A stretch of DNA of 57,641 nt from a virus. Its lineage: Duplodnaviria; Caudoviricetes. This document shows positions 1 through 57,641 of this stretch, one piece after another. The notes beneath the pieces were generated by a model. The model made no database searches, was not told where the DNA came from, and saw only the letters and a list, made by a program, of their open reading frames with translations. Position 1 is the stretch's first letter; the number at the start of each line of letters is the position of its first letter. Made by a program: the position numbers and the translations under genes. The DNA is taken from the IMG/VR virus record IMGVR_UViG_3300021438_000003, positions 1 through 57,641 of that record; one strand, 5' to 3'.

Positions 1-127
1 ATGATCGCACCAGCTCTATTGTCAGACGTTCTTTAGCAAGCATGTTATTGTGCGTATTAATATCGTATTCTTCAATGAATGAAGTTATTGGTTTATTTAG
101 TTCATTACATATCAAAAGCAGTCTACC
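1..127. repeat. Terminal direct repeat, left copy (identical to 57515-57641); circular-assembly overlap
   Basis: atgatcgcac...gcagtctacc occurs exactly at both ends. 127 bp equals a common assembler k-mer, and a gene reads through the junction. Unit genome is about 57,514 bp. Confidence 0.95.
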
Positions 128-295
128 AACACATATTCTATTGACCCCATGTTCATATTTAGCTAGCTGCTGGTGCGTAATTCCTGCTGCCTTAGCTAGC
201 TGCTGACGGCTTAAGCCTTTTTCTATTCTAAAGTCATGTATTCTAGAACCTACATGCTTGTCTATGTTTTTTATAAAGTCATTCTTTTTTGCCAT
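1..295 (-). CDS. XRE-family HTH transcriptional regulator, 5' part (continues across the junction to 57447; 120 aa total)
   Basis: ATG at 295 with GGAGGACT RBS. Translates MAKKNDFIKNIDKHVGSRIHDFRIEKGLSRQQLAKAAGITHQQLAKYEHGVNRICVGRLLLICNELNKPITSF..., an alphaproteobacterial/Rickettsia-type XRE signature. Confidence 0.9.
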   Translation of the reverse strand, partial: MAKKNDFIKNIDKHVGSRIHDFRIEKGLSRQQLAKAAGITHQQLAKYEHGVNRICVGRLLLICNELNKPITSFIEEYDINTHNNMLAKERLTIELVRS

Positions 296-320
296 TATAG
301 TCCTCCTTAAAATAATATTA

Positions 321-629
321 CTATATACCTGTCTTTCTATAAATCCTGTAACATTTATCGCTTGTGTTTATCTTGATATCAACCCCTACTATTTCACATA
401 GCCTGTTAATAATTTCCTCTACTACTTCCGCTTTATCCTTATAACTTGCGTTATTACGCTTATTATGTTCATCCATAATCAAACCAAGTGTAAGGGTAGC
501 TAAAGCTATCTGCTCAGTTGGAGTCATATTAAAAGCTACAATTCTTGATTTATTTCCGTCTTCTACGTTTATAATTGCTTTTTTATTACCATAGAGCAGT
601 CTTTCTATAAATCTTGTTATAATATCCAT
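321..629 (-). CDS. Hypothetical early protein
   Basis: 102 aa ORF, GAGGACTAA RBS, tightly packed operon. Confidence 0.75.
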   Translation of the reverse strand: MDIITRFIERLLYGNKKAIINVEDGNKSRIVAFNMTPTEQIALATLTLGLIMDEHNKRNNASYKDKAEVVEEIINRLCEIVGVDIKINTSDKCYRIYRKTGI

Positions 630-646
630 TTAGTCCTCTTTGTTTT

Positions 647-913
647 TTAATTAAAATTACTAAATCTTTTCTCTTCCATATTTTTATACGTATCACTGGT
701 AAAATCCTCATCCTTTATGATCCTGATAAAATCTTCCTTAACCTGTTCTCTCAATGCTCTAAATTCACCTTGTGTTGAACTATAGATGAAGTTAAGCACT
801 GCGTTTGATAAAAGCTCCATTCTTTTGAAATTGCTTACCATCTTGTAACTGATGCAGAATTTTCTAACTCCGTTTTCTTCTTTTTCCTCTATTATTATTG
901 TCGGGTTATCCAT
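647..913 (-). CDS. Hypothetical early protein (likely start MDNPT at 913)
   Basis: GAGGATTAAA directly upstream of ATG 913. Confidence 0.7.
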   Translation of the reverse strand: MDNPTIIIEEKEENGVRKFCISYKMVSNFKRMELLSNAVLNFIYSSTQGEFRALREQVKEDFIRIIKDEDFTSDTYKNMEEKRFSNFN

Positions 914-914
914 T

Positions 915-1127
915 TTAATCCTCATTTAATTCTTTAGATTTAATTTTCAGAGAGTTTTTAGCTAATTCCTTAAGCATTTTTTTAGTTTTCTTATCCGGCG
1001 CATCATTAATAAAATTCCATAAACTAGCAAGCAACATTGTAAAACTATCTTCGGCATCTACATTTTCGTATAATATACTAACTTTATCGTCTATTTTCTC
1101 TATTGTTATTATTTGTTTATCCGTCAT
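915..1127 (-). CDS. Hypothetical early protein (likely start MTDKQ at 1127)
   Basis: GAGGAC RBS; overlaps the upstream gene end. Confidence 0.7.
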   Translation of the reverse strand: MTDKQIITIEKIDDKVSILYENVDAEDSFTMLLASLWNFINDAPDKKTKKMLKELAKNSLKIKSKELNED

Positions 1128-1320
1128 TCTCAATGTCCTCTTTATCTGTTATTCTTAATAAACAATTATCATAATTATATTTTATCAACTTTTTAATCCT
1201 GTTTTCCAATCTGTTCTCATACATTTCTTTTATCTGTTCAGCTGTAAAACCGATTTTCATTAAATTTTTTGATTCATCCAGAAAAGATTTCATTTCTAAA
1301 TATATATCTTCTTTTTTCAT
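1117..1320 (-). CDS. Hypothetical protein
   Basis: 67 aa ORF, AGGACTAA RBS. Confidence 0.7.
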   Translation of the reverse strand: MKKEDIYLEMKSFLDESKNLMKIGFTAEQIKEMYENRLENRIKKLIKYNYDNCLLRITDKEDIENDG

Positions 1321-1326
1321 TTAGTC

Positions 1327-1557
1327 CTAATTGTTCTTTATATCTATTAAACTATCCATTCTACTTTTAACTATAATGAAACCTGGACGTAGTATAGAAT
1401 ACATGTTTTTTATACCTTGTATTCTCCTTCGCCTATTATGCTTAGCGCAAATAACTTCATGTTTTAATTTAAAACCTAATATTCTAACTTTATTTTCAAT
1501 TAAAAATTCCTGTTTTTCTTTACTTAAAAGGTCAAAAATCGGTAAATATGAAAGCAT
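1327..1557 (-). CDS. Hypothetical protein, NK[IV]R[IL] paralogue family
   Basis: FLIENKVRILGFKLK motif shared with 54943, 56988 and 57175 ORFs. Confidence 0.7.
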   Translation of the reverse strand: MLSYLPIFDLLSKEKQEFLIENKVRILGFKLKHEVICAKHNRRRRIQGIKNMYSILRPGFIIVKSRMDSLIDIKNN

Positions 1558-1770
1558 TTATTTTTTATCCTCGCTATAATAACTATCTATGATAAATCTT
1601 ATTTGTTCATGATCGGTTCTGTAATTATTCTTTGAATCCTGTTGTAATTTAGTTCTTACGTTATCATTAAAATTATAATTTGGTGTACCTATAGCAAAAC
1701 CAATAATGAATGAGATAATAACTGATATTACTGACCACATTATAATTAAACCTAAATCATTATTGTTCAT
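1558..1770 (-). CDS. Small single-TM membrane protein
   Basis: Hydrophobic LIIMWSVISVIISFIIGFAIG segment. Confidence 0.7.
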   Translation of the reverse strand: MNNNDLGLIIMWSVISVIISFIIGFAIGTPNYNFNDNVRTKLQQDSKNNYRTDHEQIRFIIDSYYSEDKK

Positions 1771-1952
1771 TTAAAATAATCCTCCCGCTCAAGTCTATCC
1801 ATTACCATATTTCTAATCAGCTCAAGCTGGTTATTAAAACATAACCATTCATGTTCAGGACTGGTTATATACTTATTGTGGAGCATTGATCTAACTGACA
1901 AATTAACGATAAATTCTACTGCATCCTCATATTGTTTATATATTTCGTTCAT
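1767..1952 (-). CDS. Hypothetical protein
   Basis: ATGA overlaps on both sides. Confidence 0.7.
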   Translation of the reverse strand: MNEIYKQYEDAVEFIVNLSVRSMLHNKYITSPEHEWLCFNNQLELIRNMVMDRLEREDYFK

Positions 1953-2206
1953 TTCCCATGCTCCATTTCCAGAACCTCATTAATGTCATGCTCAATTGTG
2001 GTTTTAAGATAAGCGCAGTATTCTTTCTTTTTATTTAATTCTAGATCAAAAAACCATTTACCAGCAGAGTTTTTATAGCAAATAAGTCTGTAGGACTCAG
2101 TATTGGTTTTTATTCTATCCATAAGCTTGTTTATTTCTTCTATACTGCCAGCTAGTGCAATAAAAGGAATAAGGATCATGGACATGGTTAATATAATGTT
2201 TTTCAT
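1949..2206 (-). CDS. Small exported protein (signal peptide)
   Basis: MKNIILTMSMILIPFIALA signal peptide; GGAGCAAGG upstream. Confidence 0.7.
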   Translation of the reverse strand: MKNIILTMSMILIPFIALAGSIEEINKLMDRIKTNTESYRLICYKNSAGKWFFDLELNKKKEYCAYLKTTIEHDINEVLEMEHGK

Positions 2207-2223
2207 TTCCTTGCTCCATAATA

Positions 2224-2325
2224 TTCACTTAACATTAAACGTAATTTTGTAAGGTTGGTATCTACATATTTATCCCGCCAGTTGTCAGTTACCAGCTCTA
2301 CAATTCTTTTTTCAAGTTCTGTCAT
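2224..2325 (-). CDS. 33-aa hypothetical peptide (not in ORF track)
   Basis: MTELEKRIVELVTDNWRDKYVDTNLTKITFNVK*; strong GGAGGACTAA RBS at 2328-2337. Confidence 0.55.
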
Positions 2326-2327
2326 TT

Positions 2328-2762
2328 TTAGTCCTCCATAGTTTTAAGCTGTTTAGCTAGTTTAATACATTCAAGTATTACATAATTAATATCCCTGTAT
2401 ACCTCATCACCGCATACTTCGAGTTTATCTTTTCTTAATTCTTCGCTCATACTAGGTATAAGATCATCAGCGTGCGCACAATCGAAACCAACCAGAAATA
2501 GTTTTAATTTATCATTACTATTATGCTCACCATCCAATATACCAGTAAAAGTAACTCCGCCGTGTACGTCAAATTTATCAAAAACATCATTTTCCTTACG
2601 GCTTTTATTATATAAAGGATGGTTTACAGGTAGGCTTACATAACCGCATAAATGTTTTAATTTTGGATGTCTTTTGATAACTATTGCATAACCAGTCTCA
2701 ACATTCATAAAGTGGTAGTGATCCAATTCAATTTCCCATTGTTTTTTATTGTTATCAGTCAT
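2328..2762 (-). CDS. Conserved phage protein, HxCGYV/DVHGG/GFDCAH type (putative metal-binding); likely start 2762
   Basis: HLCGYV...HP...DVHGGVTF...GFDCAHADD motifs are recurrent in phage early proteins; GGAGGACTG RBS before MTDNN. Confidence 0.8.
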   Translation of the reverse strand: MTDNNKKQWEIELDHYHFMNVETGYAIVIKRHPKLKHLCGYVSLPVNHPLYNKSRKENDVFDKFDVHGGVTFTGILDGEHNSNDKLKLFLVGFDCAHADDLIPSMSEELRKDKLEVCGDEVYRDINYVILECIKLAKQLKTMED

Positions 2763-2781
2763 TTTCAGTCCTCCTTTTTTA

Positions 2782-3021
2782 TCAATCATCATGTTTACTA
2801 CTAAAAATAATCTCATTTGTTTTTATATCTACAACCCGTATTTCATCATCAGTAGTATTTACTATCTTGTCATAATGATCCGAATTTAGGAATAGGTGAA
2901 AGTCAGTTAAGCTTGTGAATTCCAGATTTTCAAACTTTAACCCTGTTTTAGGTTCTATTACGCTAAGTTTATATTTAGGTTTTAAGTTTTCTTCTTTTAA
3001 TATTTCTTTAAATCTATTCAT
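2782..3021 (-). CDS. Hypothetical protein (likely start MNRFK at 3021)
   Basis: GAGGACTG RBS; the upstream part of the track ORF is occupied by the 3036..3215 gene. Confidence 0.7.
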   Translation of the reverse strand: MNRFKEILKEENLKPKYKLSVIEPKTGLKFENLEFTSLTDFHLFLNSDHYDKIVNTTDDEIRVVDIKTNEIIFSSKHDD

Positions 3022-3035
3022 AATTCCAGTCCTCA

Positions 3036-3215
3036 CTATATTGTTGATAAAACCCAAGTCATTGTGTTTGTTAACGCCAGTATACATAAGAATATCATCA
3101 TGACCTTGTCCCTTGGTATTCTAACATATATAACATTATCATTCTTAAAAGTTACATAAACGTATTTGGCAATTAATAAAAATGATGTAAGTATTACAAT
3201 TGATAAGCCGTTCAT
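3036..3215 (-). CDS. 59-aa two-TM membrane protein (not in ORF track)
   Basis: MNGLSIVILTSFLLIAKYVYV...VMMIFLCILALTNTMTWVLSTI*; AGGAGGACTAACA RBS. Confidence 0.65.
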   Translation of the reverse strand: MNGLSIVILTSFLLIAKYVYVTFKNDNVIYVRIPRDKVMMIFLCILALTNTMTWVLSTI

Positions 3216-3219
3216 GATG

Positions 3220-3726
3220 TTAGTCCTCCTTTATCAATTCCTTGATTCTGTTTATAATAGTGCTATTGTTACCAAAATAGTTTTCAAAATATCCAATACC
3301 GCTTTTAGCAAAGTTGGAGTGTTCGTCATAAGAACGATCAACCAGCAGCTGGTAAGCTTCAAGCTTATAAGTCATGTCCATACCAGCACCACCAAAAGAT
3401 AGTATTTCGTATTTATTACCAATGATATCAAAGTAAGTAAAAGGGATAAGATGGCATATAAGCGCAATATCCTCATCGAATGTAACAGGCTCGTAAGCGT
3501 AATTATACATTAAACATGCTTCTTCAACGTTACGTCTAGCGCAATCATACATTTCAGTTTCATCACTGTAATCATCAATATCAAGGTCAGCTAATTCTTC
3601 CTCTATTGCTTTCTCCGATACCATGAAATCATCGATGTGTTCTTCTATATGAAAATCAGGGATGAAATGCTTATTGTAAAAAGCTTCGCTGTGTATTCCA
3701 GATACTCTCTTAAATAATTTAGTCAT
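3220..3726 (-). CDS. Acidic hypothetical phage protein (LSFGGAGMD motif)
   Basis: 168 aa, very acidic N-terminal half; GGAGGACTA RBS. Confidence 0.8.
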   Translation of the reverse strand: MTKLFKRVSGIHSEAFYNKHFIPDFHIEEHIDDFMVSEKAIEEELADLDIDDYSDETEMYDCARRNVEEACLMYNYAYEPVTFDEDIALICHLIPFTYFDIIGNKYEILSFGGAGMDMTYKLEAYQLLVDRSYDEHSNFAKSGIGYFENYFGNNSTIINRIKELIKED

Positions 3727-3738
3727 GGTAGTCCTCCA

Positions 3739-3921
3739 TTAAATCTTTTTATAATTGAAAATATTTGCTACGTAATTTATATGCTTGCTCGTTGTGCGAG
3801 ACCAATAACCAAGTGTTTTGATTAGTCCGTTAACGTGATCTATTTCTGCGACTCTGGTGTTGTATGAGTATATAAATTCATTATCACATGAAAGATTTTT
3901 AGTGTATCTATCGAATTTCAT
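3739..3921 (-). CDS. Conserved small phage protein (YSYNT...WSRTTSKH)
   Basis: First gene after the leftward promoter; motif recurrent in phage early genes. Confidence 0.75.
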   Translation of the reverse strand: MKFDRYTKNLSCDNEFIYSYNTRVAEIDHVNGLIKTLGYWSRTTSKHINYVANIFNYKKI

Positions 3922-3969
3922 AATCAGTCCTCATTGTTTTTGTTTCAATTAACAGTTGCTCGTAAGCTG

Positions 3970-3998
3970 AATATAACCGCATGTTGTTAACGTGTCAA
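3970..3998 (-). promoter_or_regulatory. Sigma70-type leftward early promoter
   Basis: TTGACA (3998-3993)-17 nt-TATATT on the minus strand. Confidence 0.75.
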
Positions 3999-4098
3999 TA
4001 ACTAAAAATTATTTTTTATTACAAATAATAAAAGTGTGTTGTTAAGGTAACAGGTTTTTGTCCTTGTTTTATTCCATAACACCAAGTGGAGTAACGTT

Positions 4099-4328
4099 TA
4101 CTACCCTTTACTACCCTCCATACTACCCCTCTTACTACCCTTCTATCCCTTATATAATAAAGGATAGAAGGGTAAAGGTAGTAAGGTAGTATACTTTTTT
4201 TATAGGAGTTTGATAGAAAAAATAAAATAAAAAATTTATATAAACAATAGAAACGGCTTTACTACCTTACTACCTTACTACCCTAATACCTTGTAAGGCT
4301 TATATCCATTGGTGTTGAGGGGGTAGTA
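4099..4328. repeat. TACTACC iteron array with central hairpin; probable replication origin
   Basis: Forward copies at 4099, 4109, 4121, 4133, 4260, 4268, 4276; inverted GGTAGTA at 4177, 4185, 4322. Inverted repeat TACCCTTCTATCC...GGATAGAAGGGTA at 4136-4174. Confidence 0.75.
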
Positions 4329-4349
4329 AGCTTAAGGGAAACTGTAGTT

Positions 4350-4700
4350 GTTTAAAACTAATATGATATTAAAATAATATTATATTAGTTTTAAGTTAAC
4401 GTTAAATGTAATATCATAAAACTTAGATAAGACTATTATTTTAATATTATATTGTTTTTAATTAATGTTAAAAGTAATATTAATTAAAAACTTAAATAAC
4501 ACTATTATCATGTTAATTTAATATTATGAGGTAGTGTTATACGTAAGTGCAAATAGTATTAAATTAACATTATGATAGTTTTATTTGTAATTATAAAAAT
4601 AATAAATGCAACATTACAAATAACACTATTGTTTTTGTATTATGATGTTATGATGATAGAAATTAATATTAAAAGTAATATTGCAAAAAAATTTAAAATA
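4350..4700. repeat. Extremely AT-rich tract with degenerate direct repeats
   Basis: AATTAAT[G/A]TTAAAAGTAATATT near 4460 and 4661; AAATAACACTATT near 4494 and 4618; no ORF. Confidence 0.6.
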
Positions 4701-4704
4701 ATGC

Positions 4705-4740
4705 TTTACAATTCAAAAAACTTATTTATAGTATTGTAAA
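4705..4740 (+). promoter_or_regulatory. Candidate rightward promoter framed by an 8-bp inverted repeat
   Basis: TTTACA-16-TATAGT; TTTACAAT (4705-4712) and ATTGTAAA (4733-4740). Confidence 0.45.
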
Positions 4741-4767
4741 GACTAATTATGATTAAAAATAATTTAA

Positions 4768-5079
4768 ATGACTACAAAAAAGATTGTTTTTGAGGTAACA
4801 ACAGAAGAATATAAAGTATTAAAGAAATTTGCAAAGATTCTAATAAAAACGGAAAACTCAAAGTTAAGAATAGATAATGCAATAGAAATTATTTTACATG
4901 ATAGAATCGATGAAGGTAAAATAAAAAAGGATGTTTATTATAGTACTAAAGATTTGATGCTGTTAGTAGGTTACATTGAAAGTAAGATTGAATATTTAGA
5001 TAAAGTTAACTTTAATAAGATTTTAAGAAAATATGGATGGTATTTTAATACTAAGATTGGAAAATGGAAAATAAACTAG
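4768..5079 (+). CDS. Hypothetical protein, possible RHH-like N-terminus
   Basis: KKIVFEVTTEEYKVLKKFA beta-alpha pattern. Confidence 0.6.
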   Translation: MTTKKIVFEVTTEEYKVLKKFAKILIKTENSKLRIDNAIEIILHDRIDEGKIKKDVYYSTKDLMLLVGYIESKIEYLDKVNFNKILRKYGWYFNTKIGKWKIN

Positions 5080-5303
5080 ATAAGTTGAAAACAGTTGTTG
5101 TAAGCCTGCGTTTGGGAGTTAATGATTATAAAACAATACAAGGGATGGCAAGGAATGAGGTTAGGTCGTTCAATAATCAGATAAGGTTTATACTTGGTAG
5201 ATATATAAAGAGTGTAGGTTTACAATCTGATGTTTTTGATGATATAGAAGATGAAAAACCTGTTAGGGTTGATTATAATGTAAATACTGATGATATATTT
5301 TAG
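5064..5303 (+). CDS. Arc/ribbon-helix-helix DNA-binding protein
   Basis: VVVSLRL...IQGMARNEVRSFNNQIRFIL matches the Arc pattern LR...A...RS.N. Confidence 0.75.
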   Translation: MENKLDKLKTVVVSLRLGVNDYKTIQGMARNEVRSFNNQIRFILGRYIKSVGLQSDVFDDIEDEKPVRVDYNVNTDDIF

Positions 5304-5507
5304 ATGTTTAGAATATTTAAAGAAAAGATAACTTTAACTCTTGATAGTGGATTGATTAAAGTACATAGTAACGGCATTGATACGGCTAAGTTACTTAGTA
5401 TGCTTGTTAATGCAATAAGTATTACTATATTGAATGCTAGCAATGGTGATATTAATAAGAAAGATGAGCTTGTTAATCAGATAGTAGGATTATTGAAAGG
5501 GGAATAA
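5304..5507 (+). CDS. Hypothetical protein
   Basis: 67 aa ORF abutting neighbours. Confidence 0.65.
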   Translation: MFRIFKEKITLTLDSGLIKVHSNGIDTAKLLSMLVNAISITILNASNGDINKKDELVNQIVGLLKGE

Positions 5508-5686
5508 TGTACCATATACTATTTTTAAGCCTTAACTGGTTTTGCATCATGGCATTATTTCCCGTTGAGGAGATATACAGGTTGCTTACTGCAAAACACT
5601 TGGTATTAGCGGTGTTTATAGTATATGTGTATCATTTAGGATTGATTGGTTTTAAACGAATAGTTGAGTATTTTGATGAGCTCTAG
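5507..5686 (+). CDS. 59-aa membrane protein (not in ORF track)
   Basis: MYHILFLSLNWFCIMALF...LVLAVFIVYVYHLGLIGF...*; TAATG overlap and AAGGGG RBS. Confidence 0.55.
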   Translation: MYHILFLSLNWFCIMALFPVEEIYRLLTAKHLVLAVFIVYVYHLGLIGFKRIVEYFDEL

Positions 5687-5915
5687 TTATATTGACATTA
5701 ACATTAATAGTTTTAAACCTCGTATTGTTTTATTGATGATAAAAAATAATTTTACTAAAAATAAAGCGATTGAAGAAATTTATAAAGAATCAAAAGATAG
5801 AATTAAAGAAATTTTTAATTTTGATCATTTTATTCAATTTGAAGATTTGTTTAATAGTTGGAAACCTGTAATTGTTAAGAATGATTTAGGTGAATATAAA
5901 GTACAATATGAATAA
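5664..5915 (+). CDS. Hypothetical protein (start uncertain)
   Basis: ORF track; in operon orientation. Confidence 0.55.
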   Translation: MSILMSSSYIDININSFKPRIVLLMIKNNFTKNKAIEEIYKESKDRIKEIFNFDHFIQFEDLFNSWKPVIVKNDLGEYKVQYE

Positions 5916-5936
5916 TTAATGATTAGGAATTTTTAG

Positions 5937-6146
5937 ATGGATAAGGACATAGATAATGAGATCAACGACTTACTGATAGGGAAATATAATTATAAAGGTT
6001 ATGTTTTGTTATTAGAGGGTAATAAAGGGGGTTGGAAAAAAGGATATTGGAAGCTTGATAAACTTGATCTTTTAAAAGCAAGTAAGTTTTTATTACATTT
6101 AGATTTATCCGAACGAAGAGACTGCAAAAACAATATTGAAGAATAA
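5937..6146 (+). CDS. Hypothetical protein
   Basis: 69 aa ORF with AGGA RBS. Confidence 0.6.
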   Translation: MDKDIDNEINDLLIGKYNYKGYVLLLEGNKGGWKKGYWKLDKLDLLKASKFLLHLDLSERRDCKNNIEE

Positions 6147-6151
6147 GGTTA

Positions 6152-6670
6152 ATGAGTAAAAAACTGAAAAATGTTACAGGGTCAGAAAAGAAAGAAGTAG
6201 ATTTAGGTGGTCGACCTGAAATAGTTTTAACAGATGAACAAATATCAAGAGTAGAAACTTTAGCAAGCGTATTACGTGTAGAACAGATAGCAGATTACTT
6301 TGGTATATCTCATAAAACTTTCTATGAAATAATGAAAAGAGATGAGCGAGTTTCTACAAGCTATAAAAGGGGTAAAGCCGTTGCAATTGAGGGGGTTGCG
6401 AGCAATTTAATATTAAAATGTCACGCTGGTGACGTTCCCTCAATGATCTTTTATCTCAAAACTCAAGGTCGCTGGAAAGAGAATCATGATCAACCTGAGG
6501 TTAATGTTAATATTAACACATTAACAGACAACCAGAGAAGACAAAAAGAGATAGATATTAAACTCTACGATAAATATCGTCGAGACATGGGTTTTGGTAT
6601 GGATAGCGAGACTGCGATTGATGCTGAGTTTGTGGTGGAAGAGACTAAGTTATTGAAAGATGATGAGTGA
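6152..6670 (+). CDS. terS: Terminase small subunit
   Basis: GGRP...EQIADYFGIS..TFY HTH and GD..SMIFYLKTQGRWKE motif; upstream of terL. Confidence 0.8.
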   Translation: MSKKLKNVTGSEKKEVDLGGRPEIVLTDEQISRVETLASVLRVEQIADYFGISHKTFYEIMKRDERVSTSYKRGKAVAIEGVASNLILKCHAGDVPSMIFYLKTQGRWKENHDQPEVNVNINTLTDNQRRQKEIDIKLYDKYRRDMGFGMDSETAIDAEFVVEETKLLKDDE

Positions 6671-6950
6671 AATAGAATTAAAATATCACTGGGTAGTAGA
6701 TGAGGAGGATAAAAAAGACCTTATATATGTAGATAGAGATACATTACTTGATTATGAAATAATAGATAATCTATTTTAGCAATTAAAATTTGTTTTAAAC
6801 GATCATAAAAATACTCATACAGGGATTATATGCTTTCATTTAGCGGGTTACGTTGCACAGAAGACAGCTGAGATATTTGATATAATAAATACTAATGAAA
6901 GGATAAAATATACTGTGTCCAAGTTAGAGCTTAAAAAGAATAATGATTAA
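6663..6950 (+). pseudogene. 95-codon ORF interrupted by one in-frame TAG (6777-6779)
   Basis: MSEIELKY...IIDNLF*QLKFVLNDHK...KLELKKNND*; overlaps both neighbours like an intact gene. Confidence 0.55.
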
Positions 6951-7161
6951 GATAAATAGAATATACACAGAGATAGAAACCGAGAACGCACTTGATAAAG
7001 AGTATAGGGATTATTACGTAAAAAATAGACGGGTATTTTATATAGATGATGAAGCGTTAAATAGATTTAAAGAAGCCATGCAAACTAAAAGACAAATAGA
7101 AGCTATAGATAAGATTAATAATATAGTTAAAAATGGTTATGTTTCACAACACTGGCGTTAA
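6943..7161 (+). CDS. Hypothetical protein
   Basis: 72 aa ORF. Confidence 0.6.
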   Translation: MIKINRIYTEIETENALDKEYRDYYVKNRRVFYIDDEALNRFKEAMQTKRQIEAIDKINNIVKNGYVSQHWR

Positions 7162-7188
7162 TATATGTGAGGATTAAACCCTAACTAT

Positions 7189-9171
7189 ATGATTTTCACA
7201 CTAAAAGAAAGAGCTGAGCAAAGTTTATATTCATTCTTCATACAAGCGTGGCCGATTATTGAAGGACACAGCAAGTTTGTAGATGAATGGTTTTTAGAGG
7301 TGATTGCTGAGCATCTTGAGCTGGTTTATAAGAGAGAGATTAAGAATTTATTAATAAATGTTCCCCCTCGCGTCGGTAAAACTAGTTTGATAAGCATTGC
7401 GTTCCCTGCATGGGTTTGGATTAAGGATGCTACAGAGAAGATAATCAGTGCATCATGCACCAACTCTTTATCTTTAGACATTGCTGATAAGAGCAGGCTT
7501 CTAATACAAAGCAGCTGGTATCAGGAGAACTGGGGGCATCTGTTCAAGATAAGAATAGATCAGAACTCCAAGAGTTATTTTGCTAATGATAAACTTGGTT
7601 ATCGTATATCTACCTCAGTCGGATCATCTATTATCGGTCGTGGTGGTTCAATTCAAATTTGTTTAACAGCAGATACATTTATAGATACTAATAAAGGGAG
7701 TATTACAATAGGTGAAATTGTTAATGATAATCTTGATGTAAGAGTTTTAAGTTACAATCATGAGTTAAATATTACAGAGTATAAGCAAATAAAAACTTAT
7801 TATAAACATGAAGGTAAATTAATTTATAGAATACTTATCGCTAGTTGTTTAGAAGAAAAACCATTTTTTATTACAACTTTAAAATGTACGGAAGAGCATC
7901 CTATATTTGTAATAGGTAAAGGTTATATAAAAGCAAAAGAGATATTAGTAGGTGATAAATGTTTGTTTTTATCTAATAATATAAATGAAGTAACTGTTCG
8001 TTCAATTGTTTTAACTGATGATAATCCTGACTATGTTTATAACTTAGAGATAAAAGACAATAATAATTACTTTGCTAATAATATTCTTGTTCATAATTGC
8101 GACGATCCTAACGTTGTTGGTGGTGAATCAGAGGTTGTAAGAGATAGCGTTAATAACTGGTGGTCGATGAAGTGGTATAACAGGCTTAACGATATTCAGA
8201 ACGACAGAAGAATATTAGTGCAGCAAAGAGGTGATGAGAAAGATGTGTCTGGCAGTGTAATAGCTAACGACATTAATAATGAATGGGTAAAGCTTATACT
8301 ACCTTTAGAGTATGAATCACAATGCAAACGCCCAACTGTTCCCTTGTTCTGGACACGTGGGAAACCTTGGGAAGATAAGAGAACAAAAGACGGCGAATTA
8401 CTTACTAATCGATTGACAATTGATGATGTTAATAAGCTTAAGAAAGAATTGGGCTCTTATGGTTATGCTGCTCTTTACCAGCAAAGACCAGCTCCTCTTG
8501 ATGGAGGTATAATTAAGAAGCATTGGTTCAAGTTATACAAGTGGGGATTGCCGCAGATAGATTATGTTATCCAGAGCTGGGATACTGCCCTTACTGCTAA
8601 CGATGATAGTGCTTATTCTGCCTGTAGCACATGGGGATTATTCCAGGATAGATATGATAATACAAATGTGATACTATTGTCATGCTGGCGAGGCAGACTT
8701 GAATATCCAGAACTTAGGGAAAGGATTAAAAGGCTCGCTGATAACTATATGGATGTTGGTGAGATAGTTAATAAAAGGTTAATATTTAAGAAACCTGATA
8801 AAATAGTAATAGAGGCAAAGGCGTCTGGTGAGCCGTTGTTGCAGGATTTAAAAAGAGCTGGTGTTTACGGGCATCCTTTCATACCTAACAAGCATGGTGA
8901 TAAAACCCAGCGTGTTAGATTGATAACGCCGCTAATTGAGGCGGGTGTAGTATGGATGCCTGCGCAAGCTAATAATCCTGATCGGATGGAGGATTTTGCG
9001 GATGAGTTTGTTAACGAAGTTAGTTACTTTCCAAATCCAAGAAGTTTGGATTATACTGATACGTTAACGCAGGCATTGATAGTACTTAGAGATGGTAGTA
9101 GTATTAAGAATCCTAAAGACTATTATGAGCCTGATGATATGCGAGAAGAAACACAAGCATGGTATAGATAA
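7189..9171 (+). CDS. terL: Terminase large subunit with intein
   Basis: Walker A NVPPRVGKT; Walker B IQI/CDDP split by an intein; YQQRP; nuclease SWDTA, IEAKASG, DYTD. Confidence 0.95.
   Translation: MIFTLKERAEQSLYSFFIQAWPIIEGHSKFVDEWFLEVIAEHLELVYKREIKNLLINVPPRVGKTSLISIAFPAWVWIKDATEKIISASCTNSLSLDIADKSRLLIQSSWYQENWGHLFKIRIDQNSKSYFANDKLGYRISTSVGSSIIGRGGSIQICLTADTFIDTNKGSITIGEIVNDNLDVRVLSYNHELNITEYKQIKTYYKHEGKLIYRILIASCLEEKPFFITTLKCTEEHPIFVIGKGYIKAKEILVGDKCLFLSNNINEVTVRSIVLTDDNPDYVYNLEIKDNNNYFANNILVHNCDDPNVVGGESEVVRDSVNNWWSMKWYNRLNDIQNDRRILVQQRGDEKDVSGSVIANDINNEWVKLILPLEYESQCKRPTVPLFWTRGKPWEDKRTKDGELLTNRLTIDDVNKLKKELGSYGYAALYQQRPAPLDGGIIKKHWFKLYKWGLPQIDYVIQSWDTALTANDDSAYSACSTWGLFQDRYDNTNVILLSCWRGRLEYPELRERIKRLADNYMDVGEIVNKRLIFKKPDKIVIEAKASGEPLLQDLKRAGVYGHPFIPNKHGDKTQRVRLITPLIEAGVVWMPAQANNPDRMEDFADEFVNEVSYFPNPRSLDYTDTLTQALIVLRDGSSIKNPKDYYEPDDMREETQAWYR
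7660..8097 (+). mobile_element. Mini-intein (146 aa, no homing endonuclease) in TerL Walker B
   Basis: Begins CLTADT, block B CTEEHP, block F VYNLEI, ends ILVHN followed by +1 Cys. Confidence 0.92.
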
Positions 9172-9273
9172 AAGAAAACCCCTTAATGATGGAGGACTAA
9201 CAACAAGATTAAGGGGAAATGAGCAAATAATTGAAAAGTTGTTTTTAGGAAAACAATAAAACTAAAAGACAAC
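9171..9273 (-). ncRNA. Candidate ~100-nt antisense small RNA with anti-RBS loop
   Basis: Own promoter at 9280-9308; no ORF; 3' hairpin CCCCUUAAU-[CUUGUUGUUAGUCCUCCAUC]-AUUAAGGGG followed by UUUUCUUU. Confidence 0.6.
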
Positions 9274-9279
9274 AGAGAT

Positions 9280-9308
9280 ATAATAACTATTAATATTTTT
9301 GTTGTCAA
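9280..9308 (-). promoter_or_regulatory. Sigma70-type promoter antisense to the late operon
   Basis: TTGACA (9308-9303)-17 nt-TATTAT. Confidence 0.7.
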
Positions 9309-9311
9309 TTA

Positions 9312-11687
9312 ATGAAAAATAAAGAAAGGCTACGGCTTAACAAAACTAGCAGGCAATCAACTCTTGATAACGATCTAGCTAGCATTGATCCCAACGTTAA
9401 CTTGGATGTTATTAATAAAGTTAATGATTTGGAAGACGGATCGAGTGTTTATGAGATAGGTGACCCTGAACAGGATAAACCAAAGGACGACAAATTCCAT
9501 TCGAACCTTGCTGTTAATATGAAAGACGGCACGCTTAAGAAGCTTGCTGAGTTTGTACTTGAGGCTATTGATGAGGATATAGAAGCGAGACAACCTTGGC
9601 TTGATCTTCATAATAAGCTTAAAAAATATACCGGTTACGATGGTGAAGATTTAACTAGTATCCCTTTCTCACAAGCTTGTCGTACTGTAGATAGTACATT
9701 ATCGACAGCTGTGATTCGTTTCTGCGCAACAACTGTAGCTGAGATGTTACCAGAAAGCGGCCCAGCTGGTTTTAAAATATTTGGACAGGAAACGGAAGAG
9801 CTTGAGTACATATCTAAAGTAAGGAGTCAGTGGCTTAATTATTATCTAACTGTTAAAGACGCCGAATATTATAAAGACTATGAGAAGTTTATATATTACT
9901 TGGGTTTTTACGGCACAATCATTCGTAAGGTTTATTATGATAATATCCTTAAAATGCCTCTATCAAGGTTCATCTTACCTGAGAACTTCCTTGTTAATAT
10001 AGATTGCAGTTCTATTCTCGACTCAGATAGATTAACACATATTCTAAAACTATCTGCTCGTGAAGTATTACTTAATCAGAAGAATAAAATATATCGTGAT
10101 GTTGAACTACCTTATCTAAAGGTTGGAGCAAATGAGAATGATAATAGCTATAACGATGATGAGGAGGATACCAAGACATCAAACAGTGTTATTGACCTTG
10201 ATGTTTATACGCAGCGTTCACTCCATGATGTTTATGAGTCCCATATATATTTAAACCTTGAGACGTTTGAGGATAGTTACAATTCCGATGAGATAACGGA
10301 GGTGGCTAAACCTTATATAGTTACAATAGATAAGGAAAGCAGAGAGATACTAAGGATCGAGCGTAACTGGAAAGAAACAGATAAGGAGTTCAAGAGACGT
10401 AAGTTCTTCGTTGCATATCAGTATTACACTGGGTTTGACATATGGGGTCAAGGACTGGCCAGAATGGCGGGTAATGGGGCGATAACAGTTACCAACATGC
10501 TCCGTCAGACTATTGATGCAGCGACCTATCAGAATTTACCGGCCGGTTTTATTCAAAAAGGAACAAGCAAGCAGCAGATAACTGATATAACCCTTGGTGC
10601 TGGTCAATGGAAGTTTCTAGACGCAGCTGGTGATATAAGACAGATGTTTGCCCCTCTTCCAGCAAACGGACCATCACAGGCATTAATGCAGTTAAGACAG
10701 GAAATAATAGGTCAGATGCAGGACCAGTTATCTACCAGTGAACTTGGGATGATGGATAGCAAGGAGGATATCCCGACAGGTACGGCTATTGCGTTCTTGC
10801 AGGAAAAGAACAAGATACAGTCTAAAGTCCAGAAGTCCATTCATAATTCATTCTCTCAGGAGCTAAGACTTCTTGATGAGATATTCAAGGAAGTAATAGA
10901 TCGTGAGGAGTTTTTTGTTAACGGCGAGGAATATATTATCACAAGGGATCATTATGTTGATTCCGTTCAGTTAGTACCAGTATCCGACCCTTCTATTAAC
11001 TCTACTATTGAACGGGTAATGAAAGCGGAAGCTGTGTTTCAAACAGCAATGCAGCTACCAGATAAGGTTAACGCTGTTGAAGCTATTAAAATGATATTCA
11101 AGGCGCAAGGCTTGCCGCAGGATGAGATAGAGAGCTTATTGATGCAGGACGAGCAGCAGGAGATAGAGCCTCGCGATCCAATAACCGAAAACATGGACTT
11201 GATGCAAGGTAAACCTGTGAAAGCAGGTATTGAACAGAACCATGATGCGCATATTGTTGTTCATTCTGGTGTTGATAATGAAGCATCAGCTGCGCATATT
11301 CAAGAGCATATGGCTCTCAAGTTCATGCTCCAGATGCAGAATGAGATGGGTATAGATTTAAGTCAGGTTGATCCAAATGACAGGGAAGCCCAAGACATGT
11401 TAGCACTAAAAGCAGCAGAAGCAATAACTGCACTTGGACTTGGTAATAATGTCGATGAGGATAAACAACTTGACCCTAACGAGTTAATTAGAGCTGAAAT
11501 CGAACAGAAAAGAGAGGAAAGCCTGATTAGAAAACAGATTGCAGATGATCAATTAGAAGCTGACGCGTTTAAAACACAGCTGCACTTTGAAGAGACCAAG
11601 CAGAAGCTTAAACTTGAGAAAGAGAAAGCATTGCTTGAAGCTAAAATTGAAATGGAGAAATTAAGAAGTAAATTTGGTGGATTATAA
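9312..11687 (+). CDS. Portal protein
   Basis: 791 aa after terL; FHSNLA, RKVYYD, QTIDAATYQNLPAGF and DPITEN...KA..EQNHDAHI motifs typical of P22-like/podoviral portals. Confidence 0.9.
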   Translation: MKNKERLRLNKTSRQSTLDNDLASIDPNVNLDVINKVNDLEDGSSVYEIGDPEQDKPKDDKFHSNLAVNMKDGTLKKLAEFVLEAIDEDIEARQPWLDLHNKLKKYTGYDGEDLTSIPFSQACRTVDSTLSTAVIRFCATTVAEMLPESGPAGFKIFGQETEELEYISKVRSQWLNYYLTVKDAEYYKDYEKFIYYLGFYGTIIRKVYYDNILKMPLSRFILPENFLVNIDCSSILDSDRLTHILKLSAREVLLNQKNKIYRDVELPYLKVGANENDNSYNDDEEDTKTSNSVIDLDVYTQRSLHDVYESHIYLNLETFEDSYNSDEITEVAKPYIVTIDKESREILRIERNWKETDKEFKRRKFFVAYQYYTGFDIWGQGLARMAGNGAITVTNMLRQTIDAATYQNLPAGFIQKGTSKQQITDITLGAGQWKFLDAAGDIRQMFAPLPANGPSQALMQLRQEIIGQMQDQLSTSELGMMDSKEDIPTGTAIAFLQEKNKIQSKVQKSIHNSFSQELRLLDEIFKEVIDREEFFVNGEEYIITRDHYVDSVQLVPVSDPSINSTIERVMKAEAVFQTAMQLPDKVNAVEAIKMIFKAQGLPQDEIESLLMQDEQQEIEPRDPITENMDLMQGKPVKAGIEQNHDAHIVVHSGVDNEASAAHIQEHMALKFMLQMQNEMGIDLSQVDPNDREAQDMLALKAAEAITALGLGNNVDEDKQLDPNELIRAEIEQKREESLIRKQIADDQLEADAFKTQLHFEETKQKLKLEKEKALLEAKIEMEKLRSKFGGL

Positions 11688-11827
11688 ATTTAATTATAGA
11701 ACAGTTAATATTTATAAATGTAATAAATGTGGCTATGAAAACGAATCAGTTTTTGCCATACGTACTATCCAGATTTTATTATGTGGAGAATGTAATTGTT
11801 ATTTTAATAATAGGGAGGATAAAAATA

Positions 11828-12025
11828 ATGAAAGACCATGAGTATATATTAACAGAGATTAACAAAAACATTAAGGATACATTGGAAAGTATCGAGAATC
11901 GTATTGTTAGCGGCGGCATACAGACAATGGAGGATTACAAGTTTAATCTTGGTATCAGGTATGCACTAACAAAACTTGAAGATTATATAAAACTAGTAAG
12001 CAGGGAGGACGGGATTAATGAGTAA
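11828..12025 (+). CDS. Small conserved head-module protein (likely start MKDHE at 11828)
   Basis: GGGAGG RBS; GG...MEDYK...G...AL pattern typical of the gene between portal and GroES. Confidence 0.7.
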   Translation: MKDHEYILTEINKNIKDTLESIENRIVSGGIQTMEDYKFNLGIRYALTKLEDYIKLVSREDGINE

Positions 12026-12425
12026 TTATTACATGCAAGTAGATTTGTCAGACAATGACGAGATCGGTATTGATCTGGATACTTTTAATAAAGAAGAGGA
12101 GTTAAAACTTTTTGAAGATTGTACTATTAAACCGACTGACATTTTAATCAGATTATATATTCAACCTAAGAAAACAAAAGGCGGGATAATTCTTGATAAC
12201 ACCAAGGATATTTTCCATGAGATAGTAGGTTACGTTGCTAAAATCGGCAAGTGTGGGTTCAGTGGTGAGCGTTATAAGGACTGGGGGCATTGGTATAAAG
12301 TAGGTGATTGGGTTGCGTTCCCAAGACACGCAGGTATTAGATATACTTATAAGAAATTGCCTGTGTTCTCTATTGTAGATGATGCGCCGATGATGGTAGT
12401 ACCAGACCCAAGATACGTTAAATAA
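12018..12425 (+). CDS. GroES/Cpn10-like co-chaperonin
   Basis: P...ILIR...KTKGGIIL...GYVAKIG...KVGDWVAF. Confidence 0.85.
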   Translation: MSNYYMQVDLSDNDEIGIDLDTFNKEEELKLFEDCTIKPTDILIRLYIQPKKTKGGIILDNTKDIFHEIVGYVAKIGKCGFSGERYKDWGHWYKVGDWVAFPRHAGIRYTYKKLPVFSIVDDAPMMVVPDPRYVK

Positions 12426-12435
12426 TAGGTAGCAA

Positions 12436-13476
12436 ATGAAAGACAATACAACATACGGCATCGATCCTAGTGATGATACTGCTGCTGTTTTAGCTGAGAT
12501 TGAGAAAAACGTTCAGGAAGAACAGGAAGCAGGCACTTTTGGAAAAGATGACCATAAAAAAGACTATATCGATCCAAGAGTTGATGGACTTGAGAATCTG
12601 GAAGACCTTGAGCAGGCAAATATTGCTGATGATGAGGTAGTAGAAGAGAAAAAAGAAGCTAAAAAGGAGCTTAAGGAAGAAGAAAAAGAGGAAGAACCTA
12701 GCGAACTTGATCTTTTTAGGGAAAAATACTACAAGGAAAAGCAAAAACGCAAAGGTGTTTATGCTGATCGTCAGAAATTAGAACAGGAAAACGAAGAACT
12801 AAGAAAGTATTTACAAAATACTATCAGTTCTAATGCTGAGTTATATAAAAATAATCTAGTTAGCGACCTTGAGAAGATAAAGGGGCTTAGAAAACAGGCA
12901 TTACTTGGTGAAGATCCTGATTTACTTATTGAAGCAGACGATTTATACTATAAAGCGTTAATGAAACTTAACGAATTCGAAGCTAGAAATGGTAAAATAG
13001 ACACAACTGAGGAAACGGAACAGGAAGAACAGCAGGATATACCGGATAGAGCTGAGAGAATTGATGAAGAGGTACTAAATAACGCTAAGGAATGGTTGAA
13101 TAACAGACCTGAGCTTATTGAGGGTTCAAAACAGTATAATCCTCGTATTCAGAAAGCTGTTGCAACGTTTATAGAGGAGTTTGATGGTGAGTTAAGACGC
13201 CAAGGTAGAGCTGACGATATCCTAAGCGAGGATTATCTTGACGTTCTTGATGAATTTATCGACACAATCAAGGTAGAGAAGCCTAAATCAGGTTATAAGA
13301 CATCAAGTGTTGGTAGTGTTCGTAACAATTTCTCATCCAGTGGTGGTAATACTAGTACGATTCAGGTTAAACTTGACTCATGGGAAAAGGATTATGCTAA
13401 AAATCTTGGACTTAGTGAGAAAGAGTACTTAAAGGCTAAAATAGAAGACATTAAAGAATCAAGAAGAGGTAGATAA
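12436..13476 (+). CDS. Putative capsid scaffolding protein
   Basis: Acidic coiled coil; C-terminal AKNLGLSEKEY; position in head module. Confidence 0.7.
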   Translation: MKDNTTYGIDPSDDTAAVLAEIEKNVQEEQEAGTFGKDDHKKDYIDPRVDGLENLEDLEQANIADDEVVEEKKEAKKELKEEEKEEEPSELDLFREKYYKEKQKRKGVYADRQKLEQENEELRKYLQNTISSNAELYKNNLVSDLEKIKGLRKQALLGEDPDLLIEADDLYYKALMKLNEFEARNGKIDTTEETEQEEQQDIPDRAERIDEEVLNNAKEWLNNRPELIEGSKQYNPRIQKAVATFIEEFDGELRRQGRADDILSEDYLDVLDEFIDTIKVEKPKSGYKTSSVGSVRNNFSSSGGNTSTIQVKLDSWEKDYAKNLGLSEKEYLKAKIEDIKESRRGR

Positions 13477-13919
13477 TGAGTAGCGAAAGACAATCAAGGG
13501 GCGTAGAGAGCCGAAAAACTGACAAAGAACCCAATCGTGTTAAATACAACATGGATTATGTTAGTTCAACTGATGTGCCTGATCATATAAAGAAGCCGGG
13601 ATTTGAATATTTTTGGGAAAGACATAGTATAAGGGGTCAAAATGATTCTGCGCTGGATGCAAGTCTTCGTAGAGGTTGGAGACCAGTACCTATTGATAGA
13701 GACCCTGAAAGATTTTGCGATATTCTGGATCGTAACCCTTTATCACGTAAATACATATGTCAAGGTGATGTTATTTTACTTGAGAGAGAACTAGCAATTG
13801 GCGAAGCTGAAAAAGAAGGAAGAATCAACCTGTCTCATGAAAGAGTTGTTACTTCACCTGCTTATAATTTTAAAAATGAAAATGTTAAAAGTCATTCAAT
13901 AGGAACAGTGAGAAATTAA
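13476..13919 (+). CDS. Conserved head-module protein
   Basis: PGFEYFWER.S..G...RGWRPV motif. Confidence 0.7.
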   Translation: MSSERQSRGVESRKTDKEPNRVKYNMDYVSSTDVPDHIKKPGFEYFWERHSIRGQNDSALDASLRRGWRPVPIDRDPERFCDILDRNPLSRKYICQGDVILLERELAIGEAEKEGRINLSHERVVTSPAYNFKNENVKSHSIGTVRN

Positions 13920-13920
13920 G

Positions 13921-15063
13921 ATGGCGTATTACCCACCAAACGGCAGTTATGCACAAGTAATAATGAATGAAGATGTATATCTTGATTATCCGTATTCAGC
14001 GGATGTATCCAAGACTACTATTCAAGATCTCATGGGCATAAATGCTAATCTGGCAGCTTTATCTTTAATATTACCTGACGCTACTGAGACAGGACCGGGG
14101 TTTTCAATAGCGTTTAGTAATATTGGAGCTAACGCAGTTAGTATCAAGCTAAATGATGGAGCAACACAGCTGGTTAATCTAGCTGTTGGTGCAAGCCTTG
14201 CGATAACACTTAGTGATAGCACAACTGCTAATGGTGTATGGTTAATATTGCCGCTTGGTAATGGTGTACCCGGTATTACTACTTTTACAGTTAATAGTCC
14301 GAATGACAGTATTAATATAACAAATGGAACAGTAACTAACCCTAATGGCACAGTAAGTATTGATGTTCCAACATTAATAAACAAAATAAATGGATTAGGA
14401 TCATTAACTCAAGGGTTGGTTGTTATAAACAATAATGAAGTTGATCCTTGGTACATAACATTGCTTGCCGGTGATGGCAATATCACTGTAACAAATGGTG
14501 ATGGAAGTAGTTTTGGTGATCCTATTGTTATTAATTTAAATAATACTATTGAAATTGATCAGGTAACAGCTGGTAACATTGCTATTAGTGGTAATGAAAT
14601 TAGTAATACAGCTAATAATACTGATATGAATGTTAATACAACAGGTACTTCATATTTAATATTAAACGGCGTTAAGATAGATACAAGCGGTAACATCAGT
14701 AATATTAACAGTTTAAGTGCTACTACTGCTTTCATAGGCCCTAATATATCTAAGGCGTGGTGTCGCTTTACAAATACATCCGGTACATTGGTTGTAACAA
14801 GTAGTTATAATGTAGATAGTATAACTTATGATTCATTAAGTTTTCAATACACCATTAATTTCACTACCCCTATGGGATCAACAGAATACGGAGTATTTAT
14901 AAGTTGTGCTAACAATAATAGTACTCCTCCGCTGCAAACAAGAGTTGGTTATGACGTTGTAAAGACGGAAGACTATGTGAATATAGTACTAGCTGACTTA
15001 TCAGGTGAAATGTTAACTGATTTTCCTGAGGGAGTATCGGTTATGATTTACTCTTTAATATAA
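13921..15063 (+). CDS. Structural fibre-like protein
   Basis: Thr/Asn/Gly-rich beta repeats; C-terminal AWCRF...SYNV...YTINF domain. Confidence 0.65.
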   Translation: MAYYPPNGSYAQVIMNEDVYLDYPYSADVSKTTIQDLMGINANLAALSLILPDATETGPGFSIAFSNIGANAVSIKLNDGATQLVNLAVGASLAITLSDSTTANGVWLILPLGNGVPGITTFTVNSPNDSINITNGTVTNPNGTVSIDVPTLINKINGLGSLTQGLVVINNNEVDPWYITLLAGDGNITVTNGDGSSFGDPIVINLNNTIEIDQVTAGNIAISGNEISNTANNTDMNVNTTGTSYLILNGVKIDTSGNISNINSLSATTAFIGPNISKAWCRFTNTSGTLVVTSSYNVDSITYDSLSFQYTINFTTPMGSTEYGVFISCANNNSTPPLQTRVGYDVVKTEDYVNIVLADLSGEMLTDFPEGVSVMIYSLI

Positions 15064-15104
15064 AAATTAACTAATTGACATTTAGTTAATTTTTATGTCA
15101 TAAT
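15062..15104 (+). promoter_or_regulatory. Capsid-operon promoter with the -35 box inside a perfect 13-bp inverted repeat
   Basis: AAAAATTAACTAA-[TTGACAT]-TTAGTTAATTTTT; extended -10 TGtCATAAT at 15096-15104. Confidence 0.7.
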
Positions 15105-15278
15105 ATCATTCAATAAATTCCGCCCTAGTGGCTTTGAGTTAGCTTTTATCTCTGCAAAAAGCAAATATATCCGCATCACGTCGGGGAAGTTTCATTACTT
15201 CATGGGCATATCTAGCCTTTCAAATAGATAAAATCACACAGAATATTTTAATTAACTTAACTATTTTAAGGTAAATTT

Positions 15279-16301
15279 ATGGCGTATGGCGTAAATGCTC
15301 CCTTTGGTTTAAGACCTTATGGTCATTTAATCGGTGGAGCTGACGATATCAGAACTAACAGTAATTACGTAATTGACGTTATTACTGCTTCAACATTGAA
15401 TAAAGGTGATCCGGTAATTTTTGCACCAGTTGTTGCTGATTCTGTTCCCGGGCAATATTATAAAGGCGGTCAGTCTGTTATAACAAGATACAATCCTACT
15501 GTTACATTAGCAGCGGCTAATAACCCTACTACTTTTGTAGCTGGTACAAATCCACCTATTGTTGGTGTATTTCAAGGTTGTGAATATTGGGTAAACGGTA
15601 CTTATTACAATCAGGAATACTGGGTAGCTGGAACTCCTGCTACATCTGTTGTTAAAGCGTACGTAATAGATGATCCGAATGTTATCTGGGATGTACAACT
15701 TGGAACATGGATGGGTTCTAACGGAGATGCTGTAGGACTTGGTGCAGGAACAGCTTTTGTTGTACCACCAACAATGCAGCGTCAAGTTAACCCGTGGCCC
15801 AATACGTACGCAGGCGCTAACTTTAATCCAGTAGTAGCTAGCAGTGCATTAATAGGTAGTAATGTAATGTTACTAACAGGAAGAGGACCTGGTGTTGGCG
15901 GCGGTGGTGGTTCTGGTAGTTTAACAACTATTCAAGTATGGAATGGTGCAGCATCTGCTGTTGCCGGTTATAATGACAACCCTTTAATAGCTAACTATGG
16001 TGGAGTCGGTCCTAGTAACCCGTTAGGTATTTCGACATATTACGCATGTCCTTCCTTAGCAGCTACTACCGATAACCCATCTGTTGCAAATGGTGCAAAT
16101 GAATATGCTAGAAATACGACATCTTCATTTAAAGTTTTAGGATTTACACCAGATCCAAGAAACGTTCCAGCTACATATGGTTTTCCTTCAGCTGCCGCAG
16201 CTACAGCCGGAACATATTTTAACACTCCATTTTTAAACGTAATAGGTGTTATTAATAACCATGCTTTTAAAGCTGGAACAGCAAGTGTAACTCCTGCTTA
16301 A
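15279..16301 (+). CDS. Capsid-associated (decoration/minor capsid) protein
   Basis: N-terminal NAPFGLRP, GDPV, GVFQGCEY and V.DDP motifs; directly upstream of MCP. Confidence 0.75.
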   Translation: MAYGVNAPFGLRPYGHLIGGADDIRTNSNYVIDVITASTLNKGDPVIFAPVVADSVPGQYYKGGQSVITRYNPTVTLAAANNPTTFVAGTNPPIVGVFQGCEYWVNGTYYNQEYWVAGTPATSVVKAYVIDDPNVIWDVQLGTWMGSNGDAVGLGAGTAFVVPPTMQRQVNPWPNTYAGANFNPVVASSALIGSNVMLLTGRGPGVGGGGGSGSLTTIQVWNGAASAVAGYNDNPLIANYGGVGPSNPLGISTYYACPSLAATTDNPSVANGANEYARNTTSSFKVLGFTPDPRNVPATYGFPSAAAATAGTYFNTPFLNVIGVINNHAFKAGTASVTPA

Positions 16302-16331
16302 CAATTAATGAAATATAAAGAGGTTAAATAA

Positions 16332-27114: not shown

Positions 27115-27117
27115 CTT

Positions 27118-28215
27118 ATGAGTAAATACATGCAGGACATGCTTGATAGACAAGCTTTTATTGATCAAAACATGCAGAAGAAATCACCTTTTGATGAAGG
27201 AGTGATGCGTGCCGTAAAAAGTGCCAAGCAGTCTTTAGCACTCGATGATGATCAGTCCGACAAGGCTACACGTGCGGGTCTTTACGGATTTAGTGAAGCT
27301 TTAAATCGTGATAATGAACCGGAAGCTAGAGGTATAATAGGTAAACTAGCAGCTGCTGCAAGAGGAGTACCAGCTGGTATGAGAGCTTATGATCAGAGTG
27401 AGGCGGCATCTCAGAATCAGAATAGCATGCTAGCTGATATAGCTCATAGATTTAGGTCAGCAGAGGAAGCAAAGATTGCTAAAATGGAACAGGATGCTTA
27501 TATGCGTGAGATGAATGATCGTAAAATGGCATTAGAGCAGGAAAAACTTGGTGAACAAAGGGATTATCATAATCAGTCTTTGATGGCTAGGAAAGCAGAT
27601 GTAAATAAAAATTCACCTGATAACATGGATAAAAACTGGTTAATTAGAGCTAAAGGTAATGATAGTTCTGTTCGTGATATTGCAACTAATTATCAAAAAA
27701 CTAGTGAAATTTTACCTAATATAGATGAATTTAGAAAGTTACTTAAAAATACAAAACTCAGCGGGGCAAGTTTTTCAGATGCAGCTAGAAGATATGTTGC
27801 AAGAGCGACCGGACAAGATGAAGATGTTGTAAACGCCAAAAACCTTGGTCAATTTTATATTGAGTGGATGGCTGAAAACTCTAAAGGAGCTTTATCGGAT
27901 AGAGATATGGTTTTATATACAGCTGGTTTTGCTGATATTGAAAAAAATAGAAACGGAGCTATTAAAGTTTTAGATAGATTAGAAAATAAACTTAAAAAAC
28001 GTCAACAATTATATTCTAAACAACTTTCTTTATATGAAAAAGATCCAGGGGCTAATTTATTTAGTAAATCAATTTTAGATGAAGACCCAGAAAGCTATGA
28101 TGGTTATGTTCCTATTTATAATCCTAAAACTAATGAATTTGAAGAAATACATCCTGATGATTTAGAAGCCGCTATAAATAAAGGTTGGGAAGTAAGAGGT
28201 GAGGTTGTAAATTAA
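27118..28215 (+). CDS. Putative internal virion/ejection protein
   Basis: Helical and Ala/Gln-rich; KGALSDRD motif. Confidence 0.65.
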   Translation: MSKYMQDMLDRQAFIDQNMQKKSPFDEGVMRAVKSAKQSLALDDDQSDKATRAGLYGFSEALNRDNEPEARGIIGKLAAAARGVPAGMRAYDQSEAASQNQNSMLADIAHRFRSAEEAKIAKMEQDAYMREMNDRKMALEQEKLGEQRDYHNQSLMARKADVNKNSPDNMDKNWLIRAKGNDSSVRDIATNYQKTSEILPNIDEFRKLLKNTKLSGASFSDAARRYVARATGQDEDVVNAKNLGQFYIEWMAENSKGALSDRDMVLYTAGFADIEKNRNGAIKVLDRLENKLKKRQQLYSKQLSLYEKDPGANLFSKSILDEDPESYDGYVPIYNPKTNEFEEIHPDDLEAAINKGWEVRGEVVN

Positions 28216-28218
28216 TAA

Positions 28219-30144
28219 ATGAGTTCTCTTGAAGGTTTAAGATTAAAACCGAAGAAAAAAACTATTGAAAGACACGATCTTGAAGGCTTGAGATTGAAGC
28301 CAAAAAAGGGAATTGTTGTTGAATCAGAAGAAATTGATTATAGCCCTAAGGAAGAACCAGGGGTAATGTCAAATTTTTTCAAACCTCAATATAAACATTT
28401 AATAGAAGCAGCAGAACCTTTATACAACAATAATTTTACTAAAGGTTTTTTATCTGGTGTTGGAAGAGCTGGAATGTCAGAAGCTGCTGAACAAGCGGAA
28501 GCTGGAGTTATGGAAGTAGCCCCTGGTGTTGTTGTGCCTATATCTGAAAGTTCTGCTATGGCTAATATTCCGGAAAAAGGATTAGAAGCTTTAGAATCAA
28601 TGAAACCAGATGAAAATGATACTTTAGGTAATATTGCTTATAAAGCTGGTGAATTTGGAGGAGCAACAGCATCAATGCCTATGATGCCTGTAAGAGGTGC
28701 TGTTAATGCTGCTACTAATACAGGTAAATCTTTATTTGGTAGATTTGGTAAAGAAACCGCTATGGGTAGTGCTATAGGTGGTGGTTCAGGGATATTACAA
28801 GAAACAACAGGTATAGATCCTCTTTATGCTGATTTAATATCATCAGTAGCTGTTCCAACTTCTTTGTCTAACAGCCAAGGTATGTTTGGAAGATTCAGTA
28901 ATCCTAAGGAAAAACTGGCAAAAGGAACAATGCGTTTAATGGGCTTATCTAAACGTAAAACAGGTGGTTTTGATGTTCCTGCCGCACAAGCAGCTAGAGA
29001 TTTAGAAATAGATTTACCAGCTGCTGCTCTTACTGATTCTGCTGTAACAGGACTTGCTGATCAATGGATAAGTAAATCTCCTTTTTTTGGCAATAAACTT
29101 AGAAACAAATATTTAACAACAGAAGAGCAAACACGTAAAGTTTTGGATGATATTTATAATCAAACTAGTAATAAAAGAACACCTGAACTTGAAGAACAAA
29201 TAAAAGGTTTATATAGAACTAGTAGGGAAAGTTTACCAACTGAATTAAAAGATAGAAGTATAGTGCCCACAAATACTAAAGCTACCGCAGAAGAACTTTA
29301 CAGCGATTTAGCTAATAGTGATATTTATTCAAAAGATACTAAGTCTTTACTACAAATGATAAATCGTCTTAGAAAAGCAACAAGTGGTGCATCTTCAAAA
29401 CCAGATGTTTATGGTTCTACTTTTCCTTCTAATAATAAATATGATGTTAAAAGATTAATCAATGCTAAAATGAATCTTAATGCTATGATTAAGTGGGATA
29501 CAGATGAGGGAATTAAAAATTTAGCTAGAAAATTACAAGGGGCTATTTCTCAGGATATAAGTGAATATGGTAAATTAAACCCTAAATGGCATGAAACGTA
29601 CAGAAAAGCAGATAAATTATTTGGTGATTTAGCTAAAAGGGAAGAATTGGAAAGTTTATTGGGAACTAAAGTAATTAATCATGGTACTGATAGTTTAAGT
29701 TATAGCAATTTATCTAAAGCTATAAATAATCCTGAAAAAGCAGAATGGTTAAAAAAACAAGTTACACCGGAAGTTTTTGCTAAAATAGAAAAGTTAGGAC
29801 AAGTTGCTAAAGCAATGGCTTCAAAAAATGCAAGAATTCCAAACCCTTCTGGAACAGCTGCGACATTAGGGGTTTCAACAGGTGTTCTTGGATTAATAGG
29901 GCTTGTTAATCATCCAAATTTAACAACAGGTTTACTTACAGCAGGGGCAACTGGTGGTGCTATGGCGACAGTTACACAATTACTTACAAATAAGAAATTC
30001 CTTGATTTAGCTTTGGATTATGCTGAAAAACCTACTTTATCCAAAGAAATTAGTTTAAATAAATTTATAATGGATAAAACAGGTTATTCAGCTGTTGCAT
30101 TAAGAAATAAATTACTTGATGAAACTAATAGTAATGATAAATAG
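28219..30144 (+). CDS. Putative DNA ejection protein (P22 gp16/gp20-like)
   Basis: Gly/Ala-rich hydrophobic segments; C-terminal PNPSGTA motif. Confidence 0.7.
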   Translation: MSSLEGLRLKPKKKTIERHDLEGLRLKPKKGIVVESEEIDYSPKEEPGVMSNFFKPQYKHLIEAAEPLYNNNFTKGFLSGVGRAGMSEAAEQAEAGVMEVAPGVVVPISESSAMANIPEKGLEALESMKPDENDTLGNIAYKAGEFGGATASMPMMPVRGAVNAATNTGKSLFGRFGKETAMGSAIGGGSGILQETTGIDPLYADLISSVAVPTSLSNSQGMFGRFSNPKEKLAKGTMRLMGLSKRKTGGFDVPAAQAARDLEIDLPAAALTDSAVTGLADQWISKSPFFGNKLRNKYLTTEEQTRKVLDDIYNQTSNKRTPELEEQIKGLYRTSRESLPTELKDRSIVPTNTKATAEELYSDLANSDIYSKDTKSLLQMINRLRKATSGASSKPDVYGSTFPSNNKYDVKRLINAKMNLNAMIKWDTDEGIKNLARKLQGAISQDISEYGKLNPKWHETYRKADKLFGDLAKREELESLLGTKVINHGTDSLSYSNLSKAINNPEKAEWLKKQVTPEVFAKIEKLGQVAKAMASKNARIPNPSGTAATLGVSTGVLGLIGLVNHPNLTTGLLTAGATGGAMATVTQLLTNKKFLDLALDYAEKPTLSKEISLNKFIMDKTGYSAVALRNKLLDETNSNDK

Positions 30145-30145
30145 G

Positions 30146-30331
30146 TTATTCCTCTTCATCGTCTCTGTTTAAATGATTTATCCATTGTGATAAAAGGAAA
30201 ACAATAAGTAAGTTAAAAGGTAAACATATTGCTCCTATAACAGAGCCAAAACAATTATAAGTCCCCACTGTAGCGAATACCATTGCTATTATAAACACAA
30301 TAAAGGCTAATATTTTTCTAATTATTTTCAT
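30146..30331 (-). CDS. Two-TM small membrane protein
   Basis: Two hydrophobic helices; GAGGACTAA RBS. Confidence 0.7.
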   Translation of the reverse strand: MKIIRKILAFIVFIIAMVFATVGTYNCFGSVIGAICLPFNLLIVFLLSQWINHLNRDDEEE

Positions 30332-30353
30332 TTTTAGTCCTCTTTAAATAATA

Positions 30354-30971
30354 TTATTTGGATTTTAATTTTTTAGTTAAACTAATTGAATAACTATACA
30401 GCAATTGATCTTCATCAATTAATTTATAAATTATAGGCATATCAATATCTTTATACCTTTTACATTCTTCATGAGAATTAGATGTGGATTTAATAAATAC
30501 TTCTTTTGTATTCAAATCGATTTCTAAAACGTCATTAAAGCAATACTTAAATGAATATTCATGTTTTGGGTTATCAAGTGTAGCTATGATTTTATTGTTA
30601 TCCCAAGATTTTATATAATAATTTACTTCATAAGAGGTAAGATAATAATCAAGTTTTATACCATAATCTCGTAACACTGTTTCATGGATAGTACAGTCTT
30701 TGGTATCTTTATAGCAGTTTATTTGTACACTATGTGGAAAATTATAAACTCGATTACAGGTATCTAATTGTTCAGTACTTTGTTTACTTATGTGCTTCCA
30801 AACACCAGTAGCTGATACATAAGATGGGTTATTTTTTGGAATAATATTAAATTTCATATTTGCATTAAATATTATTAGAGGTCGTGTTTTATTAAATAAA
30901 ACTAAATCTTCTAATTTTTCACAAGATGCTAATATTAACATTAAAGGTATAAATATTATAATTTTCTTCAT
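30354..30971 (-). CDS. Cys-rich lipoprotein (superinfection-exclusion candidate)
   Basis: MKKIIIFIPLMLILASC lipobox; counter-oriented after the ejection genes. Confidence 0.75.
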   Translation of the reverse strand: MKKIIIFIPLMLILASCEKLEDLVLFNKTRPLIIFNANMKFNIIPKNNPSYVSATGVWKHISKQSTEQLDTCNRVYNFPHSVQINCYKDTKDCTIHETVLRDYGIKLDYYLTSYEVNYYIKSWDNNKIIATLDNPKHEYSFKYCFNDVLEIDLNTKEVFIKSTSNSHEECKRYKDIDMPIIYKLIDEDQLLYSYSISLTKKLKSK

Positions 30972-30973
30972 AT

Positions 30974-31180
30974 CTACTCCCCCTTATCTTTAATTATTTC
31001 CCATAAGATAGCAGCTGTTTTAAAATCTTTAGCTTGGTATAGAACATCGCTAATATAACTGAGTTCTATTGCGGATAATTTTTTAAAAAATCTTGTTTCC
31101 TCATCAGATAGTTCGCCTGTTTCTTTTAATTTATCAATCAGACAAAATATTTTCTGCGTTTTGGTTAATATGTAATTCAT
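30974..31180 (-). CDS. Hypothetical protein
   Basis: GGAGGACTG RBS. Confidence 0.7.
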   Translation of the reverse strand: MNYILTKTQKIFCLIDKLKETGELSDEETRFFKKLSAIELSYISDVLYQAKDFKTAAILWEIIKDKGE

Positions 31181-31232
31181 AAGTTCAGTCCTCCTTTTAG
31201 TTGAAATACAAAAACAGATATATAATTATTTT

Positions 31233-31282
31233 TATTTAATAACAATAATTATTTATACATAAAAAATTATTGTTATTAAATA
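31233..31282. promoter_or_regulatory. Perfect 18-bp inverted repeat in divergent control region
   Basis: TATTTAATAACAATAATT-14 nt-AATTATTGTTATTAAATA. Confidence 0.65.
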
Positions 31283-31354
31283 CCTTGTTAACTGTTGTAA
31301 AAATAACTCATAATAACCAGTTGATTTAAATGATAATAAATATTATAGTAACCT

Positions 31355-31458
31355 TATAAGTGTTTAGACATAACATTTATTGTTAATTAAATAAAAAACA
31401 GATAGTCCCACCTATCATATTAAAAGGTTATATCTTGGTTAAAGATATAACCTTTTTT
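31355..31458 (+). ncRNA. Second candidate ~100-nt small RNA
   Basis: TTGATT-17-TATAGT promoter (31321-31349); hairpin GATAG-TCCCAC-CTATC; ends in a strong terminator; no ORF. Confidence 0.5.
31422..31458 (+). terminator. Intrinsic terminator (possibly bidirectional)
   Basis: AAAAGGTTATATCTT-GGTTA-AAGATATAACCTTTT-TT. Confidence 0.8.
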
Positions 31459-31514
31459 AATATTGATTTTTTTATTTATTACTTTATAATATGAATTTCG
31501 GTTGATTATTTGAT

Positions 31515-31697
31515 ATGAAAAATATTTTTAATTTAATAGCATCTAATGCCAGTTTTATTAAAAACATCTTCATTCTCATGATATTAGGTAGACTATTATT
31601 TATTGAGACAGATAATCTTTTATTAATTGCAGAAATAGTCGGTTCACTTTGTGTTATGATGACTGATTTATGCCCTAACCCTTATTTGGATCATTAA
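31515..31697 (+). CDS. Small membrane protein (possibly a truncated remnant)
   Basis: TTGATT-16-TATAAT promoter at 31463-31490; hydrophobic ORF; hydrophobic fragments continue downstream in other frames. Confidence 0.45.
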   Translation: MKNIFNLIASNASFIKNIFILMILGRLLFIETDNLLLIAEIVGSLCVMMTDLCPNPYLDH

Positions 31698-31901
31698 TGT
31701 ATTATTTATCTTTAATAATAAAACTGATGATTATCACTATATTTTATAATACTTAAACATAAGTATTTCTTAAAGAAAAAACCCGATTATAAATTAATAA
31801 CTTATATTTTAATAGTTAATGGTATAATTATACCTGTTATTAATTTAAGATTAGAGGAAGAACAGAAAGAAAATTATGCAAATTTCATAAATATTTTTAT
31901 T

Positions 31902-32306
31902 TTATTTATTGGTCTTCTTTGACTTAAGACCTTCTTTTACATCTTCTTTTATTCTTTCTAATTTTTTACCAACTGAAACTTCATTATACGGAAATTTAGG
32001 TACGTATTTATCTATAAAATCAAATCTCTGCTTCACCTTTTTACGCTGATCTTTTTCCTTATTGTATTTATTATCAAAATACTCGGAAATATAACGTCTC
32101 ATGTGAGCATCGAGTTTATCATCTTCACTTTCTTTCTCATCCTCTTCTTCGCTCTCATCTTCGTCATAGTTATTTTCTTCCTTATAATTACCTTTAACTA
32201 CCTTACGAATGTGAGAAGGGTTTTTAAGCAAGAGGTTGACATCGACTTCATTTAGGTTGTAAGGAGTCTTTTTACCTTTAAATGGAACTTTAGATACTGA
32301 TTTCAT
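31902..32306 (-). CDS. Highly charged hypothetical protein
   Basis: Acidic tract flanked by Lys-rich segments. Confidence 0.65.
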   Translation of the reverse strand: MKSVSKVPFKGKKTPYNLNEVDVNLLLKNPSHIRKVVKGNYKEENNYDEDESEEEDEKESEDDKLDAHMRRYISEYFDNKYNKEKDQRKKVKQRFDFIDKYVPKFPYNEVSVGKKLERIKEDVKEGLKSKKTNK

Positions 32307-32385
32307 AAGGTTTTTGATGATAATGTATTAAAATTGTAATATATTATAAATTAAATTTTTAATCAATAATTTACTTGAGTTACAT

Positions 32386-32937
32386 ATGAAACTAAAAGTA
32401 ACAGGAAATTCTGACGATATAGAACTCTATAAACTGTTGTTATATAATATATACAATGATATGTATAACCCTTACTGGAGTAGAAATTTGACTAATAATG
32501 ATTTAGTTAAACGATTTAAACAATATCATTACGAATTAGAAGCATTATCAAATAAATCAGAATATTTATTAAAACAATTGGAAGAAGGTAAAAAGTCTTT
32601 TTGGCAAAACAAAGATTTTTTTTGTTTCTTAAATGAAGATGAACAAAAAATAGAGATAGAACGTTTAAACAGTAAAGACTCGGAAGAGTACGAACCTTAT
32701 TATCAAAAGTTACATATAATAGAAGAACAATATTCAAGCAAACATCGTGTTTCAATAGAAAAATTATCTGAAATTCAAAACTTTTTAAATACTAAATCTC
32801 ATTGTGATGGAGAAAAAAATATTTATAAAGTTATAAGAGAAAAATCATCATTTATTGAAAAAAGTGTTCTACATGATACTTACATATTTATTGAAGATGA
32901 TATAGCTTGTTGTGGTGAAACAATAACATATGAGTAA
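32386..32937 (+). CDS. Hypothetical helical accessory protein
   Basis: 183 aa; ends EDDIACCGETITYE. Confidence 0.7.
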   Translation: MKLKVTGNSDDIELYKLLLYNIYNDMYNPYWSRNLTNNDLVKRFKQYHYELEALSNKSEYLLKQLEEGKKSFWQNKDFFCFLNEDEQKIEIERLNSKDSEEYEPYYQKLHIIEEQYSSKHRVSIEKLSEIQNFLNTKSHCDGEKNIYKVIREKSSFIEKSVLHDTYIFIEDDIACCGETITYE

Positions 32938-32939
32938 AT

Positions 32940-33629
32940 ATGCCTAATACCAACTGTACGCTTACATATCCTATTCTAATTGAAAGTCTGCAAACATATA
33001 TGCTTAGGACAGATGCTCCTTTTGTTGATCAAATACCATATTTGATTCAACAAGGGATAATCAGGGTTTATAATAATGCCAAGGATTTGGGCTTTGAGAT
33101 TAGAACTGAAATAGTAAATAACACTGTTGGTACTTCCACTATTAGAAAACCTGGTAATTGGCGTGAAACAGTTTCTATTTTAATGTTTGATAATGCTACT
33201 CAAACTACTTCTTATTTATTACCGAGAAGCAGAGAATTCTGTTTAACATATTGGAATAATCAAATAGCGAATAATACAGGTAGACCCAAATATTATGCTG
33301 ATTCTGTTCTTAATTTAAATAATCAGGATTTACAAAATACATACGGAGAATTTTATTGGACAATTGTGCCTAATTTAGATCAAACTTACACATTTAACAT
33401 ACAATACTTAGGTATCCCTTTATTCAACGCAGATAACCCTGTCAATTTTTTAACCCAGCGTTATCCTAATCTTCTACTTTATTCATGCCTTATTGAAGCA
33501 TGCCTGTTTTTAGATGATGAAGAAAAACGCAATAAATATCAGTCAATGTTCGATCAGGAACTTGAGACCATCAACAGAATGAATACTGATAGAAGTGCTG
33601 ATAGAACAGTAATAAGAGCCAATAACTAA
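32940..33629 (+). CDS. Tail adaptor (tail tubular A-like)
   Basis: TY..L...LQ.Y...FVDQIP..I; GRPKYYA; YP.LLLY.CL.EA..FL. Confidence 0.8.
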   Translation: MPNTNCTLTYPILIESLQTYMLRTDAPFVDQIPYLIQQGIIRVYNNAKDLGFEIRTEIVNNTVGTSTIRKPGNWRETVSILMFDNATQTTSYLLPRSREFCLTYWNNQIANNTGRPKYYADSVLNLNNQDLQNTYGEFYWTIVPNLDQTYTFNIQYLGIPLFNADNPVNFLTQRYPNLLLYSCLIEACLFLDDEEKRNKYQSMFDQELETINRMNTDRSADRTVIRANN

Positions 33630-35248
33630 TGCGTGTACCTTTAGTATATAAACCGGGCATTCAAAGAGACGGAACTGATTTCCAAGATGAATACTGTATC
33701 GATGGACAGTGGATTCGTTTTGTTGGCGGTAAAATAAAAAAGATGAAAGGTAATAAGGAACTACATAGGCCTGTAAATAATATTACACCTAACTTTTTAA
33801 CTGTATATAATACGGCCAATAATTATATACTTATTTACGCATCACACGATCAAGTTCATAGGTGCATTACTGATCTAGATACTGTTAGCGATGATATTGC
33901 TGTTTTAGGTTCGGATACGGGACAACAACCTTTATTTTTAACAGATGATCAAAATAGAACATGGCAATCAGCAAAATTTATAGGACAAGATGGTAATCCT
34001 TATTTAGCATTACTTTCTATTTCTAACGGCAATAATATGCTTAGTTCCAGTAATGGTACTTTATATTGGAAAAGTATGTTGCAAGACGATACTTTTCAAG
34101 GATATGAAGACGGACTAATCCCTGGTAATACTAATAATATTGTATCCGGTGGTATTTTATTCTCTAACCCCTGTTTATATTTATATGGTAATAACGGCAC
34201 AATTATTAGAAGTAAAACAAGAGACCCTTTAGACTTTTCAGGTGGAGACTCAGGTGTTTATAAAATATCAGAAAATAAACTTATTTTCGGAGCAAGTATT
34301 AGAGGAGGTACTAATTCACCTAGCTTTTTATTCTGGACAGAGAACTCAGTTCTTTACTTAACTAACGTAGCCGATCCTGCTAACGTAGATCAACCTGTTG
34401 ATTTCCAAAGAGAAGAAATAACAACTAATTCATCTTTAATGTCTTCAAGGTCTGTTGTTCAATATGACAGTTTATTCTTTTGGCTTGGAACAGATAGAGT
34501 ATTTGTTTATAACGGCATAGTAGATAACGTTAAGAATGACGTTAATTTTGAATATTTTCTTGAAAACGTTGACTTAAATAAAAGACAAAAGATTTATGGA
34601 TATAAAATAGCCCGTAACGGCGAAGTACGTTGGGCTTATCCTGAAAAAATAAATAGAAATGATCCAATAATAGGATGCACTAGAGAGCTTGTTTATAACG
34701 TGCGGGAAAATAGCTGGTATGATACGGCTATTAGGCGGGATTGCGTTACTGTGTATGAAGCTACCGGTGATATTTTTAGTTATGGTGAGAGTTGTGCTAA
34801 TTATCCTTATGACCAACTACAGACTTATAAATCAATATGGAAACAGGAAACAGGTTACAATGAGGTAAGACTAGGTGGACTTCAAAACAATATTCCTTCT
34901 TTCTTTACAACACCTTATTTTGGTTTTGTTGCTTTCAATCCGGCTAAAAATGGTAACGCTATTGATAAATATATAGTTTTAGATCAAATAGAGCCGGATT
35001 TTCCAGCTCCTGCCGGTTATACTAGAAGTATTAACGATACACTTATAATAGGTGTTAGCTATAAAAAATACGCAAGTACTCCTACAACAATAAACACACC
35101 TTTTAGTTATAACTTATATCCCGGAACATCACCGGGTAAAATAGATTTAAGAATCTCAGCTAGGTTTATGACTGTTACTTTTTCTTGTGTTTATCCTTAT
35201 AATGTCGGTACAATACTTATTAATTATAAAGAAGGAAGTAATCAATGA
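33629..35248 (+). CDS. Tail nozzle/stabilisation protein (P22 gp10-like)
   Basis: KPGI.RDGT...DGQWIRF; FFWLG...F.YNG; EVRW.YP; YNVREN.WY. Confidence 0.8.
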   Translation: MRVPLVYKPGIQRDGTDFQDEYCIDGQWIRFVGGKIKKMKGNKELHRPVNNITPNFLTVYNTANNYILIYASHDQVHRCITDLDTVSDDIAVLGSDTGQQPLFLTDDQNRTWQSAKFIGQDGNPYLALLSISNGNNMLSSSNGTLYWKSMLQDDTFQGYEDGLIPGNTNNIVSGGILFSNPCLYLYGNNGTIIRSKTRDPLDFSGGDSGVYKISENKLIFGASIRGGTNSPSFLFWTENSVLYLTNVADPANVDQPVDFQREEITTNSSLMSSRSVVQYDSLFFWLGTDRVFVYNGIVDNVKNDVNFEYFLENVDLNKRQKIYGYKIARNGEVRWAYPEKINRNDPIIGCTRELVYNVRENSWYDTAIRRDCVTVYEATGDIFSYGESCANYPYDQLQTYKSIWKQETGYNEVRLGGLQNNIPSFFTTPYFGFVAFNPAKNGNAIDKYIVLDQIEPDFPAPAGYTRSINDTLIIGVSYKKYASTPTTINTPFSYNLYPGTSPGKIDLRISARFMTVTFSCVYPYNVGTILINYKEGSNQ

Positions 35249-35526
35249 TTAATAATTTACCTTTTCCTAAATATATAACTTTTGAGAAATGGTCAGCAGA
35301 GCTTATAAAAAATTATAAAAATGAGCGTTTACCAGTACCAAGAGCAGGTGAAGAATGGCAGGAATGGGCTAATAAAATAGCTGGTGTTGGCGTATTTAGA
35401 ACAAATAGTATACCATCGGCTACAATTACAAAAGGTTCTAAAAAAGCTGATCAGTTTAAAAACTGGGACGACTGGGCAAAAGCCGTGTATATTGTTATGA
35501 TTAACGCTAGAGGTAAAAAGAAGTGA
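35245..35526 (+). CDS. Small Trp-rich tail protein
   Basis: WQEWA...F.NW.DWA pattern after the nozzle gene. Confidence 0.65.
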   Translation: MINNLPFPKYITFEKWSAELIKNYKNERLPVPRAGEEWQEWANKIAGVGVFRTNSIPSATITKGSKKADQFKNWDDWAKAVYIVMINARGKKK

Positions 35527-36641
35527 AAAAACATACTAAAAAGGATGTCAATTATATCCTAGAGCAAACAAGAAAAAAAGGACGTAGTGGTGATACTGTT
35601 CTTGCTCATATTAATCCGCTAGAAGCACAAATGCTTAAAAAGGCAGGTGGTAGTGGTACTATTAACCCTGATACAGGTTTACCGGAATTCTTTTTTAGAG
35701 GAGTCAGGAACTTCATTAAAAACCCGGGTAGAACCATAAATAAAACTATTAAAAACCCGAAACGGACTATAGCTGATACTATTGGAACAGCTGCTGCTAT
35801 TTTTGGTGGCCCAGTTGGTGGTGCTCTTGGTGGGGCAACACGTTCTCTTGTTCGAGGTGATAAAGAAAATCCTTTAATGGGGGCACTAAAAGGAGCTGGT
35901 TACGGAGTAGCTGCTCCAATGATAGGTAATCTGGCAGGACAAGGTTTAAGTAAAATCGGTGCTAATTCAATTGGCGGTGCTCTTCAAAACTATGGCAGCA
36001 ATAATATGGGTAGTTGGTTTGGTAACGTGTCCCAAATGGGAGGTGGTATTAGAGGTATGGGTTTACCATTTACCGGAGCTGATAAATCACTTGGTGCTTC
36101 TGATTATCTAGCAGGAGGAGGTGCTCTATCTAGTATGGGAGGAAGAGGTAAAGGAGTATCAGCAGGAGCTGACTATGACTTTGATGACGCTGGTGATGAA
36201 GATGTAACAGAATATATTGTTAGAAAAGGAAAAAGAGGCGGTAAAAAAGATTTAGGTTTCTTTGAGAAATTAAAAAGTAATAGTTTGGATTTTGCAACCA
36301 AACCTAAAAATCTGCTTGCTCTTGGTACTACCGGCCTTAGTCTTTACGATAGGTTCAATAGACCTAAACCAAAGTCAGCAGCGCAGGAAGGAAAAGACGC
36401 TAAAGCCAAATTACTTGCGCAAAGACTGACTCCTGAAGAAATGGCGCAGCAGGAAGCTTATGAGCTTGAACAGGAAAGAGCAAGACGTAGAATAGCTAGA
36501 CGTAAGTTCTTACCGGAAGAAAGAATTGATATAGAACCTATTTACAATAGGGTAAGTAGCCCTCAGGAATATGCCCAAACAGGTAGATGGTTAAATTATT
36601 ATAATAACCCTCAATTCACAGGAACACCTATCAGATTTTAA
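35523..36641 (+). CDS. Putative ejection/internal virion protein
   Basis: GR.GDTVLAHINP.EA..LK..GGSGTINPDTGLPEF motif; Gly-rich membrane-spanning region. Confidence 0.75.
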   Translation: MKKHTKKDVNYILEQTRKKGRSGDTVLAHINPLEAQMLKKAGGSGTINPDTGLPEFFFRGVRNFIKNPGRTINKTIKNPKRTIADTIGTAAAIFGGPVGGALGGATRSLVRGDKENPLMGALKGAGYGVAAPMIGNLAGQGLSKIGANSIGGALQNYGSNNMGSWFGNVSQMGGGIRGMGLPFTGADKSLGASDYLAGGGALSSMGGRGKGVSAGADYDFDDAGDEDVTEYIVRKGKRGGKKDLGFFEKLKSNSLDFATKPKNLLALGTTGLSLYDRFNRPKPKSAAQEGKDAKAKLLAQRLTPEEMAQQEAYELEQERARRRIARRKFLPEERIDIEPIYNRVSSPQEYAQTGRWLNYYNNPQFTGTPIRF

Positions 36642-36643
36642 TT

Positions 36644-38896
36644 ATGCCACCAATTAATCAATTATCCTTCGGGGAGTTAAAGAACAGAGCTCAGCAGATA
36701 TTACTTAGAGACTCAGCTAGATTAGCCGGTACTAATTACTCCGCTTATCCCGGTAGGCAAATAGCTCCAATGTCTGCTTTAACTCAAAGAGCACAGAGTC
36801 TGGAGCAAAGAAGACTTGCTAAAGGTATGCCCTATCAAAGCGGTCTGGATACACTAGCTAATGCGCAGGCTCAAGGGATAACACCTGATAATATAAATAA
36901 TATTCTAGGTAATGTTGATGCCAGTCAAGGTAATTTTAATCAAAACGTTCTATTGAATAAACTTAATCGTCAATATGGCCAAAGGTTAGACCCTTATCTA
37001 CCGAGACTTGAAAACAAACTACAGCAGGATAGCGGTACTAAACTAAGAGAACTTGGTTCTGATATTGAAAGTCTAAACGCACCTGTTAGAAAGCTTGAGG
37101 GTAAAAAGAATAGAGCTGCCTTTACAGCTCTTAACCAGTTATCCAGATCAAAAGAAGCTAGAGAAAGAAGTCTTATAAATGATTTATACGGTTATGGCGA
37201 ACAAAAACACGGAATAGTAAATAAAGGATTAACAGCTGAAAAAGCACGTTTTGAAGCAGAAAGAAACAATCCTTACGCTCGTCTTCAAAACCTCCAGCAA
37301 GCGTTAAATAACCTTGGCGGAGGTGAAAGTGGTGATCTGGCAGGGCATCCTGATCTTGACAGATTGAATGCTCAACAGCTCACAAGAGCATTACAGGCTT
37401 ATGGTATAGATACAGGTAGGCCAAGCGAAGAATGGGAAAACGCCCCAAGAACGAATACACCTGTTTATCAAGGTAGATTGGTTGAGCCTGTTAATCAAAA
37501 AATGGATAGATCATATAAACTGGCTGAAGAATTAAGCCCTTTTTATAAAGACCAATCTTATCTTGATCGTAAGCTTACACGCAAAGATATTATGGACACG
37601 CCTAACTCTATTAATAGAGCGGTAGAAGGATTACCTGAACAACTTAATCCTAAGTTTGCAGCACTTGATACAGAAGCTAAAAGAAAATTGAAAGCCGATA
37701 TAAACGCATTAAACGCCAAGTACATAAAACAAGGTACTTATGGTTCTCAAGCTCACCTGCAAGCAGTAGCCAATAGAACGAGAGAGTTGAGTGAAGCTAC
37801 ACTTGGTGCACGTAGTAAGGCGACTAAAGAAGATTTGTTAAAAGGTGTAACGGCTAATTTATACGGGGATATAAACAAGATAGGTCAATTAGGTCAATAT
37901 GACCAATTAGCTAATACCGAGTTTGGTAACAAACTTGCTGATATAAAAAGTACTAACTTAAGGGGTCTTGAAAAGTGGAAAAACGATCAAGAACAAAACG
38001 AACAGTTATATAGATCATACCAGAATGAACGTAGCTGGCAACAACCAAGATTACTAAGTAATGCACGTAGCACAGGTGTTGCAGCGGGCATAGATAGTGG
38101 GATTGGTAGTGTGTTCAATCATTTTAATAATCAAGGTATTGACCTGTCTTCCATATCAGATTTAAGAAATAGATATAGTGAGCTTGAGAAAGAACTTGAA
38201 AATAGGGATAACTCTATTAAATCCGCTGAAGAATATAAAACAAGACAGGAAGAATTAGCCCGTCAAAACGCAGCTGATTTTGAAAAAGAACGTAATCAGA
38301 GAGTCAGTTTAGAGCGTGAACGTAATGATTTTAATCAAAGATTACAACAGGAAATAGCAGCTCGCCAGCAAATGGAACAAGACCAACAAAGACGTGGTGA
38401 ACTTGAGCGTCAACAAAGAGTGTTACAAGAAAGAGCAGCTGAAAATGAAAGGGTAAGAGCTACTGAAGAAGAAAGAAGAGCTGCCGAGCAAAGAGCAGCT
38501 GAAGAAGCAAGAGTTCGCCAGCAGCAGGATGCACAAAGACAAGCTGCTGAGGCAGAACGTGTGCGTCAGGAACAAGCAAGAGTTGAGCAACAACGGCAAG
38601 CTGAAATACAACGTCAGGTAGCTGAACAGCAAAGACAAGCTGCGTTGCAAGCTCAATTAGCACAACAAGCTCGTCAAGCAGAACAGCAAAATAGAATTAA
38701 TAACTCAATGCAAGAAATTAGAAATAGAGATAAACGTTTTGGATCTCATTATAGCGATGCTTATATAAAAGCTATTATGGAACAGGAAGCCAAAACAGGG
38801 AGAGGTACTTATAGACACCAGACTAATCCAAGACTTCCAGGATTTATAGATGTATTTAAACCCGGCTATAATCCGTTCCTTAATAAATATCAATAA
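36644..38896 (+). CDS. DNA transfer/pilot-like protein with duplicated domain and Q/E/R-rich helical tail
   Basis: YSAYPGRQIAPMS and PVYQGRLVEPVN repeats; GTYGS; long QERA-rich C-terminus. Confidence 0.7.
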   Translation: MPPINQLSFGELKNRAQQILLRDSARLAGTNYSAYPGRQIAPMSALTQRAQSLEQRRLAKGMPYQSGLDTLANAQAQGITPDNINNILGNVDASQGNFNQNVLLNKLNRQYGQRLDPYLPRLENKLQQDSGTKLRELGSDIESLNAPVRKLEGKKNRAAFTALNQLSRSKEARERSLINDLYGYGEQKHGIVNKGLTAEKARFEAERNNPYARLQNLQQALNNLGGGESGDLAGHPDLDRLNAQQLTRALQAYGIDTGRPSEEWENAPRTNTPVYQGRLVEPVNQKMDRSYKLAEELSPFYKDQSYLDRKLTRKDIMDTPNSINRAVEGLPEQLNPKFAALDTEAKRKLKADINALNAKYIKQGTYGSQAHLQAVANRTRELSEATLGARSKATKEDLLKGVTANLYGDINKIGQLGQYDQLANTEFGNKLADIKSTNLRGLEKWKNDQEQNEQLYRSYQNERSWQQPRLLSNARSTGVAAGIDSGIGSVFNHFNNQGIDLSSISDLRNRYSELEKELENRDNSIKSAEEYKTRQEELARQNAADFEKERNQRVSLERERNDFNQRLQQEIAARQQMEQDQQRRGELERQQRVLQERAAENERVRATEEERRAAEQRAAEEARVRQQQDAQRQAAEAERVRQEQARVEQQRQAEIQRQVAEQQRQAALQAQLAQQARQAEQQNRINNSMQEIRNRDKRFGSHYSDAYIKAIMEQEAKTGRGTYRHQTNPRLPGFIDVFKPGYNPFLNKYQ

Positions 38897-38925
38897 ACAT
38901 AACACATTGGATATAGTACGATAAA

Positions 38926-39174
38926 TTAATCTTTATCGTACTTCATCGATTTATAGATTTTATATTGATCGGCAAATAAGTAAAATTGATTTAACCAATT
39001 ATTAAAATATTCGCACTTACCTATAGCGCATAATGGCTCAAGCTCGTCCGCTACATCTTTACCCGGCATTGGTAGAGGTGGTAAATCAAGCGTTGAAATA
39101 CAGATATTATTTTTCTGAGCGCATCCACTTAAAATTATCACTAAGAGTGCGAGGCTTATTGTTTTGTTTAACAT
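38926..39174 (-). CDS. Outer-membrane spanin (Rz1-like lipoprotein)
   Basis: ILSGC lipobox; Pro-rich DLPPLPMPG; overlaps the i-spanin candidate. Confidence 0.75.
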   Translation of the reverse strand: MLNKTISLALLVIILSGCAQKNNICISTLDLPPLPMPGKDVADELEPLCAIGKCEYFNNWLNQFYLFADQYKIYKSMKYDKD

Positions 39175-39355
39175 TGAGTAATTTTTTTTGAATTTTTATA
39201 TTATTATTTTGCTCTTCAACTGTTTTTTTTAATATCTCATTTTCGTCATATATACATTTAATTTTATATATGAAATAAAACAAAGCTACTAATAGTGTGC
39301 CGTATACACCTATAGCTCTTATATTATCGATTAAATAGCTTATATATTGGTTCAT
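39107..39355 (-). CDS. Inner-membrane spanin (Rz-like)
   Basis: N-terminal TM plus coiled coil; overlaps the lipoprotein gene. Confidence 0.7.
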   Translation of the reverse strand: MNQYISYLIDNIRAIGVYGTLLVALFYFIYKIKCIYDENEILKKTVEEQNNNIKIQKKLLNVKQNNKPRTLSDNFKWMRSEK

Positions 39356-40035
39356 TCTGAATCACCTAACATAACCAAATCTTCTTGTTCGTTTATATCA
39401 ATTCTAACAAATTCATCCTCAATATACTTAAGTAGTTCATCTTCTTTAGAATTTAAAATATCCGTATTCTCTATAATTTTTAAATTTAACTCTTCTATTG
39501 ATTGATTTTTTTCTTTAACTAAATTGTTTAATTTATCATTTTCAGAACTTAAATTTGATATTTCTCTATCTTTATCAATAACACTAGCCTTGAAAGCTTT
39601 TATCTCATTATCTTTATCCACAATATTAGCTTTTAAAGTTGATATTTCTTTATCTTTAACCGAAAGTATGTTTATTAAACTATTTATTTCGTTATTTTTA
39701 GCTACTAAAGTAGAACTAGTGTTAGTTAACTGAACTGTCAAATTACTAATTTGATTATCTTTTGTTGTAATTATGTTATTTCTTTCAGTTATATTTTGAT
39801 TTAATTGGTTTATAGTATTATCTTTTAAAGCTAATACGTTCTTTTGTAAATTATTTATTATTTCACTTTTTTTAGTAATATCTAAATCTTTTTGAGATAA
39901 CATAGTTTTTAAACTATTTATTTCACTTATTAACTTATTTTTTTCCTGATTTATTTTTTCTTGCTTAGCTGCTTCAAAAGCAGCTCTTTTTTCAGCACCT
40001 ATTTTTTGGGCTTCTGCAAATGTTACTGCTTTCAT
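39352..40035 (-). CDS. Long coiled-coil protein
   Basis: KD.EI..L 14-aa periodicity; ends EDLVMLGDSE. Confidence 0.75.
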   Translation of the reverse strand: MKAVTFAEAQKIGAEKRAAFEAAKQEKINQEKNKLISEINSLKTMLSQKDLDITKKSEIINNLQKNVLALKDNTINQLNQNITERNNIITTKDNQISNLTVQLTNTSSTLVAKNNEINSLINILSVKDKEISTLKANIVDKDNEIKAFKASVIDKDREISNLSSENDKLNNLVKEKNQSIEELNLKIIENTDILNSKEDELLKYIEDEFVRIDINEQEDLVMLGDSE

Positions 40036-40712
40036 ATATCAAATCTCAATCCTAATGTTAAGTTATGTATGGTATAATTTCTATTGCCAATATTACTTAT
40101 ACCACCTATATTTTTATTTCTATTGCTACCAAGATTAAAGTAGTTATAACTAACATCACATTTAGTATTATTAGTTATCTGAAATTCTAAACCTGTTGAT
40201 AACTTATAAGCAAATTTATTAAAATTATTACTTTGTTTCTTTAACTGAACTGTACTACCATCAGAGTTAAATAAAATATTACCCGTTGTTGTTTCTTTTA
40301 TCTGGGATATACCAATACCACCACCTATATAATGTGTGATATTATTGTAAGTGATAGTGTTTTTATAAATATTATACATTATACTATCAATTTTAGTTTT
40401 AGAATTAACTGTATATTTATCGTTCAATTTATTTGTAGATATTTCATTGGTATTAAATAGAAAATAATAATCACCTACAATTTCAATTCTTATATCATGA
40501 GGTAAATTTATACCCACACCTAATTCTATTAAAGGGAATTTGTCAGATAGTTCTACTTTCCCGACAAATTCATGATTGGCAAATTTGTTATCATAAATAT
40601 AATTTAAACCTATAGCTCCTTTAATATAATAATCGGCCTTATATCGTAAATCAGCGTACGTGTTATTAATAAAGAGAAAGCAAGACGTAACTATATAACT
40701 TAATTTTTTCAT
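40032..40712 (-). CDS. 8-stranded outer-membrane beta-barrel, Rickettsia Adr1/Adr2-like
   Basis: Signal peptide; PLIELGVG, IGGGIG...IKE, AYKL..G...QI and C-terminal HNLTLGLRFDI. Confidence 0.85.
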   Translation of the reverse strand: MKKLSYIVTSCFLFINNTYADLRYKADYYIKGAIGLNYIYDNKFANHEFVGKVELSDKFPLIELGVGINLPHDIRIEIVGDYYFLFNTNEISTNKLNDKYTVNSKTKIDSIMYNIYKNTITYNNITHYIGGGIGISQIKETTTGNILFNSDGSTVQLKKQSNNFNKFAYKLSTGLEFQITNNTKCDVSYNYFNLGSNRNKNIGGISNIGNRNYTIHNLTLGLRFDI

Positions 40713-40726
40713 TCGATTTTATAAAT

Positions 40727-41215
40727 TTATTTTTTCCTATTATACCAGTTATTCAAGTATTGTTTAACTACTTCTTTATCTTCAATAATTATTACGTTCT
40801 CACTATTTCTTTTATCAGCTGCTTCTGTAAAGTTAAATGAACCGGTAATAACTTTTTTCTCATCAATAATCATTACTTTATTATGAGCTATACCTGGTAC
40901 AACATCTATACTAATATCAACACCTGCTTGTTTTAAATCTTTAAGTTTGGAATATCCTTTTTGAGCAATATTTGACCTATCTAATATGAGGGATACTTTA
41001 ATGCCTCTTAAATGTGCGTTTATTAAGCTATCAGCTATTGACTTGGAAGTAAAACCATACGCTTGGACATATATAGTATTCTTAGCATTATTTATTTCAT
41101 CAATTATCTTTTCAGAACAACCAGAAGGAGGTGTAAAACACACATCAAGTTTTGATGCAAAAGAATTATTTAATAGTAAAACTATTATCAAACCGACTTT
41201 AAGCAATATTTTCAT
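40727..41215 (-). CDS. Phospholipase D / Nuc-family HKD protein, exported
   Basis: Signal peptide; single HKD motif HNKVMIID....TGSFNFT; N.EN. Confidence 0.92.
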   Translation of the reverse strand: MKILLKVGLIIVLLLNNSFASKLDVCFTPPSGCSEKIIDEINNAKNTIYVQAYGFTSKSIADSLINAHLRGIKVSLILDRSNIAQKGYSKLKDLKQAGVDISIDVVPGIAHNKVMIIDEKKVITGSFNFTEAADKRNSENVIIIEDKEVVKQYLNNWYNRKK

Positions 41216-41651
41216 TGTTCCATAACCTTATTTCTATTTTTCTTCTATTCTCAAGACCTTTTAATTTAGTTTTGTCATGATAAACCCATCTCATAAATTG
41301 AGTTGGTATTTTTTCCCATAATTCACTATTGATAAATTTTAATAGTGTTGATGTTTTAAAGTTGGTTCTTCCAACATTAAAAACAAAACAAACCAAAGCG
41401 TCAAATTGATTCTGAGTTAGCTTAATCTTAACATATTTATTAACAGCATCTTCAGCTATTTTCATATCTTTTTCCAAAATATATTCTGCTTCATCTTCCG
41501 TTATAGGTTCAATTATTGTTTCACCCGGTAATATAACATGGCCGTATCCTATTGTTCTTTTACCTGCCGGGCAGATGTAACTTTTTCCTGAGAATCCCTT
41601 ACCTTCCTCCAGTATTTTAAGCAAATCTATTCCTTTTTCACTAGTCTTCAT
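41199..41651 (-). CDS. Endolysin (GH24 phage lysozyme)
   Basis: E..G.....Y.CPAGKRTIGYGH; QNQFDALV.F.FNVG; GL.NRR..E. Confidence 0.93.
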   Translation of the reverse strand: MKTSEKGIDLLKILEEGKGFSGKSYICPAGKRTIGYGHVILPGETIIEPITEDEAEYILEKDMKIAEDAVNKYVKIKLTQNQFDALVCFVFNVGRTNFKTSTLLKFINSELWEKIPTQFMRWVYHDKTKLKGLENRRKIEIRLWNNENIA

Positions 41652-41824
41652 TTATTTTCAGGTGATGATGGTGTTAGATCAATAGCAATTCCTGTCTCAG
41701 TTTTGATTATCTCTTCTGATATTTCTTCTATAGCATTATCATCACCATAAAAGAAAACTGACCCTATGCCTATAATTATTACCAATATTAAAATCATATA
41801 TTTATACCTAAGCAAAAACTTCAT
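41648..41824 (-). CDS. 58-aa single-TM protein upstream of the lysozyme (holin candidate; not in ORF track)
   Basis: MKFLLRYKYMILILVIIIGIGSVFFYGDDNAIEEISEEIIKTETGIAIDLTPSSPENK*; ATGA overlap with lysozyme; alternative start at 41797. Confidence 0.6.
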   Translation of the reverse strand: MKFLLRYKYMILILVIIIGIGSVFFYGDDNAIEEISEEIIKTETGIAIDLTPSSPENK

Positions 41825-43127
41825 TCTTTAATACCTCAAATAAATTTTCCTGCGTACTATCTTTAGCTGTTAAAACTTCCATTACCTTTTCATCCTTACA
41901 GTTTTTGCTAACCAAATGATGAACAATAACAGGTTTACTTTGCCCCTGACGATGCAAACGAGCATTAAATTGTTTATAACTATCCATGCGCCATGTTAAA
42001 CCAAACCAGATAATTATTCTACCCCCTTGTTGTAGATTTAACCCTTCTGCGCTGTTGCATTGGCATAATAATAGCTTTATCTCTCCCTTATTCCATCTTT
42101 TTTCCACATCATTTATATTCTTACTGGTAAGAGTAACAGCACCTTTAAACCTGCTTTTTATTCGTTCTTCATCTGATTTGAAATTAAATGCAACTAGTAT
42201 ATTATCATCCTCATATTGATCAATAAGTTCTTCCAACATATCAAGTTTATTATTATGTATTTCCACCCAATCACCGGTATCGTTATAAACAGCTCCGTTG
42301 CAGTATTGCAGAAGTTTGTTACATAATACTCCTGCGTTTACTGCCGTTAGCTCTTCATTCCTTATCCGCATATAAAACTCCTTTTCAAAAGATTTATACA
42401 TATTATAATTATCTATTTGAACACTTATAATATTATCTATCTTATCCGGAAGAGATATATAGTCCTCAGCTCGCATATAGAGCCATTTTGTACTAATACG
42501 CTTTGATATGAGTTCCGGATAAACACATTCAAACCCATAACCATTAATATTAGGCCTAAAGTACATTGACCTATACGTTGTTATGTTATGACCAAGTGCT
42601 TCGCCTCTATCAATTAGAAACTGCTGCGACCACATATCAGCAAATCCTTTAGGCATTGGTGTACCGCTAAGTAGAACTATATATTTATATGTAAACTTTT
42701 TTAAGGCCTTAAAACGACTTGATCCGTGATTTTTGAACTTATGGCTCTCATCAACAATGATCATACCATATTTATCAAAACCCTGATCCTTCATCCATTC
42801 GATGTTTTCCTGATTTATGATATAAATATCACACTCTTTCTTTAAATTTTCTAGTCGTTCTTTTTCACTTCCACAGCAGATTGAGTATGTTAAATGTTTA
42901 GTGTGTTCCCATTTATTTATCTCATTTCCCCATACGTTCTTTGCAACGTTAAGAGGGGCAATAATTAGCACTTTCTTAACTTTGTAATTATGTAGTCTTA
43001 CAAAAGAAGTAAGGCCTATGATTGTTTTACCAAGCCCCATGTCAATAGCAAGACCACATCTTTTTTTATTAAGAATGTAATTGATAGCTCTTTGCTGATA
43101 GTCCCTTAAATCAAGTTCACTGAGCAC
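41808..43127 (-). CDS. SNF2-family helicase
   Basis: DMGLGKT, DESH, LSGTP, GLNLQ and Q.NARLHRQGQ motifs. Confidence 0.93.
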   Translation of the reverse strand: MLSELDLRDYQQRAINYILNKKRCGLAIDMGLGKTIIGLTSFVRLHNYKVKKVLIIAPLNVAKNVWGNEINKWEHTKHLTYSICCGSEKERLENLKKECDIYIINQENIEWMKDQGFDKYGMIIVDESHKFKNHGSSRFKALKKFTYKYIVLLSGTPMPKGFADMWSQQFLIDRGEALGHNITTYRSMYFRPNINGYGFECVYPELISKRISTKWLYMRAEDYISLPDKIDNIISVQIDNYNMYKSFEKEFYMRIRNEELTAVNAGVLCNKLLQYCNGAVYNDTGDWVEIHNNKLDMLEELIDQYEDDNILVAFNFKSDEERIKSRFKGAVTLTSKNINDVEKRWNKGEIKLLLCQCNSAEGLNLQQGGRIIIWFGLTWRMDSYKQFNARLHRQGQSKPVIVHHLVSKNCKDEKVMEVLTAKDSTQENLFEVLKNEVFA

Positions 43128-43131
43128 TTAT

Positions 43132-43473
43132 TTACCTTATCATTACATTGGATAAATTAAGGTTGTTTTCTACACGTACCTTTATTGTCAACAGGACTTT
43201 TAATAATCTGGTTGCCTGTTCAATATCATTCATAATGAACACGTCTACTTTATTCTTACCTATATCTTCAAAAACTTTAGACTGCAAAGCAGTTACCTTA
43301 CCCGCCTTACTCTTGAATTCAATAAAAAACACATACCCATGAGGATTTATAAAAATTCTATCAGGTACACCGCAATTTGATGGTGATGTAAACTTATAAC
43401 TCAGGTAACCTAATTTTAAAGCAGTGTCTTTAATTGCTTTTTCGAGTTGTCTTTCTGTTAATGGTTTCTTCAT
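43132..43473 (-). CDS. VRR-NUC nuclease
   Basis: KF.SP...GVPDR...FIEFK...G....LQ. Confidence 0.9.
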   Translation of the reverse strand: MKKPLTERQLEKAIKDTALKLGYLSYKFTSPSNCGVPDRIFINPHGYVFFIEFKSKAGKVTALQSKVFEDIGKNKVDVFIMNDIEQATRLLKVLLTIKVRVENNLNLSNVMIR

Positions 43474-44078
43474 ACTATTATAAGATTTATTATATTCTTA
43501 AGTGCTAGGACAATAAATAGCCCTCCTGTTACTATATTAATAATTAATCTGTAACGATTAATATACCTGCTAATAACACGTGATGATAATATCGAACAGG
43601 CACTTAAAAACCATATAGCAGCAAGCAGTGTCAACTCAACCCAGTAGCTTATAATAACACCTAAAGGTGCTTCTATATTAATAAAAGACGTCATTATGCT
43701 TATAAAAAAACTAAACGCAAGTGGGTTGGTAAACTCAACAAAAAATGCTTCTAGAAAATATCTTTTGGAATAACAATCATTGTTATAACTACCATCATCA
43801 GTACTGGTCATTGTCATAAACCCAATATAAAACAGATATAAGGAGCAGGCGAACTTGATATAGTCATAATTAATAACTTTAAGCTCTTTATTACTTATTA
43901 TAACAGCTAATATAATAGCTACCTGAATTGACGTACCAATAACAGTAGCAAGTGCTGCCATAAATCCGGCTTTTTTGCTTATTGCGCTGTTACGCAAGAT
44001 CAAACCTATTGATGGCCCAGGCATTATAGCTGCCATTAAGTATACAATACCTAGTTCTATAAAATTGTTTTCTAGCAT
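43470..44078 (-). CDS. LysE/RhtB-family amino-acid exporter
   Basis: Six TM segments; PGPS motif; YL.YIG; TNP. Confidence 0.88.
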   Translation of the reverse strand: MLENNFIELGIVYLMAAIMPGPSIGLILRNSAISKKAGFMAALATVIGTSIQVAIILAVIISNKELKVINYDYIKFACSLYLFYIGFMTMTSTDDGSYNNDCYSKRYFLEAFFVEFTNPLAFSFFISIMTSFINIEAPLGVIISYWVELTLLAAIWFLSACSILSSRVISRYINRYRLIINIVTGGLFIVLALKNIINLIIV

Positions 44079-44079
44079 T

Positions 44080-44313
44080 TTATTTATCCTTATATTTTAA
44101 AATTAAATTATATCTTTTTAACAATCTATCTAAAAATTCTTTATCTACTTTACCTTTTCCTCTTTCGAGTGTTCCTATTTTATTATCAGAACAGCCCATA
44201 TATCTACTTATCTCACTAACACTGATATTAGCCATCTTACGTAATACTTTTAACTGTTCTACCTGATCTATGGTTAAATCGATATAATTATTATGATCTC
44301 TTATTCTACCCAT
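44080..44313 (-). CDS. XRE-type HTH protein
   Basis: LKVLRKMANISVSEISRYMGCS...IGTLERG. Confidence 0.8.
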   Translation of the reverse strand: MGRIRDHNNYIDLTIDQVEQLKVLRKMANISVSEISRYMGCSDNKIGTLERGKGKVDKEFLDRLLKRYNLILKYKDK

Positions 44314-46063
44314 TATTTACACCTATTGTTTCTAATAACTCATATGTTTTAGCAATATACTTATCGTAATGTAAATCCTCTATTTTATCATTTAAGTTCA
44401 TTATCGGATAAGCATCATCTGTATTAGCCACCTTATCCCCCTTTTTATTGGTAATATGTTCACCTTTGGTTGACCAGTACCAGCGAACAACTTTACCAAG
44501 GTAATTACCTTTAAAATAACCTCCCGTTGTAACACGTCTGACCATTAAAAAGTTAATAGGGTCAGGGTTAATCTTTGCTTTATTTATGGTATATTCAATT
44601 GATATCCCTTTATTTACGTATGCAAAAATCGCCTCCTTGCATATCTTAATAGCAGGGTTACGTGAGATATCATCTGAAGCAAAAATACCCTTGCACTTCA
44701 AAGTATTGTCAGATTTAACGGCAATATATGAATTAACAGATTGATTATATAAAGCTTTATATTTTGTTTCCTCAATAGTAAATCCCGTTATCTGCTCCCA
44801 TATTTTTACAATATTAAAAAAAGCTTCATATCTGGTTTTTTTCATTAATACTGTTATCCCGTCAGTATTACTGCTAACTACATTAAAATCCCTACTCTCA
44901 AGTTCTTCTATAAGCATAAGCAGACTTAATTGTCCGGTAATTGTGGTATGGATAAGTAATTTAGGTGAGTAGAGCAAACTGTACTTATTACCAAACTTAC
45001 CGAAACTACCATTTAAAATAATCTTGAATACGTTAGCTTTAGTTTTATCACCTTTCTTTTTAGCCTCCAATCTCTGATCGTATATGTCTTTATAAAAATC
45101 TATAAAATCAGATTCCATAAAACATTCAGGAGCGTATCTGTTATTAAGAATAATAGAAGGATAATAGCTGACAACATCAACATCTATTAAATACTCATCA
45201 TTTCCAGCTATTATTTTTCGGTTGCTTTCCGTTGAATGAATACCACCAATACCAAGAGAGTATGTCTTATCATTAATAGTTACAGAACTAAGGGCTTTAT
45301 CCTTGATTAACTTATCCTCACTAGTTCCTTTGAACCTTATCTCTTTTATTTCTTCAAATAATTTTTTAAGCGGTTCTGTTGTAAATTTTATATATGACGG
45401 AGCGTTGTACGTGAAATCATACTCTTTAACCTTATTCTCAATATCATGTTTAACAAAGTCTCTTATTAGTACTTCTGCTATCTGAGCATCTGATCTACTT
45501 CTAACTTCAACTCCATATTCAGCGTTAATTGATTTTCTAATCTCAATATCATTCTTTAAATAATTATAAAGACTCATTGTTATATCAACGTCATTGGAGC
45601 AGTACTTTTTGAGCACTAACATCTCTTCGTTTGATAATCTGGTACTTGGATCATAAGGTAAGTCTTGCAGGAAAGGCGTATTAATTCTTGCGCCGTACAT
45701 TTTAAGACTCGCCTTACCAATTGCTACGTTAATAAGGTCAATATGGTCATACTCATATGGAGGCCATAATTTTAATTCAGAAATTGTGTCAAAATTATCA
45801 TCACTTATTAATTTATCTGACAGATACTTAAGCATTGCGTTATTATGATTACCAAAAGCAAACATGATCATTGGTAAGTCATAAAAACGCGAGTTAAATC
45901 CAACTGTTGTATTATTTGCAAGTATTGACTTTATTGCTGCAACATCCAGAATAGGGGAGTCTTTTGTAAGCTCGAATGATATCTCGTTACCTTCCTCATC
46001 CTTAAATAAAATCAAGAAATAATTAGGATAACATTCAGTATCCAGAAAGTAAGTTTTTTTCAT
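44306..46063 (-). CDS. Family B DNA polymerase with 3'-5' exonuclease
   Basis: ExoI DTEC, ExoII FN..FYD, ExoIII YC.ND; polymerase motifs DVVSYYP, K...NG.FGK and NTDG. Confidence 0.9.
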   Translation of the reverse strand: MKKTYFLDTECYPNYFLILFKDEEGNEISFELTKDSPILDVAAIKSILANNTTVGFNSRFYDLPMIMFAFGNHNNAMLKYLSDKLISDDNFDTISELKLWPPYEYDHIDLINVAIGKASLKMYGARINTPFLQDLPYDPSTRLSNEEMLVLKKYCSNDVDITMSLYNYLKNDIEIRKSINAEYGVEVRSRSDAQIAEVLIRDFVKHDIENKVKEYDFTYNAPSYIKFTTEPLKKLFEEIKEIRFKGTSEDKLIKDKALSSVTINDKTYSLGIGGIHSTESNRKIIAGNDEYLIDVDVVSYYPSIILNNRYAPECFMESDFIDFYKDIYDQRLEAKKKGDKTKANVFKIILNGSFGKFGNKYSLLYSPKLLIHTTITGQLSLLMLIEELESRDFNVVSSNTDGITVLMKKTRYEAFFNIVKIWEQITGFTIEETKYKALYNQSVNSYIAVKSDNTLKCKGIFASDDISRNPAIKICKEAIFAYVNKGISIEYTINKAKINPDPINFLMVRRVTTGGYFKGNYLGKVVRWYWSTKGEHITNKKGDKVANTDDAYPIMNLNDKIEDLHYDKYIAKTYELLETIGVNNG

Positions 46064-46095
46064 ATATTTATCCTGTTGTTTTCAGTTTCTTTTTT

Positions 46096-46134
46096 ATATT
46101 TTAATTGTACGATTTTTACGTACAATTAAAATAT
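46096..46134. promoter_or_regulatory. Perfect 16-bp inverted repeat between SSB and polymerase genes
   Basis: ATATTTTAATTGTACG-ATTTTTA-CGTACAATTAAAATAT. Confidence 0.6.
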
Positions 46135-46722
46135 TTCTTCCTCCTCAAGTTTATCAAATTCACTAGTAGCATCAATAGTAGTCATACCAAACATCTCGCC
46201 CTGTTTATGGAACAATACGTGATGGAGTCTGTTACAAATACCTTTCCATACAGTATTGAACTTATAAGGTGCAATCTCAATAAGAGCGTGAACATAACAA
46301 CCCGGATAAAATGGGTTAGCATCTACTAACGGATTAAGTATTTCACCTTTAACCAGACTTAATTTAGGTGGCAATTTATTGGCAGCGGTGATTATGTAAT
46401 GGCCTCTTTTATATTCTGACCTTTCCTTTCTTTTTTTACCCTCTTCGGTCGAATCATCAATAAGCCCGTATTCCTCATCCCCGTCTTTAACTATATCAAT
46501 ATTATTACCTTTAATCTTGATATCCTTGATCATCTTGTTAACTTTTTCCTTAATATCATTAACTATTTCGTTATGTTTAACGTCATTTTTAGATAATAGG
46601 AAAGTAGCTACGTATTTTCTTTTCTCTTCTGTAGTTATATAAAGATTATCAAGTGGTTGTTTTTCAAATAAATGTGGAAAACTTAATCTAACGTTTGAAA
46701 GCAATATTTTTTCTGAATTCAT
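46126..46722 (-). CDS. ssDNA-binding protein (DUF2815-like)
   Basis: NVRLSFP.LF, FY.GCYV and acidic aromatic C-terminus. Confidence 0.85.
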   Translation of the reverse strand: MNSEKILLSNVRLSFPHLFEKQPLDNLYITTEEKRKYVATFLLSKNDVKHNEIVNDIKEKVNKMIKDIKIKGNNIDIVKDGDEEYGLIDDSTEEGKKRKERSEYKRGHYIITAANKLPPKLSLVKGEILNPLVDANPFYPGCYVHALIEIAPYKFNTVWKGICNRLHHVLFHKQGEMFGMTTIDATSEFDKLEEEEIF

Positions 46723-46743
46723 AATGATTTTACCTTTTTTAAT

Positions 46744-47916
46744 TTATAAATATTTTTCTATTGAATAATCAACTTTAACTATCTGGTTTTCTCCTAGTTC
46801 TTTTTTGGTAAGACGATTAACTTCATCCCTGCCAATCAGTTTTTCAGCTTTACCGATACCTATAAGTTTTTTCTCATAAGCGTCTTCACCAAGTTTATCT
46901 CTTAAAACAGATTCTGCCTCATCTATCCATTTACGATTAGACATTTTAGGCATTAATTTATAGTTAAGAAATTCACCTGTTTCCAACTTTTCCTTTATAT
47001 ACTCTTCAACCGATGTAAGATAGGTTTTTATAAGGTCTTTATTCTCATAAATCCTCCCTAGTTCTTCATCGCCAAGTAGTCTTACCTTAGCAGCTACTAG
47101 CTCCTTACTGTCTTTATTATTAACAGTCGGCACTAAGCTATTTAAGGCGTAACATGTAGGTTTAGCCTTACAGAATTGACATGCTTTAGTTGATGGAATA
47201 CGAACGGCATTCTCTTCCTGAGCGTTAGCAATAGCCGTTTTAATAAGCTGCATTCTAGAGCCGGTTATTAAAGAGGTAAGCTGCTCGTCAGTTAAATCCC
47301 ATCTGCTATTCTCAAGGTAAGGTTGGACAATATGCAGATGTGCAGTTGTAAATCTGAATGGCTGCTGATTACTTCCAAGATTACAATAATATTTAACCAC
47401 GTTACTAATCTCAGGGTGCATATAAACACCAAGGGCGTATAACATCAATTGGTAATTCTCATGAGCCTTTACAGCGACCCCTTGACCAAACTTGTAATCG
47501 ATAACATGAATCTGACATTTATTAGCTTCTTTATCGTATAAAATAAGAACACTATCAGCTGTTCCTTGCATCCCGGGCATTAGGAAATCAAGAGAGAAAG
47601 TCTGCTCATGGATTTCTTTTACAACCTGAAGATTTGAAAAGGTAAGATCACGATAATATTTACCCGCATCAATTACAGCAGTTTGCTGCTGTTCAGTTAA
47701 ATTATGATAAAAAGGAAAAATAATATCATCATCTTCATCTGTATAAAACCATTTAGCACCTGTTATATATTCATTAACTTTCTCATGGAGCATAGTGCCC
47801 GTTTCTGCATAAACAGACGTTGTGTAAGGTAAACCTTTTTCAGCATTAAGGCTACCTGGGCAGAGCATTCTTCGCTCAAAATTGGAAGGGCTAATAGGTG
47901 AATGTGTTTTACTCAT
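46744..47916 (-). CDS. Cas4-like exonuclease (DUF2800)
   Basis: HS..SPS...CPGS, GT..H, GTAD, DYKFG, QL..YA, CQFC.....C. Confidence 0.88.
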   Translation of the reverse strand: MSKTHSPISPSNFERRMLCPGSLNAEKGLPYTTSVYAETGTMLHEKVNEYITGAKWFYTDEDDDIIFPFYHNLTEQQQTAVIDAGKYYRDLTFSNLQVVKEIHEQTFSLDFLMPGMQGTADSVLILYDKEANKCQIHVIDYKFGQGVAVKAHENYQLMLYALGVYMHPEISNVVKYYCNLGSNQQPFRFTTAHLHIVQPYLENSRWDLTDEQLTSLITGSRMQLIKTAIANAQEENAVRIPSTKACQFCKAKPTCYALNSLVPTVNNKDSKELVAAKVRLLGDEELGRIYENKDLIKTYLTSVEEYIKEKLETGEFLNYKLMPKMSNRKWIDEAESVLRDKLGEDAYEKKLIGIGKAEKLIGRDEVNRLTKKELGENQIVKVDYSIEKYL

Positions 47917-48230
47917 TATTTCTGTTCCTCTTCTAATCTTTCTCTTTGTTTTAAAGCTGCTTTAGTTAGTATGACCAATTCATCTGATTTTAGTTTATCA
48001 CTATTATAATTAGAGCGACCATAATCGATCATATAATCAACAAGTGTTTTAGCTGAATGTAACGCTAATTGTTGAAACAACATTGATTCTTTTTCATCCA
48101 AGTCGCTTTCAGGCTTTGTAAAAGAAAGGATAATATTAAGTGCTACTTCCTTTTCCAGTAAATTGATCTCATTATTCAAGTATCTAGTAGCTATTTCAGT
48201 TTCTATTTTTGATTTATTTGGTAAAAACAT
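47916..48230 (-). CDS. Hypothetical protein
   Basis: 104 aa ORF in the replication operon. Confidence 0.7.
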   Translation of the reverse strand: MFLPNKSKIETEIATRYLNNEINLLEKEVALNIILSFTKPESDLDEKESMLFQQLALHSAKTLVDYMIDYGRSNYNSDKLKSDELVILTKAALKQRERLEEEQK

Positions 48231-48231
48231 T

Positions 48232-50391
48232 TTAATTCTTCTTTAATTTCAATTTCCATTTATTAGTCTTGCTGTTTCTATGACATTTATATTTATTTAG
48301 AACCCTACCGATAGCAACTCGTCTACTATAGTTTATATCTGTTTTTCTATAGCCAAGTTGCTCTAGTATTTGAACTGCACTATAATAATCTGCGTCTTCA
48401 AGGTCAGCTTCAACATCAAAACTATCAATAAAAGCCTCCTCAATAACATCAGGCATTTCAAACTCTTTATTCAGTGTTTCCTGTAAAGAAGTTTCTTCAT
48501 CAGTTAACTGGAAATTACTGATATCGGTTGTCTCCAGTAATTCCTTATAAACCTGTAAAATGTCTATATTATCCAATCTATTGATTTTTTTTACAGGTAT
48601 AACCATGAATCTCGTTGAACCTGTTATATCCTTTAAAAAGGAATCATCGTTAATACTGGCAATAAAACTGGTTGTTCTTTTAAAAGTAACAGGTCTTGCT
48701 AGATATTTTATATTCAATGTATCATCAGGTCTTCCAAAGAAAGCTTTAAACCCGTTAATATCTGTCTTCTTGAAAGACTGTTCCAGTTCTGCTAATTCAG
48801 TTATTAAAAACTTTATATTACCCAGTATATTCATATCGTTATTGGTATCAAGGAAACGACCTGTACCTATATGGCTATTTCTTAAATAAGAGGGTAAAAG
48901 GTTCAATACCCATGTTGTTTTACCCATGTTCTGAGGTCCTTTTAAAACAAGCAGGTATCTTCCTATATCTTTAATTTCATCATCATTTAAGGCCAGATAT
49001 AACATCTGCTGTGTCCATTTTAAAAGATAGATGTTTCTCAGTTTTTTATAATTTTCGTTAACCTCAAGTGTATTATAAAAATCATCAAGTCTAGATTTCC
49101 CATCCCAGATAACGTTATTAATAACTTCTCTAAAACTGTTAATCTTATTTTTTTCAGACAGCATATGTAAATATAAAGGAACATTACCTTTATTCATGTT
49201 ATTTAGCTCCATAAGTGATACCATTAATCCTGTTAATATGTTATCGTCTGAGTTATTAATCGATGATATGATTCTTTTGGTTATCACATCATACGCTACT
49301 GCTACTTTATACCTCCTACACATCACCTCAAAATTTTCAAAAGTACTTTTTATTCCTATTGGTGTAAGCTCGCCGTTTTTAGTTCTTTTATATTTTATAT
49401 GTATAAAACTTTCTTCATTTTCTTCCCCAAAAATAGATAGTTCATTATAAGTAATATCTACCTTTAAAGCTGATGGTGTTTTTTTTTTATTGTTAACCAA
49501 TTTAATAATTGATCCAAAAGTAACAGGATTATCAATTTTTTTTGTTAGACTTTTATATTTAAGTCTGCATTCCTGTTTAATTCTTTCTTCAGAGTAACGA
49601 CTATCAGTTAAACTCCAGTCGGTAAATATCTGTAGCCCCTCTTCTGTTCCTTTAAACTGATGGTGAAGAGCCTGACACACCTTAAACCATTCATGGTAAC
49701 TGGTCTCACTGCAATCGTAGTTACCAAGTGTTTCTATAATCCTTTCCCTTGTTACATTAGGTAAAGGTGTATTATTACTTATAGCTATAAAGGTTTTCAG
49801 CTCATCATCTTCTTCTTTTTTAATTCCCTCTTTGAGAGCAATATAATCATCAACCTTTACAAGCTCTTTTATGTTTTTACCGGTTCTGAACTCATCACTT
49901 ACCTTATTCGGTAAATACATGAGTTGAGAGGGGGTAAAACTGGACTCATCTGTTACAGCTTTTAAAAGTTTATGTGAGAATAACTTAAGTGCTAATTCAC
50001 TACCAAGTTTAGCATAATTTTCCTTATCTACATTCTTATCAATAAAAAGTAATATCCGAGCTCTTGGCTTAATTAAAGTACTGCTACTAGTGGTGTAATA
50101 AATGTAAGTATAATTACCAAGACTGTTTTCAATCTCATTCTTTAAACTATCAAAATCCTCTTCATAGCCGTCAAGATCAAATGTTAAAATACTACGTGAT
50201 GTTAAATTCTCGCCCGATCTCCTATTATCCTTAAAAGAGCCACAGACCATAGCTCCTAAATTCTTTTTACCAGTGAAAGGTTTTACGGCTACTTTTTTAA
50301 AGTAACTTAAAATCTCTTCAAAACTTAACTCCTCTCGGCTAGCTATAACATCAGTGCAGTTGTTGAAAAAACTGATACAGTACTTTTTCAT
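48232..50391 (-). CDS. Primase-helicase (AEP-like + PriCT-2 + VapE ATPase)
   Basis: FDLD and Y.T.S...PRAR; Y.EWF.V..AL...DWS; WDG..RL; Walker A GPQNMGKT; FL.D.TG.TRF. Confidence 0.9.
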   Translation of the reverse strand: MKKYCISFFNNCTDVIASREELSFEEILSYFKKVAVKPFTGKKNLGAMVCGSFKDNRRSGENLTSRSILTFDLDGYEEDFDSLKNEIENSLGNYTYIYYTTSSSTLIKPRARILLFIDKNVDKENYAKLGSELALKLFSHKLLKAVTDESSFTPSQLMYLPNKVSDEFRTGKNIKELVKVDDYIALKEGIKKEEDDELKTFIAISNNTPLPNVTRERIIETLGNYDCSETSYHEWFKVCQALHHQFKGTEEGLQIFTDWSLTDSRYSEERIKQECRLKYKSLTKKIDNPVTFGSIIKLVNNKKKTPSALKVDITYNELSIFGEENEESFIHIKYKRTKNGELTPIGIKSTFENFEVMCRRYKVAVAYDVITKRIISSINNSDDNILTGLMVSLMELNNMNKGNVPLYLHMLSEKNKINSFREVINNVIWDGKSRLDDFYNTLEVNENYKKLRNIYLLKWTQQMLYLALNDDEIKDIGRYLLVLKGPQNMGKTTWVLNLLPSYLRNSHIGTGRFLDTNNDMNILGNIKFLITELAELEQSFKKTDINGFKAFFGRPDDTLNIKYLARPVTFKRTTSFIASINDDSFLKDITGSTRFMVIPVKKINRLDNIDILQVYKELLETTDISNFQLTDEETSLQETLNKEFEMPDVIEEAFIDSFDVEADLEDADYYSAVQILEQLGYRKTDINYSRRVAIGRVLNKYKCHRNSKTNKWKLKLKKN

Positions 50392-50427
50392 TGTTAAGTT
50401 TTAAATAAATTAAAGTAGAGACGTTAT

Positions 50428-50559
50428 TTAGTGATGCAGTTTTAAACGAATAAGATTATCCATGCTACTTTCTTTTTTATTCTTAACCATGAAATAACTA
50501 CTCGTTAATAATACAACTATTATTAAAGCTGCAAATAACCTTAATTTAACTGTTTCCAT
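50428..50559 (-). CDS. 43-aa TM peptide (not in ORF track)
   Basis: METVKLRLFAALIIVVLLTSSYFMVK...*. Confidence 0.5.
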   Translation of the reverse strand: METVKLRLFAALIIVVLLTSSYFMVKNKKESSMDNLIRLKLHH

Positions 50560-50737
50560 CTTCTCTTTTCTGTCCATATTCAATTCTCATTTTCAAATCT
50601 GCATCAAGTAATTTTTTGTTGAAATCAACATGCATCGCTTCAATTATTTTCTCATACCTTTTTCTTTGCTTATATAATGAAAAATAAAACAAACCTATCC
50701 ATATTAAAAAATTTATAATTGGCCCTATTATGTCCAT
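50546..50737 (-). CDS. Single-TM small protein
   Basis: IINFLIWIGLFYFSLY segment. Confidence 0.65.
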   Translation of the reverse strand: MDIIGPIINFLIWIGLFYFSLYKQRKRYEKIIEAMHVDFNKKLLDADLKMRIEYGQKREDGNS

Positions 50738-50740
50738 AGA

Positions 50741-50962
50741 TCACCTTATTACTATCCAATCGTTGAACATACAATCTTCCATTTCACATACTAATGAATA
50801 AGGCTCTAGTTTATCGGTAAAAGCAGTACCCGGTTTATTATAGGATTGATAATATTTATACAATTTATCCTGTATTTTCATGATCATATAATCGCTATTT
50901 TCTCTAGTAATGATATTGAAACGATTATTGTAAATAAATCTTATTGCGTCATTGATTTTCAT
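50741..50962 (-). CDS. Tad2/DUF2829-like paralogue
   Basis: MKINDAIRFI...ITR...EDCMFNDWIVI; GGGAGGACTAA RBS. Confidence 0.6.
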   Translation of the reverse strand: MKINDAIRFIYNNRFNIITRENSDYMIMKIQDKLYKYYQSYNKPGTAFTDKLEPYSLVCEMEDCMFNDWIVIR

Positions 50963-50984
50963 TTAATTAGTCCTCCCTTAAATG

Positions 50985-51152
50985 TTAATACTTGAAACTA
51001 TCTTCTGTTAAAGTGCTATTATCCTTACCCTGTTTGTAGTAACTTTTAACAATAAAAGTTACTTGTGATTTTCTAGTGCGTTGACTATCCCTTGCTTCTT
51101 TATCGATTAATTCTGTTAAATCATCGTCAACTTCAATAAGTATTCTTCTCAT
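50985..51152 (-). CDS. 55-aa ribbon-helix-helix protein (not in ORF track)
   Basis: MRRILIEVDDDLTELIDKEARDSQRTRKSQVTFIVKSYY. Confidence 0.75.
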   Translation of the reverse strand: MRRILIEVDDDLTELIDKEARDSQRTRKSQVTFIVKSYYKQGKDNSTLTEDSFKY

Positions 51153-51276
51153 ATCTTCCGCTAAATGAATAAATAATTTGAACTTTATATACTAATTATA
51201 ATTATAAGTAAAGAATAATGTTAAAAATATATTTAGTTATTAACTGTTAATTAATTTAGTTTAAAAATTATGTTTT

Positions 51277-51285
51277 TGTGGATAA
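51277..51285 (-). promoter_or_regulatory. Perfect DnaA box (TTATCCACA)
   Basis: TGTGGATAA on the plus strand in an intergenic gap; degenerate TGTGAATTG follows. Confidence 0.4.
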
Positions 51286-51304
51286 CTTTGTGAATTGTGG
51301 GTAT

Positions 51305-51338
51305 AAAAAAAACCCCTTAAGAATTAACTTAAGGGGTT
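51305..51338 (-). terminator. Intrinsic terminator of the leftward early operon
   Basis: AACCCCTTAAG-6-CTTAAGGGGTT followed by a T-run on the minus strand. Confidence 0.85.
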
Positions 51339-51370
51339 TCTACCAATTTAAGAGTTTATAATTTATATTT

Positions 51371-51916
51371 TCATGTATCGTTAATTACAATACTAAATTT
51401 ATCGACTTGGTCATCTTCATTTCTTCTCATTGTAAATCTACCTTTAATAACAAGATTATTCTTATCGGCACGTTCATCATAATAAGTCCAATAGGTGAAA
51501 TCCTCTCTGATATATAGATTGTTTTTATGTTTTGTTGGGTCAACTATATCAAAATAATTGGAATCCAGATATAATTTAGTAGCTATAATTGCATCTCTTT
51601 CCATTTCTTCATAAATTTTCAGGAAAGCATCGTCTATATTATAATTAATAGTACCATTAATTATTGATAAATCATCACCGAGTATTAAGTCATTATAATC
51701 CAGTTCAAACATACTCATGTCATTGTCGGTATTACCCTTAAAATCCTTTATTGTTGCTTTATAAACCTTGGCATATGCTGTTTTATTACCATTTTCAGCG
51801 TTTGCGTAATCAATAAAAGGTGCATCTGTATAATCAATTTCCATATTGGATAAATAAGGAAACATATATTTGAATCTTGTTTGTAACAGATGCTCGAAAT
51901 TTATTTTGTACTCCAT
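51371..51916 (-). CDS. Hypothetical protein
   Basis: 181 aa; GGAGGTAA RBS. Confidence 0.75.
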   Translation of the reverse strand: MEYKINFEHLLQTRFKYMFPYLSNMEIDYTDAPFIDYANAENGNKTAYAKVYKATIKDFKGNTDNDMSMFELDYNDLILGDDLSIINGTINYNIDDAFLKIYEEMERDAIIATKLYLDSNYFDIVDPTKHKNNLYIREDFTYWTYYDERADKNNLVIKGRFTMRRNEDDQVDKFSIVINDT

Positions 51917-51918
51917 TA

Positions 51919-52752
51919 TTACTTACCTCCAAATATTTTTTCAAATAAACTTTTATTTTTTTCTTCCAATGCAAGTTCAAGTCTATAAAAACGTGCTTCA
52001 AGCATAGCTATTCTTTTATTTGTATCTGGTGATCCGAATTCATCTTTTTCTTTTACTAATGCAGTATTAAGAAGTTCAATTGCAAAACTCATTGATTCAG
52101 CTAAAGCTTTCTGATTATTTATTACTTCATAGATTTTTTCATGTATTTCATCTAAATCATTAAAAGGAATATAAGGTATTTGTGCACCTTCTATCTTCTG
52201 TTTAGCTATATTATTTTCAACATATGGCTTACTCAAATAACCTAAGTTAGTATCTTCGTAAGTATTGAATACCTGTTTTTTATCAGCGTCCAACTTCTCC
52301 TGAGGTTTAACAGTAAATCTGATTTTCTTACTGTTGCTAATATCAATTCTCAATGCGTTTGAGGGTTCATCGATACCTCCGTAAAGTATGCTGTATTCAA
52401 CTACTTTATTCGTAAAATCACGTTTATTTAATTTTAAACCCTTTATTTTCCCTAAGCTGATTCTAACACAGGTAGTTTTAAACATCCCGCTACCATTATA
52501 TCTATGTATTAATCCCTTATCATCATTAGTTGGACTAATTACTACCATATCACCGGGTATATATGTTGTATTTAGTCTTTTATATTCCCTGCCATCTGTT
52601 AACTGATTATATACATCCTCACCGATATAAACAGAGAGCATCAGTTTCTTTTCCTTACCTAAAAGAGAGTATTTAATCCTGACCTGATCTTTTTCAGTAA
52701 AGTTTTTAATTTTAGTAAATGATTTTCTTCCTTGTGCTATTCCGCCGCCCAT
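51919..52752 (-). CDS. Hypothetical protein (basic N-terminal domain, coiled-coil C-terminus)
   Basis: 277 aa; AGGAGGACTA RBS; ends SLFEKIFGGK. Confidence 0.75.
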   Translation of the reverse strand: MGGGIAQGRKSFTKIKNFTEKDQVRIKYSLLGKEKKLMLSVYIGEDVYNQLTDGREYKRLNTTYIPGDMVVISPTNDDKGLIHRYNGSGMFKTTCVRISLGKIKGLKLNKRDFTNKVVEYSILYGGIDEPSNALRIDISNSKKIRFTVKPQEKLDADKKQVFNTYEDTNLGYLSKPYVENNIAKQKIEGAQIPYIPFNDLDEIHEKIYEVINNQKALAESMSFAIELLNTALVKEKDEFGSPDTNKRIAMLEARFYRLELALEEKNKSLFEKIFGGK

Positions 52753-52770
52753 AATAGTCCTCCTTGTTGT

Positions 52771-53004
52771 TTAATTTTTAAAATTTATTAAGCTTTCTTT
52801 TATTAGTTCCCTTTCCTCCAGTAATTTTATATCGTATAGTTTTAAGTATTCATCGATAATGTTACTTATTAAATAACTACGTGTTATGTTCTCTATTCTA
52901 GCTATTCTCTCTAAAAGATCAGTAGTTCTGGTATATAATTTAACAGTAACAAACTTCCTGTCCTTATCAACAGGTTGTTGTATTCGCCCTTTTGGTTTTG
53001 CCAT
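52771..53004 (-). CDS. Ribbon-helix-helix (CopG-like) protein
   Basis: FVTVKL....DLLERIA..ENITRS.LI..IIDEYL. Confidence 0.8.
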   Translation of the reverse strand: MAKPKGRIQQPVDKDRKFVTVKLYTRTTDLLERIARIENITRSYLISNIIDEYLKLYDIKLLEERELIKESLINFKN

Positions 53005-53026
53005 ATATACTCCGATTTTATAATGT

Positions 53027-53200
53027 TTATACGGGATTAATTCCTTTTAAATGGGTTTTACCCATACAAGGTTTACATAAGTTACTTTCATATAAACCGC
53101 TGCCTATTCTAATAATTATAGGTTCGTTTATATATGCGTCACACTTGGTACATAAACCGTCATGCTCTATATCGTCTACTTCAACTTTTCTTGCTTTCAT
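53027..53200 (-). CDS. 57-aa CxxC-CxxC zinc-finger protein (not in ORF track)
   Basis: MKARKV...LCTKCDA...LCKPCMG...*; ATGA overlap. Confidence 0.65.
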   Translation of the reverse strand: MKARKVEVDDIEHDGLCTKCDAYINEPIIIRIGSGLYESNLCKPCMGKTHLKGINPV

Positions 53201-53529
53201 TCTACTATCTCCCTTTCAATCATTCTTAATGTACATGTATCTCTTGTTATCTTTTTTAATTCTTCTACAGTTAGATAATCATTAAGCGGGTCTTTAATTA
53301 AATCCAATATAATCTTTTCTTCTGTCTCATCCATTTCAACACGTGATACTTCCCAATCGGAAGAAGTAAAATCTTCTATTTCAATATCTTTTATCTCTGA
53401 AACTATATTTTCAAAAGAATAATCATCAAATCTATCAATATCACTTAAATCAATTTTAGTATTATTTCGTCTTTCAAACTTCTTAATATCGTTCTCAATA
53501 AAAAGTTTTATACATTCAATTATATTCAT
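53197..53529 (-). CDS. Tad2/DUF2829-like domain plus C-terminal extension
   Basis: MNIIECIKLF...FERR...EDFTSSDWEV. Confidence 0.6.
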   Translation of the reverse strand: MNIIECIKLFIENDIKKFERRNNTKIDLSDIDRFDDYSFENIVSEIKDIEIEDFTSSDWEVSRVEMDETEEKIILDLIKDPLNDYLTVEELKKITRDTCTLRMIEREIVE

Positions 53530-54138
53530 TTACTCCTCAAATTTTTCCAGCTGTTCCCTTAGTTTTTTTAAATTATCCTTTATTTCATTATCCAGATAGT
53601 TCAAATAATATTTAAGATCAGAACCATCATCTTCATAACTACAATCGTAATAGTTATAAGCTAAATTATAATCTTTCAAATATTCTTTTAAAATTTTCTT
53701 TAAATTCTGTATTTCACCATAAGAGGTAAGATTGCCTCCTAAGGATTGTGTTATTTTATCTGTTTTACTTTCTTTATTACCAAAATATTTTACAGGTTCA
53801 TTACTTCTTTTTCTAAACTCTATATATTCTTCAATACTTTTGTTAATATCAGGAAATCGTCGGTATTGCCAATATTGATTAGTTCCGTATAATTCTCTTT
53901 CTGACCAAGTATTATTATCATACCAGATAATTCCTTTTAAAAACTGATTGTCGCTATATTCAAAATCTATATTATCTAGGAAATCTAGATAATCACGATA
54001 ACAATAATCTTTATTAAGAACATATACTTTCTGATAATCATGAATCAAAATAGCGCACATTACGTTAATGATAGAATCAGTATTTTCTTTACTTACCAGA
54101 TTTACATGTTCTAGGAATTTTTCTTTGGCATTTATCAT
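53530..54138 (-). CDS. Hypothetical protein (likely start MINAK at 54138)
   Basis: G.IWY.NNTWSER...G...W motif; flanked by ~60-bp direct repeats. Confidence 0.75.
   Translation of the reverse strand: MINAKEKFLEHVNLVSKENTDSIINVMCAILIHDYQKVYVLNKDYCYRDYLDFLDNIDFEYSDNQFLKGIIWYDNNTWSERELYGTNQYWQYRRFPDINKSIEEYIEFRKRSNEPVKYFGNKESKTDKITQSLGGNLTSYGEIQNLKKILKEYLKDYNLAYNYYDCSYEDDGSDLKYYLNYLDNEIKDNLKKLREQLEKFEE
53534..53593. repeat. ~60-bp direct repeat, copy 1
   Basis: Matches 54144-54202 with 2 substitutions and 1 indel. Confidence 0.9.
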
Positions 54139-54143
54139 TTTAA

Positions 54144-54202
54144 TCCTCAAATTTTTCCAGTTGTTCCCTTACTTTTTTAAATTATCCTTTATTTCATTAT
54201 CC
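54144..54202. repeat. ~60-bp direct repeat, copy 2
   Basis: Non-coding, frameshifted copy of 53534-53593. Confidence 0.9.
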
Positions 54203-54394
54203 CAATACCTCCCATTCATTAGATAGTATTTCCTCAAAAGTGAAAACATTATTAGCAAAATCAACATGTTCGTATAAATCATTGTTAATTCTACAGTACA
54301 TTTTACCTTCAAGTATAATAAATCTGCTTGCTTTATGTTCTACAATCAATCTTGTATCCTGTTTTAATCTGGTAAATGCTTCAACTATATTCAT
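54197..54394 (-). CDS. Tad2/DUF2829-like paralogue
   Basis: MNIVEAFTRLK...EEILSNEWEV. Confidence 0.65.
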   Translation of the reverse strand: MNIVEAFTRLKQDTRLIVEHKASRFIILEGKMYCRINNDLYEHVDFANNVFTFEEILSNEWEVLG

Positions 54395-54588
54395 TCTGTT
54401 ACCTCCCACTCGGATGACATTACCTCTTCACAACTAAATTTACTCTCAGCAACACTAACATATCTATAGGGCTTGGTATTAAATTTGCTATATAAATCAC
54501 CATCTATTACACAAAATTTTCTCTCACCCAGTTTAACTTTCAATTCCGGATTCTGTATTATCTTGTTAAATGCTTCAACTATGTTCAT
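54391..54588 (-). CDS. Tad2/DUF2829-like paralogue
   Basis: MNIVEAFNKI...EEVMSSEWEV. Confidence 0.65.
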   Translation of the reverse strand: MNIVEAFNKIIQNPELKVKLGERKFCVIDGDLYSKFNTKPYRYVSVAESKFSCEEVMSSEWEVTE

Positions 54589-54603
54589 TTTATTATCTCT
54601 TCT

Positions 54604-54723
54604 TTAAATATATAAATTCTCATACCCACAGTCGCAATGATATACATCTTTGTCATCATCGATTGGTATAAGCTCATCTACGTAGTATTCCTTACCACAT
54701 TCATGGCAATTTAAAGTTTCCAT
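54604..54723 (-). CDS. 39-aa zinc-ribbon peptide (not in ORF track)
   Basis: METLNCHECGKEY...YHCDCGYENLYI*; GAGGATTAA RBS. Confidence 0.6.
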   Translation of the reverse strand: METLNCHECGKEYYVDELIPIDDDKDVYHCDCGYENLYI

Positions 54724-54956
54724 CATTTTAATCCTCTATCGTTATACCATTCCATATAATTAATAATGTCCTCCTTAGTTACTTTTTTCCAATCGAAAAA
54801 CAAGTCTTCACTGATGATTAAAGGTAAACTTGTATGTACTTCGTATAATTCACTTTGACCATATCTGTATTGATATCCATAAAAGGAATGTAATAGACTG
54901 GGATGTTTGACAAGTTTACCCTTTCTAGCTATCTCAAAAGCTTTAATTATATCCAT
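54723..54956 (-). CDS. Tad2/DUF2829-like paralogue
   Basis: MDIIKAFEIARKGKLVKH...EDLFFDWKKV. Confidence 0.6.
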   Translation of the reverse strand: MDIIKAFEIARKGKLVKHPSLLHSFYGYQYRYGQSELYEVHTSLPLIISEDLFFDWKKVTKEDIINYMEWYNDRGLK

Positions 54957-55125
54957 TTTTAACTTTTTGTTTAAATATTCTATAATATATTGGTAATAAT
55001 CTAATTTTGTTATGTAATATAAAATCTAATTCCAGACAAACCATTTTAAAGCCCTCTTGATTTTCAGGATCGAATCTCATATGATCTATTCCAGTACCAA
55101 CATCTATTATAATTTCTTTCTTCAT
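54943..55125 (-). CDS. Hypothetical protein, NK[IV]R[IL] family
   Basis: FILHNKIRLLP; likely start MKKEI at 55125. Confidence 0.6.
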   Translation of the reverse strand: MKKEIIIDVGTGIDHMRFDPENQEGFKMVCLELDFILHNKIRLLPIYYRIFKQKVKNGYN

Positions 55126-55349
55126 TTTTCTACTTCCCAATCATCTTCTCCTACTATATCCAATAACTGTCTAACATAGAAATTCCCTAAATCACATATT
55201 TTATCAGTATCAATAAATTTTCCTTTTTTATCATAGTTAATAATTACAGTTTCAAACATATGATTAAAATCAATTATTATAGTTTTATCTGCATTTATTA
55301 TTTTATAAGTCGATTTTTTTGCTTCTTTGTATGCTTCAATTATGTTCAT
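55122..55349 (-). CDS. Tad2/DUF2829-like paralogue
   Basis: MNIIEAYKEAKK...DIVGEDDWEV. Confidence 0.6.
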   Translation of the reverse strand: MNIIEAYKEAKKSTYKIINADKTIIIDFNHMFETVIINYDKKGKFIDTDKICDLGNFYVRQLLDIVGEDDWEVEK

Positions 55350-55714
55350 TATATTACCTCCCAATCGTTGGCTTCTATATCCTCAACAGTTACAGCTATT
55401 GGGTATAAATCATATTTACTAAACCATTCTTTTTCTCCTATTCTTCTTATTTGTTTTCCATCTTTATAAAATTCCTTAGCTATATTAAATGCTATAGGGA
55501 TAGGTTCTACTGTATGATACCAACCATTGAGCATTGTTTTACAATTTATCTTTATAATATTATCAATATCAACTAATACAAAATGTTCAGAGTCGTTATA
55601 TTTACGATACATTTTTAATTCATGATCTATTAATTGATATATTACATAAGGCATAATTTCGTGATGGATTTTCTTGCCGTCCTGTAGTAATTTCAGTGCT
55701 TCTGATATATTCAT
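55349..55714 (-). CDS. Tandem two-domain Tad2/DUF2829-like protein
   Basis: MNISEALKLLQDGKKI...NGW and AFNIAKEFYKDGKQIRR...EDIEANDWEVI. Confidence 0.7.
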   Translation of the reverse strand: MNISEALKLLQDGKKIHHEIMPYVIYQLIDHELKMYRKYNDSEHFVLVDIDNIIKINCKTMLNGWYHTVEPIPIAFNIAKEFYKDGKQIRRIGEKEWFSKYDLYPIAVTVEDIEANDWEVI

Positions 55715-55716
55715 TT

Positions 55717-56007
55717 TTAGTCCTCCTTTTTTGTAATAGTTTCTTCATCAAATTTTGCATTTAATTCAATTATTATAGGTAAAAAAACCTTTAGTTCGTT
55801 AAGATCGAATGCGTTATCTATTAAAAGTCGAAGCTGGATACTCAATAACTCATCATTTTTAAATATATAACCCTCTTTATTATCCTCAATCTCTTCCTTA
55901 GTCATGATGCTAAAGTTTTTATTACCATCATGAACTAGGAAAGTATGGTTATTAGGGTTTTCAAAACAGATATAGAGTGTTTTAGGCTCTTTTATCAATT
56001 CACTCAT
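55717..56007 (-). CDS. Hypothetical protein
   Basis: 96 aa in packed operon. Confidence 0.7.
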   Translation of the reverse strand: MSELIKEPKTLYICFENPNNHTFLVHDGNKNFSIMTKEEIEDNKEGYIFKNDELLSIQLRLLIDNAFDLNELKVFLPIIIELNAKFDEETITKKED

Positions 56008-56254
56008 TTATCTTAATTACCATATTAATATAGCCCTGCTCTTTCAATTCCTTTTCTTCCATACCTTCATTAAAAATCATCAAACATCTACGTTTCAGTT
56101 CAGACTCTAAAACATCAAGTCTTTTTCTATCTCCTGAATCCTTAAATAGATTGTAGGTATATACTAGATGCTCATCGCTCATAGCATACAAGGGAATAAA
56201 TATATCGTATGTCTCCCCGTCTTTTATCATTTTACTCATGTATTCTTTTCTCAT
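56000..56254 (-). CDS. Hypothetical protein
   Basis: 84 aa; MSDEHL...ELKRR motif. Confidence 0.7.
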   Translation of the reverse strand: MRKEYMSKMIKDGETYDIFIPLYAMSDEHLVYTYNLFKDSGDRKRLDVLESELKRRCLMIFNEGMEEKELKEQGYINMVIKINE

Positions 56255-56450
56255 TAATTTTCTCTATTATCCTATCTATTTTTGAGTTTAGAATATTACA
56301 ATCCCTAAAAGGTAACGGGTTAACGTAGTTATCCAACATATCACATAAAAAGTTTAGCGAATGTTCTATTATCTGATCATAAGTAAGATTATGTACTTCA
56401 ACGTAACGTTCATCATTTATAAGTTTTATTAATATATGTTGTTCTGACAC
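56232..56450 (-). CDS. Hypothetical protein, paralogue of 56781..56987
   Basis: EQ.I...NLTY...PLPFR...DRI.E.I shared. Confidence 0.7.
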   Translation of the reverse strand: MSEQHILIKLINDERYVEVHNLTYDQIIEHSLNFLCDMLDNYVNPLPFRDCNILNSKIDRIIEKINEKRIHE

Positions 56451-56479
56451 GGCTTCACTATATTTTTAAATTAAATATC

Positions 56480-56767
56480 TTAATTTCCTGAAAACTTTTT
56501 AAGCTTTTCGGAATTTATACTATTTCTAATATTATTCTGAATTATCCAACCATAGTCTTCAAATATAGCACGTATCTGATCGACATTAAGTTTACCCTCA
56601 CTAACCATTCTAGCCATTACTAAATTAAGAGCTAGCATGAGATTGTTAACTATCTCCATGTTAGCACCTTCAAACACAATACCTGTGTCAGTAATTAAAA
56701 ACATTCTTTTAAAGCCGTTTTTCTCGGCTAGTTTTGATAAATCTTTTAATAGTTCCTTTTTGCTCAT
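56480..56767 (-). CDS. Hypothetical protein
   Basis: 95 aa; GAGG RBS. Confidence 0.7.
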   Translation of the reverse strand: MSKKELLKDLSKLAEKNGFKRMFLITDTGIVFEGANMEIVNNLMLALNLVMARMVSEGKLNVDQIRAIFEDYGWIIQNNIRNSINSEKLKKFSGN

Positions 56768-56780
56768 TTTATTTCCTCAT

Positions 56781-56987
56781 CTATATATCTATTCTTTCAT
56801 TTATCCTATCCAGTTCCTTTTTCAACTCTTTAATATTTCTAAAAGGCAGAGGACTAGAATATTCAAGCGTTACGTAAACTAAAGCTTTTATCAAAGTCTC
56901 AACCGCTTCGTGATAAGTTAGATTAAATAATTTAGTACGAACTTTATCATCTACAGTTCTTCTCAATATTATTTTCTGTTCTAACAT
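56781..56987 (-). CDS. Hypothetical protein, paralogue of 56232..56450
   Basis: AGGAGG RBS; shared NLTY and PLPFR motifs. Confidence 0.7.
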   Translation of the reverse strand: MLEQKIILRRTVDDKVRTKLFNLTYHEAVETLIKALVYVTLEYSSPLPFRNIKELKKELDRINERIDI

Positions 56988-57188
56988 TTATTTCCTCCTT
57001 AATAAACAATTCAATATCTTACAACTATGAAATATCGTATTAGTAACATAAGGTTGTCTTTTATAATACTTAACTTCATATGGTAAAATTCTGATCTTAT
57101 TTCGAAGTACAAATTCATTTCTAGCAAAAAGTTTAATATCTTTTATTATCCTATCAATACTTGCTTCTAAATTTTCACTCATTTTCAT
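56988..57188 (-). CDS. Hypothetical protein, NK[IV]R[IL] family
   Basis: FVLRNKIRILP. Confidence 0.6.
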   Translation of the reverse strand: MKMSENLEASIDRIIKDIKLFARNEFVLRNKIRILPYEVKYYKRQPYVTNTIFHSCKILNCLLRRK

Positions 57189-57345
57189 ATAAATTACCAA
57201 AAGCCAGTATTATCTTCTTCTGTTCTTTTAATTTAAAAGACATCAACCTAATTTTGTTTTTCATTACAAGATCACAGTTAAAAGGTTTGTTGTTTCCATC
57301 ACCTATCCATAAAGTATTTATCAAACCACCTATATTTGCACTCAT
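57175..57345 (-). CDS. 56-aa protein, NK[IV]R[IL] family (not in ORF track)
   Basis: MSANIGG...LVMKNKIRLMSFKLK...NE*. Confidence 0.6.
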   Translation of the reverse strand: MSANIGGLINTLWIGDGNNKPFNCDLVMKNKIRLMSFKLKEQKKIILAFGNLYENE

Positions 57346-57346
57346 A

Positions 57347-57445
57347 TCAATCCCTGAATTCTTTTATAACCATAACTGCCAGTGCTACTATACCTATAAC
57401 CATTGGTATAGACTGTATTAAAAATACCATTTCTATATCACTCAT
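57347..57445 (-). CDS. 32-aa TM peptide (not in ORF track)
   Basis: MSDIEMVFLIQSIPMVIGIVALAVMVIKEFRD*; fills the gap after the XRE gene. Confidence 0.5.
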   Translation of the reverse strand: MSDIEMVFLIQSIPMVIGIVALAVMVIKEFRD

Positions 57446-57446
57446 T

Positions 57447-57641
57447 TTATTTACTTATTACCTTTGCAAGATTATTTATTGCTTCCTTTATTTTCTCATT
57501 CTTAATACTATGAAATGATCGCACCAGCTCTATTGTCAGACGTTCTTTAGCAAGCATGTTATTGTGCGTATTAATATCGTATTCTTCAATGAATGAAGTT
57601 ATTGGTTTATTTAGTTCATTACATATCAAAAGCAGTCTACC
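57447..57641 (-). CDS. XRE-family regulator, 3' part
   Basis: ORF-track 57447..57629 is in frame with the ORF starting at 295 after circularisation; ends ...RLTIELVRSFHSIKNEKIKEAINNLAKVISK*. Confidence 0.88.
   Translation of the reverse strand, partial: GRLLLICNELNKPITSFIEEYDINTHNNMLAKERLTIELVRSFHSIKNEKIKEAINNLAKVISK
57515..57641. repeat. Terminal direct repeat, right copy
   Basis: Exact copy of 1-127. Confidence 0.95.

Follow-up and report, generated by a model that had tools for sequence, protein, structure and literature searches.

The genome described here raises the question of which bacterium it infects, and of whether the phage kills that bacterium or persists within it. The window, the whole stretch of 57,641 nucleotides that was analysed, comprises the entire IMG/VR record IMGVR_UViG_3300021438_000003, which is assigned to the class 'direct terminal repeats' with a CheckV completeness of 100. 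It contains no N, and 127 bp are exactly alike at both ends, leaving 57,514 unique bases.

1..127 (no strand): terminal direct repeat, equal to 57515-57641, marking where the assembly of a circular or terminally redundant genome closes

An earlier note had proposed a complete, apparently non-integrating podophage of a probable Rickettsiales endosymbiont. Closure is borne out by the exact repeat and by two further IMG/VR records, of 58,174 bp (G702, which has terminal repeats too) and 47,911 bp (G703), that run contiguously over the junction and have phage sequence, not chromosome, to either side of it. The low GC content that had been remarked on was measured at 32.2%, compared with 33.9% in the phage MAnkyphage and 35-37% in the Megaira elements considered below. 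A search of 91 ORFs of at least 50 aa against Pfam and PHROGs recovered a full set of packaging, head, tail, lysis and replication genes; no tRNA was found in the window. The window is the complete genome of a short-tailed dsDNA phage, and we consider it reasonably probable (about 0.68) that it infects a Megaira-like bacterium of the Rickettsiaceae that inhabits freshwater protists or algae.

The packaging and head genes lie together on one strand.

6152..6670, + strand: small terminase subunit (phrog_309, 3.9e-15)
7189..9171, + strand: large terminase subunit (phrog_38, 2e-62) with a mini-intein at aa 158-304
9312..11687, + strand: portal protein (phrog_1216)
12018..12425, + strand: GroES-like protein, typical for this head module (Pfam/PHROGs)
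16332..17267, + strand: major capsid protein, Phage_capsid_4 / Mu gpT-like (Pfam/PHROGs)

The structural module has the same head and portal type as HTVC023P-like podophages, and the GroES-like gene is annotated likewise in HTVC023P, DSL-LC04, the Megaira NDG2 element and pBealeia1. The large terminase subunit differs from those of HTVC023P and the Megaira elements in its insert, which matches PT-HINT and the intein N- and C-terminal models, begins with Cys, and ends with His-Asn followed by Cys; packaging by this terminase would first need the mini-intein to be spliced out. Bealeia has the most similar major capsid protein (41% identity), and the similarity to DSL-LC04 and HTVC023P (33-34%) exceeds that to Megaira (31%), a point against a Megaira-like host.

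When the 92 window ORFs were compared with individual elements by tblastn (E<=1e-4), 25 were matched in a 62.7-kb contig of 'Rickettsiales bacterium AWTP1-34', 22 in Megaira NDG2 'plasmid unnamed2' (CP113869.1) and 20 in the 49-kb part of pPCS109 that was compared. pBealeia1 matched 12, HTVC023P 8, and DSL-LC04 7 (50 of its 61.5 kb compared). In CP113869.1 the similarity includes the large terminase subunit (46%), the portal (34%) and a 641-aa protein (49% over 610 aa, 532 bits). The nearest structural relatives are circular, phage-plasmid-like elements deposited as plasmids of Megaira (Candidatus Megaira polyxenophila), together with the Rickettsiales MAG contig; that they have the whole structural module in common had not been foreseen by the earlier note. 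Because these closest relatives sit in Megaira, the window is probably the genome of a symbiont phage, and one of the few known from symbionts of the Rickettsia family. Described phages of Rickettsiales are indeed few, as had been stated, but a Megaira phage, MAnkyphage, has already been published (George et al. 2023). Its eight matches to the window are the patatin, the fibre N-terminus, the 641-aa protein, the lysozyme, a 58-aa membrane protein, a lipoprotein and two small ORFs.

The tail region is laid out as follows.

19671..20744, + strand: patatin-like phospholipase (PF01734, 1.2e-18), overlapping the next gene by 4 nt
20741..26463, + strand: two fibre-like genes of 414 and 1495 aa (phrog_32829, phrog_23837, phrog_4636)
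27118..30144, + strand: proteins of 365 aa and 641 aa (the latter Gly/Ala-rich), candidates for an internal or ejection role
30146..32306, - strand: low-GC island (GC 0.236) of small genes, including a lipoprotein (30354-30971)
32940..38896, + strand: SU10-type adaptor (32940-33629), phrog_3287 virion protein and three more tail/virion proteins

The patatin has the GGGxRG, GxSxG and DGG motifs; its translation would be coupled to that of the fibre genes, and it therefore probably works at the tail, on a membrane. Its only match among 50,697 phage records is MAnkyphage_25.80 (35% over 99% of the query, E 4e-52), and the first fibre-like protein shares 49% identity with the MAnkyphage tail fibre over their N-termini. 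Genes of the Megaira elements match the 641-aa protein at 49-50% identity over 610 aa, MAnkyphage matches it at 35% over 402 aa, and among species-representative genomes the protein's sole match is a Rickettsiales MAG. The P22-like ejection proteins named in the earlier note were not confirmed, the one trace of them being an insignificant P22_gp7 match (E 1.4) of the 641-aa protein; a PDB sequence search of four tail-region proteins returned zero matches. All five tail/virion proteins downstream have homologues in the Megaira elements.

The remaining host clues come from regulators and from a cassette beside the lysis genes.

2..295, - strand, continuing from 57514 down to 57447: junction-spanning XRE regulator of 120 aa (P0084), the first part encoding its N-terminal 98 aa
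321..3921, - strand: small early-type genes, mostly without a family, including a phrog_2164 protein (2328-2816)
38926..39355, - strand: membrane-anchored protein (39107-39355) overlapping a lipoprotein (38926-39174), laid out like a spanin pair
39352..40035, - strand: coiled-coil protein, 227 aa
40032..40712, - strand: outer-membrane beta-barrel with signal peptide, distantly Adr-like (PF13505)
40727..41215, - strand: single-HKD PLD / Nuc-like protein with signal peptide (PLDc_2, 1.3e-29)
41199..41824, - strand: T4-type lysozyme (41199-41651, PF00959 1.7e-38) and 58-aa membrane protein (41648-41824)
50428..57200, - strand: small early genes, including an RHH protein (50985-51152)

Three unrelated cargo genes, namely the junction-spanning XRE regulator (the XRE protein singled out in the earlier note), the patatin and the PLD, point independently to Rickettsiales, as the earlier note had supposed, although plasmid-free taxa such as SAR11 are necessarily absent from the collection of 72,556 plasmids, so that being best among plasmids is a biased measure. 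None of the informative cargo genes has its best match in a free-living taxon. In that collection the top three matches of the XRE regulator are from Megaira (44-45% over the full length, E 4e-26), followed by Rhodobacterales and Rhizobium at 36-38%; the patatin is best matched in Megaira (34%, E 3e-40; next 26%); and the four top matches of the PLD are again Megaira (55-57%; next 45.7%). Beyond plasmids, in one Rickettsiales genus 26 of 28 genomes hold homologues of the XRE regulator at up to 50% identity, including regulators 45-50% identical to it. The PLD is present in 23 of the 28 genomes of the Rickettsiales MAG's genus (at most 64%) and, at E<=1e-30, in 49 of 301 genomes of the order (at most 62%), compared with 10 of 141 genomes in a class-wide sample at E<=1e-15, where identity peaks at 47%. 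Only six phage records match it, Wolbachia phage WO best (49.6%). Among the small genes, the RHH protein has counterparts at 56-64% identity on Megaira and Rickettsiales elements, and the phrog_2164 protein has one at 45% on the contig of the Rickettsiales MAG.

The outer-membrane protein is confirmed as a beta-barrel and is distantly Adr-like: Rick_Adr is its sole NCBIfam match, at 87.7 bits, under the cut-off of 210. Homologues at E<=1e-8 occur in 35 of 301 genomes of the order against 4 of 401 class-wide, with no more than 31% identity to any Rickettsiales protein found; it was unmatched both in the MAG G403 and in the 72,556 plasmids. Its close homologues are located on phage-sized contigs, and in a related fragment (L037) it is likewise followed by the 227-aa coiled-coil protein.

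These clues largely support narrowing the host from Rickettsiales to Megaira-like Rickettsiaceae of protists, and, at moderate identities of 30-64%, they would take it no further. It is unlikely that the host is instead a free-living, low-GC aquatic bacterium, such as a freshwater relative of SAR11 or another alphaproteobacterium, with the Rickettsiales-like genes reflecting old gene exchange and a common AT-rich composition. Such a host would suit the head and portal type, which is known from phages of SAR11, roseobacters, Caulobacter, Alcaligenes and cyanobacteria, as well as the fibre repeats, which resemble those of pelagiphages, an OM43 phage and roseophages, and the blindness of the plasmid collection to taxa without plasmids favours it too. 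The sequencing runs in which 0.21-0.36 of the sampled words occur belong to two studies in addition to the possible source run; their freshwater or aquatic labels suit the favoured host too, but they denote open-water metagenomes and not host-associated samples. At E<=1e-10 the portal type is no commoner in Rickettsiales (3 of 301 genomes of the order) than class-wide (5 of 401), yet its identity is 38-42% there versus 28-31% class-wide, where one match is identical to pBealeia1, and its only three matches among the plasmids are two from Megaira and one from Bealeia. In a portal tree the window stands apart from the pelagiphages: the window and 11 IMG/VR rows (support 100) are sister to four Rickettsiales rows (100), the join having 99, with Bealeia next (99) and pelagiphages, roseophage, DSL-LC04 and the rest outside, in a tree of 29 rows built by a quick method with SH-aLRT, whose long branches meet at the decisive joins. 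The tail-side and ejection-like genes, moreover, turned up only in the Megaira and Rickettsiales elements and MAnkyphage, and gene sharing with HTVC023P is far below that with the Rickettsiales elements.

Another protist-associated alphaproteobacterial symbiont beyond the Rickettsiaceae, Holosporales or Paracaedibacter-like for instance, drawing on a mobile gene pool shared with Megaira within the same protists, is a quite unlikely host. A passage in PMC5751055 describes gene exchange among symbionts in a common host, and both the capsid protein and the 12 ORFs shared with pBealeia1, from the Holosporales symbiont Bealeia, fit this reading, as does Paracaedimonas as the second-best plasmid match of the patatin. 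However, pBealeia1 shares fewer ORFs, at lower identity, than the Rickettsiales elements do, and the stretches of it that were compared have 43-47% GC against 32% in the window. Homologues of the PLD and the XRE regulator are near-universal in Rickettsiales genomes, which also have the closest ones, and a phage recorded on Megaira shares the lysis and patatin-fibre genes.

For a phage of Megaira-like Rickettsiaceae, an obligatory passage through a eukaryotic cell, as the earlier note had proposed, may form part of the cycle, but some Rickettsiales are thought to be extracellular, according to a passage in PMC11077975. Exit from the bacterium may proceed through the 58-aa single-pass membrane protein, which looks like a holin, the soluble lysozyme and the spanin-like pair, presumably inner and outer spanin, a route that would imply that the host has peptidoglycan as well as an outer membrane. 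The spanin-like lipoprotein (39%), the lysozyme (45%) and the 58-aa protein (48%) all resemble MAnkyphage ORFs. For the lysozyme this is a near-tie, with MAnkyphage at 44.6% and 113 bits, Vibrio phage BUCT006 at 45.9% and 114 bits, and Nodularia phages at 42.3% and 109 bits. The secreted PLD and the Adr-like protein would be expressed from the same lysis-side cassette and may target the host envelope, DNA or the surrounding eukaryotic membrane, the least supported step of this scheme.

As to lifestyle, the phage is probably virulent, or at least non-integrating: in agreement with the earlier note, Pfam detected no integrase, recombinase, ParA/ParB or telomere-resolvase family among the window ORFs at E<0.01. 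Whatever the host, it is rather doubtful that the phage is a temperate phage-plasmid persisting extrachromosomally as its Megaira relatives do. Those relatives are circular replicons in symbiont assemblies and carry ParA, toxin-antitoxin pairs, methylases and RecT/YqaJ, and the window itself has two XRE regulators, an RHH protein and its own replication module. Against this, neither partition genes, a toxin-antitoxin pair nor an integrase was found in the window, no portal more than 42% identical occurs in the 301 order-level and 28 genus-level genomes, and all 32 close portal relatives in IMG/VR (54-97% identity) stem from a collection of viral contigs. The replication module, too, belongs to a type known from lytic phages.

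41808..50391, - strand: replication module with SNF2 helicase, VRR-NUC, DNA polymerase (44306-46063), Enc34-type SSB, DUF2800 nuclease and VapE primase-helicase
43470-44078, - strand: LysE transporter inserted in this module (family match 7e-17)
44080-44313, - strand: second XRE regulator, also inserted in this module

Replication would be carried out by the phage's own set of polymerase, primase-helicase, SSB and nuclease. The polymerase had been called family B, a designation that was not confirmed: it has one weak local similarity, to E. coli Pol II (E 6e-4 in one search, 4e-7 in another), in its favour, and a search for simple PolB motif patterns did not find them. The LysE family, in turn, was confirmed, but as a clue to the host the gene is uninformative, its best matches being Rhizobiaceae MAGs at 30-31%. 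The module as a whole looks like those of gammaproteobacterial phages, the polymerase being best matched, at 40-42%, in phages of Pseudoalteromonas, Vibrio and Klebsiella.

We read this genome, with a probability of about 0.68, as a complete podophage whose host is a Megaira-like bacterium of the Rickettsiaceae. Its completeness, claimed in the earlier note, is borne out by several observations. The 57,641 bases begin and end with the same 127 bases, leaving a unique length of 57,514 bp, and CheckV completeness of the record is listed as 100. The ends are contiguous in two other IMG/VR records, G702 (58,174 bp, with its own terminal repeats and a portal 97% identical) and G703 (47,911 bp), both with phage sequence on either side of the junction. 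The terminal repeat and the junctions read through in these records indicate a genome that is circular, or circularly permuted and terminally redundant, without chromosomal flanks. GC content is 32.2% overall and ranges from 0.236 to 0.391 across 2-kb windows, and a search of the window for tRNA genes found none. Gene content was assigned with Pfam and PHROGs on 91 ORFs of at least 50 aa, as follows.

Gene modules of the phage genome
Structural genes in order, plus strand: TerS, TerL, portal, GroES-like protein, major capsid protein (Phage_capsid_4 / Mu gpT-like), patatin-like phospholipase, two fibre-like proteins (414 and 1495 aa), 641-aa Gly/Ala-rich protein
30146-32306, minus strand: low-GC island with a lipoprotein, a small membrane protein and an acidic 134-aa protein
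Past the low-GC minus-strand island, plus strand: SU10-type adaptor, other virion proteins
Lysis-side cassette, minus strand: 58-aa single-pass membrane protein, soluble T4-type lysozyme, PLD/Nuc-like protein with signal peptide, outer-membrane beta-barrel (OMP) with signal peptide, coiled-coil protein, overlapping membrane-anchored protein and lipoprotein
Replication module, minus strand: SNF2 helicase, VRR-NUC, DNA polymerase, Enc34-type SSB, DUF2800 nuclease, VapE primase-helicase
43470-44313, minus strand, inserted within the replication module between polymerase and VRR-NUC nuclease: LysE-family exporter and 77-aa XRE protein (44080-44313)

Terminase, portal and HK97-type capsid genes are all present (phrog_38, phrog_1216 and Phage_capsid_4), and an SU10_adaptor match (1.4e-14) was found, several tail proteins having no family; the tail is predicted to be of the short type. 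Neither Pfam nor PHROGs returned tail tube, sheath or tape-measure families among the 91 ORFs. The P22-like ejection proteins described in the earlier note could not be recovered: four tail-region proteins had no PDB sequence match, and the sole trace was an insignificant P22_gp7 hit. Its statement that integrase, ParA/B and telomerase are missing was upheld by Pfam, which at E<0.01 found no integrase, recombinase, ParA/ParB, telomere resolvase or ankyrin family on the 91 ORFs; nor did Pfam find toxin-antitoxin families there. The overlapping membrane-anchored protein and lipoprotein form a spanin-like pair, with a predicted arrangement like that of inner and outer spanins. The minus-strand island has the lowest GC in the genome (0.236) and interrupts the plus-strand structural genes, and none of its products has a family match. 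At 55349-55714 (minus strand) there is a weak N-terminal match to a Thoeris anti-defence Tad2-like domain (E 2e-4, 19 residues, below cut-off), which is probably not meaningful.

Among 50,697 phage records, 18 match the portal and 23 the capsid, at identities of 25-34%; they are HTVC023P/027P (SAR11), CRP-901/902 (Roseobacter), DSL-LC04, Planktothrix, Synechococcus and Caulobacter RW-like phages, and an Alcaligenes phage. A viral-contig collection holds 32 portal relatives at 54-97% identity, and the lineage is accordingly a populated one. Only three of 72,556 plasmids match the portal: two from Megaira, the NDG2 element CP113869.1 (64.4 kb) and pPCS109 (AP017967.1, 109 kb), and pBealeia1. When the 92 ORFs of the window were compared by tblastn (E<=1e-4), 25/92 were found on C62, a 62.7-kb contig of the MAG 'Rickettsiales bacterium AWTP1-34', 22/92 on the NDG2 element, 20/92 on pPCS109 (49 kb fetched), 12/92 on pBealeia1, 8/92 in HTVC023P and 7/92 in DSL-LC04 (50 of 61.5 kb fetched). 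C62 was also the sole match, among species-representative genomes, to an alignment of the 641-aa protein.

The portal tree comprised 29 rows, after 20 near-duplicate IMG/VR rows and two fragments under 550 aa had been left out, and was built by the quick IQ-TREE method with SH-aLRT support only. In it, the window and 11 IMG/VR rows (100) are sister to four Rickettsiales rows (100), the join being supported at 99; the Bealeia rows branch next (99) and every cultured-phage relative lies outside, a topology that is provisional, with the tool warning that long branches meet at the joins concerned. In the genome counts given here, 'genus' and 'order' are those of the MAG whose record title reads Rickettsiales. 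Megaira was considered as the name of that genus and not applied, the Megaira plasmid DNA matches being only 65-77% identical. At E<=1e-10 the portal occurs in 2/28 genomes of the genus (best 42%), in 3/301 of the order (38-41%) and in 5/401 class-wide (28-31%, one of the five identical to pBealeia1), and no close copy of the phage was found in the 28 genus-level and 301 order-level genomes. The portal type is thus no commoner in Rickettsiales than class-wide, and identity alone is higher there.

The Megaira elements and C62 share with the window its whole structural module, gene order included (TerL, portal, GroES-like, capsid, fibre, patatin, adaptor, tail proteins), have 20 to 25/92 ORFs in common with it and form its sister group in the portal tree. 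Unlike the window, these relatives carry ParA, RecT/YqaJ, methylases, toxin-antitoxin pairs, group II introns and IS elements, and pPCS109 also an integrase, which gives them the appearance of resident phage-plasmids. The window, for its part, has the polymerase / VapE / DUF2800 replication module, the lysozyme-spanin cassette, the OMP and the PLD, and protein identity to these relatives is only 25-56%. In our reading the window is a structural relative of the symbionts' resident phage-plasmids in which a self-contained replication module has taken the place of the maintenance genes, and it is for that reason probably virulent. A temperate phage-plasmid, such as the Megaira elements appear to be, seems to us an unlikely description of the window.

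The XRE protein quoted in the earlier note is the 120-aa ORF that runs across the junction. Its three best matches among 72,556 plasmids are Candidatus Megaira plasmids (44-45% over full length, E 4e-26; the name is written Megaera in the plasmid records), followed by Rhodobacterales and Rhizobium plasmids at 36-38%, and it has a homologue in 26/28 genomes of the MAG's genus (E<=1e-8, best identity 50%). For the PLD, the four best plasmid matches are again Megaira plasmids (55-57%, E 1e-50; next 45.7%), and only six phage records match, the best being Wolbachia phage WO (WOVitA1) at 49.6%. PLD homologues occur in 23/28 genomes of the genus (E<=1e-8, best identity 64%), in 49/301 of the order (E<=1e-30, 62%), many of them on single-contig chromosomes, and in 10/141 class-wide Alphaproteobacteria genomes (E<=1e-15, 47%). 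The protein has a signal peptide, a PLDc_2 match (1.3e-29) and the motifs HNKVMIID at 111 (HxK(x)4D) and GSFN at 125 (GSxN), and NucT models score below their cut-offs; by sequence, it is a single-HKD Nuc-type member of the PLD superfamily. By analogy it could act as a periplasmic nuclease, as on conjugative plasmids, or alternatively as a membrane-active enzyme like the Rickettsia homologue named in a passage of PMC13134042.

The Adr-like OMP of the earlier note stands as a beta-barrel whose sole NCBIfam match, Rick_Adr (NF052636), aligns over the full length, but its 87.7 bits fall short of the curated cut-off of 210, and on sequence it is a distant relative of the Rickettsia adhesin Adr and not a member of that family. 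At E<=1e-8 it occurs in 35/301 genomes of the order (best identity about 31%) and in 4/401 class-wide (about 30%); it was found neither in the Rickettsiales MAG AWTP1-34 nor among the 72,556 plasmids, and in the protein atlas it falls in generic OMP clusters only, the first of them viral. As a host marker the OMP was rejected. Its lone match in the species-genome scan, JBILVS010000274.1 (3,013 bp, 35% GC), was assigned to a Caulobacterales MAG whose GC is 60-66%, and besides an OMP with 48% identity to that of the window it encodes a virion protein and a coiled-coil protein. The contig is a misbinned piece of a related phage and does not carry a host gene; such an error could mislead host calls.

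Pattern-based scans of species genomes recover few distant relatives and were mostly uninformative on the host, whereas the plasmid and phage collections were decisive. The alignment scan with the junction XRE, for example, gave one match, an 'Alphaproteobacteria bacterium' MAG at 30%, with no usable host signal. A Megaira homologue of this XRE lies at 8001-8378 of the 173-kb plasmid NZ_CP104167.1, directly upstream of F-type conjugation genes (TraL, TraE/K, TraC), which indicates a regulator family common to a conjugative element and a phage.

The patatin has a single match in the 50,697 phage records, MAnkyphage_25.80 (35% over 99% of the query, E 4e-52), and its best plasmid matches are two Megaira plasmids (34%, E 3e-40), with Paracaedimonas next at 26%. 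Its motifs are intact (GGGERG at 14, GTSIG at 49, DGG at 213; PF01734 1.2e-18), and in NCBIfam it scores best against CBASS_lipase (122 bits, short of the cut-off, 200). The patatin gene ends 4 nt inside the fibre-like gene that follows it (19671-21985, plus strand), and the patatin-fibre pairing recurs in MAnkyphage and the Megaira elements. From this gene context, the patatin probably works at the tail on a membrane, whether bacterial or eukaryotic.

MAnkyphage (OP381185.1) is a Megaira phage that has already been published (George et al. 2023 Curr Biol, in the passages of PMC12644861 and PMC10925606 that cite it). Like the window, it is short-tailed and AT-rich (GC 33.9%) and has a patatin gene adjoining a long fibre gene, and its recorded host is Megaira from a freshwater alga. 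It has 8/92 window ORFs in common (tblastn, E<=1e-4): patatin (35%), lysozyme (45%), the 58-aa membrane protein (48%), the lipoprotein (39%), two small ORFs, the fibre N-terminus (49% over 51 aa) and the 641-aa protein (35% over 402 aa). The fibre N-terminus that resembles the window's is that of the MAnkyphage fibre adjoining the patatin gene. For lysozyme, MAnkyphage heads a list of 1,304 records in a tie with a Vibrio phage, with Nodularia phages close, and the match is not exclusive. In contrast to the window, MAnkyphage is a 38.4-kb T7-like phage whose tail tubular proteins are of T7 type and whose portal, capsid and terminase are different ones, and it was not returned by the window's portal or capsid searches of the phage collection. 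It also has ankyrin-repeat genes, a replication initiator and a toxin-antitoxin pair, all missing from the window, which has its own polymerase module.

Wolbachia phage WO (Symbioviridae, Wovirus) is, like the phage proposed here, a phage of an intracellular Rickettsiales bacterium. The portions of PMC9203015 that describe it report a patatin-based lytic cassette and, in some variants, a PLD-family endonuclease; WO carries, independently, two of the window's enzyme families, a likeness of cargo and not of Wovirus membership. The same portions describe WO as temperate, with a large serine recombinase, a PAAR baseplate, a eukaryotic association module and ankyrins, and without an endolysin-holin-spanin set. 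The window has a lysozyme and a spanin-like pair, and in its 91 ORFs Pfam detected none of the recombinase, PAAR or ankyrin families at E<0.01, in agreement with the earlier note's view that its architecture is unlike that of WO. No structural gene likeness to WO was seen, and neither the portal nor the capsid search of the phage collection retrieved it.

From the lysozyme and spanin-like genes, the host is expected to have peptidoglycan as well as an outer membrane. A free-living, low-GC bacterium would be in keeping with the head module, which is of the type found in HTVC023P/027P, CRP-901/902, DSL-LC04, Pag-Yong1, Caulobacter RW and Alcaligenes QDWS535, phages with genomes of 50-65 kb, a GroES-like gene between portal and capsid, and identities of 25-30% for portal and 28-34% for capsid. 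These phages nevertheless differ from the window in having just 7 or 8/92 ORFs in common with it, other replication genes (family A polymerase annotations) and no patatin, PLD or OMP, and they lie outside the window-plus-Rickettsiales portal clade; we regard a free-living host as improbable.

Another protist symbiont, for example one of the Holosporales, seems to us slightly less probable again. Its best advocate is pBealeia1 (NZ_CP133271.1, Candidatus Bealeia paramacronuclearis), a circular element of 57.5 kb from a protist symbiont; its head module is that of the window (portal 29%, capsid 41% identity), with which it has 12/92 ORFs in common. It differs from the window in its Holosporales host, in its GC of 43-47% over the fetched stretches, in its six RebB R-body genes and in having no patatin, PLD or tail-side genes in common. 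A Megaira-like host is the reading we prefer; the earlier note's Rickettsiales host is supported, and is narrowed to a probable one among Megaira-like Rickettsiaceae. As an observation apart, pBealeia1, whose bearer Bealeia is a symbiont of Paramecium, carries at 2344-4635 and 30825-39255, on one replicon, its six R-body genes and a head module (portal, GroES-like, Mu gpT-like capsid) of the window lineage. R bodies have long been linked with phage-like particles.

Seven runs other than the possible source run, all belonging to two studies, contain 0.21-0.36 of the sampled words and are labelled freshwater or aquatic metagenome, labels that agree with the freshwater sources in Megaira records and are silent on association with eukaryotes. 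Runs with shares of 0.14-0.18 (wastewater, anaerobic digester and sediment labels) were not used for habitat. A comparison of the 16S of the MAG's genus with contigs of runs X1-X4 (95% likeness) returned only ~50-70-base pieces over universally conserved stretches, leaving the variable parts uncovered, and is uninformative on the presence of the genus. We offer, tentatively and with more doubt than belief, the wider picture of a widespread, apparently virulent lineage that preys on obligate intracellular Rickettsiaceae in freshwater protists and would use tools of its own to get through the membranes of both bacterium and eukaryote: a patatin lipase associated with the tail, a secreted PLD of Rickettsia type and an Adr-like surface protein. 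If so, the phage would be transmitted as free virions in lake water, while its host stays inside eukaryotic cells.

Obligate intracellular bacteria have few known phages. Those of Rickettsiales named in the searched portions of the literature are WO and its relatives, gene-transfer agents and one Megaira phage; in the same open literature, nothing was found on a lineage like the window's, nor any text calling the Megaira or Bealeia 'plasmids' phages. The window would represent a third, structurally distinct lineage for Rickettsiales, with at least 32 relatives in viral metagenome contigs, that appears lytic and not resident, and several deposited protist-symbiont 'plasmids' belong to it. It encodes homologues of phospholipases thought to be used on membranes by Rickettsia and phage WO. 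If the host link is true, the lineage would make it possible to study the way in which a phage gets to a bacterium inside a eukaryotic cell, and would be a possible agent of mortality and gene flow for cosmopolitan protist symbionts.

Several genes merit separate mention. The polymerase is matched by phrog_1252 'DNA polymerase' (3e-161), and its closest phage counterparts, at 40-42%, are in phages of Pseudoalteromonas, Vibrio and Klebsiella. For the family-B type given in the earlier note, the one match, to E. coli Pol II, is local, over residues 325-412 (E 6e-4 in one search, 4e-7 in another); no Pfam polymerase family was found at E<=10 except a trace of 3'-5' exonuclease, and simple patterns did not find the conserved PolB motifs. 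TerL (7189-9171, plus strand) contains a predicted mini-intein of ~147 aa at residues about 158-304 that has the features of an intein: an N-terminal Cys, a C-terminal His-Asn followed by Cys, and TIGR01445, TIGR01443 and PT-HINT matches. No homing-endonuclease domain was found in it, and by sequence comparison the insert is missing from the terminases of the Megaira elements and HTVC023P. LysE was set aside as a host signal, its best matches in the species-genome scan being Rhizobiaceae MAGs at about 30%; a LysE-like gene (27%) is also present on C62. The 77-aa XRE protein beside it has 8 homologues only, and a gene of the Megaira elements matches it at 45% identity.

Follow-up and report, generated by a model that had tools for sequence, protein, structure and literature searches.

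Which function is served by the DNA between the terL and portal genes of this phage, and why does a hairpin loop found there carry the complement of the ribosome binding sites (RBS) of leftward early genes? In the window (the whole stretch of 57,641 nucleotides analysed) terL ends at 9171 and the portal gene starts at 9312. A putative minus-strand element fills the gap (9172-9311); it is located in the late region, 5 to >40 kb from its predicted targets. The best reading of this element, held with slightly more confidence than doubt, is a gene for a trans-acting anti-Shine-Dalgarno sRNA that would occlude the ribosome sites of early genes sharing a sequence tag.

Organization of the terL-portal gap

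The promoter predicted in the gap (Table 1) matches the consensus at 11/12 positions and has the organization of Sigma-70-type promoters (TTGACA and TATAAT hexamers, 16-18 nt apart). It is the top match within 6000-13000 and the sole TTGACA-N16-18-TAnnAT of the whole window, a pattern of which one per window is expected by chance (at least one in 73/100 shuffles). The predicted +1 would be the conserved G at 9273, 7 nt downstream of the -10 hexamer. The predicted RNA, which contains no ATG or GTG, looks like a non-coding minus-strand transcript of ~100 nt (98-111 nt in relatives). Its A/U-rich linker might, for example, bind a chaperone. A minus-strand small protein or Type I toxin-antitoxin was considered and rejected: the hydrophobic frame of 41 codons that opens at the TTG in the -35 box lacks a Shine-Dalgarno and is not conserved; its counterparts in relatives have between 17 and 60 codons and show frame changes.

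On the minus strand the hairpin has the features of an intrinsic (Rho-independent) terminator, a 9-bp stem with 4 G-C pairs followed by TTTTCTTTT, while its plus-strand side has no T-tract. The standard terminator scan (loop of 3-8 nt) passed over it, its 20-nt loop being atypically large. An ordinary leftward terminator of the same phage (51339-51310) has the stem style CCCCTTAA in common with the gap hairpin and a loop of just 6 nt; the gap hairpin thus looks like a genuine phage terminator with an enlarged, constrained loop. The loop core is unpaired in the computed fold of the window. The earlier note had described a gap with a minus-strand promoter, about 100 nt lacking an ORF, a terminator and a 20-nt loop, and the coordinates and sequence are as it described them, with no conserved ORF.

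Table 1. Coordinates of the gap element and of the tagged ribosome sites in the window
Feature	Position	Strand	Remark
-35 hexamer TTGACA	9303..9308	-	candidate sRNA promoter; unchanged in 9/9 family members
-10 hexamer TATTAT	9280..9285	-	17-nt spacer from -35; kept in 9/9
5' stem-loop of predicted RNA (GUUGU...ACAAC)	9238..9273	-	from predicted +1; computed folds
A/U-rich single-stranded linker	9217..9237	-	unpaired in computed folds
Terminator hairpin	9179..9216	-	9-bp stem, arms 9216-9208 and 9187-9179; 20-nt loop 9207-9188
Anti-tag core UUAGUCCUCC in terminator loop	9191..9200	-	complement of GGAGGACTAA; invariant in 9/9
U-tract UUUUCUUUU 3' of hairpin	9170..9178	-	T-rich tail in 9/9 members, whatever the upstream gene
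Inverted repeat overlapping promoter	9268..9306	+	plus-strand hairpin ends 5 nt before portal ATG
Tagged RBS, exact	3220..3229	-	12 nt complementary to loop; gene start 3215; first in duplex ranking (-23.3 kcal/mol)
Tagged RBS, exact	2328..2337	-	12 nt complementary to loop; gene start 2325; tag scan and duplex ranking
Tagged RBS, 1 mismatch at last base	3728..3737	-	11 nt complementary; gene start 3726
Tagged RBS, exact	50967..50976	-	gene start 50962
Tagged RBS, exact	55717..55726	-	gene start 55714
Tagged RBS, 1 mismatch	297..306	-	gene start 295
Tagged RBS, 1 mismatch	630..639	-	gene start 629
Tagged RBS, A-to-G change still wobble-pairing with loop	2765..2774	-	gene start 2762
Tagged RBS, 1 mismatch	30334..30343	-	gene start 30331
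Tagged RBS, A-to-G wobble-compatible change	31185..31194	-	gene start 31180
Tagged RBS, 1 mismatch	52754..52763	-	gene start 52752
GAGGACT-core RBS	3926..3932	-	first gene (start 3921) of leftward operon
GAGGACT-core RBS	3028..3034	-	gene start 3021

The sequence tag of early ribosome sites

The complement of the loop core recurs in the window at ribosome sites. With at most one mismatch, GGAGGACTAA has 12 sites versus a mean of 2.51 in 100 shuffles (maximum 9); as none of the shuffles reaches 12, chance is excluded for the tag. Leftward early genes have eleven of these as their ribosome sites; the loop accounts for the remaining one. The shorter GAGGACT has 16 sites versus 3.26 expected, 13 of which are found 0-5 nt before minus-strand ATGs, one in the loop and two within genes. 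About 13 leftward early genes are tagged, nine of them in the first leftward operon (298-3932). The possibility that the TAA of the tag is merely the stop codon of the upstream gene was discarded, this being true of just 3/11 tagged sites. The contiguous matches of 12, 11 and 10 nt that had been listed at 3218-3229, 2328-2339, 3729-3739, 50967-50976 and 55717-55726 are correct, and so is the claim that the loop is a lone tag copy with no gene after it: it is the sole exact GGAGGACTAA that does not precede a start codon.

Start regions were ranked by the energy of their duplex with the loop, a check close to one that had been suggested with the expectation that tagged genes come out on top. The best 8 of 96 start windows all belong to tagged minus-strand genes (-17.8 to -23.3 kcal/mol), and 32 windows are at or below -12 kcal/mol; 200 shuffled loops gave on average 12.2 such windows and never more than 24. 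A conserved loop that is predicted to be accessible and has 10-12 nt matches at RBSs is what the seed of a trans-acting base-pairing sRNA would look like. Variation within the tag was counted at 85 RBS-context sites of four genomes. Position 7 changes from C to T 24 times versus six to G or A, and position 9 from A to G 10 times versus six to T or C. These changes in the tag extension hint weakly at a preference for those that would still pair with the loop, a trend confounded by transition bias and shared ancestry.

A promoter-like site, TTGACA-17-TATATT, is found at 3998 upstream of the first tagged early operon. It is of the gap-promoter type, which fits transcription of both the RNA and its targets by the host polymerase. 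Should the RNA and its targets be produced at the same time, the sense of such a regulation is not evident.

Conservation among relatives and strand of the element

The element is present in nine distinct family members (the window, L007, L050, L052, L003, L004, L002, L005 and L006) whose portal proteins are 83-97% identical. A scan of viral contigs for the exact promoter pattern gave just the same six relatives and two unrelated contigs, and a metagenome scan contributed L050, L051 and L052. The 10-nt loop core is unchanged in 9/9 members while the stems vary with compensating substitutions (CCCCTTAAT, CCCCT[TC]AATATT, CCCTTGATGT, CCCCATGTT and an 11-bp form in L052). In the terminator stem 97.4% of cells are paired and three pairs have changed on both sides (shuffle controls 0/500, 5/500 and 3/500). 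Part of CCUCC is engaged by 2-3 bases of the loop in some members. Promoter hexamers and their 17-nt spacing are preserved in 9/9, and 27 bases around the promoter are invariant. This is more than a promoter requires, and the inverted repeat at this position pairs better on the plus strand via G:U. An operator common to other promoters was rejected, as no related-looking second copy of the repeat was found at up to 4 mismatches.

These data bear on whether the hairpin is simply an ordinary terminator, or what is left of the RBS of a lost gene, with a CCUCC loop that would "match" every RBS. GGAGG is indeed the generic Shine-Dalgarno core, a second phage terminator has a like stem style, and one consensus promoter is expected by chance per genome of comparable size. 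The match extends, however, over the full 10-mer including the non-Shine-Dalgarno ACTAA (chance in a 20-nt loop ~1e-5, estimated from base composition). Against this reading stand also the invariance of the 10-mer in 9/9 members with covarying stems, the joint conservation of promoter and terminator, and the divergence of the members, which are not near-clonal (portal 83-97% identical, stems differ). A relic is further opposed by the lack of a plus-strand start codon at RBS spacing in any member; the mini-frames after the 10-mer, of 3-8 codons, are unconserved, and a plus-strand small gene behind the Shine-Dalgarno of the loop was rejected for the same reasons. The ordinary-terminator or RBS-relic reading is therefore strongly disfavoured and appears very improbable.

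The tag accompanies the element. The large element-bearing records G001-G003 have 13, 14 and 20 tag sites (controls 2, 1 and 5, respectively); among the element-bearing fragments, G004 has 4 (control 0) and G005 one, the loop alone (control 4). All five element-free records, whose portal is at most 73% identical, have 1-3 tag sites versus controls of 2-9. GAGGACT is the most RBS-specific G-rich 7-mer in 4/4 element-bearing genomes, while the 3/3 element-free genomes have no such tag, just AGGTAAA. Searches with the portal protein retrieved further relatives of 83-89% identity (P0006-P0021) after which identity falls straight to 73%; with P0059 and P0021 as queries, no additional element-bearing locus came up. 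The clade with 70-73% portal identity has no terL-portal gap and hardly any GGAGG. Relatives that keep the tag without the loop had been named as evidence against the proposal; they were looked for, and the element-free relatives examined lack the tag as well. The claim that loop and tag "co-evolved" is borne out as far as their joint presence and absence across relatives, and falls short in that no clade with both changed was found among the relatives examined. The joint pattern probably reflects a single evolutionary event in one clade.

Two base pairs distinguish the strands. L003 and L052 each have one U:G pair on the minus strand that is a C-A mismatch on the plus strand; the opposite case, a pair valid just on the plus strand, was not seen in the terminator stem of the members. 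A hairpin starting at the predicted +1 is present in the minimum-energy folds of 8/9 members, with differing inner stems. In 6/9 members the minus-strand version of this 5' hairpin is computed to be the more stable one (L002: -9.5 versus -2.4 kcal/mol on the plus strand), which could be partly due to the U/G-rich composition of the minus strand. The two U:G pairs together with the G:U-rich 5' hairpin favour the minus strand. The whole-gap fold has a z-score of -6.28 on the plus strand versus -4.15 on the minus strand, the plus segment including the promoter inverted repeat, which is outside the minus-strand RNA. Contigs of related phages from wastewater "RNA-Seq cDNA" metagenomes cover the gap, without information on strand, ends or level (8 runs of 2 studies, at most 0.20 of sampled words each; contigs of 4 runs examined).

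The main rival, which we consider unlikely, is a functional plus strand: the late terL-portal mRNA would display GGAGGACUAA in a hairpin as a decoy, binding or processing site. Its reader could be an endoribonuclease like RegB, a translational repressor like RegA or CsrA, or the 30S subunit using a standby site for the portal gene. The terminator hairpin alone is computed to be more stable on the plus strand in 7/9 members. Within 30 nt of the portal ATG there is no Shine-Dalgarno; a plus-strand hairpin precedes this start codon, and its variable positions remain purines able to pair with TTT. According to a T4 review (PMC3014915), RegB acts with ribosomal protein S1 on early mRNAs marked at the Shine-Dalgarno by GG*AGRAYARAA, most middle and all late mRNAs escape, and RegB can cut GGAG presented unpaired in a small RNA. 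The tag of this phage with its usual A-rich 3' context (e.g. GGAGGACTAAA) matches 10/11 positions of the strong-site consensus GGAGRAYARAA, position 8 being always T and not A. The logic proposed here is that of T4, an extended Shine-Dalgarno mark on early mRNAs that allows their selective early shut-off. RegB is however a protein nuclease, of which a six-frame search of the genome with PF10715 (E up to 1) found no homologue, and the reader proposed for the phage tag is an RNA loop. For CsrA-type proteins, binding to GGA motifs in mRNAs is described in PMC4894983. No RNase or RNA-binding family is found among the first 25 of the 26 Pfam families matched by 62 small proteins; an unrecognised tag-reading factor is possible, since most of these proteins have no Pfam family. 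CsrA sites known so far have small loops, and the CsrA motif does not include the CUAA of the tag. A standby function is opposed by the distance of the loop Shine-Dalgarno from the portal ATG, 112 nt and two hairpins. With a functional plus strand the consensus promoter and the minus-only T-tract would be coincidences in 9/9 members, and the two U:G pairs (C-A on the plus strand) likewise.

A minus-strand RNA acting in cis only, by antisense or transcriptional interference at the terL-portal junction, would control how much portal is made relative to terminase, or when late expression begins, and its match to early RBSs would be a secondary matter. Phages have well-known cis-antisense RNAs (lambda OOP, P22 sar), the RNA is perfectly complementary to the late transcript at 9171-9273, and its promoter, which overlaps the region of the portal start, points against late transcription. 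Yet 39 nt separate the end of the predicted RNA from the portal ATG, so that the RNA cannot cover the portal start. A cis function needs no particular loop, whereas the sole invariant block of the hairpin is the 10-mer in common with early RBSs, on stems that drift. Nor does it account for the tag missing from the element-free relatives. This makes an exclusively cis-acting RNA improbable.

Taken at the level of sequence, the evidence supports a conserved minus-strand RNA gene whose loop would be constrained to mirror the early-gene RBS tag. The regulon-wide sRNA put forward in the earlier note is supported in part, by the loop core conserved in 9/9 members, the covarying stems, the promoter, the U-tract and the co-occurrence with the tag; the plus-strand reading is its main rival.

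Relation to known systems and proposed mode of action

Several RNAs are known whose loops pair with ribosome sites. In Firmicutes, the C-rich loops of sRNAs such as the S. aureus RNAIII hairpins and RsaE pair with the Shine-Dalgarno regions of several mRNAs. These are host-encoded and use short UCCC seeds toward generic Shine-Dalgarno sequences, unlike the phage loop that matches a private 10-nt tag. The c4 antisense RNA of phages P1/P7, which has a role in temperate-phage immunity, comes by processing from the operon that also holds its only target, icd-ant. The gap element differs from it by its own promoter and terminator, its location in the late region, its single loop and its ~13 (window) to ~20 (G003) unrelated predicted targets sharing the tag. 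Common to both is a loop complementary to the target RBS region; in c4 this loop-borne complementarity around the RBS blocks phage gene translation, as stated in PMC12197685. The Cuckoo/CcsR (alpha-r14) sRNAs of Alphaproteobacteria, which are chromosomal, consist of 2-4 neighbouring hairpins that all present the loop motif CCUCCUCCC (PMC4615179). They resemble the phage element in presenting a fixed C/U-rich anti-Shine-Dalgarno-like loop motif on variable stems, but the latter has one hairpin with UUAGUCCUCC, lacks the CCUCCUCCC motif, has no Rfam match and is not a member. In Helicobacter pylori, the C/U-rich loop of the RepG terminator hairpin is likewise a seed, which pairs with a G-rich mRNA leader element (PMC8295292). 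The target of this host sRNA is a G-repeat in a single operon leader, not a Shine-Dalgarno tag common to many genes, and RepG has no sequence relationship to the phage element.

Rfam gave no match over the whole window at gathering thresholds. In E-value mode only chance-level matches appeared, the best in the gap being Ref84 (21.6 bits versus a gathering score of 52, E 1.1). The region 8600-9900 had no blastn match in 50,697 phage records, and tblastn with terL found just distant terminases of <40% identity, including those of Roseobacter, Paracoccus and Pelagibacter phages. Two scans of genome contigs with the OMP and portal gave no match that would back the suggested alphaproteobacterial or Rickettsiales host, and no tRNA genes were found in the window. 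The window encodes a LysE-like protein.

In the sRNA reading, host RNA polymerase would transcribe the RNA from the consensus-type sigma-70 promoter and stop at the intrinsic terminator. The product would have three parts: a stem-loop at +1, an A/U-rich linker and a terminator hairpin whose oversized loop exposes UUAGUCCUCC. This loop could pair over 10-12 contiguous bp with GGAGGACUAA, which is composed of the Shine-Dalgarno core GGAGG and a private ACUAA extension. The anti-Shine-Dalgarno of the ribosome itself can pair only with the GGAGG core, for which reason the RNA should out-compete 30S subunits at the tagged sites alone. Late structural genes, which have AGGT-type sites, would be left untouched. 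The expected outcome would be a selective repression (pulse or shut-off) of the translation of tagged early genes, possibly accompanied by mRNA decay. Promoter use and the host 16S tail are assumed; transcription, the direction and timing of the effect and any chaperone or RNase role are what we infer. The timing of an early-to-late switch or of a quiescent state, which had also been proposed, is pure conjecture.

Temporal control in phages is classically transcriptional, through sigma factors, new polymerases and antiterminators, and where early shut-off is known to be post-transcriptional, it relies on a protein, T4 RegB. No phage sRNA of the tag-reading kind was found in the literature searched, which included one phage sRNA review in part, excluding its supplementary table of 38 uncharacterised sRNAs. 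It is tentatively proposed, with somewhat less than even confidence, that this is a lytic phage with a private orthogonal translation code, in which the sRNA would serve as a "super anti-Shine-Dalgarno" for the protein-free shut-off of tagged immediate-early genes. If true, an RNA-only switch reading a private Shine-Dalgarno extension on a whole group of early genes would represent a new principle of design and would account for the phage keeping two classes of ribosome sites. The 10-nt tag and the 100-nt RNA would then also make up a compact, portable and orthogonal tool for translational control.

An element between terL and portal

The promoter and terminator-like hairpin that the earlier note had placed between terL and portal are both present, in a gap of 140 nt. 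The TTGACA-17-TATTAT promoter is an 11/12 match and the best-scoring site in 6000-13000, the ~100 nt downstream of the predicted start (9273, minus strand) contain no ATG or GTG, and the hairpin has a 9-bp stem with a 20-nt loop. The parts are arranged as in a stand-alone sRNA gene. The gap hairpin resembles a terminator of the type at 51339-51310 with the loop expanded and constrained. The latter (51310-51339, minus strand) is an ordinary intrinsic terminator that shares the CCCCTTAA stem style and has a 6-nt loop and 8 Ts; it is followed by a promoter-like site, TTAACA-18-TATAAT, at 51224, and matching hairpins are present in G001 and G002 (loci L043 and L045), two large element-bearing records of relatives.

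Coordinates of the element and of the surrounding genome features
Feature	Position	Strand	Remarks
-35 hexamer TTGACA	9308-9303	-	candidate sRNA promoter
-10 hexamer TATTAT	9285-9280	-	17-nt spacer to -35
Conserved G	9273	-	7 nt downstream of -10; predicted +1
Terminator-like hairpin	arms 9216-9208 and 9187-9179	-	9-bp stem, 20-nt loop, then TTTTCTTTT
Tag copy in loop	9191-9200	+ (reading)	GGAGGACTAA
terL	7189-9171	+	rightward gene
portal	9312-11687	+	rightward gene
Leftward gene blocks	1-3921, 30146-31180, 38926-57641	-	small unknown proteins, replication genes, lysis genes
Rightward gene blocks	4768-30144, 31515-38896	+	packaging and virion genes
Promoter-like TTGACA-17-TATATT	3970-3998	-	11/12; just upstream of first tagged leftward gene (start 3921)

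Portal-based searches yielded 32 loci from viral contigs and 18 from metagenome contigs. The element lies directly upstream of portal in every locus whose portal identity is 83-97% (L002-L007, L050, L051 and L052); the L051 sequence equals that of L005, giving nine distinct elements including the window. At portal identities of 73% or less, terL abuts portal or is separated from it by an unrelated short spacer, and the element is absent (25 of 31 inspected viral-contig loci, 8 of 11 metagenome loci and 4/4 in a further set). Invariant among the nine elements are both promoter hexamers (-35 and -10) with their spacing, the T-tail and a 10-nt loop core. The hairpin stem exists in no fewer than five versions, with substitutions on one arm compensated on the other: 97.4% of the cells are paired in a covariance-model alignment, and both sides changed in three of nine pairs (shuffle controls 0/500, 5/500 and 3/500). 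Since the core stays fixed in loops of differing length (13-20 nt) and differing flanks, the bases under selection are precisely the ten mirroring the tag, a 10-mer found at ribosome binding sites (RBSs) of leftward genes. The element is a real, conserved and previously uncatalogued feature; a chance or relic origin is excluded by its conservation and covariation.

The upstream neighbour of the element varies (terL itself, terL followed by ~60 nt, or an additional small ORF); it is the portal side that the element accompanies. Relatives vary at the junction of terL and the element: in some of them terL codes for 516-520 aa (660 aa in the window) and a separate ORF of 55-91 aa lies between it and the element (regions L005 2135-3852 and L006 2105-3860), and L004 has ~60 extra nt there instead (upstream of 3876). 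Wastewater metagenome contigs of related phages differ from the window at 2-6 positions per ~200 nt in the pieces that cover the gap (9155-9379) and at 31 of 336 in a flanking terL piece, so that the non-coding gap is better conserved than the adjoining coding sequence.

Tagged ribosome binding sites

The complete 57,641-bp virus record has direct terminal repeats and ~32% G+C. Its leftward blocks include replication genes for a helicase-primase, DNA polymerase, exonuclease and helicase; no phage RNA polymerase was found among the ten large proteins scanned. Two opposed arrays of TACTACC(C/T)-type repeats surround an AT-rich stretch between divergent leftward and rightward blocks (4080-4330) and may represent replication-origin iterons or some other array of protein-binding sites. 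A candidate bidirectional terminator, a perfect 11-12-bp hairpin that has a T-tract on either strand (31425-31453), separates the leftward island 30146-31180 from the rightward gene at 31515. The same island codes for a 205-aa protein (30357-30971, minus strand), and its two other genes carry the tag. Only three relatives of this protein were found (80-93% identity); among the small proteins it is probably the one matching the LysE-type translocator family, an unusual cargo for a lytic phage.

The tag combines a GGAGG Shine-Dalgarno core with an ACTAA extension. With at most one mismatch it occurs at 12 sites in the window against 2.5 expected, a count reached in 0 of 100 shuffles. Eleven are minus-strand sites that precede an ATG by 0-5 nt, which bears out the earlier claim that the loop complement marks the RBSs of many leftward genes; the remaining site is the loop. 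The 7-mer GAGGACT is found 16 times (3.3 expected), at 13 RBSs, in the loop and at two intragenic sites. Nine tagged genes belong to the first leftward operon (298-3932), and the promoter-like site preceding it is likely the early leftward promoter. The products of tagged genes are small proteins, most of them without a family. Two RBS classes are found over the whole window: GGAGGACT(A/G)A and its GAGGATTAA variant on leftward early genes, and AGGT/AGGTAA-type sites, which serve rightward structural genes as well as a number of replication genes. In the sister clades the AGGT/AGGTAA-type class is the only one.

The three large element-bearing records have 13, 14 and 20 tag sites (at most one mismatch) against 2, 1 and 5 for a reversed-pattern control. 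Two element-bearing fragments, G004 (25.6 kb) and G005 (14.5 kb), have 4 against 0 and 1, the loop itself, against 4. Relatives keeping the tag without the loop, which were held to speak against the proposal, did not appear: five records without the element have 1-3 tag sites each (controls 2-9). In an unbiased count of 7-mers preceding candidate starts, GAGGACT comes first in 4/4 element-bearing genomes; 3/3 genomes without the element show no private G-rich tag, only AGGTAAA. The co-variation of tag and loop proposed as a check in the earlier note holds as joint presence and absence, a pattern that probably goes back to one gain of tag and element together, in a single clade, rather than to repeated covariation. 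Among 85 RBS-context sites at most two mismatches from the tag in four element-bearing genomes (72 on the early strand), C-to-T changes dominate at position 7 (24, others 6) and A-to-G at position 9 (10, others 6). Substitutions in the extension are biased to changes that would still pair with the loop, a trend weakened by transition bias and shared ancestry. When 96 start windows were ranked by duplex energy with the loop, the top eight were all tagged leftward genes, as had been anticipated. Thirty-two windows lie at -12 kcal/mol or lower (shuffled loops average 12.2, maximum 24), a level attained by nine percent of 1750 intragenic controls.

Strand of action and alternative readings

The promoter and T-tail, meaningful on the minus strand only, are kept in 9/9 members. 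The terminator stems of L003 and L052 each contain one U:G pair, for which a plus-strand RNA would have a C-A mismatch, and likeness to the leftward terminator 51339-51310 also favours the minus strand. The predicted RNA opens with a stem-loop at +1 in the folds of 8/9 members, with an inner stem that differs among subgroups; it is more stable on the minus strand in 6/9 through G:U pairs, as raw energies uncorrected for composition. Against this strand, the gap hairpin alone is computed to be more stable on the plus strand in 7/9 members, the promoter sits within an inverted repeat whose best fold is on the plus strand, immediately ahead of the portal ATG, and the 27 invariant bases around the promoter are more than such a site requires. 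There is no Shine-Dalgarno within 30 nt of the portal ATG, and a strong plus-strand hairpin (9268-9312) precedes this start. The overlap of the terL stop with the portal ATG in distant relatives points to translational coupling there. RNAs from both strands may be of importance.

A plus-strand hairpin could present the tag to a protein. According to the T4 review PMC3014915, the strong RegB/S1 site of T4 is GG*AGRAYARAA and RegB can cut unpaired GGAG in a small RNA; the tag fits 10/11 positions of this consensus. However, no RegB homologue was found in the window, no RNase or RNA-binding family was recognisable among the first 25 of the 26 families matched by 62 small proteins, and the promoter, T-tail and U:G pairs are left unexplained. 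A purely cis-antisense role of the minus-strand RNA would agree with its position opposite the gap, but the predicted RNA ends 39 nt before the portal ATG and this role gives no reason for the tag-mirroring 10-mer alone being fixed. A trans-acting anti-Shine-Dalgarno sRNA is the best-supported reading.

Relation to known systems and proposed mechanism

Loop-mediated anti-Shine-Dalgarno action, as proposed for the element, is shared with the cuckoo/CcsR sRNAs, described in PMC4615179 as fixed CCUCCUCCC loops on variable stems, whose motif and architecture are absent from the element, and with RepG, whose seed likewise lies in the terminator loop (PMC8295292). The c4 RNA of phages P1/P7 also directs loops against an RBS (PMC12197685). 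Unlike c4, the element lies outside its target's operon. The logic matches early-mRNA inactivation by T4 RegB (PMC3014915), but the window has no regB. The element is a member of none of these systems and has no hit in Rfam, and the literature searched revealed no phage sRNA directed at a tag that the early RBSs of the same phage have in common.

That the element codes for an sRNA of the phage whose loop is a private anti-Shine-Dalgarno is, on balance, somewhat favoured; we infer its transcription, timing, direction of effect and cofactors. The exposed terminator loop would pair with 10-12 nt across the Shine-Dalgarno and the private extension. The anti-Shine-Dalgarno of the ribosome is not known to use more than the GGAGG core, and therefore the RNA should prevail at tagged sites and leave AGGT-type late sites alone. 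Since its promoter and the candidate early promoter at 3998 are of one host type, the RNA would be made early. Its accumulation would then bring about, with some delay, a selective shut-off of the immediate-early genes. Rightward late transcription, passing through the locus later on, would interfere with the sRNA promoter and also make the RNA's perfect complement.

Follow-up and report, generated by a model that had tools for sequence, protein, structure and literature searches.

The 57.6-kb genome of an uncultured phage, analysed here over its full 57,641 nucleotides (the window), contains seven small early minus-strand genes that together encode eight Tad2-like domains. We tentatively read these genes as a rapidly evolving accessory group of pared-down Tad2-fold proteins, for which counter-defence sponges are the leading candidate function. 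To our knowledge, Tad2 surpasses the other known families of phage immune-signal sponges in both distribution and functional versatility. One gene (50741-50962) stands apart and the other six lie within 53197-55714, at the positions given in a preliminary description of the region (Table 1); all are small ORFs that share their strand with, and precede, the genes for a primase-helicase, an exonuclease, an SSB and a DNA polymerase. In the following, genes are named by their first coordinate.

Table 1. Tad2-like genes, interspersed ORFs and a remnant in the window
Feature	Position	Strand	Details
Two-domain Tad2-like protein, 121 aa	55349..55714	-	N-domain residues 1-70 (55505-55714), C-domain 71-121 (55352-55504)
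Tad2-like paralogue, 75 aa, start MNIIEAY	55122..55349	-	ATG overlaps the upstream gene's stop codon
Interspersed ORF, 65 aa, non-family	54943..55140	-	Without relatives in the related loci
Tentative member, 77 aa	54723..54956	-	Tad2-like N-terminal helix and first strand, DWKK at 55-58, C-terminal extension
Interspersed Cys-rich (zinc-ribbon-like) gene, 40 aa, non-family	54604..54726	-	CxxC...CxC
Tad2-like paralogue, 65 aa, sister of 54197-54394	54391..54588	-	phmmer E 5e-14 to 54197
Tad2-like paralogue, 65 aa, start MNIVEAF	54197..54394	-	Custom HMM E 1.1e-9 and AF2 model
Non-coding remnant, duplicating the 3' end of ORF 53530-54150	54139..54207	-	Repeats D3, D5
Interspersed non-family gene, 206 aa, chimeric	53530..54150	-	phrog_3972 and L003 matches
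Tad2-like N-domain (~1-62) with acidic C-terminal extension of ~48 aa; 110 aa	53197..53529	-	hhalign, custom HMM
Detached tentative member, 73 aa	50741..50962	-	Custom HMM E 3.4e-5

The preliminary description had claimed that these seven genes share motifs at both ends, that 55349 holds two domains in tandem, bringing the total to about eight, and that the cores are highly divergent, and each of these observations was confirmed. Among the 221 ORFs of at least 40 aa in six frames, only seven carried both end motifs, namely the family ORFs, and the start M[NDK]I.[EKD][AC] as well as the end [DE]W[EKI][VK] were each found in exactly these seven and in none of the other ORFs; the motifs were defined post hoc from the preliminary description, and the last position was additionally widened to K in the follow-up. 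A chance origin of the shared motifs was rejected. Internal ATGs were found to be the true starts of two of the ORFs (at 54394 and 55349). Pairwise resemblance was mostly weak when assessed with phmmer against the same 221 ORFs, the one close pair being 54197 and 54391 (E 3e-14 to 5e-14), followed by 54197 and 55349 (E 7e-4), 50741 and 55349 (E 3e-3), 53197 and 54391 (E 4e-3), and 55122 and 54197 (E 0.07-0.09); 54723 had no family match better than E 1.1. The cores have strongly diverged (17-38% identity to 54197), and what the paralogues retain is helix alpha1 together with the C-terminal ED-x(4)-DW strand. In jackhmmer searches within 671 ORFs from the window and six related loci (L003-L008), most members joined and 54723 recruited nothing, links that are suggestive only, because the 55122 seed also drew in members of another small family (56232-56450 and L003:4355-4600). 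The tandem form of 55349 is seen as two stretches (residues ~1-53 and ~74-121), each recovered both by a custom HMM, described below, and by a 54197-seeded profile, and it is this double domain that brings the count to eight.

Membership in Tad2/DUF2829 (PF11195) had been proposed in the preliminary description from similarity taken to be at the motif level only; the membership is supported, and the similarity goes beyond motifs, as profile homology reaches through the cores and the predicted folds match Tad2. With the Pfam model itself, none of the seven genes pass the gathering score of 25 bits and six have no match even at E<=1. The remaining one, 55349, scores 22.2 bits (E 2.2e-4, residues 1-19 only), below the cut-off, and all 15 of its homologues match PF11195 at E<=1 (best 3.7e-6), reaching the cut-off or coming near it. 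Searches of the paralogues against PHROGs gave nothing better than E 0.0097, and phmmer with 55349 alone against the PDB gave chance-level matches (E >=0.57, none of them Tad2). A profile of the seven whole proteins (A1) had no PDB matches, its alignment being poor because the two-domain protein was included. A profile of 25 domain units (A3), on the other hand, had ModTad2 as its two best PDB matches (E 0.002; next 2.7) and retrieved 132 proteins at E<=1e-3 among 1.84 billion; of 130 that were scanned, PF11195 is matched by 113 at E<=0.01 and by 88 at 25 bits or more, and 17 lack any match in the PF11195 family.

The custom HMM was built from 39 independent single-domain proteins that pass the PF11195 cut-off, and which had themselves been found with a profile of the paralogues. 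Scored against the 671 ORFs, it ranks all seven genes above every unrelated ORF (best unrelated E 0.84), with 55349 at the top (whole-protein E 7e-15; its two domains at E 3.9e-9 and 4.7e-6) and 53197 (E 7e-7, residues 1-61), 54391 (E 1.1e-6), 55122 (E 0.016; its L008 orthologue 2.4e-4) and 54723 (E 0.069, residues 1-28 only) among the others. In hhalign comparisons, 55122, entered as a four-sequence family against the 39 canonical mini Tad2-like proteins, reached a probability of 96.3% over 55 columns, 53197 reached 94.7% over 66 columns and 54723 75.5% over residues 1-27 only, and the value for 50741 was only 19.9%. The ESM Atlas neighbours of 50741 include PF11195 clusters (TM 0.62-0.66), all under the tool's family-naming bar, and the first match of 54723 is a cluster with 13% PF11195 members (score 0.88), which is a lead only. 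The Tad2/DUF2829 assignment is in sum supported by homology beyond the motif, with profile-level homology to PF11195 proteins well supported for five genes and weak for 50741 and 54723, which are tentative members.

A comparison of AlphaFold monomers with Tad2 structures, as suggested in the preliminary description, gave Tad2 proteins as the best neighbours of both models. AF2 models of 54197 (pLDDT 92.6, pTM 0.76) and of 55349 (pLDDT 93.8, pTM 0.84) were both confident, with the reservation that canonical Tad2-like proteins were present in the input alignments and may have biased the models in favour of the Tad2 fold. The 54197 model and the 55349 N-domain model both show a predicted helix, an antiparallel sheet, a short C-terminal helix and a final strand. 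In Foldseek, the top PDB matches of the 54197 model were SPO1 Tad2 at TM 0.64-0.68, but with E-values of 0.27-0.6. When the same model was aligned to 48,161 chains with VIA-align, the best match was AcrIIA7/HgmTad2 (Z 7.8, with 58 of 65 residues superposed at an rmsd of 1.9 A), ModTad2 came next (Z 7.4), and the third chain followed only at Z 5.0; for the 55349 N-domain ten Tad2 entries were found at Z 6.9-8.1 (rmsd 1.7-2.2 A, 58-62 residues), followed by an entry at Z 4.9. The next-best structural neighbour of both models was the virion neck protein of phage 812 (Z 4.9-5.0). Prediction of a 54197 homotetramer (four copies, alignment A4) gave values of 0.39, 0.43 and 0.38, straddling the mark of 0.42, with controls at 0.00-0.02.

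The preliminary description presents Tad2 proteins as sequestering gcADPR and certain cyclic dinucleotides, in agreement with the available portions of the published work. According to these, gcADPR is held in SPO1 Tad2 by W25/N26 and W73, the W21A/N22A substitution abolishes gcADPR binding in HgmTad2, an acidic residue of the C-terminal helix (SPO1 D79; HgmTad2 D93) binds ribose hydroxyls, and HgmTad2 binds cyclic dinucleotides via a long beta2-beta5 insertion. In solved Tad2 structures, alpha1 is described as the tetramer interface and variable loops as lining the pockets, and the reported ligands of the family comprise at least 3'cADPR, His-ADPR, N7-cADPR, cGAMP/cGG and cUMP/cCMP, bound via different pockets. 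We mapped these positions using hmmalign to the canonical profile together with further sequence alignments, and took the residue roles from the papers. The ligand Trp of the beta1-beta2 loop was absent from all eight window domains (K, G, A, M, E, R, S and L instead), compared to W in 30 of the 39 canonical mini proteins, and the adjoining Arg was present in two of eight domains versus 37 of 39. At the SPO1 W73 position, the window domains have N, S, Y, E, I, K or L and in no case Trp. D79 has an acidic counterpart (D or E) in all seven domains that align there (54723 is unaligned at this position), and this is, judging from these alignments, the only gcADPR-holding residue kept in the window domains. 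The cyclic-dinucleotide insertion is likewise absent, the domains being 51-75 aa long and the predicted secondary structures of the 54197 and 55349 models having no inserted helices or strands. Because the gcADPR residues and this insertion are missing, the sponge role and the binding of different messengers advanced in the preliminary description stay hypothetical. Neither net charge nor pI set the paralogues, with pI values of 4.3-6.8, apart from the canonical mini Tad2-like proteins (median 4.9).

If the genes do encode counter-defence sponges, we infer oligomerisation, ligand binding and anti-defence activity along the following lines. Products of this gene set, located among small genes upstream of the replication genes in the direction of transcription, would assemble into small oligomers as Tad2 does, host immune signals would be sequestered in pockets between protomers, and each paralogue would have its own specificity, with a binding mode unlike the known gcADPR mode. 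No experimental account of mini Tad2-like forms of this kind was found in the available portions of the literature.

A possible, though on balance unlikely, alternative is that the Tad2 fold has been reused as a scaffold or oligomerisation module for a non-sponge task, such as binding and inhibiting host proteins or carrying different C-terminal effector tails. The loss of the known ligand residues in all eight domains would fit such a reuse, as would the conservation of precisely the helix and the strand from which the fold and its interfaces are built, and the phage 812 neck protein as next structural neighbour. It also agrees with the occurrence of the Tad2-like N-terminal module on unrelated tails, in 53197-53529, L003:6687-7058 and L003:484-921. 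In 53197, which has no Pfam match at E<=1, the acidic tail belongs to no known family; L003:6687-7058 has a 45-aa Tad2-like N-terminus followed by a tail matching the 3' end of 53530-54150; and the tail of L003:484-921 corresponds to a standalone ORF in the window (2782-3087). However, all function-tested family members in the accessible parts of the literature are small-molecule sponges, the single anti-CRISPR activity claimed for the family was, according to the same sources, not reproduced, and fusions to other modules, often other sponge domains, are described there as typical of Tad2 sponges. Nor do our results point to any partner protein.

Comparison with the six related loci showed the gene set to be in flux; no near-identical DNA to 50000-57641 was found in cultured phage records. 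The copy number differs among four close relatives (7, 7, 3 and 4 genes), and sister phages contain different sets of copies: 50741 is conserved in L003, L007 and L008, 53197 has an orthologue in L003 (97% identical), 54391 has orthologues in L003 (92%) and L007 (59%), and 55122 occurs once in the window and twice in L008 and is absent from L003 and L007. No counterpart of 54723 was found in any of the six loci, and a word-index search of 5.8 billion proteins gave one near-identical relative (92%) for this protein and only two clusters of close relatives for 54197. Among the interspersed genes, the N-terminal part of 53530-54150 matches phrog_3972 (E 3e-8) and L003:7661-8095 and its last 76 aa share 74% identity with the tail of L003:6687-7058, and the small Cys-rich gene has weak treble-clef and PHROG matches only, with a 92.5% identical orthologue in L003. 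The direct repeats D3 and D5 in the remnant at 54139..54207 match 53529-53598 at 91-94% identity, and since the L003:6687-7058 tail belongs to a Tad2-like-headed gene, a further copy has apparently been lost from the window through recombination.

This coming and going of copies, a 70-nt remnant as all that is left of one of them, and the near-orphan status of 54723 and rarity of 54197 relatives could suggest that only one or two copies are active, the majority being duplicates in decay with little or no function. We regard this as improbable, as all seven frames are intact and most have a Shine-Dalgarno sequence (none was found in the 24 nt upstream of 54723 and 54391), and both AF2 models are confident. 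Furthermore, the seven copies are kept under purifying selection, with orthologue dN/dS values of 0.10-0.66, below 1 in all eight comparisons, including 0.10 for 50741 at a dS of 0.64.

Quite improbable, but of interest, is the idea that the paralogues form a combinatorial sponge kit of mixed hetero-oligomers covering immune signals not yet discovered. As Tad2 pockets lie between protomers, and the interface parts are conserved and the pocket loops diverged, co-expressed, translationally coupled paralogues could combine with one another in hetero-oligomers. The two-domain protein would then represent a hard-wired heterodimer, and mixing would yield many different pockets from seven genes. Decoy-molecule immunity punishes broad sponges, which would create a pressure favouring many narrow binders.

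It is very doubtful that the shared ends merely reflect a constraint on the DNA, with the W-E-V codons (TGGGAGGTA) forming the ribosome-binding site of the next gene, the repeated junctions acting in translational coupling or recombination, and homology being needless. In the upstream gene, the W-E-V codons do form TGGGAGGTAA within the 24 nt before the 55122 and 54197 starts, and repeats of 30-37 nt with 83-87% identity are found at three to four gene boundaries. Against this, the motifs are also found without a following gene (at internal positions of 53197 and 54723, and in 50741, which stands apart), the same motifs are the conserved PF11195 ends in unrelated phages, and profile comparisons and predicted folds show core-wide homology. 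The custom HMM ranking and the structural neighbours thus largely refute a DNA constraint as the sole explanation, and the W-E-V codons may have a DNA-level role as a secondary use.

An intracellular host and eukaryotic signals as possible ligands had also been suggested in the preliminary description, but this is unsupported. The DNA polymerase is 38-42% identical to its nearest cultured-phage counterparts, from phages of the free-living Gammaproteobacteria Pseudoalteromonas, Vibrio, Klebsiella and Acinetobacter, and the sole relative found in a bacterial genome collection is a contig binned with a Bacteroidales MAG. That the paralogues bind eukaryotic immune or signalling nucleotides in a host living inside eukaryotic cells is therefore barely credible, with no sign of such a host and with nothing in its favour from the analysis other than the reported ability of Tad1 and Tad2 proteins to bind 3',2'-cGAMP, which eukaryotes use as a signal as well.

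Seven diverged copies without the known ligand residues, maintained by purifying selection, point to either undescribed signals or defence systems, or a second, non-sponge use of the fold. The paralogues could also serve as baits for fishing new signalling molecules from infected cells, which is feasible because the proteins are tiny and easy to express. Tad1 and ModTad2 have already been used as such baits. In the available portions of the published screens, no inhibition of any of seven defence systems was seen for 19 of 84 tested sponge homologues; about a quarter of those tested are without a known target.

Among the known systems, the closest comparison is with the Thoeris anti-defence 2 proteins of PF11195 (formerly DUF2829), SPO1 gp34.65 Tad2 (8SME/8SMF/8SMG, 8WJE) and ModTad2 (8V3E, 9EIB). 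Like these, the window proteins are small and phage-encoded, come from among small genes ahead of the replication genes, and have the N-terminal helix M-x-[FI]-x-E-A, the C-terminal [ED]D-x-L-A-x-D-W-x-V strand and the same predicted order of helix, antiparallel sheet, short helix and last strand. Their structures are among the best neighbours of both models (Z 7.4-8.1, rmsd 1.7-2.1 A over 58-59 residues). In contrast to them, the window domains measure 51-75 aa versus 88-96 aa for the solved chains, lack the beta2-beta3 loop with helix alpha2 as well as the W25/N26 and W73 residues of SPO1 Tad2, miss the Pfam cut-off, and are encoded by seven genes per genome rather than one. No account of arrays of such diverged Tad2-like genes was found in a search of the literature available as full text. 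HgmTad2 (AcrIIA7; 8KBI-8KBM, 8WJC) and SptTad2 (8WJD) have the fold core in common with the window proteins (Z 7.8 between 54197 and 8KBI; Z 7.7-7.9 for the 55349 N-domain), but are 101-104 aa long with the long beta2-beta5 cyclic-dinucleotide insertion, and the window domains have neither this insertion nor the W21/N22 pair. Mini and tandem PF11195 proteins from uncultured phages (such as P0034-P0146 and P0046, P0061, P0111) belong to the same 48-80 aa class and have the same ends, although most canonical mini proteins keep G-K-K-[IV]-[RK]-R-K-x-W (30 of 39 have the W and 37 of 39 the R) and the window copies do not. Tandem forms are common among the proteins retrieved with the A3 profile, with two stretches in 48 of 132 and three in 3 of 132, matching the architecture of 55349-55714.

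The seven ORFs assigned to a Tad2-like array in the preliminary description all exist at their claimed places, and both the shared N-terminal motif and the shared C-terminal motif were found in exactly these seven, and in no other, among the 221 ORFs of at least 40 aa. The genes, here named by their left coordinate, are all on the minus strand and together encode eight Tad2-like domains, as 55349 carries two. Pairwise similarity was strong only between 54197 and 54391 (E about 1e-14) and marginal or absent for the others, and the domain units share 17–38% identity; the caution that the likeness is motif-level only was fair for single sequences.

Profiles were used to place the genes relative to Tad2 (PF11195, formerly DUF2829). 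Seventeen relatives of 55349 were found in a collection of 5.8 billion proteins, three of them with a precomputed PF11195 label, and all 15 aligned relatives matched PF11195 at E≤1 (best 3.7e-6). Scans with this alignment yielded seven related loci, comprising two viral contigs, four metagenome contigs and one contig from a Bacteroidales metagenome-assembled genome (MAG), which bear further Tad2-like copies. Twenty-five domain units taken out of the window and these loci were aligned into a profile, for which the top two hits among 177,635 distinct PDB sequences were both ModTad2 (8V3E and 9EIB, E 0.002; next hit E 2.7). Against 1.84 billion representative proteins the same profile gave 132 matches at E≤1e-3. 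Pfam was scanned for 130 of these, the other two having already been met among the 55349 relatives: PF11195 was matched at E≤0.01 in 113, with the gathering score of 25 bits reached in 88, and was not matched in 17. Two matched stretches were present in 48 of the 132 proteins and three stretches in 3; the two-stretch matches align along both halves of 55349, and two-domain proteins are common within the Tad2-like family.

None of the seven window genes passes the Pfam PF11195 model itself. A custom HMM was built from 39 single-domain proteins of at most 80 aa that pass the PF11195 cut-off and scored on 671 ORFs from the window and six related loci (L003–L008), where all seven genes ranked above every unrelated ORF (E-values 7e-15, 1e-9, 7e-7, 1e-6, 3e-5, 0.016 and 0.069; best unrelated ORF 0.84), with per-gene scores that are partly non-independent because a profile of the paralogues themselves served to select the 39 proteins. 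With hhalign against the same proteins, the 55122 family scored 96.3%, 53197 94.7%, 54723 75.5% (first 27 residues only) and the 50741 family 19.9%. In the ESM Atlas, 50741 and 54723 pointed to clusters partly carrying PF11195 (scores 0.88), which we treat as leads only. The proposed Tad2/DUF2829 kinship is well supported for five genes (55349, 54197, 54391, 53197 and 55122) and tentative for 50741 and 54723.

The structure comparison called for in the preliminary description was run on predicted models, and placed 54197 and the N-domain of 55349 nearest to Tad2. The AlphaFold2 model of 54197, made from a 57-row alignment, had a pLDDT of 92.6 and a pTM of 0.76 and showed one helix followed by three strands, then a short helix, then the last strand; canonical Tad2-like sequences were present in the alignments fed to AlphaFold. 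Its best Foldseek matches in the PDB were SPO1 Tad2 chains (TM 0.64–0.68), with weak E-values (0.27–0.6) that fit a 65-residue query. An independent VIA-align search of 48,161 representative chains was led by AcrIIA7/HgmTad2 (Z 7.8, rmsd 1.9 Å over 58 residues), with ModTad2 next (Z 7.4) and the third chain down at Z 5.0. The 55349 model (pLDDT 93.8, pTM 0.84) formed two helix-sheet units; all eleven Foldseek matches listed through rank 13 were Tad2 chains (E 0.02–0.1, probability 0.99–1.0), and the N-domain aligned to ten Tad2 entries at Z 6.9–8.1, with the next entry at 4.9. For both models, the next-best neighbor after the Tad2 entries was PDB 8qkh chain S from the phage 812 virion neck (Z 4.9–5.0), a similarity between models and structure that could reflect a structural role of a Tad2-like fold in the virion too.

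By its PHROG matches the window is a tailed phage, and the 57,641 bp IMG/VR virus record is complete and bears terminal repeats. Its ends overlap within a single HTH (XRE-like) gene (2-295 and 57447-57641, minus strand); since the terminal repeat cuts this one gene, the assembly was probably circularly closed or permuted and has no true physical ends. Plus-strand genes at approximately 6 to 39 kb match terminase, portal, head and tail PHROGs. A 1,495-aa virion protein (21976-26463, plus strand) contains 7–10 repeated stretches matching structural and tail-spike PHROGs, which suggests a highly repetitive fiber or spike. Numerous small ORFs, the array genes among them, open the minus-strand block (57.6 down to 39 kb). 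These ORFs are followed by PHROG-assigned primase-helicase, exonuclease, ssDNA-binding protein, DNA polymerase, helicase and endolysin. Just upstream of the array lies a small paralogous pair (56232-56450 and 56781-56987, minus strand, 34% identity) with relatives at L003:4355-4600, L008:6731-6937 and L008:7253-7498. The pair gave no family match, and an iterated search briefly mistook it for part of the Tad2-like set.

The intracellular bacterial host assumed earlier found no support. The only relative from a genome collection was a contig binned with a Bacteroidales MAG (L009). Strong Shine-Dalgarno sequences precede many genes of the window; Bacteroidota rarely use such sequences, and a Bacteroidales host therefore fits uneasily.

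Array genes and associated small ORFs, with their occurrence in close relatives (L003, L007, L008)
Feature	Position	Strand	Occurrence
Tad2-like, two domains	55349-55714	-	
Tad2-like	55122-55349	-	window, L008 (twice)
Tad2-like	54723-54956 (tentative member)	-	window only
Cys-rich (zinc-ribbon-like) small ORF, interspersed with array	54604-54726	-	
Tad2-like	54391-54588	-	window, L003, L007
Tad2-like	54197-54394	-	window, L003
Tad2-like	53197-53529	-	window, L003
Cys-rich (zinc-ribbon-like) small ORF, interspersed with array	53027-53200	-	kept in L003, L007 (twice), L008
Tad2-like (tentative), detached	50741-50962	-	
Extra fusion gene, N-terminal Tad2-like module and other tail	L003:484-921		L003
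Extra fusion gene, N-terminal Tad2-like module and other tail	L003:6687-7058		L003

The sets of array copies differ among four close relatives, between conserved orthologues of 55349 and 50741. A direct repeat of approximately 70 nt (91–94% identity) occurs at 54139-54207 and 53529-53598. In the upstream copy the 3′ end of ORF 53530-54150 survives as a non-coding remnant, which marks the site of a mini Tad2-like fusion gene in L003. As the same tail ends the protein of L003:6687-7058, which has a 45-aa Tad2-like N-domain, the remnant looks like a recombination scar. ORF 53530-54150 (minus strand, 206 aa) itself looks chimeric from its sequence matches, with an N-terminal half resembling phrog_3972 and L003:7661-8095, and the last 76 aa being 74% identical to the L003:6687-7058 tail and 86% to L007:11267-11530. 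At a second locus, the 101-aa product of 2782-3087 (minus strand) matches only the C-terminal part of the 145-aa L003:484-921 protein, the N-terminus of which is a Tad2-like domain, indicating that this domain was gained or lost as a module. Junction repeats of 30–37 nt (83–87% identity) recur at the gene boundaries 54376, 54570, 55331 and 55697. At the paralogue boundaries 55349-55367 and 54391-54412, the codons of the C-terminal W-E-V (TGGGAGGTA) form the Shine-Dalgarno of the next gene, and stop and start codons overlap. All eight orthologue pairs had dN/dS values of 0.10–0.66, which are noisy because substitution counts were small.

The Tad2-like family is already known, and Pfam includes its mini and tandem forms; the novel element is an array of seven genes and eight domains whose copies lie below the Pfam threshold and have lost the ligand residues. 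Within the literature library searched in full text on Tad2 and DUF2829, no paper describing an array of this kind came up. By analogy, the family record argues for a role of the array in counter-defence by sequestration: the ligands reported for Tad2 include those of three Thoeris types, of CBASS and of Pycsar, with two different pockets in use (10.1101/2025.08.24.671296), and fusions of Tad2 with further sponge domains are described as frequent (PMC12265669).

Known ligand residues were mapped onto the profile via alignments. SPO1 Tad2 is reported to hold gcADPR mainly via W25, N26, W73 and D79 (10.1101/2023.05.01.538930); for HgmTad2, W21A/N22A and S90A/T92A/D93A are reported to reduce binding, and a long β2-β5 insertion to bind cyclic dinucleotides (10.1101/2023.11.15.567273). 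Of the 39 canonical mini proteins, 30 carry the first Trp, against none of the eight window domains; the Arg three positions ahead of it occurs in 37/39 and 2/8, respectively. Trp was absent throughout the window domains at the SPO1 W73 position; the D79 position was D or E in all seven domains that align there. In the 54197 model, β1 and β2 are joined by a two-residue turn and the cyclic-dinucleotide insertion is missing; the window domains retain helix α1, which makes up the tetramer axis of solved Tad2, together with the ED-x(4)-DW strand at the C-terminus. The loss of all known contact Trp residues argues that the array proteins, if they are sponges, bind something else or bind differently, and is equally compatible with a non-sponge use of the Tad2 fold.
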